From NCBI GenBank assembly GCA_030141605.1, contig JAQGDQ010000716.1, positions 1 through 64,000 of the forward strand: DNA of 64,000 nucleotides. The letters are read 5' to 3'. Shown one piece after another: positions 1-64,000 of this stretch; position 1 is the first letter of the stretch; each line of letters starts with the position of its first letter. Made by a program: the position numbers and the translations under genes. The notes under the pieces were generated by a model. That model did no database searches and was not told the DNA's origin. It worked only from the letters and a program-made list of their open reading frames with translations. Source of the stretch: Tubiluchus corallicola. Lineage: Eukaryota > Animalia > Priapulida.

Positions 1-644
1 ACCGGAAGGAAGGGGGGGGCGAAAAACCTCCAAAAATGGCCATTTTTCAGCCGTTTTTTTGCAAAAGTTATACGGCTGAGATGTAGAGAACAGGAACGGG
101 CCGAGGGGGGTACTGGCTATGAATAGATAGCCAGTTCAGCGGTGGGTGTCATAGGCCTATTTAGAATTCGCGAGAGGGCCACGGCGTCCCGTAACAGGCA
201 TTTTTCCGGACCCAACTCGCGATTTTTTTCGAAATTTTGACCAAACAGCCTGCGGGAAAAACGTTCTAGCGTCGCCCGATGGGACTCTCGGAAGGAGATA
301 TGGGGCTCTTTACAAAGAGGAAGGACATGGCTACACGATGATTGGGCTATATTTTAGGGCAGGTCCACCGAGAGGAGTACTGGCGAGTTAATTAGATGTT
401 CTATTTTCGGCAATTTTCACTTAGAAAACTGCTGACGCAAAGGCATTGTTGTGACGTCATCCATTGTACTCTACTCTGCTTATAACTTTAATTCAGCAAA
501 AAGCTGCAGGCTTTGTGTTAGTTAAACATACAGTAGGCAGGATGTTACGGGCTTTGTGTTATAAATGAGGACTAGGTAGGATGTTCGCGTATTATTGATT
601 ATACGTGTGTTTATACGCAAAATCTTTTGCGGGGCCTTTGCTAG
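1..644 (+). mobile_element. Non-autonomous Helitron, 3' part (5' end lies outside the window)
   Basis: Ends in hairpin CGCAAAA-TC-TTTTGCG, then GGGCCTTTG, then CTAG (641-644) followed by T. It is the reverse complement of the repeat at 2185-3019, 3020-3805, 4703-5486, 29841-30653 and 44876-45441. Confidence 0.8.
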
Positions 645-661
645 TATTAAAATAATAGTAG

Positions 662-848
662 ATACCAAGAATATTAATATAAGAGTATAGATGTAGATAT
701 AGATATAGATATAGATAGATAATAATGCCTACTGTATGCTTAACTAACGCAAAGCAGCTTTTTGCTGAATTAAGCCAGCAGAGTACAATGAATGACGTCA
801 GCACAATGGCATTGCGTCAGCTGTTTTCTAAGCGAAAATTGCCGAAAA
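662..848 (-). mobile_element. Helitron 5'-end stub plus internal fragment
   Basis: TCTATACTCTTATATTAATATTCTTGG on the minus strand at about 665-691, and about 120 bp of the family core (727-848) that stops abruptly at the duplicated block. Confidence 0.6.
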
Positions 849-1990
849 GTTAAGACCATACACGGGGTTTTAGACGTTACATTATTACCCTGTCTAACAG
901 CTGTCGTGCCTATTATAATGTTGCATTTTACATACATTAGAATGCAAATCCACGGCATATGATATGGTTCCAATATCATATTATTGTCAACCTATTTCTA
1001 AAACCTTAAAGCTGCCATATGAGTGAATATTATAAAATTGTGTTTTAGACGTAGCCATAAATTAAAGATAGAGTCTTATAGTGTATTACATCAAAATGAG
1101 GTAGATTATTCCATGTGCGCAAAAAAGATAAAAATCCATATTACAAACTTTTCCGAGTTTTCTAATAGTTCCTATGTTATGCTTGACACACGTGCTACTG
1201 TAATAAACGTTATACGAGAAACGAAAAAGTAGTTGTGCCAATATGTGTGAGCATATCATTGTTATTTAACAACTTATTAGCAGATAATAGCCACAGTCCG
1301 TCTTTCCCCAACTTCCAGTATATTTTGGATTTTCTCAAAATGCCTGTAACGTTCTGTTGAGTCTTAAGAAACAGTTGATGTGTGTGGTGCCCGAAGATGC
1401 AATTGTGGAAAAAACGAAGTAAAAAACTTTCAAGTGGACCTGATCAACTTCAGAGTTTTTGCTGCATTTCATACATGTTCATGAAAACCTGCTTTCCCTG
1501 AACAACGATTACATTGTTTGACATATTATTATACTAATGTGCTCCCGCATAATAGACTTTCTTGTAAAATAGCAGAAAGTCTTATGTAACACATTTGCTT
1601 TTGTAGACAAATTAATAATAGATTTTTGAACAAAAAGTGACAACTGCTTTGTTTGCACCATAACAAATTACACTACTAGGCTTTACTTGTGTTTCCCTGT
1701 GCCTGGAACAGAGAATTTCAGCTGTGCAGGTACCGTTGCCATTTGGCTTCACGTCTATTCTATTTTATGGAGAAACTGCAGGCTAAACATGAGCCACTCA
1801 CGGCTACCTCAACTCAGTCATGGTGTGCAGTCTGTAGAATGGGAGCCAATAATCGTAAATTACTTTCCTTTTAGCACATGTTGTAAGCGAGTAAAATTAC
1901 TACAGAACTCTTTTTCTACAATAGCCGCAGTCTTCAGCACTGTACGATAAAGTTACACAGATTCGTGCCATTTCCCGCGACACTCTCCAC
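845..1990 (+). repeat. ~1.15 kb inverted duplication of 26988-28133 (region upstream of DUF268 gene A)
   Basis: Near-identical reverse complement. The ORF track gives identical spurious peptides at 1023/27746, 1687/27028 and 1689/27104. Confidence 0.9.
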
Positions 1991-2957
1991 ACACCCTATC
2001 ACCCCACCACACCATCCATAGCACAACACACAAAGCACACCACCTCACGTGGTGATCATGATGTTGAAGATGATGGTGGCAACGATGACGACACCTATAG
2101 CACAAGCACCAACAGCACAGCATTACAACAAAACCATTCCAAACATTTTTCACAAAGTTGAAACTATGTGCTATAATATAATAAATAGCAAAGGACCCGC
2201 AAAAGATTTTGCGTATAAATACACGTGTAATCAATAATACGCGAACATCCTACCTAGTCCACATTTATAACGCAAAGCCCGTAACATCGTGTCTACTGTT
2301 TATTTATCTAACGCAAACCCGTAGCAGGCAGCTTTCTGCTGAATTAAAGTTATAAGCAGAGTAGAGTACAATGGATGACGTCACAACAATGCCTTTGCGT
2401 CAGCAGTTTTCTAAGTGAAAATTGCTGAAAATAGAACTCCTAATTAAACTCGTTGATACTCCTCTCGGTGGAGCTGCCCTAAAATATAACCCACACCATC
2501 GTGTAGCACTGTCCTTCCTATTACTGATGAGCCATATATCTCCTTCCGAGAGTCCCACCGGGCGCCCCTAAAACGTTTTTCCCCCAGGCTGTTTGGTCAA
2601 AATTACGAAAAAATCGCGAGTTGGGTCCGGGAAAACGCCCGTTGCGGGGCACCGTGGCCCTCTCGCGAATTCTATATAGGGGTATGACACCCATCGCTGA
2701 ACGGGCTATCTATCCATGCCCAGCACCCCCCTCGGCCCATTCTCATTCTCTACATCTCAGCCGTATAACTTTTGCAAAAAACGGCCAAAAAATGGCCATT
2801 TTTGGAGGTTTTTCGCCCCCCGTTCCTCGCGGTGGCCCCATTCGAAAAATAAACCCCCAATGAGACGACACTAGATCGAGACCTTTCGTTTGATATATAG
2901 ATCGCCGCAAATGGTGCCCTCGTCGAAGCTGTAGCCTCGAATCTTATATATAAATAA

Positions 2958-2994
<37 letters not shown>

Positions 2995-3019
2995 AAGAAT
3001 ATTAATATAAGAGTATAGA
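1988..3019 (-). mobile_element. Non-autonomous Helitron, extended variant with truncated extension
   Basis: 5' TCTATACTC... at 3019. The internal former 3' end reads hairpin+CTAT (2185-2188) and is followed by the CACCA/ATG-rich extension shared with 3806-4702. Confidence 0.75.
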
Positions 3020-3805
3020 TAGCAAAGGCGGCACAAAACATTTTGCGTATAAATACACGTATAATCAATAATACGCGAACATCCTACCTAGTCCTCATTT
3101 ATAACACAAAGCCCGTAACATCATGCCTACTGTTTGTTTAACTAACGCAAAGCCTGTAGCTTTTTGCTGAATTAAAGTTATAAGCAGAGTAGAATACAAT
3201 GGATGACGTCACAGCAATGCCTTTGCGTCACAGTTTTCTAAGCGAAAATTGCCGAAAATGGAACCTCTAATTAACTCATAGATACTCCTCTCGGTGGACC
3301 TGTCCTAAAATATAGCTCACATCATCGTGTAGCCCCGTTCTTCCTCTTTCTAAAGAGCTCCATTTCTCGTTCCTAGAGTCCCACCGGGCGACGCTAAAAC
3401 GTTTTTCCCGCATGCCGTTTGGTCAAAATTTCGAAAAAATCGCGAGTTGTGTCCGGGAAAACGCCTGTTGCGGGACCCCGTGGCCCTCTCGCGAATTCTA
3501 AATAGGCCTATGACACCCATCGCTGAACGGGCTATCTATCCATGCCCAGTACCACCCTCGACCCGTTCCCGTTCTCTACATCTCAGCCGTATAACTTTTA
3601 CAAAAAACGGCAGAAAAATGGCCATTTTTCGAGGTTTTTCGCCCCCGTTCCTCGCGGTGGGCCCCATTCGAAAAATAAACCCCCAATGAGACGACACTAG
3701 ATCGAGACCTTTCGTTTGATATATAGATCGCCGCAAATGGTGCCCTCGTCCGGGCTGTAGCCTCGAATCTTATATATAAATAAATATACCAAGAATATTA
3801 ATATA
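3020..3805 (-). mobile_element. Non-autonomous Helitron core copy in a head-to-tail array
   Basis: ~790 bp family core. Its 3' end (...CTTTGCTA) abuts the 5' TC of the neighbouring copy. Confidence 0.75.
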
Positions 3806-5486
3806 CTAGCCAAACCCCACAAAAAGAATTTTGTGCACAAATCAACACACAACCCACACCACACCACTCCACCTCATCACACCACACTGCACCACACCAT
3901 ACCACTCCACCTCATCGCACCACACTGCACCACACAATACCACCACACCGCACCGCACCACACCATACCACCTACACACCACACCACCCACACCATACCA
4001 CTCCACCACATCACACCACACTGCACCACACCATACCACTGCACCACCCACACACACCACCCACACCATAATACTCCACCACATCACACTGCACAGCACC
4101 ACACCATAACACCACACTGCACAGCACCACACCATAACACCACACTGCACCACACCACCCACCCACCTAAACACCACACCACCTACACCATACCACTCCA
4201 CTACATCACACCACACCACACCACACCATACCACTGCAGCACACTGCACCACCCATAAAACACACCACACCATACGACTCCACCACATCACACCACACTG
4301 CACCACACCATACCACTGCACCACACCACACCACACCATCCACACCATAATACTCCACCACATCACACCGCACTGCACCACACCATAACACCACACTGCA
4401 CCACAACACCTACCCACCCACACACCATGCCACCCACTCAATACCACACTACCCACACCACACCCCACACACCCTATCACCCCACCACACCATCCACAGC
4501 ACAACACACAAAGCACACCACCACCACACCACATCAAATCCGCCACCTCACGTGGTGATCATGATGTTGATGATGATGATGATGATGATGATGGTGGCAA
4601 CGATGACGACACCTATAGCACAAGCACCAACAGCACAGCATTACAACAAAACCATTCCAAACATTTTTCACAAAGTTGAAACTATGTGCTATAATATAAT
4701 AAATAGCAAAGGCCCCGCAAAAGATTTTGCGTAAAAAACCACGTATAATCAATAACATGCGAACATTCTACCTAGTCCTCATTTTTAACACAAAGCCCGT
4801 AACATCATGCCTACTGTTTGTTTAACTAACGCAAAGCCTGCAGCTTTTTGCTGAATTAAAGTATAAGCAGAGTATAATGGATTACGTCACAACAATGGCA
4901 TTGCGTCAGCAGTTTTCTAAGCGAAAATTGCCGAAAATAGAACTCCTAATTAACTCGTTGATACTCCTCTCGGTGGACCTGCCCTAACATATAGCCCACA
5001 TCATCGTGTAGCCCTGTCCTTCCTCTTTGCAAAGAGCTATATATCTCCTTCCGAGAGTCCCACCAGGCGCCGCTAGAACGTTTTTTCCGCAGGCTGTTTG
5101 GACAAAATTTCGAAAAAATCGCGAGTTGGGTCCGGGAAAACGCCCGTTGCGGGACCCCGTGGCCCTCTCGGGAACTCTAAATATGCCTACTACACCCACC
5201 GCTGAACGGGCTATCCATCCATACCCAGCACCCCCCTCGGCCCGTTCTCGTTCTCTACATCTCAGCCGTATAACTTTTGCAAAAAAGGGCCATTTTTGGA
5301 GGGTTTTTCACCCCCCCGTTCCTCCCGGTGGGCCCGATTCGAAAAATAAACCCCCAATGAGACGACACTAGATCGAGACCTTTCGTTTGATGTATAGATC
5401 GCCGCAAATGGTGCCCTCGTCGAAGCTGTAGCCTCGAATCTTATATATATATATATATACCAAGAATATTAATATATGAGTATAGA
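3806..5486 (-). mobile_element. Full-length extended Helitron (~1.7 kb) with two 3'-end signatures
   Basis: A|TCTATACTC 5' end at 5486, internal hairpin+CTAT at 4703-4706, outer hairpin CACAAAA-TTCT-TTTTGTG then GGGTTTGG-CTAG|T at 3806-3809. The insert is a degenerate (CACCA)n tract. Confidence 0.8.
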
Positions 5487-5517
5487 TTACTATTATAATA
5501 TATACTTATAATAATGT

Positions 5518-6530
5518 AAATACTTGTCTATTTCACCTGTGCAAAATCTATAAATGTAAGTGCCGCATTCTGTTTTCTTAAGTTCAGAGGTTGCTGGAGT
5601 TTGAGCACCAGATGGGACTTGTGTCCCAACTGTTTCGGTGCCAGTGTGAGGGAGTGACGAACCCTATTTGTAGATTCTCTTTTTCTGTCTTTTATGTTTA
5701 GCCAACTATTTGTTCCTTTCCGTTACAAAGATTCTTTCAAACATCAACATTTTAATTTTACAAAATTACCAAGTTAGTCAGGATTTTGGACGGATCTTAT
5801 GCTGCTTTTTCAAAGCTGGTCAATGTCTCCCAGTCGTTTGGTTCTCTAATCTCGTTTCCGGTATTCAAACCGCCATCTATCGCTCTCCGAAACCTCTGGT
5901 TCGAACTGTCTGAGGTTGTTACCATTCCCTGGTGGCAGGGACCTGACTGGAGAACGATATAGAACTGCAAAACTTTTTTGACCCAAAATTAGGATTTAAT
6001 ACCTAGTTTGTACCTGACCTTTTATTAGCGACTTTTAAATTTTCTTTACTCAATTCTGTTTCCTGTATAATTAGTTTACTTCACCTTCGCTCACAAAGCT
6101 GGGATGATTTTAAAGAAATCTTTCAATAGAACAAAACCCCCAGCTTGCCACCCACTTGAGACATGCTCTCTACACACGAAGAGGAGGTTAGTTGAAATGT
6201 GTTGAGCTGAGACGCGGTTCACGCCCTGCGCACAGAGAGCGATTTTAATCTTCAATAATCTCCCCAGGAATTCGGTAATAATGGAAAAAGCGCAGAAAAT
6301 AATGACCCCCCCTTTTGACCACTTGATCACAGACAAGCTCTCTGAACACAAAAAAGCAGCTTAATTATAAAACGTGCAAAGTATTTACCTGAGCGGCAGG
6401 TTGTTTCCTCGCACAAAGAAAGATTTTAATCTTCAACAATTTTCAAAAAAACGCCGATAATGACCACCGCTTTTGACCACTTGAGACATGCTTTCTGCAC
6501 ACAACAGAGCAGCTTAATAAAAAATCTTGT
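5518..6530 (+). repeat. Dispersed composite repeat with ~155-180 bp subunits; diverged inverted copy at ~35180-36453
   Basis: For example TATTTCACCTGTGCAAAATCTATAAAT (about 5530) matches the reverse complement at about 36415-36442. The subunit core is ATAATGACCACCGCTTTTGACCACTTGAGACATGCT. Confidence 0.7.
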
Positions 6531-6675
6531 GTGTTGCGCCCTCCCACTAACGGTAGTTTGCGCCCTCCCCCTAAAAATATGTGATAATCTGGTTGCATCA
6601 ATCAAGCAAATAAGCTTGATAATAGCATTCTTAATAACATTCTTTTTTTGAACTGGTACAACAGATTCCACTGCT

Positions 6676-7552
6676 AAAAATAGCACAGTAAAAGTGCGCA
6701 AATGGAAAAGTAGGTAAAAATGGCACAGTAAAAGTGCGCAAATGGAAAAGTAGGTAAAAATGGCACAGTAAAGGTGCGCAAATGGAAAAGTAGGTAAAAT
6801 GGCACAGTAAAGGTGCGCAAATGGAAAAGTAGGTAAAAATGGCACAGTAAAGGTGCGCAAATGGAAAAGTAGGTAAAAATGGCACAGTAAAGGTGCGCAA
6901 ATGGAAAAGTAGGTAAAAATGGCACAGTAAAAGTGCGCAAATGGAAAAGTAGGTAAAAATGGCACAGTAAAGGTGCGCAAATGTAAAAGTATGTAAAAAC
7001 GGCACAGCAAAAATTGCGCAAATGGAAAAGTAGGTAAAAATGGCACAGCAAAAATTGCGCAAATGGAAAAGTAGGTAAAAATGGCACAGTAAGAATTGCG
7101 CAAATGGAAAAGTAGGTAAAAATTGCACAGTAAAGGTGCGCAAATGGAAAAGTAGGTAAAATGGCACAGTAAGAATTGCGCAAATGGAAAAGTAGGTAAA
7201 AACGGCACAGTAAAAGTGCGCAAATGGAAAAGTAGGTAAAAATGGCACAGTAAAGGTGCGCAAATGGAAAAGTAGGTAAAATGGCACAGTAAAGGTGCGC
7301 AAATGGAAAAGTAGGTAAAATGGCACAGTAAAAGTGCGCAAATGGAAAAGTAGGTAAAAATGGCACAGTAAAAGTGCGCAAATGGAAAAGTAGGTAAAAT
7401 GGCACAGTAAAGGTGCGCAAATGGAAAAGTAGGTAAAAACGGCACAGCAAAAATTGCGCAAATGGAAACGTAGGTAAAAATGGCACAGTAAGAATTGCGC
7501 AAATGGAAAAGTAGGTAAAAATGGCACAGTAAAGGTGCGCAAATGGAAAAGT
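6676..7552. repeat. 39-40 bp tandem minisatellite, about 22 copies
   Basis: Unit AAAAATGGCACAGTAAAGGTGCGCAAATGGAAAAGTAGGT. Degenerate inverted copies lie at about 8240-8375. Confidence 0.95.
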
Positions 7553-7761
7553 ATCATCCTCTCACTCTCTTCCTCTCTCAATCCTTCTTTCCCTCCTTAT
7601 CTGCCTCACCCGTCTTCTCTCTCTATCTTTTTTCCCTCGTAAATTTCTCTCCTCGTTCTCTCCTGCCCTCCTTCTGTCTCTCCCCCTACTGTCTCTATCT
7701 CTTCCCGTCACACTTCTCTCTCTCTCTAACTTTCTTTTTTCCACTCACTTTTTTTCACTGT

Positions 7762-7870
<109 letters not shown>

Positions 7871-8384
7871 TTCTCCCATCTCTCTCCCTCCCCTTCATTC
7901 TCCCTCTCTTAATTTCTCGCTTTCTGCTTATTAATTATGTGCAATAATTTTGATTAATAATTTTTTTTTATTTTGCTTTGAAATTTTTTTTTATTTTGCA
8001 ACTTTCGCAAATGTTTTGCGAAAAAAAACAGCGAAAAGATAGCCATTTTGCTGCCCTATATTCCCTTCACCACAAGTTTTGTGGAAATTTGTTAGGTAGT
8101 TTCTGCGTAATTAGCTTACTGATAAAACAGACAACAAACAGACTGTGTTGAAGCATAACTTCCTTGTCAGAGGTAAAAATAACTAAAATAATTATTACCC
8201 ACTGTAACTCTAAACCTACACAACTTTTTACTAAAAGTTCCATTTTCTCCTGTACATATTTTCTTGTGCCATTTTTACTGTGCCAATTTTCCTGTGGAAT
8301 TTTTTTCCTTTACTTTTTTACCTACTTTTCCATTTGTGCCGTATTTCCTGTGCCATTTTTCATGCACCATTTTAGTACCACTCC

Positions 8385-8823
8385 AGAAGACTGGCGATAA
8401 CACGAACTTAAATAACTACAAACCAACATTCCTGCTACCCTTTTTTTCTAAGATACTCGAAAGATGTTTACACAATCAATTATACATATATTTAATCAAA
8501 AATAACATACTTAACAACAGTCAAGTTGGATTCAGATCAGGCCTTTCCACTGAGCTAGCTTTAATTAAAGTCTGTGAACAAATTGTTAATACTATTGAAA
8601 ACAATTCAATATCTGTTGGCATTTTCTGTGACTTGTCTAAAGCCTTCGACACCATTGACCATGACATACTGCTTGAAAAACTTTGTCACTATGGTATACG
8701 AAGAATTCTGAATTGTGGTTTAATAATTATCTTTCTGCAAGAAGCCAAATAATTACATGCAATAATTGTCTAGCCAGCCCTCAATCCATGATGTGTGGTG
8801 TACCACAAGGCTCCATTCTTGGC
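8385..8823 (+). mobile_element. LINE (CR1/L2-group) reverse transcriptase fragment, degenerate
   Basis: NYKP..LLPFFSKILER, QVGFRSGLSTELAL, GIFCDLSKAFDTIDHDILLEKL and, in a shifted frame, GVPQGSILG. It is cut off at 8823 by the duplicated block. Confidence 0.9.
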
Positions 8824-11272
8824 GTTTAGCGGTTTAATGTAAACACGGATTAGTTTTTCAGAATCGCATGGCCTTGGCTGCACAGACTTCGTTTTGTGCA
8901 GCGAAATGTAAACATTATCGGCGCCTACTTTAGGGTTAGTCGTGTTTTACCACCCTTCAAAAATTTAAACAATTACCAGTACTGTCATCTCGTGTTTCTA
9001 ATCATTAAAAGAATTAGATTACATTGTTATTACTATATCCTTATCTAGAAATTTATTTCAAACGAGACCCTGTAGTTGCTGGGCAAAAGTTACAGAGTAC
9101 TACACAATAATATTACGAAAGCTTTACCTAACTAATACCTTAACCATTAGACGACCAAGTTGGGTTAAAAATTACCTCAGCAATGTTTGCTCAGTTTTTT
9201 TTTATATTGATGAATACGACGAAAGTATAGTAGTGGTTAAATATTTTGCAATTTGTTATGCCATCATATTGGACTGAATTCGACTCAGGGGGTCGAACTC
9301 CAAGATGGCATGGCGGTCTTGATATTGCGCATCATGAAGATCCATTTTACTATCGTTGTGTAACTGATTACTTAAACTACAAATGTCAATTTTAATTACA
9401 AATGTTATGCTGATTAACTAAATCAATGCCTGTAAACTAGTACCTTTTACCTGTTATAGCACGTCATCTAAATCTCATAAATACACAAAAACTACACTGT
9501 ATGGAGTTTATTAACAGCACTAATAAAATAAGGAGCCAAAATACACGTGCACAAAAAACAACTAACTGACTCAGTAACAGCACTACACCCGAGGAGTACC
9601 TGTGTCAGAAAATCAAGTCTGTAGTGACCTCTACACGCTTTTATACTGGCATTCCAGGTCAGCTGGCTTCTCACACCACGTCTAGGCCCAAACAAGACGT
9701 CTGCACCTACAAGAAAGGGGTGAGTCGCTGCTGACGTGGAAGCAGGGCGTGTAGAGGCCCCTACACCTGACCCGACACAGGTGCCTCCGTAACAATATCT
9801 TGGCAATGTTGAAAACTATTATTCATACTTTTTTTTACAAAGTACGAGTGCCAAATATGGGTTAACCTGATGTGGGGTAACTTATTACGAGTTTGGTCTT
9901 GTATGTAGGCAAAATTTTACATTGCAGCGTTTTACATTCTGGCGGCATCACATTTTCTACTTTGATAATTGAGAAGCGCTGCAAACATGCAGCTGCAGCC
10001 TATAGCTCTGCAAAGTGATTTTCTAACGATCTATTGAGGAAATTTCACATTTGAGGGCATTCTTCATTTAAAAATATGGCTGCCACTTTTGCTGTAAAAG
10101 TACTTCAGCTTGAAGCTGATGAATATGAAATTTTAAGAAGGCACAGGAAGTGAAGATGAAGTGTGTGTGTCAGAATTAAACAGTAAACATAATTAATACA
10201 TTGGAAGAATTGTCAAAATGCTTGAGGTATCACGCACAAACAATTTATATATAGTGCGGTGGCAGAACGGTTTTTTCATACGTGTATATTTATATATTGT
10301 GTATAATTATTTAGCAATAACTACGCTTAATCAATTAGTCTGTTTAAAGTCAATTAGAGAATGTTATAAAGGATTTTGTCAATATGACAGTGTCATGCTT
10401 TACTAATTTGCAAACTTATCTAAAATTTTGTTTGTAATTTAAGTTCACTGATTAAACTGAGTCATTTATGAAATCAAATATGAAGTCAATTTTAGACTTT
10501 ACATTTTCATTTTGCACACGTCACGCACATCAGCAGTACTCCCGTTTTGATAGAATATTGCAATCTTTACTTTCATTCCACCAAAGCTACTCGTCATTAA
10601 AGACTAGTATGTACTTGAGTTTTCATTAATGTTTTCAAAATCTTGACAGGAAGTGATGCGTACGGTCAGTTTACTTCATCTTTGTCTCTCAAAGCTGCGA
10701 TGATTAGAAAAGAACTTAAAATAACACAAAAGGCCAAATTACTGACCACATGTGTTGCTCTCCCCACTCAAAGAGCAGCCTATAATGACTTTACAAATCC
10801 TGTGACGTGTTTGAGTTGAGTGCGCGGTTCATGCCCTGCGCACAAAGAAAGATTATAATCTTCAACAATCTCGCCTGGAGTTCAGTTTTGTTAAAAAAAA
10901 TGCTGAAAATAATGACCACCGCATAGGACCTATTGTGCCATGCTCTCTGCCCACAAGAAAGCAGCTTAATTATAGATCTTGTTAAGTATTTACCTGAGCG
11001 GCAGGTGGTATCCTCTCACACAAAGAAAGATTTTAAAAGTCTTCAACAATTCTGAAAAAGCGCGGATAATGACCACCGCTTTTGACCACTTGAGACATGC
11101 TCTCTGCACACAAGGAAGCAGCATAATTATAAATCTTGCTAAGTATTTACCTGAGCGGCAGGTTGTATCCTCTCACACAAAGAAAGATTTTAATAGTCTT
11201 CAACAGTTCTGAAAAAGCGCCGATAATGACCACCACTTTTGACCACTTGAGACATGCTCTCTGCACACAAGG
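8823..11272 (+). repeat. Direct segmental duplication of ~17521-19345
   Basis: Both copies begin CGTTTAGCGGTTTAATGTAAACACGGATTAG and stay collinear through the ~155 bp subunit array. This copy carries an extra 525 bp insertion. Confidence 0.9.
9270..9794 (-). mobile_element. Solo LTR (525 bp)
   Basis: TG...CA termini and a 4-bp target site duplication ATAT (9266-9269 / 9795-9798). It is absent from the paralogous site at about 17944. The minus strand has TATAAAA (about 9640) and AATAAA (about 9510). Confidence 0.8.
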
Positions 11273-11341
11273 ACCACTTCTATTTTACTTTTTAAAAACA
11301 TGTAATCTTTAAATCAGTTTATTTTAATGCGTTTTAGCACA

Positions 11342-11842
<501 letters not shown>

Positions 11843-12084
11843 GATTATTTTTAATGAATTTTACATGATAATCAAATACATCTTATAAATAAAAGATGAA
11901 ATTACTAAAAAATTAATTCATAATACATTTAAGACAATGGCACATTGACTGATTAAAAGTACATTGAATATGACAAAAAATAAAAAATAATAAAAACACA
12001 GAAAATTTAGTAAAATAATAAATGCAATGCCATAAAACATACACAATCGTAAAAAATACCAGATTATCTCAACCACAAAAGGCT

Positions 12085-12425
12085 TCATTAAAACAGTAAG
12101 TTTTCAGACTTTTTAAAATTATCAATTGACTTAATCAGGCGTAATTATAGGAGCGACGAGTTCCACAATTTGGGAGCAGCAGATTTGAATGATTTATCAC
12201 TGCATGTGATAAGTCTGCTACGTGGAACTTCAAGATTGCTTCTGTTTGAGCGAGATCTTCGAGGGAACGACATACAGTTTAAGAAAGTTTGATTTGTAAG
12301 TAGGAGCCAGACCATTGATTTGTTTGAAAGTTATCAAATTTATTTTAAATTTAATTCTGTAACAGGCAACCAGTGCAGTTGTCTGAGTAATGGGGTGATA
12401 AAATCAAATTTCCGACAGTGAGTCA
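12085..12425 (-). mobile_element. L2-type LINE ORF2 3' end, degenerate
   Basis: Minus-strand translation gives RKFDFITPLLRQLHWLPV...IKFKI...GLAPTY...SFKSAAPKLWN, typical of L2 C-termini. Confidence 0.8.
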
Positions 12426-12637
12426 TTAGCCTAGTAGTTGAATTGTCAATTCTACAGGTATCTTCATCAGTGTATTTATATAAATGAGGCTTTTCTTGGG
12501 CAGAAACAATAAAAACTTATTTGTATTATGTTCATTGTAGTTTCTTTCTCCATATATTGTGCATGAAACTATTGTAAACATGTAATGTGAAATAAATGAC
12601 TTATGACTAATATAATGTAAGTATAATATCTGTATTA

Positions 12638-12646
12638 ACACACACA

Positions 12647-12722
<76 letters not shown>

Positions 12723-13325
12723 CTCCACACACGCATCACATGCTCGCCACACACGGGCACCACACACACGCACCACACACGCATCACATATGCACCACAC
12801 ACATGCACCACGCACGTATCACATACACACCACACACATGCACCACACACACACAAACACACGCCACACACACACCACACACGCATCACATACGCACCAC
12901 ACACATGCACCACACACGCATCACATATGCACCACACACATGCACCACACACGCATCACATACGCACCACACACATGCACCACACACATGCACCACACAC
13001 ACACACACACATACGCCACACACACGCCACACACACACCACACACGCATCACATACGCACCACACACAGACACAGACACACACTCACACGCATGCATCAC
13101 ACACGCATCACATACGCACCACACACGCATCACATGCTCACCACACACGGGCACCACACACACGCACCACACACGCATCACATATGCACCACACACATGC
13201 ACCACACATGCATCACACACGCACACACACATGCACCCCACACACACACACACACACAAACACACACATGCACCCGCACCTGCGCACACACACGCACACG
13301 CACACGCACACACGCACCACACGGG
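12638..13325. repeat. (CA)n and compound CA-rich repeat
   Basis: Directly visible; it produces spurious His/Thr and Cys/Val ORFs. Confidence 0.95.
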
Positions 13326-13657
13326 CACTTAGAAAACCAATACCTAAACATATGATTGCCATTCAATAAACTTATTATGCCTGCAAAAGTCCAAAATTTA
13401 TGGCAACTTTGTTTTCAATTTTACCCTTGTGTTACTCAAGACCAGAAAGTCACCTGCCAAGGTAGCAGCCGCAATCTATCAATGTGAGGTATTCAAGCCA
13501 TAAATTACTCTTTCTAAGCCTCACAAACCATTCGACCAGCAAAATCGATAAAAGTAAATTTATAACACGAAAAAATTTATTGATCTATTATCTGTAATTA
13601 TTATGTAATCAACTGATAAAGTTAATGAAGGAATTAATAACAGAGGGGACAGAAGGA

Positions 13658-13704
<47 letters not shown>

Positions 13705-14574
13705 AGAGAGAGGGGGGAGGGAGGTAGAGAGAGAGAAAGAGAAAGAGAGAAACAGAGAGAGGGGGAGAGAGGTACTGTAAAAATAACGCCATTTTCCGAA
13801 ATTTTCTGACATTGGAATATGACGTCACCATTAGGTCTGGACCGCGTCATCTGGTCTCTAAGTGTAAATTATAAACGCACATGTCCTCTCGGAAACAAAT
13901 GTCTTTAACTTGAAGTAGTGTTTTAGCGTGAAAAATGAAATTAAAGTGTTTTAAAATCCAAGAACGATACATTTCCTCGTGAAAACTTGATAAATTTTAA
14001 CAGTTCTCTAGAACTTGCTGGCAATCAACATTTACTAAGAATTATCAATCATCTGTACGAATTACACAGCAAATTCTACTGTATGGTTGGCCCCTGCTGG
14101 TTGAATGACGCTCTGCGATCTACGTTTTACAGGGCTTGCTTACAGTTTGCAATGAATGACCGTCTAGACTATTTGTATCTGTATTTCGACAATCCTTCTA
14201 GATTAATAAAGCGGAAAGTGTGAGCATCATTCTTTTGCTGGAAATACGTTTATTTTTTAATCAGAATAATTGTTAAATTTCAATGATAAGTGAATCTTCG
14301 TCTTCTATTTGTAATTTTCAATACCCACAGTACAGTACAATACGCTCATAAAAAATTCATTTTTACTAATATGAGTTTATTGCACTAACGAAAAAATTAT
14401 GACAAAAATATGACAGGCACAAAACATACCGTTACTACAGAACAGATAACAGTTTCTCTAATTAAGAAACATTAATTCAGAGGATTTGGACAGTTTAGAA
14501 GTTAATAATGAAAAAGTGTTAGTTTTTCAATAATCTTTAGTTTTACAGTATTTTCATGTCAGAAGCACGAGTGT

Positions 14575-14755
14575 GAATTTTAAATATTAATATTGTCATG
14601 GAATTTAAACATCAATACTGTCATGGAATTTAAGTATCAATATTATCATAGAATTTAAATATCAATATTGTCATGAAATTTAAATGCCAATGCTGTCATG
14701 GAATTAAAATATTAATACTGTCACGGAATTTAAACATCAATACTGTCATGTAATT
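14575..14755. repeat. ~25 bp tandem repeat, about 7 copies
   Basis: Unit close to AATTTAAACATCAATACTGTCATGG. Confidence 0.85.
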
Positions 14756-15431
14756 TGGTTGCATTATATACAAAGTTGGTAATAATTTTAACAACATCTA
14801 AGTCATTCTGATCCATTAAAAACTTAAATTTTTCTAGTTCAGCCGTGACAGCAAAAGTATGTATAATCTTTTTTTCAGTTTTTCACATAAGTTTGCTCTC
14901 ATGTCATCATATAAAGTACAATGTAATACAAAATGAAGTTCATCCTCTAATTCTGACTTTAAGGAAAATTGACATATTCGATCCTCCCCTGGAATTTTTT
15001 AGGTTGGCGATAATGACCTTCTTCAACGTGCAATTGATGAGAACTTATTCTAAGTTTTGTGAATTTTGTTATTAACTTTTGATAAATCTGGACAAAAAGT
15101 GGTTTTCCACTTTACATTGGGTTTTGAAGGTTCTGTAGGTTCTTAACTTATTTTGTCTTAATTAGTACAAAATTCTTCTAACCAATTAATTAAGTACTGA
15201 AGCCCATCTTTATTAGGTTAAGACCATAGATATTAGATCTCTCAATAATAGATCCGTTTAAGATCCGCTTAATAATTGTACAGAAGGGGAATAACAAGGA
15301 AAACAGTTTTGCTTTTGTTGGTTTTCTCCTATAGACTTGGCAAGAGAGGGAAAATTTGTAAAGCAAATCTGTCTCTCCATGAATTACTCTCCAGAAACAG
15401 AATAAATGTTCTATAAACTTCCACTGAGTGC

Positions 15432-15916
15432 TTAGATGTGTATGTTTTTACCTCTTGTTTCGTTGTGAATGTTTTGGTAAAACCTTTTTTCAAATCCCTC
15501 ATGAAATGGCAGAGTTGAGTAAGATTCGTTGTGGCAGTACTTCCATTTTTTGTCGCTGTAGTATATATCTTCTACCATAGGACAACTTCGGAAGAAACTG
15601 TTGGTGTAATTTTTGAGCTGTGGTGATTCACTAACTAAATTCCATAACTTTATCATCTCAGGTGGATAAATTCGATGGGCTGCAAGGATTTTGTCACACA
15701 TTGTGGGACCTCGATATTTCAAATGGCTTTCAAACAAAATAGCTAATCTTTCGTTGTCGTCCAGGTATGTAATATTATCCATTTGATGAAGCCATATTGC
15801 TGCTGATATACTCCCAGTTAGATCGCACTTTAGATTTCTAGCGTGAAGTTTAATTAAAATTTCTTGCACAATATCTGCTGATACGAGGAAGAAAAACTCA
15901 TCCATCCGTCTTTTAC
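15432..15916 (-). CDS. GT31 beta-1,3-galactosyltransferase-like gene, coding exon 2 (C-terminal half)
   Basis: The acceptor ttcattcattatag|GT at 15917/15916 joins in phase with the donor at 16818/16817. The exon encodes RMDEFFFLVSADIV and the GT31-like C-terminal AHRIYPPEMIKLW motif. Confidence 0.7.
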
Positions 15917-16817
15917 CTATAATGAATGAAGATTTTCTCAATTAAAAGCAAATTTTAAATTAACTTAACTGGGAAAATGTGCTTATTTATTTTTACGAAT
16001 ACGTAATTTTTGCAAATTTTAAATTAACTTTAACTGGGAAAACGAATCCATCAGAACTTGTTGAAAAAGAACATTTACTAAGAATTGTCAATCACCTGTA
16101 CGAATTAAACTGCAAATACTACTGTCAGCTCTTCTGCAAGTCACGATATTTCGTCTTGTCACACTACATCATTGTACCCTACTTATAATAAACCGATTAT
16201 TATATTATAACAGATGAATCTGGACGCTTTGCATTTGCACCACCTACTATGTATAAACGGAATATAGAAAACGAAACACTTATGTCGAGAATTCCCCCCC
16301 CCCCAGCTAGGCTCTGGTTCAATTTACCTTTGAATACTCGTTGCCTGGATCCGCCAGCTGAAACAAGTCTGTACACGTATAGCTGGGTGCTCTGTGAACA
16401 CATGCCCACGAGTGCCATTTCTCAAACGCAAAGGCGATTTTAATCTGCTTACATGTTTTTATATTTCAGCCGTATTTTGACACTATCACTTTAAAAACAA
16501 ACTAATCACGGTACACAAAAGCATGAGCATTCTAGACTAACGAATTATTTTGTTTCTACGGCGTCATCTGCTATAATTATGAATGTTCAAAATCTGTAAA
16601 ACCTTTTTGCCCCTTCAGTTAGATTTATTCAATAATGGTTGGTAAGGGGTCTTTGGAAATGCAGCTGCTTGACTTATGGGTGTGGATCATTTCAATATCA
16701 GCACTTTTGTGGATATCCAATTATGTTAAGAAACAAAAACCTCTTTTTTCGGCTTATATGAGTGAGTCGATAATAGGCTACTAATCAGCTACAAGAATTA
16801 AAATTCACTTTACTAAC

Positions 16818-17411
16818 CTTCCTTTTTTTCACAGAGTCTGAAGCCCCAATTAACTTTTCTGAAGTTAAAATGAGCAAGTTCGTCTCCCACTTTTCTTATG
16901 CAAAGAAAAACATCGTCATCTAGTCGTAAGAAGTACTTGAAATTATATCTTTCCGAAGCCCAATTCATCATCCAAGTCATCCGTTTCCCAAAATTCATAC
17001 CATCAGGTGCCTCTGCTAGTATCAAGTCACTGTGTATTTTTTTCTCTTCAAGCAGAGGTTGCAGCAATGAATAGTTTTATATTTGTTCTCATACGTATCT
17101 TGGATTGAAACAAAAAACAAGCAAACCACGTTGTTTAGGCTTTTGCACCACTTCAACCATGTTGATCGGATGGCATTTCGTCTGTCCACTCGCATCGAAT
17201 AACTCATAATTCCAACAAATAGCAAAATTTCATCTGATGATTTGTGCGTTAAACTACTTGTAAGAGAGGAGCAATTTTTAAAGCAAATCTCGATCTCTAA
17301 ATGACTGTTTTCACATTTATACAGCACGAAAATAACTAACACAAGTAGTAACATTAAAAAGTGCAGCGTGGGTGAGCTGAGATACTTTTCTTGCTTGTTG
17401 TGAAGTACCAT
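16818..17411 (-). CDS. GT31 beta-1,3-galactosyltransferase-like gene, coding exon 1 (one 1-nt frameshift near 17075 as assembled; may be a pseudogene)
   Basis: N-terminal TM (FLMLLLVLVIFVLY), LLFVGIMS...RRNAIRSTW motif, KYFLRLDDDVF DxD motif, and donor G|gttagt. Confidence 0.8.
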
Positions 17412-17520
17412 AATAACAGTGAATAAGTGAATTAAAAAATGCTTTTAAAATGTTTGTGGCGTCAACTCACATAATAACATTTCAACTAATAACATGTTTA
17501 CAATGCAGCCCAACCGAAAA

Positions 17521-18433
17521 CGTTTAGCGGTTTAATGTAAACACGGATTAGTTTTTCAGAATCGCATGGCCGATTTGTGCAGCGAAATGTAAACATTATC
17601 AGTGCCTACTTTAGGGTTAGTCGTGTTTTACCACCGTTCAAAAATTTAAACAATTCCCAGTACTGTCATCTCGTGTTTCTAATCATTAAAAGAATTAGAT
17701 TACATTGTTATTACTATATCTTTATCTAGAAATTTATTTCAAAAGAGACCCTCTAATTGCAGGACAAAAGTTACACAGCACTACATAATTATATTATGGA
17801 AGCGTTACCTAACTAAAACTCTAACCCTTAGACGACCAAGTTGGGTTAAAAATTACCTCAGCAATGATTGCTCAGTTTTTTATATTGATGAATACGACGA
17901 AAGTATTGTAGTGATTAAATATTTTTCAATTTGTTTTGCCATCATATCTTGGCTTTGTTGAAAAATATTATTCATACTTTTCTTACAAAGTACGAGTGTA
18001 AAATATGGGGTAACCTGTTGTGGTGTAACTTATTACCCGGTTTGGTCTTGTATGTAGGCGAAATTTTACACTGCAGCGTTTTACATTCTGGGAGCATCAT
18101 ATTTTCTACTTTGATGACTGAGAAGCGCTGCAAACATGCAGCTGCAGCCTATAGCTCTGCAAAGTGATTTTCTAACGATCTACTGACGAAATTTCACATT
18201 TATGGGCATTCTTCATTTAAAAATATGGCAGCCACTTTTGCTGTACATGTACTTAAGCTTGAAGCTGATGAATATGAAATTTTAAGAAGACGCAGGAAGT
18301 GAAGATGAAGTGTGTGTAACAGAATTAAACAGTAAACATAATTAATGGATTAGAAGAATTGTCAAAATGCTTGAGGTATCACGCTCAGACAATATACATA
18401 TAGTGCGGTAGCAGAACGTTTTCTTCATATATG

Positions 18434-18466
<33 letters not shown>

Positions 18467-19345
18467 TATAAAGGATTTTGTCAGTATGACAGTGTCATGC
18501 TTTACTAATTTGCAAACTTTCTAAAATTTTGTTTGTAATTTAAGTTCACTGATTAAACTGAGTCATTTATGAAATCAAATATGAAGTCAATGTTAGACTT
18601 TACATTTTCATTTTGCGCAAGTCAGGCGCATCAGCAGTACTCCCTTTTTGATAGAATATTGCAATCTTTACTTTCATTCCACCAAAGCTACTCGTCATTA
18701 AAGATTAGTATGTACTTGAGTTTTCATTAATGTTTTCAAAATCTTGACAGGAAGTGATGAGCATGGTCAGTTTACTTCATCATTGCTTCTCAAAGCTGTG
18801 ATGCTTAGAAAAGAACTTAAAATAACACAAAAGGCCAAATTACTGACCACCTGTGTTTCTCTCCCCACTCAAAGAGCAGCTTATAATGACATTGAGTTGA
18901 GTGCGCGGTTCATGCCCTGCACACAAAGAAAGATTATAATCTTCAACAATCTCTCCTGGAGTTCAGTTTTGTTAAAAAAATGCTGAAAATAATGACCACG
19001 GCATAGGACCTATTATGCCATGCTCTCTGCACAGAAGAAAGCAGCGTAATTATAAATCTTGTTAAGTATTTACCTGAGCAGCAGGTTGTATCCTCTCACA
19101 CAAAGAAAGATTTTAATCTTCAACAATTCTGAAAAAGCGCCGATAATGACCACCGCTTTTGAACACTTGAGACATGCTCTCTGCACACAAGGAAGCAGCG
19201 TAATTATAGATCTTGTTAAGTATTTACCTGAGCAGCAGGTTGTATCCTCTTACACAAAGAAAGATTTTAATCTTCAACAATTCTGAAAAAGCGCCGATAA
19301 TGACCACCACTTTCGACCACTTGAGCCATGCTTTCTGCACACAAG
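17521..19345 (+). repeat. Second copy of the segmental duplication (region upstream of the GT31 gene)
   Basis: Collinear with 8823-11272 but without the LTR. Its right part and flank also match about 34080-34680 in inverted orientation. Confidence 0.9.
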
Positions 19346-22128
19346 GAAGCAGCTCAATTATAAGCCTTGTGAAGTGTTTACCTGAGCCACAGGTAGCGCG
19401 CCCGAACAAAGCAAGATCTCCTTTTTGAAGTGGTTCAGCACATTCCAAAGCAGTTTTAGCAGCGTGAGAACTACAGGGTATCGACCAGCCTTGAATATGA
19501 CAGCTTTCCTAAATAAACATTTTTAGTGTTCGTATTTTTAAAAACTTTGCAACGTTTGGATATTTTAGGAAACTTTTCTGGCACCAATTGCAAGCCACAG
19601 TTTTCTTTTTTTAATAAATCATTTTCTCAATAACTCGTGAAAGCCATGTTTGCTCATCTGCAACAACTAAAGACATTTAAAGTAATTTTTAAAAGATCCA
19701 TTTTTTTGGTTTTACCGCTACAATCAAATCTCATAAGTTGTGTCTGTGGAACACTTTTTGTTGCACTGTCCATTGTGTCAACAGATTAGGGTTGTTATGT
19801 TCGCTAAACTAAATGTTTGATAAACTAAATGAAATACTTCTGCCTGAAATCCTCAATATATCTGCCTTAGGAAGTAATGATCTGTAGAAGTTGTTATTAT
19901 TTGGAAAAGATGAATTTAATTATGTTAACTGTAAAATATTCCAATGTAAACATGACTTCATATTTCGTACTAAACGCTTCCTGGATCTGATATGAAATAC
20001 GTCAGTCTTAAATATTCGTACATTGATATTTTTAACTTGCATTTGTTTCTAATATCTAATATAATCTTGTAGTAAAACTTGTCAGCTTGTGTAGCTGTAG
20101 ACAATTCTTGCTGTGAGTGTTTTTGTTTTTTAAACTGACTGATTAGATCCTATAGTAAATTATGCTTAATCTAATTTCATCATAACCCTCCTTTAATAAT
20201 GACAACCTTGCCATAGCGCCAATCAACTTTTTGGCAGTCCCAAGGTAAGACTGTATGGTGAGGTTTGACTGTATTTTAATATTGAAATTGTCCCTGTTAA
20301 AGTATCTAGCACTTTATAAAGGATAGACAAGGCTCTAAACTATTTTTAATGCCCAATATACTAAAATGCAATTTCTGACCAATGCGTTGTTTTAACATCT
20401 AAGCAATAGGACACTTTTTACATTAACGGTTTTCGGTTTAAGAAAGTGTTACATTGCGCTAAACTTCCGCTAGAGTGTCAAAACCAGCAGATTTCAGTTA
20501 AACGTGATTTGAATTGTCGGATTTGCAACTGAAGCTGCAGCGAGATTCGTTTAAACGAAAGGACAAGTCACTTAGCAGGTTTAGTTTACTGTTATAACTT
20601 AAACTTAGAAAGATATAAAAACAAAATTTGCAAAAAAATTATCTATAAATAATAAAATTAATTTACACTACCGCTAAATAGAAATGTTAATTTGTAGTGA
20701 AAGCTGCGAATATTTTGACGGAACTGGTGGCTTTTTGACTTTTGAAGGCGCATCGTTACTTTCCGTTGGTGCGCTGATTTTAAAATAATGCTCCAGCTTA
20801 CGTAATCAAGAAAAATATCATTAATTAAATAACTAATTTATTTTGTTAATTTTGTTTTATACTTTCAACAGAATTATCACATCGCTGCTTTTCTTCAGTT
20901 AATGAACGACGTCATTGGTGGAAGAATCTTCATTCAAAATGGAAGTTCCCAAACGTGAAATTTTTGCATCTTTAAATTTATTTTACTAATTACATGAGGG
21001 CACTTATCACACTTTTATTACTAACTCCTTCTAACATTTTTACAAAAATTGAAATAAGTACAACTTCCCAGAAAGCTTGACTTTTCCTTTAACTTTAAGC
21101 TTGTGTCAAATCTCACAGTGTTTTCAATTTTTTGTGACACATTGTTAATTACTTATTAGCTCTAATTATGATTATTACTGCATTTATTCATTTACGACTT
21201 TGTTTTTCAATGCTCTGGTTAAAAATTTTAATATTTGAACGTCTGTGTTTCCAGCCTCTCCATCACAGTAGAGTCCCAACACTGTGCTTAATTTCACTCT
21301 CCTAGTTTTCTGCATGTCGTTTTTCAGCTGCAGAAATAATTTCTGAAATAATTAAGCATTCTGTGACCTTGGACCATTGAGTCAAGGTCAATGTGTATTT
21401 TTAATTTTCTGGTATACAGCCTTAAACAGTACTTAATTTGCAGAATGAACACGTACAAACAAAGCCAGATTATGAATTTTTGGGGCCCGTAGGTTAATGA
21501 AATTATTGGCTCCCTCAGACGGAGCCACTGTCTAACTTGTTCTGCACACGTCTTGAATATTTTTACACGTGACATAATTTAGCGATATTTACATAATTTA
21601 GAAGAAAACTTATTATAACTTATTTAAATAAACTATAATACCTACATTTTGTTTGTCAAGAAAAAATTCTTTAAGAAATACTACCATTATGCTATTTATT
21701 GCAAACAATATTAGCATAGGTTTCGCCACAACCCTAGTGAAAGAACAGTTTTTTCGACCAAATGTTACCAAAGCTTGATGGGCCGGGGGGCTCAGAGAAG
21801 TTTAACACAAAATTCGAGCACAAATTTAAGGTTTGAGTGTTAAATAGAATGCACAAAGGCCATGTTTAAAAAATATGTGCAACCAGTCACGAGTGGTCAA
21901 AGGTCAGATAAAAGAAGCCAAAAAACCATTTACTGCAAAATTTTAGCACAAGAAAAATGTTTATGCCAGTGTGTAGGGCATGATCAGTAGTGATTAGATT
22001 CATGGTTAAGACAAAAAATATCAGTCTTAAGTGGACACATAACAAACATGACCATTGGCCAGTGTATTTTTGTGGGAGCTTGTGGTACTTGCCCACTGTG
22101 ACGCTCAGGCTTATTTTAGGCCAGGTTA

Positions 22129-23046
22129 TGTAACTAGTTCCTACTGTTATAATTCCACCATTTATTAAAGAAGTTTAGTTAAGATGTTTAACGGTATAAT
22201 GACAGAAGCCAACCTGTTCTGAAATCAGATCTCACCTGTACATTCGATGATACTGTTTATGCATTACTACTATATCATGTGATTGAAGCCACGAAGACGA
22301 AATTTTGGCTGTTCAGTTCGCCCAGGTATTCCGCTTTAAGTTGTCGAGTTAAGCGGACGTTCACATGTCATAAAATGATGGTTAAGTAGTAATAGTGCTT
22401 GCTTGTAGAAAAGCGATCTGTCTACCTGGTTACGACAGAGACGATAGTTGCATTCTAGCAATGATACTTACCTATTGCTGATTATATTTTCCTGATGCTG
22501 ATGATACATCACTTATTACAGATTGTACTTACCAGTTGTTGATGATATCTGCTGATGATGATGCTTACCCGCATTTACCTGACGTTGATGATACTGTCCT
22601 TGGTGCTTCCATGCTGTGATTACGAAATTGGTGATCCTTACCTTGTGACGAGTGCAGGAGCTTGGATGCTACCCTATTTTGGCGTCATATAAGTGGAGGC
22701 GAGGACGTCATCAGGAGTTTGGAGACGTTGTCCACGTAATCAGATCCATGAAGAGGTAGTGTAGCTAACCGTTCTATGGTGCACCATTTCTTGACGAAGC
22801 TCCTGGTGAGGAGATGACGCGGAAAGGGAGCAGGAGAAAAGTCGCTTGATGATGACAACACAGGACTAGGTCTGGTGAAAAGCGTTACGTTGTTCTTTTT
22901 TTCTTAGCCGGCTTAATCTTTATTATTACTATTTGTCTTGCAATGTAATTTGAGATATTCATTAAATTGTTATATTATTTTATTAATTCAGTGGTTTCTT
23001 CCCAGTGTTTTCGACTAAGTGTTTTATTCTTTACCAAAGGGTTACA
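22129..23046 (+). mobile_element. Probable solo LTR (~918 bp)
   Basis: TGTAAC...GTTACA inverted termini, flanks GTTA/CTTA (imperfect 4-bp TSD), internal TATAA (about 22687) and ATTAAA (22961), and higher GC than the flanks. Confidence 0.55.
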
Positions 23047-23599
23047 CTTAGGTCACGAGCCACCCATTTGCAATAACGAAACTTAGACTACATCGTCAAA
23101 CCCAGTATATGCTAAATTTACTCTCAAGACAAAACAAATGCTGTCATAAATATCCTTACGACAAGATGCAAAGTAAGAAATTATATTACATTGTTTTAGT
23201 AATAGGTATCAAAACAGAACAGTCCTTAAAGTCATGAAAACGTTATGGATGACAACTTAAATCACTGCCTAATTTAAATAAATTGAGTACACGTTTTATA
23301 CAAAATGTATTGTTTATTAAAATTAACAGCATGTCATACATATTCAATGATTTGTAATAATAAAAAGTCAGTCTTATAATCGTAGTAATAAATGCCCAAA
23401 TGTAATTATAGTGTCACAGCAGATTACTGTTTTCACTGTTATTAACAGCAACTGACCCTTTTCAACAAATTATAAAGAAGTCGAAATCCACTCCATAATC
23501 CGTTTCGTCGTCTGAAGAAATGATCATTTTTTGTAAAATTAATTATGAAAAACGACGTTTAAAACACATTAATGTCACTTAACACTAGTTATGATAACG

Positions 23600-23800
23600 C
23601 CTAACTTATTAATTTTAAAGCTATATAAATTACGTGTATTGCGGCATATTTCTGCAATGACACATTTGACAAAGCTTAGAAAAAGCGCTCACTCACTGCC
23701 TATTGAAACTGGGCGGTATGGAAGACGTCCTATTCCTCGAGAGCAGCGTCTATGTGCCAAGTGAAATGAAGTCGGTGCGCATGTCATTTTCTACCATATT
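23600..23800 (+). mobile_element. LINE ORF2 C-terminal fragment
   Basis: LTKLRKSAHSLPIETGRYGRRPIPREQRLC, resembling the RxSxHxLxIETGRY...RLC motif. Confidence 0.7.
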
Positions 23801-24003
23801 GCTCTAAACATAACAATGCCCACAACTTGCTTGTTACACAAACACACGTTCTATTATAGTCTTCTTCTTTTTAAAAATTGATGACAAACTAATTTGCATA
23901 ATATAATCCCATGATGTCACTATTCAATGTGTTGTAGCTAATTTTGTTCGCATTTGTATGTAAAATTTTGTTGTTTGGTGCTTTTTCGGCCCTATTGGCC
24001 AAA

Positions 24004-24030
24004 AACTACTACTACTACTACTACTACTAC

Positions 24031-24099
<69 letters not shown>

Positions 24100-24232
24100 A
24101 CTACTACTACTACTTACTACTACTACTACTACTACTACTACTCCTTACTACTACTACTACTACTACTACTACTACCACTACTACTACTTCTACAACAGCT
24201 ACCACTACTGCCACCACCATCACCACTACTAC
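24004..24232. repeat. (TAC)n microsatellite
   Basis: Directly visible. Confidence 0.95.
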
Positions 24233-25452
24233 ATGTCTCGATTTAATATAGAGAAGCCAAAAATGATGCTGATCACTGAAATTAAGCTATTAAACTACAC
24301 AGACAAAAAAACTAATAAAAATAGAGTTGGTGAATGATTGTTAGCAAAAAAGCTGTTATGAGTCGCAAATTGCTAGTGAAAATGCTAAATAAATACTGTC
24401 CCTGCAAATTGTAGAGGTCACGTACATATATCACATATTTTCAAATAAAGAATTATAATAATAATAGTTTATACGGAATCTCCAAATTATCATATTTTTA
24501 TTTTCTATTCAAGTAAAAAATCTTTGCCGTCCTTGTGGTTATCAATGAAATCTGTTCTAACATCAGAAGTGTAATCATTTGACTCAGAATCATTCTGCAG
24601 CTTGTTGTGAAGCATCTGCTATTGTGGATCCATTATCACCAGCTGGCTCCTGACTGTACAATGTGCAATTCCATGGAATCTCAGCCTGTAGATTAACGAG
24701 CTTTTGAAGAAGCGTTGTAATGTCTACGTATACTGGTGTAAAGTGCAGCAAATTTGGCAGTTCCATTGTAAAACGGCTGTCTATGTGCCAGACCAATAAT
24801 ATCACTAACACCTGATTACTTTTTATTTTTACTAAACCGCTTAGAAAAGCATTTCGTTCTCACGCTCAGCACATTTTAGAATAAATTTGTAAAGTTGTTC
24901 ATTACTTTATTCAATTGGAACAAAATCGTAGAAACTAGGGCACCAAACCATCTTAGGCTAGCATTGTCATAACACCACATAAAATTCGTATAAAACAAGC
25001 AGGGTAAAGTTAGTGAAGAAAAAAAAGGAAAAAACGATGACAAAAACCATCATTACAGGAGGTGACCACCCTACAACCCCAATAATTACTATCAAATATT
25101 TCTATATAATTAACAAGATTCTGTAGTTACGTTTCATTTCAATGATTCTCGGGGAGAGGAAAAACTTGTGTATCCAAGACATCACGCATCAACTGTACCA
25201 ACTACATGTATATTGCACAATGTCGTAGTCATGCCGTAATGTCTGCAGACACCCATTGTCTTTTGCCTATAAACTCAATGGGCCTTTTAGGATTGCTGCT
25301 TCATTACCATACATATAGGTAATTTTACAGACGTGGGACATTCTGTAATTGTTGGAACACTGCTACCATCAGCTCAACATTAGATGGCATGCTAATAAGT
25401 AGTAATATTAAAAAGAGGTCCTGCTAATTTTCTGTGCTGATGCAGGTCAATT

Positions 25453-26488
25453 TTAATTGATTTTCTGCATAACTCTTAAAATTTCTTCCCTCCTTCCACG
25501 ATGTGTATCTTTCAATGCGTCGAAAACGTTCCAGTTTGCTGTAAGATGCATCAGTCTTTCATTTCCATAATATCTACCTGCATTCCAAGCAATATAGTTT
25601 TCACCTTTGTGTGTATCCACTTGCAAAAAGAAAAATCCAAAATTTTTAACTAAACACCAAGCCTGAGCCATTGCTTCAAGATCACCACTTGGATTCAAAG
25701 CATCTCCATATCGTCCAAGTCCACTGTGTTCTATTGATGAATAACTGATTCCAAAATCGAACAATGGCTTCCCTTTTTCCAGATATTTTTGTGCCAGCTT
25801 TTGAGGTGAAATTGTGGTGATCCTGGGATGTGTTGACATTGGGTCGTTATAGTCTACTGTTGTTACATGTGATGCATTGAAGTTCAGCAAAAGAGCTTCG
25901 ATCCAGGGGTGTATTGTTCCAATAACAAAGCCATCTTTTCCCTCAATTACCTCTTTGTACAAGCTCAATGCTTTTACAACATTTCTGCTTGCAGGGAACC
26001 CATAAGGCGAAATATTTTTCCCTTCCAACACGCTATTTTGTAATTTCGAAATAAATGAAGTGTTAAAGAGATTCTTTTTAGATTCAGGTAAGACCTCTGC
26101 AAAATACCAATTTCGTATGGGCATCTTACCATACATTGTAAATTCACCCAGCAGTTCTGGGGGTGGTTCTCGTGGAGGAGGCCACTGATCTGACGGGGTT
26201 TCTAAGAGCAGCCTTTTCATAGTCGCTTGGCAGTCATAATGTTTATGTAGCACTGGATAGTCTAGACCCACTGTTCGCCGGAAGTGTTGTGTGTTTATAT
26301 CACAGGGGTCTCCACATGGGATATCATCTTTAGTTGAATAATTTAAAGAAAGTCTCTTGAAAGAATCTTCCGTAACCCTTTCCTCTTCATTAACAATAGT
26401 AATGTACATCATCTTGTATGTTCCCATAAATGTGCAAAATACAAAAATCGGGGCAAATAAAAGATTTCTTGTTCCTCGCCAGTAACAC
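25453..26488 (-). CDS. DUF268-family SAM-methyltransferase-like type II membrane protein, copy A (main coding exon)
   Basis: Intact ~345-codon frame with signature FDFGISYSSIEHSGLGRYGDALNPSGDLEAM, GFVIGTIHPWIE and NAGRYYG, plus an N-terminal hydrophobic segment. It starts after the acceptor ctttgtattacag, so the ATG is probably in an upstream exon that I did not locate. Confidence 0.88.
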
Positions 26489-26987
26489 CTGTAATACAAA
26501 GCATAAGTGTTATTAGAACTAATTTAAATAACTTAAAACTGTAAAGACTGGCTGCTAAATATTAACCTGGTTTAATATTAATGGTTTAGCTTGTTAGCCT
26601 TGCTGAAGGACAGGTATGAATTTAGTTTAAGCATTATAATAATTATGCTTTCTTAAATATTTATAACAAAAGTTGATTTCTTCTCACTTGCATAACAACA
26701 AGTCTGAATGTAGTAACCTGAGTTTCTGCTAACTGTTTTTTGAAACTAGATTATCATTGTGACGAATTTGTACTAGCAGATAGTGTAATAATGGGCAACA
26801 GAAGGCGCGCAGATGCATATATGTTTTCTATGAAGTTGAGGTCACTAAGTTCTTAAAGGTTATCCACATGGTATCGACCACAATTTTTACATAGTATTGA
26901 GCATTAAATCTTGTAAAATGGAATTTATAACGGTGTTGCAGATGATATTTGAGTCATGGTTTCAGCTGGTATTGTGTTCAGTTCCTG

Positions 26988-28133
26988 GTGGAGAGTGTCG
27001 CGGGAAATGGCACGAATCTGTGTAACTTTATCGTACAGTGCTGAAGACTGCGGCTATTGTAGAAAAAGAGTTCTGTAGTAATTTTACTCGCTTACAACAT
27101 GTGCTAAAAGGAAAGTAATTTACGATTATTGGCTCCCATTCTACAGACTGCACACCATGACTGAGTTGAGGTAGCCGTGAGTGGCTCATGTTTAGCCTGC
27201 AGTTTCTCCATAAAATAGAATAGACGTGAAGCCAAATGGCAACGGTACCTGCACAGCTGAAATTCTCTGTTCCAGGCACAGGGAAACACAAGTAAAGCCT
27301 AGTAGTGTAATTTGTTATGGTGCAAACAAAGCAGTTGTCACTTTTTGTTCAAAAATCTATTATTAATTTGTCTACAAAAGCAAATGTGTTACATAAGACT
27401 TTCTGCTATTTTACAAGAAAGTCTATTATGCGGGAGCACATTAGTATAATAATATGTCAAACAATGTAATCGTTGTTCAGGGAAAGCAGGTTTTCATGAA
27501 CATGTATGAAATGCAGCAAAAACTCTGAAGTTGATCAGGTCCACTTGAAAGTTTTTTACTTCGTTTTTTCCACAATTGCATCTTCGGGCACCACACACAT
27601 CAACTGTTTCTTAAGACTCAACAGAACGTTACAGGCATTTTGAGAAAATCCAAAATATACTGGAAGTTGGGGAAAGACGGACTGTGGCTATTATCTGCTA
27701 ATAAGTTGTTAAATAACAATGATATGCTCACACATATTGGCACAACTACTTTTTCGTTTCTCGTATAACGTTTATTACAGTAGCACGTGTGTCAAGCATA
27801 ACATAGGAACTATTAGAAAACTCGGAAAAGTTTGTAATATGGATTTTTATCTTTTTTGCGCACATGGAATAATCTACCTCATTTTGATGTAATACACTAT
27901 AAGACTCTATCTTTAATTTATGGCTACGTCTAAAACACAATTTTATAATATTCACTCATATGGCAGCTTTAAGGTTTTAGAAATAGGTTGACAATAATAT
28001 GATATTGGAACCATATCATATGCCGTGGATTGGCATTCTAATGTATGTAAAATGCAACATTATAATAGGCACGACAGCTGTTAGACAGGGTAATAATGTA
28101 ACGTCTAAAACCCCGTGTATGGTCTTAACTTTT
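26988..28133 (-). repeat. Probable source copy of the inverted duplication at 845-1990
   Basis: Near-identical reverse complement of 845-1990. A diverged homologue lies at about 46400-47890, upstream of DUF268 copy B. Confidence 0.9.
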
Positions 28134-28550
28134 TATTTCCATGCTGTAACGTTTTATTATCAGTTTCTAGTTCTACATGTTTAATAAACTTTGCGCTATT
28201 CTCTGCATAAAATAAATTCAAAATCTTTTTAACTGAATTTAAAATCTTACTAATAATTAGAACCTTCCTATATCTGCTTCTGTTATGTCAAATTCTTGAG
28301 CATTTTTGATTTGATTGTGATTTGTGATTTAAGAAATGTCATTTGTGAAAAAAATGTATGTAGCCAGGTTTCAGCTTCAATTTTTGAACTTCAAAATAAA
28401 ATTTTTCCTCTAATCCTTCCGTTTATTACCGGTGCTTCGATTCCGAAAACAAAGAAAAAAATTGGGTCAATAAACAAAAACTTTCTTCTAAACTTTTCGT
28501 ATGATGTATGAACTGTTAAGAATGACTGATTCGTTAATATTATATTGTGT

Positions 28551-28590
28551 AATAATAATAATAATACTATTAAATAATAATAATAATAAC

Positions 28591-28630
<40 letters not shown>

Positions 28631-28654
28631 GTAATAATAATAATAATAATAATA

Positions 28655-28727
<73 letters not shown>

Positions 28728-28740
28728 TAATAATAATAAA
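28551..28740. repeat. (AAT)n-(ATT)n quasi-palindromic microsatellite
   Basis: The AAT run switches to an ATT run at about 28655 with no spacer. Confidence 0.9.
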
Positions 28741-28778
28741 TAAATATATTAAGATACCAAGAATATTAATATAAGAGA

Positions 28779-30594
28779 CTAGCCAAACCCCACAAAAAGA
28801 ATTTTGTGCACAAATCAACACACAACCCACACCACACCACTCCACCTCATCACACCACACTGCACCACACCATACCACTCCACCTCATCGCACCACACTG
28901 CACCACACAATACCACCGCACCGCACCACACCATACCACCTACACCATAATACTCCACCACATCACACCGCACAGCACCACACCATAACACCACACTGCA
29001 CCACACCACCCACCCACCTACACACCACACCACCCACACCATACCACTCCACCACATCACACCACACTGCACCATACCACTGCAGCACACCGCACCACCC
29101 ACACACCACACAACACCACACCACCCACACCATACAACTCCACCACATCACACCACACTGCACCACACCATACCACTCCACCACATCACACCACACTGCA
29201 CCACACCATACCACTGCACCACCCACGCACTACTCCACACCACCCACACCATAATACTCCACCACATCACACCGCACAGCACCACACCATAACACCACAC
29301 TGCACCACACCACTCGCCCACCTACACGCCACACCACCCACAGCATACCACTCCACCACATCACATCACACCGCACCACACCATACCACTGCAGCACACC
29401 ACACCACCCACACACCACACCACATCACCCACACCATACGACTCCACCACATCACACCACACTGCACCACACCATACCACTGCACTGCACCACCCACACA
29501 CCACACCACACCACCCACACCATAATACTCCACCACATCACACCGCACTGCACCACAACACCCACACACCATGCCACCCACTCCATACCACACTACCCAC
29601 ACCACACCCCACACACCCTATCACCCCACCACACCATCCATAGCACAACACACAAAGCACACCACCACCACACCATATCAAATCCACCACCTCACGTGGT
29701 GATCATGATGTTAATGATGATGATGATGATGGTGGCAACGATGACGACACCTATAGCACAAGCACCAACTGCACAGCATTACAACAAAACCATTCCAAAC
29801 ATTTTTCACAAAGTTGAAACTATGTGCTATAATATAATAAATAGCAAAGGCCCCGCAAAAGATTTTGCGTGAAAAACCACGTGTAATCAATAATACGCGA
29901 ACGTCCTACACAGTCCTCATTTATAACACAACGCCCGTAACATCCTGCCTACCGTTTGTTTAACTAACGCAAACCCGTAGCAGGCAGCTTTTTGCTGAAT
30001 TAAAGTTATAAGATTACAGCAGAGTACAATGGATGACGTCACGACAATGCCTTTGCGTCTGCAGTTTTCTAAGTGAAAATTGCCGAAAATAGAACTCCTA
30101 ATTAACTCGTTGATACTCCTCTCGGTGGACCTGCCCTAACATATAGCTCACATCATCGTGTAGCCCTGTCCTTCCTCTTTGTAAAGAGCCATATATCTCC
30201 TTCCGAGAGTCCCACCAGGCGCCGCTATTACGTTTTTTCCACAGGCTGTTTGGTCAAAATTTCGAAAAAATCGCGAGTTGTGTCCGGGAAAACGCCCGTT
30301 ACGGGGCGCCGTGGCCCTCTCGCGAATTCTAAATACGCCTATGACACCCACGCTGAACGGGCTATCTATCCATGGCCAGCACCACCCATGACCAATTTCC
30401 GTTCCCTAGATCTCAGACGTATAACTTTTGCAAAAACGGCCGAAAAAGGGCCATTTTTGGAGGTTTTTCGCCCCCATTCCTCCCGGTGGGCCCGATTCGA
30501 AAAATAAACCCCCAATGAGACGACACTAGATCGAGACCTTTCGTTTGATATATAGATCGCAAATGGTGCCCTCCTCCGGGCTGTAGCCTCGAAT

Positions 30595-30628
<34 letters not shown>

Positions 30629-30652
30629 AAGAATATTAACATAAGAGTATAG

Positions 30653-30653
<1 letters not shown>
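28779..30653 (-). mobile_element. Full-length extended Helitron (~1.9 kb)
   Basis: Same architecture as 3806-5486: A|TC at 30653, internal CTAT at 29841-29844, outer hairpin+CTAG at 28779-28782. Confidence 0.8.
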
Positions 30654-30705
<52 letters not shown>

Positions 30706-31379
30706 CATAATAATAACGATCATGATAATGATAATAAATGTAATAATAATAACAATATAAACCGAGAACTTTACCTGTCTAATCTTCCAAGTATCCTCAT
30801 CCCCACTTCTGTCTAGCACAAAATCACGTACAATCAGTTGTTTACCCAAGAGCAGTCATGTTCGATCTGTAATGACAGTAACAGTTTGAAATCTTGTCAG
30901 TCGCTGTGTAACTTTTCTGCAATTCTGAGTTTAAAAATCAGAAGCAACTTCCGTATCATGTGATGTTCCTGAGAGTCTTTCCCTTATAGGAATTTTAATA
31001 TAATAGGCCTGATTAGACGAGTCTGTGCATGCGAAAACACGAACCAAATATCTTATAGAAAACTATTTTCTTTCAGGTTTCGCCATGTTTACCGTTGCGT
31101 TGCAGCCTCTTCACAGCATCGTAGTTAAACGAAAATCAGATTTCGTACAATGAGTGAAAGTACCAAGACTTCTGCCCTGCAAATTGTTATATAAAGATTA
31201 AGGTTTGCGCAATATTGTTTATTGTTGTTGCTGTTGTTGTTGTTGTAAATGATATTTTTGTTGTTGATGATTTTTTGCTGTTGTTATTGTCATTGCCACT
31301 GTTTCTGCAGAATGGACATTTAGAAGTGGTTGACGTCTCGGAAAAATTAATCTGTCTAATTCGGTAAGAAACAGCAATT

Positions 31380-31700
31380 CTTCAAAGCGAGTAACATAAT
31401 GTCAACTAAATCTTACACTCGAACCACCTCTAATCCCTCAAGAAACATTCAAATTACATCGAATAGCTTTCATTCGACTGCATTTACAAGAACATCGTTT
31501 GGAAATTGAAGCAGACAGGTGGAGCCACCAACAACGAGAACATAGATTATGCCCATGTGAATCTATACAAACAGAAAAACATATTAATAAGCTGTTCTCA
31601 AACTGATCACTTAAGAAGGCAGTTCACCGATGTAGACTTCGGATCATTAACTTCAATATTGTCTTGCAAAAATCATTTAAAAGTTGTTATCTTTTTCTGA
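31380..31700 (+). mobile_element. LINE ORF2 C-terminal fragment, highly degenerate
   Basis: IAFIRLHLQEHRLEIEADRWS...REHRLCPC. Confidence 0.55.
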
Positions 31701-34079
31701 AAGTGTTTGAGTAGTGTGTGTATACATTTAAGTTAAACTACATTGTGTGAATTAATAGTTTAATAGTGAAGCAGTGTTTGGATGTCGTGTAATGTAACTT
31801 TGTAAACACTGTGGAGTAATTCTGTGTTACCACACCATTGTTAAATATATGTTTTGTTGTAAAAAACTAGTCAACAAAAACTACTACTGCTACTAGCAAA
31901 ACATTTACATCATTTTTTAGTTACATCATCAATTTACATCAATTTACATCATCAATTGTAGTTACAACTGTAGGAATGCATTGAGGCGGGAAAGGAATCT
32001 GCCATTACTGAATTTGAATTCATGAAAAGAAACCTGTAGATTGAGGAAGAAGCATTAGAAATGGCGATGAGTGCTCGTGAAGGCCATTCTAATAAGTTTC
32101 TTAAATTTGGTTGACTTAAGATAATCAAATCAACAAGAATTCAACTCGTTCGGTGAGTGAAAGATGATACCTCAATAATTAATAGTATAATAAAGTGTTT
32201 ATTATCACGAAGACATTAGTCCGTTCTTTACACTGTTTCTGCAAGACTTACTCACAGGTAATTCAATAAAACCATCAAACAACTCTAAAAAGACACTGAT
32301 ATGACACTAAAATGGTGAATTCTTAACTGACCGTCCATTCAAAAAGACATTCCTTTCTCAAGTGAAAAGACGTGGGCGGATGTGGCGTGATGAGTATCAA
32401 CCTACCGAAGAATTTGACGAAATTCCAGACTCTCAGTACGACTTGACAAAAAGCTATCCCAGTTATATATAATTGTTATGAGGGAAACAAAGTCATAGAT
32501 CATCAATATTAAATCGGCTTCGGTCACAGTGACAAGCATAATACGACAGGGAGAGTACTGTTCAACCAGATGCTTTTTGCTGTCAATGTTAATGACAGAA
32601 GCCTTCTTAAGCAAACCAGTAAATTAACGACAATCATTGAGGTTGACCTTGAACAAAGGTCAGAGGTCAACACACAGCGGTCCCTTCCTCCCACATGAGT
32701 TCTGTGGGTTTCGTTATCCTTGCTTGTATATTTTTAGAGCTATTAAGCAAAACGTAACAGTGTAATATACACAATGAAGTTCCAGAAGCTTTGTTGTGGC
32801 AAAATCTTTATAACTACAAGTAAGCCTGCTAGTACGGTACAGTATGAAAAAATACTGTACTTGGTACATTGAAAAAATACCGTACAGTGCTTCCGTACAG
32901 TACCTGCAAAATTGAATCGTATCGCATTTGTACGATAAAATACGTTTCGTGCCCTAACTTACAAGTCTAACGAACTATTAAGCGAAACGTTTACAGAAAA
33001 AATAAGTTAACAAATAACTGTATTCGTCCTTAACAGTACCAAGTGTGTATCTGCGAACGTTTTGGAAATATAAGCCTCCAAAATGGAGGACCATTTCGTG
33101 ACCTTTTAGTGACCTTTTACAAAAACGTCCAGAATGCTGTTGTTAGGAATCATTCCTGAACGTTTTGCAGCTGTATCCAGTCAATCCCCTTTTTTCTTCT
33201 CACAGACTACTAGTCTGTGGCCTCGATATATGCCATTTTGCGAGCTTTGTTGCTCGCGGATTTTTATTCAATAAAGAACAATGCTTAAACTTGTGTGTTT
33301 GACAAACTCGGCCCGGTCTCAGTGCAACAATCTACGCCAGACATAACAGATCAAACCAATAAAAAGCTGTGATTTTATCACTTATCATCTGGTATTAACC
33401 CGTTAACTATTACTTTGACTGGCATTGACTTCTCCATGCAAGATCTGTTGTGCGCGGGAAAATTTTGACTGCAACAATTTCCATCAGACAATAATGCAGA
33501 GATCCCAGGGCATTATTGATGTTCAGATTAAACACTAAGGCACTTTACAATCAGTCGATTTAATACTAATTAAGATAAAATTAATGTAGCAGCCATAAAA
33601 CGACATGCAAAAGAATTGGCGATATTAAACAGTGTGTTGGGATTCTACTGTGATGGAGAGGCCAAGCAATGTAATCTGGTAACTTTTAAAGCACAGACTA
33701 ATTAAAACGACTTCTAAACTTTTATGCATTTTAGTCAGAGCATTGAATGATTGAAAACAAAGTCATATATAGATAACTGTAGTAATTATCCAAATATGAC
33801 CTAATGGTTAGTTTACCTTTAATTACGTTTGTTAAATTTAAAATCAAATGTGTCAGAAAAAAATGCAAGTTGAGAAAATGTGACGAAGCTCCGAAGTTAA
33901 ATGAAGTTGAGTAAACACTTAATGATAACATTTCCTTTATGTGGAGAATGTGGTAGTAAAGAGTCTTAGCTCAGTACAAAGAACAATTGTCTTAGACAAA
34001 ACATTAAATTAATGTCCATAGAAAAATACGAAAATGCTTTTTCTGATAAAAGTTGCTCAAAATAGGAACATCAGTGTCT

Positions 34080-34680
34080 ATGTAGGAAAGCTGTCATATT
34101 CAAGGTTGGTCATTAACCAGAAACTCTCACGCTGGTAAAATTGCAGTAGGATCTCCTTAACCAGCTTTGCGTGAAGGAAGCAAACAGATTATTATAATTG
34201 TTCTTTGCGGGAGGGCGCAAGATGGGGTTTAGATAAATACTTCACCGAGATTTATAATTAAGCTGCTCTTTTGTGTGCAGAGAGCAGGTCTGAAGTGGTC
34301 AAAAGCGGGGCTCATTATTTTGTCGGCATTTTTCGACCATTATAGAGGAAATTGTTGAAGATTACAATCTTTCTTTGTGTGCAGGGCGTGAACTCAAATA
34401 CTTTATGGGATTTACAAAACCATTATAAGCTGCTCTTTGAGTGGAGAAAGCATCTCAGGTGGTCTGTAATTTGTTTTATTCTAATCGTCGCAGCTTTGAG
34501 TGCAGGGCGTGAACTGCGTCTCAACTCAAATACTTTACAGGATTTACATTATAAGCTGCTCTTTGAGTGGAGAAAGCATCTCAGGTGGTCTGTAATTTGG
34601 CAAGTTTTATTCTAATCGTCGCAGCTTTAAAAGCAAAGATGAAGTAAACTAATCATACGCATCATTTCCCCTCAGGATTT
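34080..34680 (-). repeat. Inverted copy of the composite repeat family (matches ~18740-19510)
   Basis: TAGGAAAGCTGTCATATTCAAGG is the reverse complement of about 19489-19511, and the subunits are shared. Confidence 0.7.
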
Positions 34681-35177
34681 AAAAAAAAATCGCAGGTGCA
34701 AACTGGATTGACAAGTAGCTTTTGTAGAGTGAAAATTAGGGGTGGAATATTCTGCCAAAAAAGGAGCGCACAAAGACAAAGAAACGATTACTACTTCAAT
34801 TATTAAATTATTAATTATGAAATTAAACTGCGCAAGCATGCAATTTTCAGTTGCTCAACTAGAAGTTTTTTAATGTGTTGAACAACTAAAATCCATGAAA
34901 GCTTGCAGACATATGCAACTAAAAATTGCGCAAATTTCAGTCTGCGTCTGAAAAGTTTAGTTGCTCAACTGTTTTACTTGAGTGAGCACAGACAGGCAAT
35001 TTTTACCAAACACAATTGTTAAAGGAAGACAAGATGATTTTTAACATACTACCCCATTTTCAATTCCGATAAAAGTATACATTTTAACACAATTGATACT
35101 GCAAAAATATTTCTGATAATTAAATTATAAATTAAAAACTTGATTAATGGCGGGCGAGCACAACTATTGATGAAATC

Positions 35178-35865
35178 ACAAGTGGTCAAAGGGGGGGGGG
35201 GTCATTATTTTCTGCGCTTTTTCCATCATTACTGAATTCCTGACGGAGATTATTGAAGATTAAAATCGTTCTCTGTGCGCAGGGCGTGAGCCGCGTCTCA
35301 GCTAAACAATTTCAACTAACCTCCTCTTCGTGTGTAGAGAGCAGGTCTCAAGTGGTCAAAAGCGGGGGTCAATATTTTCTGCGCTTTTTCCATCATTACT
35401 GAATTCCTGGGGGAGATTATTGAAGATTAAAATCGCTCTCTGTGCGCAGGGCGTGAACCGCGTCTCAGCTGAACACATTTCAACTAACCTCCTCTTCGTG
35501 TGTAGAGAGCAGGTCTCAAGTGGTCAAAAGCGGGGGTCATTATTTTCTGCGCTTTTTCCATCATTACTGAATTCCTGACGGAGATTATTGAAGATTAAAA
35601 TCGTTCTCTGTGCGCAGGGCGTGAACTGCATCTCCGCTCAACACATTTCAACTAACCTCCTCTTCGTGTGTAGAGAGCAGGTCTCAAGTGGGTAGAAAGC
35701 GGGGGTCATTATTTTCTGCGCTTTTTCCATTATTACTGAATTCCTGGAGGAGATTATTGAAGATTAAAATCGCTCTCTGTGCGCAGGGCGTGAACCGCGT
35801 CTCCGCTCAACACATTTTAACAAACCTCCTCTTCGTGTGCAGAGAGCATGTCTCAAGTGGGTTGC
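35178..35865 (-). repeat. ~179 bp tandem array (about 4 units) of the composite repeat family
   Basis: Repeated CAAGTGGTCAAAAGCGGGGGTCATTATTTTCTGCGCTTTTTCC... Confidence 0.9.
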
Positions 35866-36749
35866 AAGCGGGGAGGGGGGGTTGTTCTTTTGAAAGATTT
35901 TAAAGCATCACAGCCTTGTGAGTGAAGTTGAAGTAAACTAATCATACAGGAAACAGAATTAAGTAAAGAGAATTTAAAAACTATTTATAAAAGGTCACAA
36001 ACTGCTGGGTCAAAATAGTTTTGTATTGTTTTACCGCCCCGTTCCCCCGCCAAGTTCGAAACAGGGCGAGAGGAAGCGGTTCGAAAACTACATCCTGGAA
36101 CGAGGTTAATAATCCAAACAACTGGGAGAAATTTACCAGCTTTGAAAGAGCGGCATAAGCCCCGTCCAACATATTTGACTAACTTTGTCAAATTTAAATG
36201 TTAATATTTGAAAGAATCTTTGTAATAGAAATAAACAAATAACTGATTAAAAATAAAACAAAAAAGAGAGTCTACCCTTGAATGCTTACCACTCCCTCAC
36301 ATTGACACCGAAACTGTTGGGAGACAAGTCCTGGAAGGGGAGGTGCAGGCTTGTCCTGTTTGGAGGTCAAACTCCAGCAACCACTGGACTAAAGGAAACA
36401 GAATGAGGCACTTATATTTATAGACTTTGCACAGGTGAAATAGGCAGGTATTTGAATTTGAGCCAATCAGAAGGTAGGATTTTATGCAGGTAAGATTATT
36501 AAATTTTGATCTCCAGGGGTGAAATTTTGAAATAAGTTTGATACCCAGCGCATACTCAGAATCCTTGAGTGATTGAAAGTTTGAAAGCAAAACAGGACTA
36601 AGCTCAGCCCTGCAACAATAGACTCATGCAGCAAATGATACAAAAATGATTACAAGCACCATATCTTCATGGATTTTTTATTTTCGACTTTTTAAACATT
36701 TCATACTGTGCTGCACGCTTAAAAAAATTCGTCGACATACTTGCATAAC

Positions 36750-36798
36750 TTATTATTATTATTATTATTATTGTTATCATTATTATTATTATTATTAA

Positions 36799-36853
<55 letters not shown>

Positions 36854-36905
36854 GTTATCATTATTATTATTATTATTAATATTATTATTATTATTATTAT
36901 TATTT
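36750..36905. repeat. (ATT)n microsatellite (another at 37800-37927)
   Basis: Directly visible. Confidence 0.95.
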
Positions 36906-37800
36906 TTTATGCACACGAAATAAATACATGAGAAAAAAGTAAACAGTGAAATTTTATAGCTATAATCAATATGAAGTTTGTGTCTACCACTGTGTGCCAT
37001 ATGTGACAGCAAGGAACTAAATCCTTGGACTGGCCACTGCCTGTCATACATCAAGTAGTTGAGCTAAAAAAAATTACGCATTAAGAAATTATACAAAAGA
37101 AACAAAAGTATAAGAATTTACAAAATACTAACAATTTACAAAAATTTACAGTTTATTTAAATCTACAAATAGGAACTACGACGAACTGACAACGCAGCGT
37201 TACCCACGCATAAAGTCACCTAAAATTAAAGCTTTAAAAGGGAAGAAAAGGCTATTTTAAAATATACCAAAAAAACGTTCCATACAAAGTTGTATTTCTT
37301 TGTGTTACACTAACCTGCTTGAAAGACTTATGTAATTCAAAAAGAAAATTCTTAATAATTTAAAAAAGTTCGCGCCACCTGGTAAAACGACACTGACATG
37401 CCATCCCAGTGTGCACCACTGATTCACCAAAATCATATTATTGATGTTATTAACATATAAATTAATTTAAACGTTTACATAGTTAGTGAAGAGTACGCCA
37501 AGAAGGCTCTGATTATTCTTTCAAACTTTACTCAATGTCATCAAATGTTATTCAAAACAACACCCACAAATGGCAACACCAAACGGTCATCATTGGACTT
37601 TAAATTTACAAGTTTTATACTGCGTTACTGCTAACGCAAGCTCTTTGCGTAATAAGACATCACGAAAGTGATATAATATTTCAAGACGCTTTTTATAAAT
37701 TATTTATGAAAAGTGGTTTCTCGTGCTTTTAAAGCCGCGTGTGTAGAACTGTGCACTACGTACCTACTGTACCAGCTATTTTTTAGCTTTCTGTTCTTTA

Positions 37801-37916
<116 letters not shown>

Positions 37917-38246
37917 GCTATTATTATCACTAACATGTACCATATACGGACCGTGTTTTAACAATATTTAACTATTACTTAGGTTTTTTTATATTAATAT
38001 GCGTCGTTTGAATGAATTTTATTAGAAAAATACATTTTATTGTTTAACTATGATTATGTTCGTTTAATGATAATGACGTTGTTGATAATGATGACAACAA
38101 TGGTGACAGCATGTATTTAATGCAAGGAATGAAAGCAAAGATAAAACTTTTTTAAAATCTTTTTATTTGTTTGAGATATAATTTCATTGTTGCTTGAGAT
38201 CAACGAACAAAGAAAAGATATCATAGCCGTTGCCGTTGCCGTTGCA

Positions 38247-38902
38247 GTTGCTGACATTGTTATTCCTACTATCATTATTTTAGTTGCTGACATTGTTATT
38301 CAAATTATCATTATTTCAGTTGCTGACATTGTTATTCAAATTATCATTATTTCAGTTGATGACATTGTTATTCCCACTATCATTATTTTAGCTGATAACA
38401 TTGTTATTCCCACTATCATTATTTCAGTTGCTGACATTGTTATTCCCACTATCATTATTTTAGTTGCTGACATTGTTATTCTCACTATCATTATTTTAGT
38501 TGCTGACATTGTTATTCCCACTATCATTATTTTAGCTGATAACATTGTTATTCCCACTATCATTATTTTAGTTGCTGACATTGTTATTCCCACTGTCATT
38601 ATTTTAGTTGCTGACATTGTTATTCCCACTATCATTATTTTATTTGCTGACATTGTTATTCCCACTATCCTTATTTTAGTTGCTGACATTGTTATTCACA
38701 CAATCATTATTTTAGTTGTAACATTGTTATTCCCACTATCATTATTTTAGCTGATAACATTGTTATTCCCACTATCATTATTTTAGTTGATGGCATTGTT
38801 ATTCCCACTATCATTATTTTAGTTGCTGACATTGTTATTCCCACTATCATTATTTTAGTTGACGACATTGTTATTCACACTATGATTATTTTAGTTGCTG
38901 AT
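38247..38902. repeat. 36 bp tandem minisatellite, about 18 copies
   Basis: Unit GTTGCTGACATTGTTATTCCCACTATCATTATTTTA. Confidence 0.95.
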
Positions 38903-39166
38903 ATCTCCTTCCGAGAGTCCCACCAGGCGCCGCTAGAGCGTTGTTTCTGCAGGTTGTTTGACCAAAACTTTTCTAAGAAATCGCGAGTTGGGTCCGGGAA
39001 AACGCCCGTTACGGGACGCCGTGGCCTTCTCGCAAATTCTAAATACACATATGACACCCAGCGCTGAACGGGCTATCTATCCATAGGCAGCACCTATGGT
39101 CCGTTCCCCTTCTTCAGATGTCAGGCATATAACTTTTGCAAAAAACGGCCAAAAAATGGCCATTTT

Positions 39167-39170
<4 letters not shown>
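38900..39170 (-). mobile_element. Internal Helitron fragment
   Basis: ATATCTCCTTCCGAGAGTCCCACCAGGCGCCGCT...GGCCATTTTTGGAG matches the family core. It is bounded by the minisatellite and (GA)n. Confidence 0.75.
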
Positions 39171-39207
<37 letters not shown>

Positions 39208-39241
39208 GGGGACAGACATAGAGAGAGACTGACAACGGTAG

Positions 39242-39300
<59 letters not shown>

Positions 39301-39316
39301 GAGAGGGGGGGAGAGG

Positions 39317-39368
<52 letters not shown>

Positions 39369-39431
39369 TTGGAGAGAGAGAAAGGGAGAGAGAAAGAGTT
39401 GGAGAGAGAGAAAGGGAGAGAGAAAGAGTTG

Positions 39432-39462
<31 letters not shown>

Positions 39463-39572
39463 TTGGAGAGAGAGAGAGAGTTTGAGAGAGAGAGAGATAG
39501 AGTTGGAGAGAGTGAGCGAGAGAGAGAGAGAGAGAGATAGAGTTGGAGAGAGTGAGCGAGAGAGAGAGAGAG
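39168..39572. repeat. (GA)n compound microsatellite
   Basis: Directly visible. Confidence 0.95.
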
Positions 39573-39679
39573 ACAATCCAGTGTCCTTGAGCACAGGGTT
39601 GGGGCAATGACATTTAAGGATGAAGACAAAGATTGCTCTCACTGTTTGGATTCTATAGCTTGAAAAATGCATTTATCCT

Positions 39680-40030
39680 CCAACCTATTAGTGGCAGAGG
39701 GAGAATATTTTCTTGCCGAGCAAATATTTTGCAACGCTAATTTTCTAAAGAACAGAAAGTTTGAGAGCACTCATCCCCAGGGAGGAGAGCTAATACCTTA
39801 AACCTATTAGCGGCAGAGAGCGCTTATTTTTTCTAGCCGTGCAAATATTTTGTAAAGCTAGTTTTCTAAAGAACAGAAAGTTTGAGAGCCTTCACCCCCA
39901 GGGACGAGCTAATACCAAAAAAGCTTAGTGACAGAGAGCACTTGTTTCTACCTGGGTGAATATTCAGCATACCTAATTTTCTAAAGGACAAAAGGTTTGT
40001 GAGCGCTCACAGCGTGGGAAAAGCTAATCC
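39680..40030. repeat. ~120 bp diverged tandem repeat, 3 units
   Basis: Recurring TTAG.GGCAGAG ... TTTTCTAAAGAACAGAAAGTTTGAGAGC ... GAGCTAAT. Confidence 0.7.
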
Positions 40031-40737
40031 GTCCAAAGAACTGTTTACCTTTGTGATGATTGTCATTACTTTCGCAAATAAGACCCAGGCGGTTGAGCAT
40101 CCAGCAAAGCTAATATTCTAAATAACAAAAAAAAAACTTACAAGGACTCACCTGTGGAAAAGCAAATAAGAGTTCAGAATTATTTACCTTTGTGATGAGG
40201 GGCAAGACGTTATTACACTAATCCTTCATTTCAGCGTCTTTTTGAAAGGTAAGCGACCTGTATGGGGACACAGAAAGAAACAGTCTCTTCCTTTTTATGT
40301 AATTTCAAATGACATGCAGACGTACAAGGCTCATTTTTATTTTATCATCATCATTATCAATATTATCATTACATCCCACGGGAGCCAAAGATCGCATTTA
40401 AGGAACCATTCTATCATAGGACGTACAATTATTGCAGCAAAGTAGTTCTCATGTTGCAAACAATAGTGCGTTTTTCGACAAAATTTCCTAAGCCTTAAAT
40501 ATCTTACCTGGAGGGGGGGACACCATAGCGTTTCATTTTAGGTAAAGAGGGAAATCAGACACAAAATATTTGTCCTTTGAGGGCTGTCAGTGGTCAAATT
40601 AAAAATGGCCGCCATTGAAAATGGCAAACTCTCCAAATCGTCATTAATTTGCCAATATTAACCTAGAACTTCAACAATAAAGCATTTAAATTTGTTAAAT
40701 TTTATTTACAATCTACTAAAATACATCATACCAAGTG

Positions 40738-40850
40738 CATCATATCAATGGTAGCACGATTGCGCACACCATGAGGTCGTGGGTTCAACTCCCGACTGAG
40801 TCATGGAAAAATGTTACCACTCGTTCTGCGACCAAGCACGTGGGTTATGA
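40738..40850 (+). mobile_element. Degenerate tRNA-derived SINE head
   Basis: A-box-like ATGGTAGC and B-box GGGTTCAACTCCC, but no complete cloverleaf. Confidence 0.4.
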
Positions 40851-42054
40851 TAAACGGAAACAAGTTACTTAAGATGTTATTGCTGGACTATGAATATTCA
40901 TAAACGAAATTAATAATTTTATTATTATATCTTGAAAGAAAATTTCAATGATTTTTGAGCCCGATTCTTAAGTAACCAGTTTTTTGGAAACGGATCATTT
41001 AAGTCAAATATTTGACAACATTTCAACTAAAAAGATTTCCCTAGATCCGTAGATACAGGCGTTGTAGCTGTTATTCTCCCCGCACACTGAACGGCTCGTT
41101 GGAAAGGATCGTTTGCGTCCTTGGTAGCGACTATAACGCTTCTTTTCCACATCAGTGCGATATTGATGTTTGTGAAGTGAATATTCAAGTAGTTATTAAA
41201 TCATTAAAGTTAATGCCCAGTCATTTTTTATAATTATGAAAAACAACAACTTAAGGCAGGAAATAAAGAATTAAATCTAATACCCCAGTTTTTGTGCGCG
41301 CAATTACGTGAATTAATTAATAAAGAGTTAAATCTTATCAATTTGAACATTTGCGGTACTGTATCTGCACACGCCAAACTGCGGCTGCGTATTTTGAATG
41401 ACGTCACAGCAGGATTGACATAAAAGCATTATGGGATGTCTGCGCCTGTTTTCTGCGTAGTAAATGATACATGAATAAATAAACGCTTTATTTTACAAAT
41501 ATAAACCCAAATACAATTAACAAATACCAAACATAAATAAATAACGCATACAGTAAGCAGCATACATGATACAGTAGCTACTGTACAGCTGTCATGTGTT
41601 GAACTGTTGCTAATACATGTTTGTTTGCAACTTTTTTGTATGTTCTACGTGAGCAAAATATACCGAGATTCCGACCCGGAAGTGGACAGTAAATGGCTGG
41701 CAATGGTTTCTTGCACGTAAACCAGATCTTATAGTTTCTTGCCTTGATGTCATTAATAAATGGCCGCTCGACCGCTGAATTGCGTATACACAGCAATTTG
41801 TGTACGTGAAATCCCTGAAGGCCTAATTATTATTATTCACATGATTATTTTATTATTTTACAAAAGCAAATGTAATATCATTTCAACACGTGTTCTTCAA
41901 TCATGTGTTCTTTAAACTTTTGCTAAAATTGTTGGTGAGGCTGGACTTTTACTTTAAAACATCTGTAGTAAGCGCGGGCTTTTCTGTATACACTGATGAT
42001 TAAGTACGCTTACACAGTCTGTAATTAGTAGGTCTGAGTGTCTGACAGAGAAAT

Positions 42055-42520
42055 ACGTTTTATTTGTCTTTTGGTATTTTATTCATGACATGTTATGACA
42101 TTAATATGATCAACAAACATCTGGAAAATGCAGATTGTCATCTTGGTGTTGCAATTGATACGCTCAAAAAGCTTCATTGTGAATGAAAGAGTACAGGAAC
42201 TCTGGTTTTTCAAGTGCTGCCACTGATGCTAAAGAGCCTGCCAAAGAACATGGGATTCCCTCTTCATTTATGCAACGTAGGGTGCGCTGGTGCCCAAGAA
42301 TGTTCACCCACAAGGGACATGGTGATATGTCTTCAATCCCTGAAGAATTGCTTGGAAAAGGATTCTTCAACACTGTTACCGACAGTGCGATAGTTAACCT
42401 GGACAAGCGATTCAAACAGCTTTTAGAACGCCAGAGTAAATTTGGATTTTTATAATAGCTTTTGGCATCTCAAAAAATCTGAATCTGCAAGAAAAACTGC
42501 AAAGATTTGTAAAACATACT
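42055..42520 (+). mobile_element. hAT-family (ZMYM1-like) transposase fragment, frameshifted
   Basis: INMINKHLENADCHLGVAIDTLK / KEYRNSGFSSAATDAKE..GIP..F..RRVR..PRMF / FFNTVTDSAIVNLDKRFKQL...FGFL. Confidence 0.6.
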
Positions 42521-42533
42521 GAGTGACTCAACA

Positions 42534-42824
42534 GTGTGTCTTGATGAGAAGCATGCTATGCTTGTTGATCATGCCTCTGAAGTCTATGCAGACCTAGAAA
42601 TCTGCATGGGAAGTTTTATGCATACTGATGCTTTTGAAAATGGCATAAAGGACATAGTGTTGCATTTCACTGAAATGTACACTGAAGCATTTCCAGGTGA
42701 AATTCCGAACTACATACATATTGCCTGTCATTTCCCTTTCTGGTACCAGAATTTTGGTGTTTTAGTAGCATATAAACTGCAATCAGTTGGGCATGCTAAC
42801 CATTATTACGCAAAAATGTTTTAG
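42534..42824 (+). mobile_element. Possible Transib/RAG1-like transposase C-terminal fragment
   Basis: F...F.GEIPNYIHIACHFP...G.L.AY..Q.V.H.N resembles the T/P-x-Y-x-H...H-x-P...G...E-x-x-N block of that group. Confidence 0.35.
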
Positions 42825-43079
42825 CAACTCGAAATACGACTTAAAGCAAGCCGTGCAGCCATTTAATAGAGTTAAATTAACGTATGATTATTAGACGTCT
42901 CTGTTTAGTATGCATGTTAGGTAGCAATTAATTATTACATTTTTACACTTATATTAGTTACATTGATTTTCAAAACAATCACAAACAGGCTATTAAAGCA
43001 GTGTATTTCAAACATTGGTGCCACTAGCATTTGCTTAAAATGAAAAAAAAGTATAATACTATTGTATTACAATATTCAA

Positions 43080-44063
43080 TTACAAACCTGCTTGATAAGA
43101 AAAGAGCTCCAAATCAGGTTGGTATAGATTATGCAAACCTCCACGAATCGCTGGAGCCAATGTTTTATAATAAAAGGAAAAGATTTTCTTACGTTTTGCA
43201 GTTTCGTATTTCTTTGGAAATAAATCTACTTCATTAAATTTTAACAACTTCTTCAATAGTTGCATATCTTCCGCCATAGTCTCGTATTTACCAATGAAAT
43301 CATAATTAATCCTGCAAGGATCACACAAGTTCACATACGTCTGCCAGTGCTGATTCGCACGTTTGCCCTTCGTTTTTAAAACATATTCAAGAAACACATC
43401 AAAAGTTATGTTCTGGTTAGTCATACTTCCTTGATGCTGTGTTATAATGGCTTCGCGAACCGATTTAAAGTTTGGATCTCCAATAACAAACTTGTCATAG
43501 AATGCAGAGTAAAGTCTGTCCAGTGGATGTCGAACAAATACAATCTTGTAATATGTGTCAATAATGCGTTTACGATCTGTGATGCTGTATTTCAACAAGG
43601 ATTTGTTGTTGTAGGATTTGTTTACATGAACTGCTAACTGTTCTATGTGCAATATCTCCTGCACGTTTGGATGATCTGCCAGAAATAGAATTCTTTTCCA
43701 ATTCGTGCTCGCAATTTTAGGTATCCAGCAAAACAGCATTTTATACTTTCCATTGACTAGAAGGTATTTCATTTGCTCTCGTGATGAAAGTTCAGAAAAG
43801 TAAGAATTCCCATATTGCCGACATATTTTAACTTTTCTGCGGATCCGTTGTTCAACAGTCAAGTGTAAAACACGTTCTGTTTCTTTAAGCGGTTTTTCTT
43901 CTTCTGAACTGGTAGCAAAAAACCAAGATTTTTCAAGGCATCTGTTCCGTGTGCACTCTTGGTGTAACGCAAGACTTATAAGAGCGCCAGTAGCAATCAG
44001 AATAAATTTTCTAATTGATAGTTTGTACATCATGTCTGTAAAAATGGCTGTAATAGATAACAT
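43080..44063 (-). CDS. Carbohydrate sulfotransferase, Sulfotransfer_2 family (CHST8-14/HNK-1ST-like), type II membrane protein
   Basis: 5'-PSB CWIPKIASTNWKR, 3'-PB VFVRHPLDRLYSAFYDKF, HW...LCDPCRINYDFIGKYETM and terminal LYQPDLELFSY, plus an N-terminal TM. The true start may be the ATG at 44033, after acceptor-like tttttacag. Confidence 0.93.
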   Translation of the reverse strand: MLSITAIFTDMMYKLSIRKFILIATGALISLALHQECTRNRCLEKSWFFATSSEEEKPLKETERVLHLTVEQRIRRKVKICRQYGNSYFSELSSREQMKYLLVNGKYKMLFCWIPKIASTNWKRILFLADHPNVQEILHIEQLAVHVNKSYNNKSLLKYSITDRKRIIDTYYKIVFVRHPLDRLYSAFYDKFVIGDPNFKSVREAIITQHQGSMTNQNITFDVFLEYVLKTKGKRANQHWQTYVNLCDPCRINYDFIGKYETMAEDMQLLKKLLKFNEVDLFPKKYETAKRKKIFSFYYKTLAPAIRGGLHNLYQPDLELFSYQAGL

Positions 44064-44384
44064 TTATTTTGATGCCATGATGCAGATTTTATTTAGTAAG
44101 GCAGACATAAACCTTACGTGCTTTTAAATTATATTTTTTGTTCTGAAACTAGAATAGCAAAATTTGACACATATCGGTAAAAATTATCTGCAGACACCAA
44201 GTTAAAGCTGCCACTACGTTGCGGAAATCCGATTTTCAAGTTTCTTGCTCAAATCTGCAATTTGCGCTCAAAGCTCAAACTAGCAAGTTGTACAATGTAC
44301 ATGCGTATACGATTTAGATAAACCTACTTGTCACAGGTGTTACGAATTTTGATTGTTCCTTGGCAACATTGTTTGCCAGAGAAT

Positions 44385-44421
44385 AATAGTAGTAGTAGCA
44401 GCAGCAGCAGCAGTAGTAGTG

Positions 44422-44488
<67 letters not shown>

Positions 44489-44514
44489 CAGTAGTAGCAG
44501 TAGTAGTAGTAGTT

Positions 44515-44602
<88 letters not shown>

Positions 44603-44694
44603 TAGTGGTAGCAGTAGCAGCAGCAGCAGCAGTAGTGGTAGTAGTTATAGTTGTAGTAATAGTAGTAGCAGCAGCAGCAGCAGTAGTAGTAGTT

Positions 44695-44776
<82 letters not shown>

Positions 44777-44819
44777 CGGTAGTAGTAGCAGTAGTAGCAG
44801 TAGTAGTAGCAGTAGTAAC

Positions 44820-44853
<34 letters not shown>

Positions 44854-44875
44854 GCAATAGTAATAATAATAATAA
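44385..44875. repeat. (AGT/AGC)n plus (AAT)n microsatellite
   Basis: Directly visible. Confidence 0.95.
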
Positions 44876-45441
44876 CTAGCAATACCCCGCCAAAAAATAT
44901 TTGCATATAAATACACGTATAATCAATAATACGCGAACATTCTAACTAGTCCTCATTTATAACGCAAAGCCCGTAACATCCTGCCTACTTTTTGCTGAAT
45001 TAAAGCTATAAGCTTATAGACAGAGTACAATGCAATCGTCAACGTCACAACAATGCCTTTGGGTCAGCAGTTTTCTAAGCGAAAATTGCCGAAAATAGAA
45101 CATGTAATTAACTCGCAAGTACTCCTCTCGGTGGACCTGCCCTAAAATATAGCCCACATCGTCGTGTAGCCCCGTTTTTCCTCTTTCTAAAGAGCTATAT
45201 ATCTCCTTCCGAGAGTCCCACCAGGCGCCGCTAGAACGTTTTTTCCGCAGGCTGTTTGGAAGATTTCAAAAAAATCGCGAGTTGGGTCCGGGAAAACGCC
45301 CGTTGCGGGACCCCGTGGCCCTCTCGCGAATTCTAAATAGGCCTACTACACCCACCGCTGAACGGGCTATCTATCCATACCCAGCACCACCCTCGACCCG
45401 TTCCCGTTCTCTAAATCTCAGCCGTATAACTTTTGCAAAAA
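44876..45441 (-). mobile_element. Non-autonomous Helitron, 5'-truncated, with intact CTAG 3' end
   Basis: ...GCGGGGTATTGCTAG|T on the minus strand, plus the family core. Confidence 0.75.
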
Positions 45442-46186
45442 ACTGCAGCCTTTCATATAGGAAATGAATAAGAGAATGGACGAATGAAATATTAGATGAT
45501 TTTTGTGTGAAAAACATCCCGCTATATCGAGCTTATGGTAGAGACGCATAAAAACGATAAAAACCCGAAAAAAAAAATTGATGTTTGCGTAAGATTTTAG
45601 ACTCCTGATTCCGCATAGTGAAACTCTTTTGACTAAAGCTTGTTCTAGTGGTGATAATAAAAAACTCGAAAGCTATCAGCAAGCTCCGCAAAACGGAGAC
45701 TTACACATTCATCTTTAAACTCAAGGTTGCTGAAAACTTACGAGGCGACTGACTGGAATTCAAAACTGTTGTTAGTAATATACTTATGAAATATGACTTG
45801 ATTTGGTTACACAACTGATCGTACAAGATAATGAAGTAGACTGAAACCAAAATGAGGATTCTTAGACGATTGGACAGGTAATGACATCACTTTAATTTAT
45901 TATCAATTAATGTAATCATACCTCAAACGAAAAGTCACGAACATAGTGTCTCCTTGGTGATCGAATAATATTTTTCGTTTGATTTTGATATCGGCGCCAT
46001 CGGCAATAACCAGTGGGGGGGGGGCAGAATTTGTCAACTTGTTTTGAAATTTAAATATAGAAATTGAAACCTATCAAGTTTTTTCACAAATCACAAATTA
46101 ATTGAAAATGATATGGAAACGCTATAATTAGTAGTATAATGTCTTCAATTGAATTCAAAAATGATTTCAGTTCATTAGAAGCGAAC

Positions 46187-46365
46187 CACAGCACTAATTA
46201 TACGTACATGTTCACACAGCACTAATTATACGTACATGTACACACAGCACTAATTATACGTACATGTACACACAGCACTAATTATACGTAAATGTGCACA
46301 CAGCACTAATTATGCGTACATGTACACACAGCACTAATTATACGTACATGGTCACACAGAAATTA
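46187..46365. repeat. 28 bp tandem repeat, about 6 copies
   Basis: Unit CACAGCACTAATTATACGTACATGTACA. Confidence 0.9.
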
Positions 46366-47929
46366 ATAGCAAAATGACAGTAAAAACATGAGACTTTACA
46401 CCGGCATTCAGGCTACATTTTATATTAAACCTATTTAACAACCGTAATGCACACTATAATGATGAATGTCTACACACATTAGAATGCAGGTCTACTATGT
46501 AAGATATGGTTTCAATATGGAATTTCTTTCGATCTACATCTAACCTTTGAAAACTTCAGCATAAAGAATTTACTTATTTTCAACCTACTAAGGTCTTTGC
46601 ACGTTGCCCCATGCGAGTGATAGGTATATATCAAATATTACATTAAAATGAGGGAGTTTATTTTTACACACACGTCTGTGCGATGCTGGAAATATGCTGT
46701 ATAGAGTAAAACCCGTATATTGGATGTTTATTTTTCTGTACTTTCAAATCGTTCCAAAGTTATGTTTGAGCCACATACAGGAACAATGAAAACTCAATAT
46801 TATACGAGATGAAGAAAAAGTAATTTTTTAGCACATTTCAGGTTTTCTAATTAGATTTTGTTTGCAAATATCGCAGTTAATTATCTATATCAACGTTACT
46901 ACAAAAATGTCAAACTTTAAACTTCCTATTATGTAAAGTTATTATTGCAAATCAAATGGATGCGACTGGAGGTGTCAACCGGGGTATATTTTATTACTTT
47001 GTCTATATCTCTCGAATTTTAGAAGGATATGTTCTTACTTTTTATCATATAGCGCTTACTAATATAACACAGAATTTCAGTATTGAGTTGTTGCTTTAGA
47101 TAAACAATTAACATAAGCTCAAAGATCTTTTTGCATACTTGTAATAACAATTCTACAACTAAATAACAGAGATGATTATTACTCCACTTTCATTTCTAAA
47201 TACCACGCGAAAGGCAGGGTAAAATATTCAGTGTGTTGAAGTAAAACTCGACAAGTTCTAAGGTAAAAATTCATGTTTCAAATTTACCGCTGTGCTCACG
47301 CATGAGCTATAGAACGTGTGTAGTTCGTCACAAACTAAAATATCTGAACCGAGAGATACAACACCTGTTTTTGTGCAACTCTTTCCAAAATGCAGGCGCT
47401 GGTGTCCGTCTAACTAGTGAATGGCAAAATGCATGTAACAACGAAGAACTAGTGGCGCGAATGCGAAATTGTGTTTGTGAGGTAATAATTCTTTCACGTA
47501 AGTCACAATATGTTTTCTACAGTTTAAGATTGACCTACAGTTTTGACCTATAGTTTAAGATTAGGTTCGGTTTTGCTTTAAGAAACAGTTAATGTGCTTG
47601 GCGCCCGGCTATGCAGTTATGTGTAGAATGAAAGAAAAAAGGTTGTCAGGTAGCTTCACTTAACTTCAGGATTTTATACAGTTCCCGAAAAGGTTCCCGA
47701 AAACTTGCTCACATTAAACAGCGATTACATTATGTTTGGGATATTATTATATTATTCTGCTTCCCACATGACAGGCTTTCATAGAGATTTATACACATAA
47801 CACGTTTGGTTACTTTAGACAAATTAAAAATAAAGTCTGAAGAATAACAGACAATTGGGTTATGTGCACCATAACAAATTACAGTACCACTCGTGTAAAA
47901 TTTCTTGGTGCAGAGAAACTCATCTGTCC

Positions 47930-48320
47930 AGATTCGACACCTCCATACGTTAATTCCAAGAATATTGGTGAAATCAAAACTAAACTACAAAACGGTGTGA
48001 ACAATATATGTCAATGGATGTCAGCTAGTAAAAGGATCCTTAATGTAGTAAAAGCTAAAAAATGATAGTGTGTAGTGCCCAAAAGCGAGCCCGTGCAACC
48101 AATTCACTAGATCTTGATATAAAAGTAGTGGCACCACGTTAGAGGAAGTTCGCGCAGAAAAGCTACAATTTCTCTTAATGATCATCTTATCCGGCAGCAC
48201 CAAATGACTAAACTTAGAAGTTTGGTAGTTGAAAAGGATGGGATATTCAAAAAAGCACGTCCCTACATCAATGCTACATTGGCAAAACTACTCTACAATG
48301 CTACGGCACTGCCACAGAAG
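47930..48320 (+). mobile_element. LINE RT fragment, degenerate
   Basis: KLQNGVNNICQWM...LNVVKAKK and GIFKKARPYINATLAKLLYNATALP. Confidence 0.6.
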
Positions 48321-49319
48321 TTATTGATTGCAAAATGCCCGCGAAGCTGAAACACAAATTCCAAAAAAGAAACTTTCTTTGCAAAACACAAGCAAGCGTC
48401 TGGTGGGCAGTTGTGTTTAACTAAATTTAGACATGAATATAGCAAAGCAGTCTGAGGAGCTACTGAGGGAAATTTTGGTTTAATTTATTTCAACAACCAG
48501 CTTGTACCTATGATGCATTTGTGCCTTGTTGTGTTTAAAATATATACGCGTGCAAATAATGTGTTTTAATGTAATATATAATATCTTATCACTCATGTAT
48601 TGGTAAATTTTAATGTATAATTTGTACTGTGATTTATATTTCAACGCTTTTAAAACTATAAAAACTATAAAATTTGTGAAACTGCATACGATTTTAGCCT
48701 TATATTGTATTTATAATTTATTACTGTGCGTAAGTTTTGTTTTGTTTAAGTTTGGTTGGTATTCAGTTAAGCAAGTAGCTGTTGCTTTGATGTGATATTG
48801 GTGATGTGAAACTTGTCTAGCCTTTTGTTGCTTTTGTAAGGGCCCCAGTTGTTTGTCTCTTTTTGTTGTTTGTGTGTGGTGTCCATGTCATTCTAGTTTA
48901 ATACCAAAACCCATAAAACACCTATATAAAACACGCGTTTACTCAATCAGCTTAAACAATCTGCATGCTAACTTAGCGGAATAGATAAAAGTCAACCGAA
49001 AGCAACAAATAATTAATTAATATGCGTGATAACAAGGTTGCTCCCACTAATTAGCCAAGTGGTGAGTTGTTAGGTCTTATATAGTCTCCCAGTGTGTTCG
49101 TACCGATTTGCTTGGTCAAACAGGGTCTGAATATTTTTATAGTCAAATAGGAGTTTACATAACTACACATGAATGCACTGAGGGCAAGTGTATCATTGCA
49201 GAAGTAATGAAAGATTTACATGTTCTTCAAAACTTGTAGAAAGTCGGGTTATTCACACTGTGATAAAACTGAACACTTTTCACTTTGTTCAGAAAGTCAT
49301 CTTATTCTTTGTATTACAG

Positions 49320-50361
49320 GTGTTACTGGAGAGGAACAAGAAATCTTTTGTTTGCCCCAATCTTTGTGTTTTGCACATTTATGGGAACATACAAGATGAT
49401 GTACATTGCTACTATTAATGAAGAGGAAACTGTTACGGAAGATTCTTTCAAGAGACTTTCTTTAAATTATTCAAATAAAGATGATATTCCACCTTGTGGA
49501 GACCCCTGTGATATAAACACAGAACACTTCCATCAGACAGTGGGTCTAGACTATCCAGTGCTACATAAACATTATGACTGCCAAGCGACTATGAAAAGGC
49601 TGCTCTTAGAAACTCCGTCAGATGAGTGGCCTCCTCCACGAGAACCTCCCCCAGAACTGGTGGGTGAATTTGCAATGTATGGTAAGATGCCCATACGAAA
49701 GTGGTATTTTGCAGAGGTCTTCCCTGAATCTAAAAAGAATCTCTTTAACACTTCATTTATTTCGAAATTGCAAAATAGAGTGTTGGAAGGGAAAAATATT
49801 TCGCCATACGGTCTTTTTGCAACCGGCACTGTTGTAAAAGCATTGAGCTTGTACAGAGAGGTAATTGAAGGGAAAGTTGGTTTTGTTATTGGAACAATAC
49901 ACCCTTGGATTGAAGCTCTTTTGCTGAACTTCAATGCATCACATGTAACAACAGTAGACTATAATGATCCAATGTCAACACATCCCAGGATTACCACAAT
50001 TTCACCTCAAAAGCTGGCACAAAAATATCTGGAAAAAGGGAAGCCATTGTTCGATTTTGGGATTAGTTATTCATCAATAGAACACAGTGGACTTGGACGA
50101 TATGGAGATGCTTTGAATCCAAGTGGTGATCTTGAAGCAATGGCTCAAGCTTGGTGTTTAGTTAAAAATTTTGGATTTTTCTTTTTACAAGTAGATACAC
50201 ACAAAGGTGAAAACTATATTGCTTGGAATGCGGGTAGATATTATGGAAACGAAAGACTGATGCATCTTACAGCAAACTGGAACGTTTTTGATGTAGTGAA
50301 AAATACGCGCCGTGGCCGGAGGGAAGAAATTTTAAGAGTTATGCAGAAAATCAATAATTAA
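49320..50361 (+). CDS. DUF268-family SAM-methyltransferase-like type II membrane protein, copy B (main coding exon)
   Basis: About 92% identical to copy A by hand alignment, with the same SSIEHSGLGRYGD signature and the same acceptor ctttgtattacag (49318-49319). Confidence 0.88.
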
Positions 50362-53300
50362 ATGTGGATCTGCACCACTGTAGAAAGTTATACAGACGTC
50401 TTGTTGCCTTCTTACTTTTTAGTATGTCATCGTATCTTGTGCTGAAGGTTGCTGTGTTACAATTACAGAACATCCCAAGTCTGCAAAATTACCTATTAGC
50501 TCCAGCAATCCCGAAAGCCCATTTGCGTTTAGGAGTAAAACACAATGGGCGCTTGCTGACATTATTTTATTATGGCATTACTATAGCATTGTGCAATATT
50601 CAGTACAGCTGGATTTGAATGCATGAGTTTTTGCACATCACTAGAGGGAAATGGAACTACAGAGTCTGGCTAATTATATCATGTATTTCCTCTACAAGTT
50701 AAACACTCAGTGTGCTACCAATAAAAGGTTAATCCTCTAGAATTAGATGAATGAAACTGGCCAGAACACGTATTTTCACACATTTTCATTAGCTTTTTCA
50801 AAATAAAAGTACTATATTACTAATAGTTTAACATATGTGCTGACAGATACAGTTAAAATTGTTTATTATTGTTTATTAATAAGTCTAATCCAGGTTGTGG
50901 CCTTGGTCTGTGATGCTCAATCACGTGTAGCTGCTGGGCTTCCCATATATGGCAGAGAATATTGCTAGTGAGTTTTACTAGCCAATCAGGTAAGCCCAGT
51001 AGATGCATGTGACTTGTGTAGCTTTGCCACGACCAGCCTGAGCATTTTTTCGTCTGATTATTGCTGTTGAATTGTCACCATGTGTGCTTTCTTTTCATGT
51101 AAATAGTGTAAATAGCAAATAAAATCTTTCACAGTTTAATGCAGTTTTCTATTCTCTTCTTGCTTTAACAACCAGAGTGAGCCAGTCTCATAATTCAGTT
51201 TTAAACTATCTCTTTCAAGAAGTCTACAAATTACTAAAATAAAGTTTATAATAGCGGTCCAGTCACTCAACAGAGACAACTCCAAAGTTTTCTGTTTGCA
51301 TTGAAGGAAGTCACCCATCTTTTCATTACACAGCTTCAGTGTCGCTCAAGTTCATTAGCAAGACGTAAAAATATATTTTTTGTTTTCGCCTGCACAACCC
51401 AGTGCAATAGACAAAACCAGTTGACCTTATTTGAATACAGACTTAATAATAACATGATTGTAATTGCAACAAAATTATTTTATAGTTGCCTTCCCCGGGA
51501 ACAACTTATCGAAATTCTTTTCGCAGTACGCTGTCTAATTAATGAGTAATTAACTTTTTGTATCTCACATGAAACGCCATGGAGCTGCACTTACGCCTCT
51601 CCTGGTGAAAAATTGAACTAGCGCAGCTCTGGCTGACGAGGTAACAGAGTGTACACGCAGCTTATTGTGATATTGTCGTACAAGATTTGGTTAAATATAA
51701 AGTTGTTATTAGTACATTGCAGCATTTGACCTTGGTTTGGATAGGTAGTCGGCTTCATCAAAAGCGACATATTTTACTACCGTCGAAAGTTATGGGTCCA
51801 TTACAGTATATTCTAAATGAGGTAAACAATCATTGCGCAAAATTAGACTGGTCTACAGCATATTGTAAAATTCATGTGGCATTAATTGAAAGCATCGTCA
51901 GTAATACAAGCTGCAAAAGTGTGGGCCTTGGTAACAAAAGTTCTTTTCTTGCAAAGCAAGTCCGTATAGTAACTTCATTCTGGTAGAAGAATTAACGAAT
52001 TTGTAAACACAGAAAAACTCATTGAAGCATAATTATAATGCTAGTTTGACAATTTTTAGTGACAGCTTCATTATGTCAGCCTTGACAAAAATATATTAAC
52101 CCCATGGACACATAGACTATAACATGTTAGCTGTAGAATTATTGACCAAACATATATGAACATTTTTAACATTGTCGTGTTTTAGTCTGTTAAATCAGTA
52201 AGACTTTTAATATCAACCAGAACTTTAACTGTTGTTCGTTAGCTTTTGTTTTTACATGATAACAACACGTTGTGTTTATTTTTACACAGCAGTGATATTA
52301 AAATATTAGGATTAGATAAAATTCTTGTGGTCAGTTGGACTGAAATAAAAACTAATGATAATAATAAGTTTAATATAATTAAAATTCACTTTTACAAAAT
52401 AAAAAACTAACGATACAATGTGGTTCGATGACGAAATAATTATTTATTGTCTTGTTTCAAGAAAGGTTATTCTATCACTCATTCTATTACAAAGTTGAAA
52501 AAACTGCATGTAGTACAAAATACTCTAGTACAAAGCTCTTTGTGCTAAACAAATTACCAAATACACTGAAGTCGTTGTTTATGGTGTAAGGATTAACAAT
52601 TTACAGTTGTCAATTTGCGATTTGCAAAGCTTTTTCTTTAGTTAATATTCAAAATTCAGAATAAAATTTTAGCGCAAATAACTGCATTACATAATGTAAT
52701 TGTGATATTTTTACTGAAATGGATACAAATCTCGAGATGATGTAACGATCTGACGTCTGGGGGTAGTTTGTTTGATCGAAGGTAGTCGCTGGGTAACAAT
52801 TTGACTGGCCTGACCGAGCTAAAGGGGCGACCAATCATCTACCCGTTAGCTCCAGACAGTTGCGAGCTTATAGGCAGTCTACGGGGGGCCTGTCTATTGA
52901 GCAGAGTGGTTCGGGTGTGGGATGTGCAGTTTACTTTGCTTGGAATAATCTGTTGGACTCACTATGATAATGCAAGCGACGAAGATAAGGCAACTAATGC
53001 ACAAACAATCAATTGCATAAATATTGTAGAAATAATTATTAAGCATACAAACAAAAAATGTATGTAAAAGAAAACACTATCATTATTCAAACACTAATTT
53101 AAGTTTGAATGTGCTAAATATTACGGTATCTACTTACAGTAGACTTACACTATCAAGTCGATAAACAAACAATAAAATTGGCATATAATGCACAACCGCT
53201 AAAGCTACCTAAAAGGGTACCTATTTGTCTAACTACATGCCACCCCAAATGATGTAGTCCTCGCTAGCGCTACGATGATCAACCGGCATTATCTCACTTA

Positions 53301-54959
53301 GAAAATACACCATGGAGGTTGCGTAGTACTACTTAGTTTAACGTAGGGCGCCTCTATGATGAGGTTGCAGCTCAGCGTCTATTAGTATCACTACCAATTT
53401 CTTGAATAGCAAGGAGGTTAAGTCCAGCTTCCACGCAACTGCTAACATCAGATAAGCAAAAACTAAATCGTGCAACTTACAGTCTCTCGGTTGTTACCGT
53501 ACTGGGGGTGCCTCGTCACCTCAAACATGGATCCGCCTCTCAACGGTTTGTCGGTACGCCAATAGCACTTCCCAACAATACGATCACAGCAATGAGACAA
53601 AGTCTTAATTGTCTCCAAACTTTGTGGAAATCGCTACCACCAAAAACATCTGTCCACTCAGTTGTCCAATGGTTTCAGACCTCATGAACAAAGTCACCAT
53701 ACGATATAACTGACTACGTGGACGATACTACTTGCACGTCATATCAGTCTACGTGCCGTACCTGGAGTAAAGTTGCTGACCTCTTTTCGATACCTGCGAG
53801 AGTAGTCGCAGGCATAGGTATATGCTGGCTTCCTACAGCTATCATTACAAGCGATTAAACTGGCCCTCCCGCAGTACTTACTAACCTTGACTAATGGCTA
53901 TTATCGTTCATAGGCTATAGAAACGATCTTTTTAATGCTAATGTTATTTTACTTCCACATATGAACAAAAGGTAGAATACATAATGATATGCACAGCATA
54001 GAAGGGTCAAAAGTGAGTAGAGTTTGTGTTTTCTTTCCTAACTCTGTAACTGGGGTGACCAACCAACTGACAGACCAACTGAACAAACAGCACACTCACA
54101 TGACGCAAGCCACTGCACGAGTCCATTTATGTGGGAAGATGAAATGGACGTTACAGATGACTAAACTGCATCGATAAACTATGCACTTGGCTTAAAATGA
54201 AACAAAAAAACACTACAGAAACTGCATCTGACTAAATCTCTCAGAAGTGTAAGCACAATATTTTTAGCACTAAAGTTCATCATGTTCTAAACTCACGTTT
54301 CAAAGCAAACAGCCGAGAAATTATCACACAGGTTGTAGGAGTGAATCCAGGTTTTAGGTTACACTTTCACTGCTCCAATAATTTTCTGTTGCTCATCGAA
54401 AACTAAAAGTTGTTATATTTTGGCTTCGTATTTCGACACTTTTAGTCTGACTACTGCATCCCGTCTAATTGTTTAATCCTAGCGCAACACATTCCACGAC
54501 CGTTTTTCAATAAGAACAATCAAAACCGAAACCTAGCAAATCACGCATTCAATTCACAATAAACCAATCTTTACCGTGATACGGTCACTAGGTATAAACA
54601 GTGTAAAAGTACTGTTTGCTGAACGCTGTTTGTTGGTGCAAACAAATGCTGTAACAAGTGTTGCGTACAATCCGTCTCACCTTGGGCATTTTGCCAAGTT
54701 TCATCTGTAGTACGTCAATTTCGCCACCAGAGGCGCAGGCGCAGATGCATGCTCAATGGCGGCCTAGTCAAATGTTCGTTTTGTATACAATTTTATCCGA
54801 GGTTTTGCCAAGGTCTCTTAAACATGAAAATTTCGTGAAGAATGAGGTACGTATTTCTATTCACAATATAATAGCGAGTTATTTAAGCTCAACTTAATTT
54901 TGGTGATATTCGCCCTTTAAAAGATTACAAATAAGGTACAGATCTGTTGTAATAATTGT

Positions 54960-55255
54960 AATGTACAGGGTCTTGCACAAGAATCGCAACGCAAAACCAA
55001 ACTTTGTAATTAGTGTAGTGCATAGGAACCTGCAAGAAAATCGAAACGCAAACACAAATTTTGTAATTAATGTAATACATACGGACTTGCACAAGAACCG
55101 CAATGCAAACACAAACTTTGTAATTAATGTAATGTATTCGGACCTGCACAAGAATTGCAACACAAAACACAAAGTTTGTAATGATTTTAATGCTTAGGGA
55201 CCTGCACAAGATTCGCAACGAAAAACCCAAACTTTGTAATTAATGTAATACATAG
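54960..55255. repeat. 57 bp diverged tandem repeat, 5 copies
   Basis: TGCACAAGAA..GCAAC...AAACTTTGTAATTA recurs at 54974, 55031, 55088, 55145 and 55203. Confidence 0.85.
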
Positions 55256-55307
55256 TGCGGAATTGTACACGAAATGATGAGTATTGGAGATGGCAGCGAG
55301 AAAGATT

Positions 55308-56237
55308 GGTCAAGTCAACAAAGGAATTCATGGATGAGGTTGTCAAGTAGCCAAGGAGTGAATTCATCCCTGAGGCTGTCAAGTAGTCAAGGAGTGAATT
55401 CATGGCTAAGGTGGTCAGGTAGTCAAGTAGTGAATTCATGGCTGAGGTGGTCAAGTAGTCAAGTAGTGAATTTATGGTTGAGGTGGTCAAACAGTCAAGG
55501 ATTGATTTCATGGCTAAGGTGGTCAGGTAGTCAAGTAGTGAATTCATGGCTGAGGTGGTCAAGTTGTCAAGTAGTGAATTCATGGCTGAGGTGGTCAAGT
55601 ATTGAAGGAGTGAATTCATGGCTAAGGTGGTCAGGTAGCCAAGTAGTGAATTCATGGCTGAGGTGGCCAAGTATTGAAGGAGTGAATTCATGGCTAAGGT
55701 GGTCAGGTAGACAAGTAGTGAATTCATGGCTGAGGTGGTCAAGTAATGAAGGAGTGAATTCATGGTTGAGGTGGTCGAGTAGTCAAGGATTGAATTCATG
55801 GCTGAGGTGGTCAAGTTGTCAAGTAGTGAATTCATGGCTGAGGTGGTCAAGTAGTCAAGGAGTGAATTCATGGCTGAGGTGGTCAGGTAGTCAAGTAGTG
55901 AATTCATGGCTGAGGTTGTCAAGTAGTCAAGTAGTGAATTTATGGTTGAGGTGGTCAAGTAGACAAGGATTGAATTCATGGCTAAGGTGGTCATGTAGTC
56001 AAGGAGTGAATTCATGGTTGAGGTGGTCAAGTATTGAAGGAGTGAATTCATGGTTGAGGTGGTCGAGTAGTCAAGGATTGAATTCATGGTTGAGGTGGTC
56101 AAGTAGTGAAGGAGTGAATTCATGGTTGAGGTGGTCAAGTAGTCAAGGAGTGAATTAATGGCTGAGCTGGTCACGTAGTCAAGGAGTGAATTCATGGCTG
56201 TGGTGGCCAAGTAGTCAAGTAATAAATTCATGGCTGA
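55308..56237. repeat. 36 bp tandem minisatellite, about 25 copies
   Basis: Unit GTAGTCAAGGAGTGAATTCATGGCTGAGGTGGTCAA. Confidence 0.95.
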
Positions 56238-58262
56238 GAAGACGATGCAGGTGTTGTTAAAGCAGCCAACAGCATCAACGTTGTTGAGCAGACAGTCGAG
56301 GAGGAGAAATAACGAGAAGCAATGAATATTAGATAATACAGAAAGTGAATTGGGAGTAGATGGTTTGAGAAAATATTTATGATTTTGATCAGCTTAGCTG
56401 TGCCACGTTATGCAATTTTTGCACTGTCATCGAGGGTTCATATTGAGATTTAGGTATACAGCTTAACATTTGCTTTGTAATAACTGATAACAGTTAATTT
56501 TAATAGCTAGAAATTAGGTTTAAATTTCCGTTTATTACATTATGTCAGGTATTTCCACTTGTTCTTTTCCTACCAAAGATCACGCTGAATTATTACTAAT
56601 CAACGCTCATGCTAATGCAAAGAAGAATTGCTAGAGCTATTTAGTACTTACTCTTAGGTCCTTAGAATTTACTTGAAAGATATTTGTTCAATTAACAGAA
56701 AAAGAAAAAGCTAATATGTTTTTCTTTTCCCATTATTTGGTATGTCTGGTGGTAATGCCATTAAGGCAGATTATGGGAAAGGTAGATCTCTGCGGCAAGA
56801 GATTTTACTAAAAAGAACAGAGAACTAAACGCTGAAATGTACTTAATATCGTAAATATTATATTATGCACTTTTTTATATTATTTATAAACAAAAAAGTA
56901 CAAAAAATAAAATAGCACATAAAGTGCATAAAACAGCATATGTACAACAGTATGGCCTCGCTAACTTGCCGGGGCAAAGATTCATTGATATCAATAATAG
57001 CAATTCACAATTATTTTTTTATCAATTCGAGTATCTTACAATATCTTTTAGCACCTGTTATGAGAATTGATATGCTTAAGTTCTCCCATATACACAATAT
57101 TTATAGTGTTAATCTGCTCCAATTATTCATCCCAATATGCAAACGATAGCGTATTGTCTTCTCTAGACGAGGGTGAATCAAAGTCAAAGTCTCTTGGAGA
57201 AACTATTGTGCAATTCAAAAACATCACCTGATGTCTCTCGGCTTTCACACTAAATCCGAGAGAAACGTAGTACTTTCACTAAGCGTTCTAAACGTAAGTA
57301 TATCAACATGTGACGTGTGAACGGAGCTGTAGTTAAACCTGTGTTCGTACACACAAGTCGACACGGCGCCCATTGACGATAGCGACAAGCAGGTACCTTT
57401 CTTTCTGATTTAGTGGTAATGAAGTCCTTTACAATGTACAATCGTGAAATATCAAAGTCTGGTGACCTCTCCTTGAGGAACATGGGCACTGGGTACTCAC
57501 AAAATCCAGATCGATGTTCTGCTCTCGTGATAAGACCGGCAAAACCACGGAAACCGAAATGTGGACATCTTCCAGCATCACATTAGATCATCAGCTTTCC
57601 AAAAGTCAACTAGTCTAGTGCTACACCAAAGAATATACCGATAAATCTGTGCCAAGAACGTACAAAAATTTTTGCATCTGAATGCTTTATAATACAGTCG
57701 AAATTTTACCCCTCCCAATGGGACTAACCTTTTCTAAACTAACAAAAAGGACCTAGTTGATTATAACGAAATAGAAACAAGTTTCATTTTGCAATCGTAA
57801 TGTGCAAATCTGTGTCAAAATACGAAACTAAAACTTAGAGTTTATTTTCAAATTAAGTTACGCCTCAATAATTCAACATGGGCCAATAAATCACATTTTT
57901 ACTGTTTTGCACACCCAGATGATAATGAATTGTTTAACCAAAACGCATTGAACCTATACATTTTTGAATATAATATAATCTATCAATTTTTTTAACTATT
58001 TTCTGCATTTATTTCACAAACTGCAACAGCTCAAGCAAAGAATAACTGTATCTTTACAATTTGGTTCAATGGTTATTTTTTATTTTGAAGAATTACGTAT
58101 AATAAAACTTAAAAACTGACTTGCAAATTCGAACTCTTCATATGGTTCAGTAGAGTTTGTGACAATCTGTAAGCTACTTAGGGCATTCAGTAACATGTAA
58201 GTGGAAAAAACGAAAAACAACCGAGCAACCGATTTTCCCACTATGACTCGGTTAGAGCAAAT

Positions 58263-59291
58263 CTATAAGTCATGACGGACGAAAACAACATCCAAGCCAT
58301 CTTCAACTCTGTCGCTAGGTGGCACCACTCCTGCTTCCTTATAGAGACTAGTTCCAAACATTATTGTTCTGATTGCGTGGAGCTTTTGCCTTGTCTCTTT
58401 GATATGCGGTCCTTTACTGTCATAAATTTTGTATTCTACGGTCAACACGTCAATCGTCAATTTGTTAAAAGGGATTGACTGCAAGATGTCCACTTCAGCA
58501 CCTTCGACATCAAGAGAGAAATAGTCAATGTGGGTACGATTCAACGCCAACATGACAGAGTACAATGGAAAACATTGGACAGTTTGATATCTGTTGTTAT
58601 GACAACCGACTAATCGTTCTTCATTTGATCGGTGCATTTTGTCTGTCAATCCTCCCAGAACGCCGCCAATTCTAAAATCTGCCTTATAAGTTTTATCACT
58701 GGGACTTAGACAAGCATTCAATAGATAAGAGTTACGATTCTGTTGCAGAAGATCACCAAAAAACATTGGATTTGCTTCCACCAGAAGTCCTGTCCAATTA
58801 CGAGTAATCTCAAAGAAAAAAGTATTGGACAAACTCTGTCCATCTGTTGCTCCACACTCTACAAAAAATCCATTCCTCCTTCCTTTAAGGATGTTATCAA
58901 CAAATTCAGATTGTCCATGCTGAGAAAAATCAACATTCTCCAACTTCTGAAACGTCTGCTCTGCAGATGGTGCAATCAACCAGTGATCTTTTATGTGAGC
59001 AATGAGATTTTCGTCATCAGAAGCAGCGCCACCATACTGCAGAGCAAGAATTTCTCCTGCTGCAGGTAGGGATTTGTGAACACTGAAGGCAGAAGAAGAG
59101 ACGACATTTTTAGTAGAGAAAGGTGCACTTGCAATTTTCCATTTTGCATTTCTATTTTTTGTGATTATTTTTTCCAGAACAACTTTTTCTTTCAAAAAAA
59201 GAAAAACAAATAACAGTGTCACAAATATCACAATTGGCATTTGATGAATGTATTGTTTCCTCATGTGGATGATGTCTCTGCAGACAGACAT
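58263..59291 (-). CDS. FkbM-family (Methyltransf_21) methyltransferase, Star-like type II membrane protein
   Basis: FSQHGQ, GFFVECGATDGQSLSNTFFFE..RNWTGLLVEANP, VQCFPLYSVMLALN..HIDYFSLDVEGAE..IL, plus TM IVIFVTLLFVFLFL. The 342-aa ORF is intact. Confidence 0.92.
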   Translation of the reverse strand: MSVCRDIIHMRKQYIHQMPIVIFVTLLFVFLFLKEKVVLEKIITKNRNAKWKIASAPFSTKNVVSSSAFSVHKSLPAAGEILALQYGGAASDDENLIAHIKDHWLIAPSAEQTFQKLENVDFSQHGQSEFVDNILKGRRNGFFVECGATDGQSLSNTFFFEITRNWTGLLVEANPMFFGDLLQQNRNSYLLNACLSPSDKTYKADFRIGGVLGGLTDKMHRSNEERLVGCHNNRYQTVQCFPLYSVMLALNRTHIDYFSLDVEGAEVDILQSIPFNKLTIDVLTVEYKIYDSKGPHIKETRQKLHAIRTIMFGTSLYKEAGVVPPSDRVEDGLDVVFVRHDL

Positions 59292-59416
59292 TTCTGTGCT
59301 TAGCTGGCATGTGTGTTATTGTACAATCTGCAACAATCATAAATTTCTTAATTGAAACTTTTTTGTGGCTGCTCCCTTTCCTTCTCACTTCTCATTTTCT
59401 CTCTCATACTGTTGTT

Positions 59417-59524
<108 letters not shown>

Positions 59525-59699
59525 ATGCTCTTTAACTTATTTTTTGACGTTATAACTGAATATAGACTTAAGTATGAAGACAACCTGCAAGTACCTAAAA
59601 TTTGGAAGGTACTCGTGAAAACGCCACAGCGATTAGAAGAACCTGATCAAATCCGTTTGAATCTTGTGACTGTGGACACAATTAAAAATAAAATGGCTA

Positions 59700-60300
59700 A
59701 AACAACAGAGTCTCAAGGCTCTGCCATGGGTCCTCTACATTTTATTAAACTTTAATGACCCGCGAATGTTTGCAGACAACGACAAATTGTTTATTGCCGA
59801 ATGTATTGCTATTTTTGAAAATTCGATTAAACAACAATTACTTAGTGGAGGTACATGGTTAAAGATCAATAAGTCAAGACTTTACTACTATTGTTTATAC
59901 ATTTCTCCAATCACACGTCAAAAACCGATTAAAAAACGCCAAATCAAATTTAGCGACAAAAGTATTACCCGCCATGAACTCCTATTATCGAAATCAAAGT
60001 ATCAAGAGTCACGTATCCAGCACATGACAGTGACATAAAATAGCAAAAATACAAATTTTGGCATTAACTAACTTAACTATAACACTTAAGTATGAAGAAC
60101 TTACATGGAGATCTCGCAATAAAACCGTAACGCAAAATCTTACTATTTTTTGGAACAAATATGGAACAGATTTGTTGGTGAAACTGTTCCCTTTATTCAT
60201 CACCTACAAACGCTCAAAGTAATTCACTAGGCCTGACTTACTAGATTGCAAATATGACCTACCTGTTTTTCTTGTTATCCTGCAATGGTATGTAATCAAA
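59700..60300 (+). mobile_element. LINE RT fragment, highly degenerate
   Basis: SQGSAMGPLHFI / MFADNDKLF / WLKINKSR echo QGSILGPLLF, FADDT and W.L.LN..K. Confidence 0.5.
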
Positions 60301-60873
60301 TACCAAAAGCCAAACTGTCATTGAATCCTGTTACAGTAAAAATTCAGTTTAATTTTCCAGGTATTACACTAGATGAATACAGCAGAACTGTTATATGTTA
60401 AAGATTCACTAGGTATAGTATTTCTATGTACTCTTTATATATATTGTCACTAAATAGTGTACATAATTATTATTTTGCTAACATATGTTTTTTAAATAAT
60501 TTACTTGCTTGCTTGTTTACTTGCTCGCTTGCTTACTTACTTACTTATTTATTTGCTTGTACTTACTTACTGTCTCAATAGTCCGTATATACTAGCATTT
60601 AGAAGACAGTAAAACGTAAAACGTAATTAACTTCTTACCTTAAACACCATAACGCAGTCACGTTTTTCATTTTAGCGCAACTACATGTTTTTACTTGCTT
60701 TGCTGTACAAGAAACAAAATTAACATTCACGAGCCTCCATTATACGGTTCACATAATACGCTATCATCACATTGTTTATTCAGTTACTGTACAGTTATTA
60801 TGTAGGGTAAAGACAATAAAAACTGAAGAAAGATGGCAAACTACTGAAAGAACACATGTAGAGATACACTGAC

Positions 60874-61247
60874 GAGGGGTGAGCATTACGAATCGAATCG
60901 AGGGATTTCGAATCGAGCAGAATTTCTGTATAATCCGAATCGAATTCAAATTGAGTACGAAAGATCTTCCGAACAAGTGTTCGAACCACTAGTAAAAAGT
61001 GGACTTACAAAAATCATGCATAGGATTTGATTTTATTCTGCAGTAAAACGATTAATAGTTTATCAAACATTTTGCGCAGAAACTGCAGCTAAATTGTGCT
61101 GATTGGATAATGTTTCAAGCATTTTGATGATAAAGAACGTATGTGGTTGAAGTATTCGAATCTATAGTTTTAGGTTTTTTAGATCTAAAAAACTCGCTCG
61201 CAATCGATTCAAAAATTTCGAACTCGAATGTTCGGAGGTCACCCCTA
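60874..61247. mobile_element. hAT-type MITE
   Basis: TIRs AGGGGTGA...TCACCCCT, subterminal TCGAA repeats, and flanks ACACTGAC/CCATTGAC (6 of 8 match, degenerate 8-bp TSD). Confidence 0.6.
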
Positions 61248-64000
61248 CCATTGACAAGTTTATATCCTGATTTTGTAGACATTTGTTAAATACAAGCGGA
61301 ATTGTCAAAAAGTGTTTGAGTTGACATTACAGGAAAAAATTCTGTGTACAGCTGCAGAACTCGTTGATGTTTTCCTAAATTTTGTACCATAAATGAACAA
61401 AGAAATCTTCTGCAGAGTACTCATGGATTTGAGTTCTGTCGATACCAAAGAGGTGATTGAAGCGCTGGTCACATACGATGGTAGAAATTTGCCAACAGAA
61501 AAAATATTGAAAACATTGCAGCAGTAGTTCTGTGAATTCCGCGCATTTGCGTATCTGTTCCGTTTCGTTTTTGTTTGATTTTGCTTGTTCACGCATTTAT
61601 TCCGTTTCGTTTTCTTATTTAGCTCCTACAAATCCCGATGTTTACCGAACGATTTTGCAATTTTGTTATTCGGTTCTACCCGTGGCTGCAAGTGCGCCAC
61701 TCAGTGAGTGAAATGTAAAACTGTTCTGAGTGTTGACTGTTCAAGCTGATAATTTTGCTGTAATTTCTGGTTTTTAGCACACTTTAACCGCTGGAGTTTT
61801 GTTGATGTGAACGTATTATGCTGTGTTAAATTCTGCTCATAATAAACCCGTTAAACGGTTGAACATGTTATAAGCTCTTTCTTGCAGTTGTGTCATCTTT
61901 CACAAGCTCATAAGGATCTAGTACAAGAAGCATCTTTTAAGGCGAGATGCTTTAATAGTGTTGTAAAGGAAATGAAAAACTTTGTTACACCGCATGTGTA
62001 ACATGTGTAGTGACTTACAGCACACTCCAGAGAATTTTTTAGATGTCATGTCTCCTTGTGAGTCAAAAACTGCAGAATACTTAAAAATTGTTAAGGAGTT
62101 TGATGGTCATTTTTTAATTAGTTTTTACGACACTGAACTGGTTCAGATCTGGTAGCTGAGACACACATAAATATCTCATTTCATGAGAAATAGTTCAGTG
62201 TCAGAACTCGTAGGTCTATTGCACCCACATGTGCATGTAACTTGGAGCTCCCTTCTTCCTACAAGAATTATGCAGAGTTCAGGAGTGACTTTCATTCCAT
62301 CTGCAATAGTGGAATATATGTAAATCTATATGTGCGATAACTACTGTATAACAAATTAAAATGCTTACAGTTTCCTGCCTATATTATAATTATTATAATT
62401 CACTTTTCAATTGCTCTTGTCTTAATTACAAGGCCAATAACTTTCGTATGTGATGTATCATAAAATAATCATTTCATGTTGGTCTTGTGATCATGCATCA
62501 TGCATCATTTTGTACTTTTGCACAATGGAAAATGAGTTCAATTTTTGTAGTTGCTTTCTGTTCAAGGTATTATATTCAAATCTTTGCTGACGAAGCCTAA
62601 TTAAAGCAATACGTGTTTTTGTATATTTCAGAATATTTTGTATTTTGTCAATGAATGGAGAGGCAGGATAGGATTTTTGTAGTTCTTTGCTGTTAATCGA
62701 TGTTCGAGGCTTATAGTTATAGTGTAATTTTTATATAGCAGAGGCAGGCTTATTGCATCCGTCATATGTTGGTTTGATATTAGATATTCAATATTGAGTG
62801 CAAAAATAGTAGTTTGATATTCGGGATTCGCCTCATTAAAGGATACTTTCAAACTCATTTCACTTCAATTCTAGTTTATTTACGATGTCCAATTCAAACA
62901 CAGGTTTTTCAAAATAAGCGGGAACTAAGGTCAATATAGTAGAAAACCATTAAAACAATTGTGTTTTGAAGAAAGTCTCATATAGCCAAAATCCGGCTTA
63001 ATATCCCCCAGTGAAGATTTAAATTGTTGTTTGGCTTTTTGTCTGTGTATTCGTGTGGTGTGACTAGAGGAAAGTTTGCAACACCTCAGCCAGAATAAAT
63101 ATTCGTCAGCAGTTCATTATCCAGCTAATCGTGTGGGTGCCTACCCGTTGAAAGATTCGACTTCGGGTGTGGCACTTTTCCCAATATTTAACAAGTGTTC
63201 CACGTTTAAAGTGCTACAGACAGTCACAGGGTGTGCAGGCAACTACACGACTACACAGTCAAAAAGAAAAAAACAACAATATAAATCTTAACTGAGAATA
63301 TCAAATCGTTTTAGTGGCTGTTTAAGACTTTCTTAAATAATCTCAATCGTCTTCTATTATTTTGACATTAGTTCCTATTTTATTCTTGAACTAGACAGCA
63401 TAAATAAACTAGAACTGAAGTAAATTGAGGCGTTGGAAGGTTTCCTTTAAAAAGCGAATCTCGAACATAGATCTCGAATATCTAACCAATTTTACTACTG
63501 TTTTTACGTTCAATATTGAAAATCGAATATCAAACCTGAGACAGGTGCTAATTGCATTGAAATTATAGACACTTTAAATTTCATATAGTAGAGCTAGGGT
63601 TATTGCCATCGATTTTACATGAATAATATGTATTATAAACTGATAGGAAAGTGCACCTGAGCATTCCAAAATGTTGCCATTTTTTATCTAGTTGTTGACG
63701 TCATGAAGATGTCACAACACTGTACTTGTAGGCCTATGTGCCATCTTGGATTTATGTTTATACCCCAAAAGTACCAAAGTTTATTTTGGCCGATTTTCTG
63801 TTGAGAGCAGGTGAGACCACATTCTCACAGAATCTTCACAGAAAATTTCTATAGCAATGCTACATGCATATTTACAAGCAACTTGTATCAGTTTCATCTT
63901 CCTGCGGCAGCCATCTTTGTTCAGATTAATCAACGAGTGGTCACATGTACAGAGTTCGCAGAATCCCGCAGACCTGCCAAAGCGTGTTTCTAAGCTACTG

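What the first reader, a model, noticed from the sequence alone, without database searches (positions are those of the whole stretch)
15432..59291. Candidate animal glycan-tailoring gene cluster: GT31 glycosyltransferase + 2x DUF268 methyltransferase-like + carbohydrate sulfotransferase + FkbM/Star methyltransferase
Seen: all five recognisable host genes in 64 kb are 320-360 aa proteins with a short N-terminus, one hydrophobic anchor and a C-terminal catalytic domain. They come from four different families, with no other recognisable host gene between them. Established: GT31 enzymes add beta-1,3-linked sugars, Sulfotransfer_2 enzymes sulfate glycans using PAPS, and FkbM and DUF268 are SAM-methyltransferase-type folds. 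Many invertebrates make O-methylated and sulfated glycans, and the methyltransferases responsible are poorly characterised. Inference: this is a pathway cluster, like a biosynthetic gene cluster, that builds a sulfated, O-methylated glycan (mucus, cuticle, egg coat or a recognition epitope). Clusters of non-homologous pathway genes are rarely described in animals.
Basis: partly seen in the sequence, partly recalled or inferred. Interest (0 to 1): 0.85.

Follow-up and report, generated by a model that had tools for sequence, protein, structure and literature searches.

The report
Animal cluster of glycan-tailoring genes
Five neighbouring genes of an unidentified invertebrate, from four unrelated families, are predicted to encode Golgi enzymes that add a sugar, a sulfate and methyl groups, and they likely decorate the same surface glycans; such clusters are already described in C. 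elegans, so this is a new example that offers candidates for the still-unidentified animal glycan methyltransferases.

Summary
The cluster is real. Pfam confirms GT31, two DUF268, Sulfotransfer_2 and FkbM genes, and 300 further ORFs gave only a retrotransposon fragment. Corrections: (1) GT31 is frameshifted as assembled; contigs from two other samples lack the two extra bases at that site. (2) The DUF268 genes are a two-exon inverted duplicate pair (92.6% identical, dN/dS 0.19), so there are four independent genes, not five. (3) The DUF268 anchors are only borderline hydrophobic. Both methyltransferase candidates model as class I SAM-dependent folds. DUF268 relatives often sit beside glycosyltransferases in environmental, bacterial and viral contigs, frequently fucosyltransferases; one viral locus has an FkbM-GT31-GT11 fusion next to DUF268. 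The idea is not new: C. elegans has published 'glycoclusters' of glycosyltransferases, methyltransferases and DUF268 genes, and two of them hold CHST-like sulfotransferases. Their function is untested too. Synteny, copy number and co-expression could not be tested (no genome, no RNA). Best reading: a C. elegans-type glycocluster, likely outside nematodes, that likely decorates shared surface glycans (0.55); rival: a turnover hotspot without functional coupling (0.3). The scan earlier noted the DUF268-fucosyltransferase link in bacteria; my look-ups returned no animal cluster like this.

The parts
15432..15916 (-). GT31 glycosyltransferase, exon 2 (acceptor AG at 15918-15917; stop ends at 15432)
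   Evidence: relatives carry Pfam Galactosyl_T; one named relative is a coral hexosyltransferase
16818..17411 (-). GT31 exon 1: start codon, signal anchor (residues 15-33), stem, N-half of the catalytic domain with the DDD motif; frameshifted near 17077-17079 in this assembly
   Evidence: contigs of runs X1, X2 and X3 lack two bases there
25453..26488 (-). DUF268 copy 1, exon 2 (anchor and class I methyltransferase domain)
   Evidence: Pfam E 8.5e-28; acceptor site
30775..30800 (-). DUF268 copy 1, predicted first coding exon (26 bases, phase-2 donor)
   Evidence: conserved between the two copies, in frame with exon 2; no RNA proof
43080..44063 (-). CHST/HNK-1ST-type carbohydrate sulfotransferase (Sulfotransfer_2), one coding exon, up to 327 aa
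   Evidence: Pfam E 2.3e-44; best hits insect CHST11-like at 34%; motifs at residues 114 and 178 (their role as PAPS-binding loops is recalled)
45852..45877 (+). DUF268 copy 2, predicted first coding exon; head to head with the sulfotransferase, start codons 1.8 kb apart
49320..50361 (+). DUF268 copy 2, exon 2
   Evidence: Pfam E 2.2e-27; model pLDDT 94, class I methyltransferase fold Z 13.5
45560..50602 (.). Whole-gene inverted duplication, partner at about 31080-25207; non-coding blocks 62-67% alike, coding exon and 3' flank 88%
58263..59291 (-). FkbM/Star-type methyltransferase (Methyltransf_21), one coding exon, 342 aa, signal anchor residues 15-33
   Evidence: Pfam E 6.2e-14; model pLDDT 96; top fold match FkbM 2py6 Z 12.5

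Best explanation
This is a 44-kb island of four unrelated enzyme families, one gene duplicated, predicted to work in the Golgi lumen, where they likely decorate the same class of surface or secreted glycans, as is proposed for the C. elegans glycoclusters. Shown: the genes, their families, N-terminal hydrophobic segments, the inverted DUF268 duplication under purifying selection, and no other recognised host gene between them. From family knowledge (recalled): GT31 enzymes move a sugar from a UDP-sugar, usually in beta-1,3 linkage; Sulfotransfer_2 enzymes move sulfate from PAPS to a sugar hydroxyl. Predicted: DUF268 and FkbM are class I SAM-dependent methyltransferases. Inferred: they O-methylate sugar hydroxyls, DUF268 most likely on fucose and FkbM possibly on or near the GT31 product, so that the island would act as a co-regulated finishing kit giving a sulfated, O-methylated coat (cuticle, mucus or egg envelope). 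It would not be a self-contained pathway: donors, transporters and the fucosyltransferase must be encoded elsewhere.
For: Four families in a row, no other recognised host gene in 300 ORFs; expected 0.003-0.125 such runs per genome at 2-5% glycan genes (assumed inputs). Both DUF268 copies keep all 10 columns invariant in 122 sequences; dN 0.036, dS 0.192. All five have N-glycosylation sequons in the main exon. Folds: DUF268 Z 13.5, rmsd 3.6, 184 aligned to a class I methyltransferase; FkbM Z 12.5, rmsd 2.9, 163 aligned to FkbM 2py6. Neighbours of DUF268 relatives include a glycosyltransferase in 11 of 22 environmental contigs of 4.5 kb or more, and a glycosyltransferase or nucleotide-sugar/polysaccharide enzyme in 6 of 8 bacterial and 7 of 17 viral loci scanned. 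A fucosyltransferase-family gene is the neighbour in 11 of these 47 loci and FkbM in 7. Viral locus L104 has one ORF with FkbM, GT31 and GT11 domains directly before a DUF268 gene. Precedent with some co-expression in C. elegans (PMC7614267 section 17). The sulfotransferase and DUF268 copy 2 are head to head, 1.8 kb apart.
Against: No sulfotransferase turned up next to DUF268 in any scanned neighbour, nor by tblastn of the window's enzyme against 128 loci. Among 8 contigs I judge animal-like (low coding density, transposon ORFs; four group with annelid proteins), only L007 has a glycosyltransferase neighbour, though these contigs (5-19 kb) are mostly too short to reach genes spaced as in the window. 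The neighbour counts have no matched control gene, I hand-picked 94 of 351 ORFs, and eight of the environmental loci form one clade. The families are expanded in invertebrates (11 Lingula and 4 Owenia FkbM proteins among the top 120; 6 Owenia DUF268 records in one cluster), and GT31 has indel-bearing copies and at least one further paralog in this species, as expected for a turnover hotspot. GT31 is broken in this assembly. No 8-mer is shared by three or more non-duplicate upstream regions (weak test). Fold matches are generic and name no glycan methyltransferase.
Confidence: 0.55

Rival explanations
1. Turnover hotspot without functional coupling: intron-poor, fast-evolving Golgi-enzyme families gather in repeat-rich regions by duplication and relocation; each enzyme works on its own glycan and the grouping is not selected.
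For: Only 5.2 kb of 64 kb is coding and the rest is rich in tandem and interspersed repeats; families are multi-copy in invertebrates; GT31 shows broken and paralogous copies; mixed orientations; the C. elegans authors raise the same doubt.
Against: Four different families with one predicted compartment and complementary chemistry, and no other fast-evolving family recognised among them; the DUF268-glycosyltransferase-FkbM association recurs in compact genomes and in a fusion ORF.
Confidence: 0.3
2. Chance adjacency: the families are so numerous in this genome that four in a row is expected.
Against: C. elegans, which is rich in such genes, has about 700 candidates (PMC7614267), roughly 3.5% of a recalled 20,000 genes, which gives 0.03 expected runs.
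Confidence: 0.07
3. The methyltransferase-like genes do not act on glycans (small molecule, lipid or protein substrates, or a non-catalytic role like that recalled for Drosophila Star), so only GT31 and the sulfotransferase are glycan enzymes.
For: Top fold matches are small-molecule and protein methyltransferases with tied Z scores; several FkbM hits are named 'protein Star'; no paper in my searches shows activity for either family in animals.
Against: Recurrent glycan-gene neighbours in environmental, bacterial and viral loci; invariant acidic and histidine residues kept.
Confidence: 0.05
4. The block was acquired as one piece by horizontal transfer from a protist, giant virus or bacterium with a glycan island.
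For: Similar families cluster in viral and environmental contigs.
Against: Named nearest relatives of each gene are animal; the window's DUF268 copies fall in the eukaryote-type clade (SH-aLRT 99), loosely beside annelid proteins (84, quick tree), away from most bacterial and viral sequences; three of five genes have spliceosomal introns; GC and GC3 match the window.
Confidence: 0.03

Closest known systems
C. elegans glycogene clusters ('glycoclusters': C13A2.1-12, K06H6.1-6, T15D6.1-12; PMC7614267, section 17 read whole)
   Same: Neighbouring single-anchor Golgi-type genes of different families: glycosyltransferases, potential methyltransferases, DUF268; K06H6.5 and T15D6.1 are listed as CHST-like sulfotransferases (PMC8869759 Table 1). 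Function as a pathway is untested in both.
   Different: Here four families and five genes are spread over 44 kb of repeat-rich DNA; no nucleotide-sugar transporter, DUF273, DUF1647 or GT92 was recognised; the host is likely not a nematode. I could not see their Fig. S15, so whether GT31 or FkbM genes lie in those clusters is unchecked.
Animal biosynthetic gene clusters and 'bundles' (sponge oro bundle, coral terpene and mollusc bursatellin clusters; PMC12833800, abstract and passages)
   Same: Non-homologous, animal-type enzyme genes gathered in one region.
   Different: Those make small molecules, are conserved across producing species and were validated biochemically; none of that is shown here, and the predicted product is a glycan.
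Microbial and giant-virus glycan islands with DUF268 (e.g. viral locus L104, bacterial loci L083, L088, L092)
   Same: DUF268 beside FkbM, GT31 or fucosyltransferases.
   Different: Gene-dense and often with nucleotide-sugar synthesis genes; no sulfotransferase among the neighbours I scanned.

Membership tests
C. elegans-type glycocluster | Adjacent genes for 300-600 aa proteins with one N-terminal anchor | tested here: met
   327-358 aa; N-terminal hydropathy peak in all five, borderline in DUF268
C. elegans-type glycocluster | Different families: glycosyltransferase plus methyltransferase-like and DUF268 genes | tested here: met
C. elegans-type glycocluster | Correlated expression of some members | not testable with these tools
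   no RNA holder listed
Biosynthetic gene cluster (pathway sense) | Three or more non-homologous enzyme genes co-located | tested here: met
   four families in 44 kb
Biosynthetic gene cluster (pathway sense) | Linkage conserved in related species | not testable with these tools
   no genome of this or a related animal is held; look-up of relatives empty
Biosynthetic gene cluster (pathway sense) | Enzymes act in sequence on one product | not testable with these tools
   needs biochemistry
GT31 (PF01762) | Galactosyl_T domain with DxD motif | tested here: met
   E 1.2e-5 above cut-off; DDD motif in frame
GT31 (PF01762) | Intact reading frame | tested here: inconclusive
   broken in the window; site in frame in contigs of other samples, other indels also seen
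Sulfotransfer_2 / CHST8-14 type | Full PF03567 domain | tested here: met
   profile positions 3-252 of 252, E 2.3e-44
Class I SAM-dependent methyltransferase (DUF268 copies) | Rossmann-like methyltransferase fold | tested here: met
   pLDDT 94; the top 50 structural matches are methyltransferase-fold entries, best Z 13.5
FkbM / Methyltransf_21 | PF05050 domain and FkbM-like fold | tested here: met
   (top Z 12.5, tied with other methyltransferases)
Glycan O-methyltransferase | Methyl transfer from SAM to a sugar hydroxyl | not testable with these tools
   guilt by association only

The most novel reading that the evidence does not exclude
Operon-like glycan-finishing clusters are a shared or repeatedly evolved feature of animals beyond nematodes. 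This one is a selected, co-regulated unit in which DUF268 is the long-sought Golgi fucose O-methyltransferase and the FkbM/Star-type protein methylates the GT31 product, and segregating GT31 null alleles would give individuals different surface-glycan types, like blood groups.
Probability: 0.2. Interest if true: 0.8.

Novelty: new member of a known kind. Interest (0 to 1): 0.48.

Why it matters
O-methylated sugars are targets of lectin-based defence and mark nematode surfaces, yet the passages I read state that the methyltransferases remain unidentified (PMC7614267, PMC6422873). This locus names two intact, well-modelled candidates with a likely partner glycosyltransferase and sulfotransferase, which makes the question directly testable. 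It would also extend C. elegans-type glycoclusters to another invertebrate lineage, with genes spaced 2-12 kb apart, which argues against worm operons as the only cause of such clustering.

Tried and rejected
No whole genome is held, so copy number and genome-wide co-location were not measured. No RNA holder listed; the one possible RNA run gave no contig on GT31; neither is evidence on expression. Run X5 gave one diverged contig under depth 5, not used. Sequence searches of solved structures found nothing informative for DUF268 or FkbM. No characterised glycan methyltransferase stood out in the fold lists. A tblastn with the N-terminus of the best DUF268 relative did not find the first exon; comparing the two copies did. 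Accession numbers of named annelid and brachiopod hits showed tandem copies within families but gave no cross-family adjacency. Twenty of 43 neighbour ORFs on short environmental contigs gave one glycosyltransferase (GT29, L056) and two retroelement fragments. Sub-threshold Pfam hits (DUF2098, YdgV, Herpes_UL31, DUF6321) and MgtE_N on a translated 36-bp tandem repeat were rejected as noise. No tRNA genes. Literature searches for a cluster like this outside C. elegans returned nothing relevant (open-access library only). Look-ups of earlier scan notes by place, relatives and sequence were empty. The careful DUF268 tree did not finish; the quick tree was used and L042 was left out for a stop in the matched stretch. 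No binding prediction was run: the claim needs none.
Full report
Setting. The window is animal DNA: about 36% GC, rich in microsatellites, minisatellites and interspersed repeats, with 5.2 kb of coding sequence in 64 kb. No whole genome is held. The species is unidentified. An earlier unreviewed note on this genome suggests a priapulid; I did not test that. Named relatives of the genes come from annelids, a brachiopod, molluscs, arthropods, a nematomorph and a coral; no named nematode was among the listed hits, so a nematode host is unlikely (inference).

Observation. Pfam confirms two DUF268 domains, one Sulfotransfer_2 and one Methyltransf_21, and Galactosyl_T in the middle piece of the GT31 gene. 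To test 'no other host gene', I masked repeats and the five genes (38,314 bases left), listed 421 stop-to-stop ORFs of 38 aa or more and scanned the 300 longest; only an RVT_1 fragment at 8192-8749 passed a curated cut-off. Order and strand: GT31(-), DUF268-1(-), sulfotransferase(-), DUF268-2(+), FkbM(-); gaps are 8.0, 12.3, 1.8 (head to head) and 7.9 kb (tail to tail).

Corrections to the gene models. GT31 has two exons (17411-16818 and 15916-15432) and changes frame near 17078 in this assembly. Contigs of public DNA runs that hold this region were laid on it. At 17077 all depth in X1 (82.1 of 82.1), X2 (505.3 of 505.3) and X3 (11.5 of 11.5) shows another base, and a contig spanning the site in each run lacks two bases at 17078 (depth 45.4 of 82.1 in X1, all of it in X2 and X3; two listed X1 contigs end at 17080). 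Read by hand this opens the frame at that site, giving 358 aa. So the window carries either a private null allele or an assembly error. The same runs show other indels in this exon (one extra base at 17111 in 39.7 of 130.3 and 292.1 of 1211.1 depth; a 17-base loss in X3) and loose ends that read as a further GT31 paralog. X1 and X2 are one sample and could be related to the assembly's source; a fully intact copy over the whole gene was not shown, since no contig spans it.

The DUF268 ORFs begin at a splice acceptor. Aligning the two upstream regions showed a whole-gene inverted duplication with non-coding blocks 62-67% alike and a conserved 26-base exon with a start codon and a phase-2 donor in both copies. 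Spliced, the proteins are 353 and 355 aa, 327 of 353 residues identical, dN 0.036, dS 0.192, ratio 0.19 (0.07 in the C-terminal third). Both copies are therefore likely functional. dS is lower than the intron divergence and patchy (0.065 in codons 70-150), which may reflect gene conversion (inference). For the cluster argument they count as one gene.

What the enzymes are. A model of DUF268 from 122 sequences has pLDDT 94 and matches class I SAM-dependent methyltransferases (Foldseek best E 1e-6; best Z 13.5, rmsd 3.6, 184 aligned, many ties). Ten columns are invariant, including a Glu-His pair and a Gly-Leu-x-Arg-x-x-Asp stretch after the fourth strand. The FkbM model (pLDDT 96) matches bacterial FkbM 2py6 first (Z 12.5, rmsd 2.9, 163 aligned, tied with others). 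A shared fold does not give the substrate. The sulfotransferase covers the full PF03567 profile and is 34% identical to insect CHST11-like proteins. All five have an N-terminal hydrophobic segment and N-glycosylation sequons; the DUF268 segment is borderline, and 9 of 11 C. elegans DUF268 proteins have a predicted signal peptide (PMC3534327 Table 2 passage).

Guilt by association for DUF268. I fetched 80 environmental, 15 bacterial-genome and 33 viral loci. In the 22 environmental loci of 4.5 kb or more I scanned 94 hand-picked ORFs of 351 (none for L031 and L039, which had no separate long ORF): 11 of 22 have a glycosyltransferase neighbour (GT2, 10, 11, 25, 61, 92, O-FucT, STELLO, WbsX), and two more have a TPT-family transporter or an NXPE-type gene. 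The five nearest ORFs of 8 of 15 bacterial and 17 of 33 viral loci gave a glycosyltransferase or nucleotide-sugar/polysaccharide enzyme in 6 of 8 and 7 of 17. A fucosyltransferase-family gene is the neighbour in 11 of these 47 loci (one hit below Pfam's cut-off), FkbM in 7. L104 has a 1,467-aa ORF with FkbM, GT31, a second methyltransferase and GT11 domains just before a DUF268 gene split over two ORFs: three of the window's four families side by side. Limits: no control gene, related loci are not independent, no sulfotransferase neighbour was found, and of 8 animal-like contigs only L007 has a glycosyltransferase (GT11) next to DUF268. Earlier scan notes had already pointed to the DUF268-fucosyltransferase link in bacteria; my counts are a partial check of it.

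Chance. With assumed fractions, four glycan-enzyme genes in a row are expected 0.003-0.125 times per 20,000-gene genome at 2-5%, and twice at 10%. Random order is a weak null, because young multi-copy families gather in repeat-rich regions, and these families are expanded in other invertebrates.

What is known. PMC7614267 (passages, section 17 whole; the supplement held is only a gene list, Fig. S15 not seen) reports C. elegans clusters C13A2, K06H6 and T15D6 with glycosyltransferases of different families, potential methyltransferases, nucleotide-sugar transporters and DUF268, DUF273 and DUF1647 genes, some with similar expression, and says it is unknown whether they work in sequence. PMC8869759 (passages with Table 1) lists K06H6.5, T15D6.1 and T09E11.3 as CHST-like. 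PMC6422873 (passages) and PMC7614267 say the glycan methyltransferases are not known. PMC11836678 (passages) links GT92 genes to surface properties; nulls of C13A2.6, T15D6.10 and T15D6.12 were among those without the biofilm phenotype. PMC12833800 (abstract and passages) shows that animal enzyme clusters and bundles exist and are validated by cross-species conservation and biochemistry. Only 8 papers in the library mention DUF268 (search listing). My searches found no such cluster described outside C. elegans, within an open-access library.

Verdict. The grouping is real and probably not chance. It works like, and on the testable features belongs to, the C. elegans glycoclusters: a new member of a known but functionally unproven kind, probably in another phylum. 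Whether it is one selected pathway (0.55 for a functionally linked finishing kit) or a turnover hotspot (0.3) cannot be settled without genome, RNA and biochemistry. Its main value is to put DUF268 and FkbM/Star-type proteins forward as testable animal glycan O-methyltransferases. Interest 0.48.

Noticed in passing
window 845-1990 and 26988-28133: A 1,146-base stretch of the DUF268-1 intron is copied, inverted and 99.9% identical, 25 kb away; it has sharp ends without obvious terminal repeats and is homologous to the DUF268-2 intron, so it is a very recent copy of host intron DNA or an assembly artefact.
   Followed up: partly
window 16940-17240: Several indel-bearing GT31 haplotypes or copies segregate in public runs, some with compensating indels, plus a more distant GT31 paralog; possible null-allele polymorphism.
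   Followed up: partly
L104:1304-6582: Viral contig (310 kb) with an FkbM-GT31-methyltransferase-GT11 fusion ORF followed by a eukaryote-type DUF268 gene split over two overlapping ORFs; in the quick tree it groups with L078 and near Mytilus DUF268.
   Followed up: partly
window 55324-56238: 36-bp tandem array (25 copies) open in frames on both strands; its MgtE_N hit is likely a repeat artefact. Similar arrays at 38246-38901 (36 bp), 6675-7553 (40 bp) and 54947-55255 (57 bp).
   Followed up: no
window 2000-5500, 29600-30700, 38900-39170, 44860-45450, 1-664: An interspersed repeat family of about 600-1,000 bases (81-92% alike), often next to CACAC-type microsatellites; one copy lies between the sulfotransferase and DUF268-2 start sites; no tRNA-like head found.
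   Followed up: no
window 8192-8749: Decayed LINE-type reverse transcriptase fragment (Pfam RVT_1, E 1.9e-11).
   Followed up: no
L007:1-5009: Animal-like environmental contig with a GT11 fucosyltransferase about 3 kb from a DUF268 gene, a possible second animal glycocluster.
   Followed up: partly
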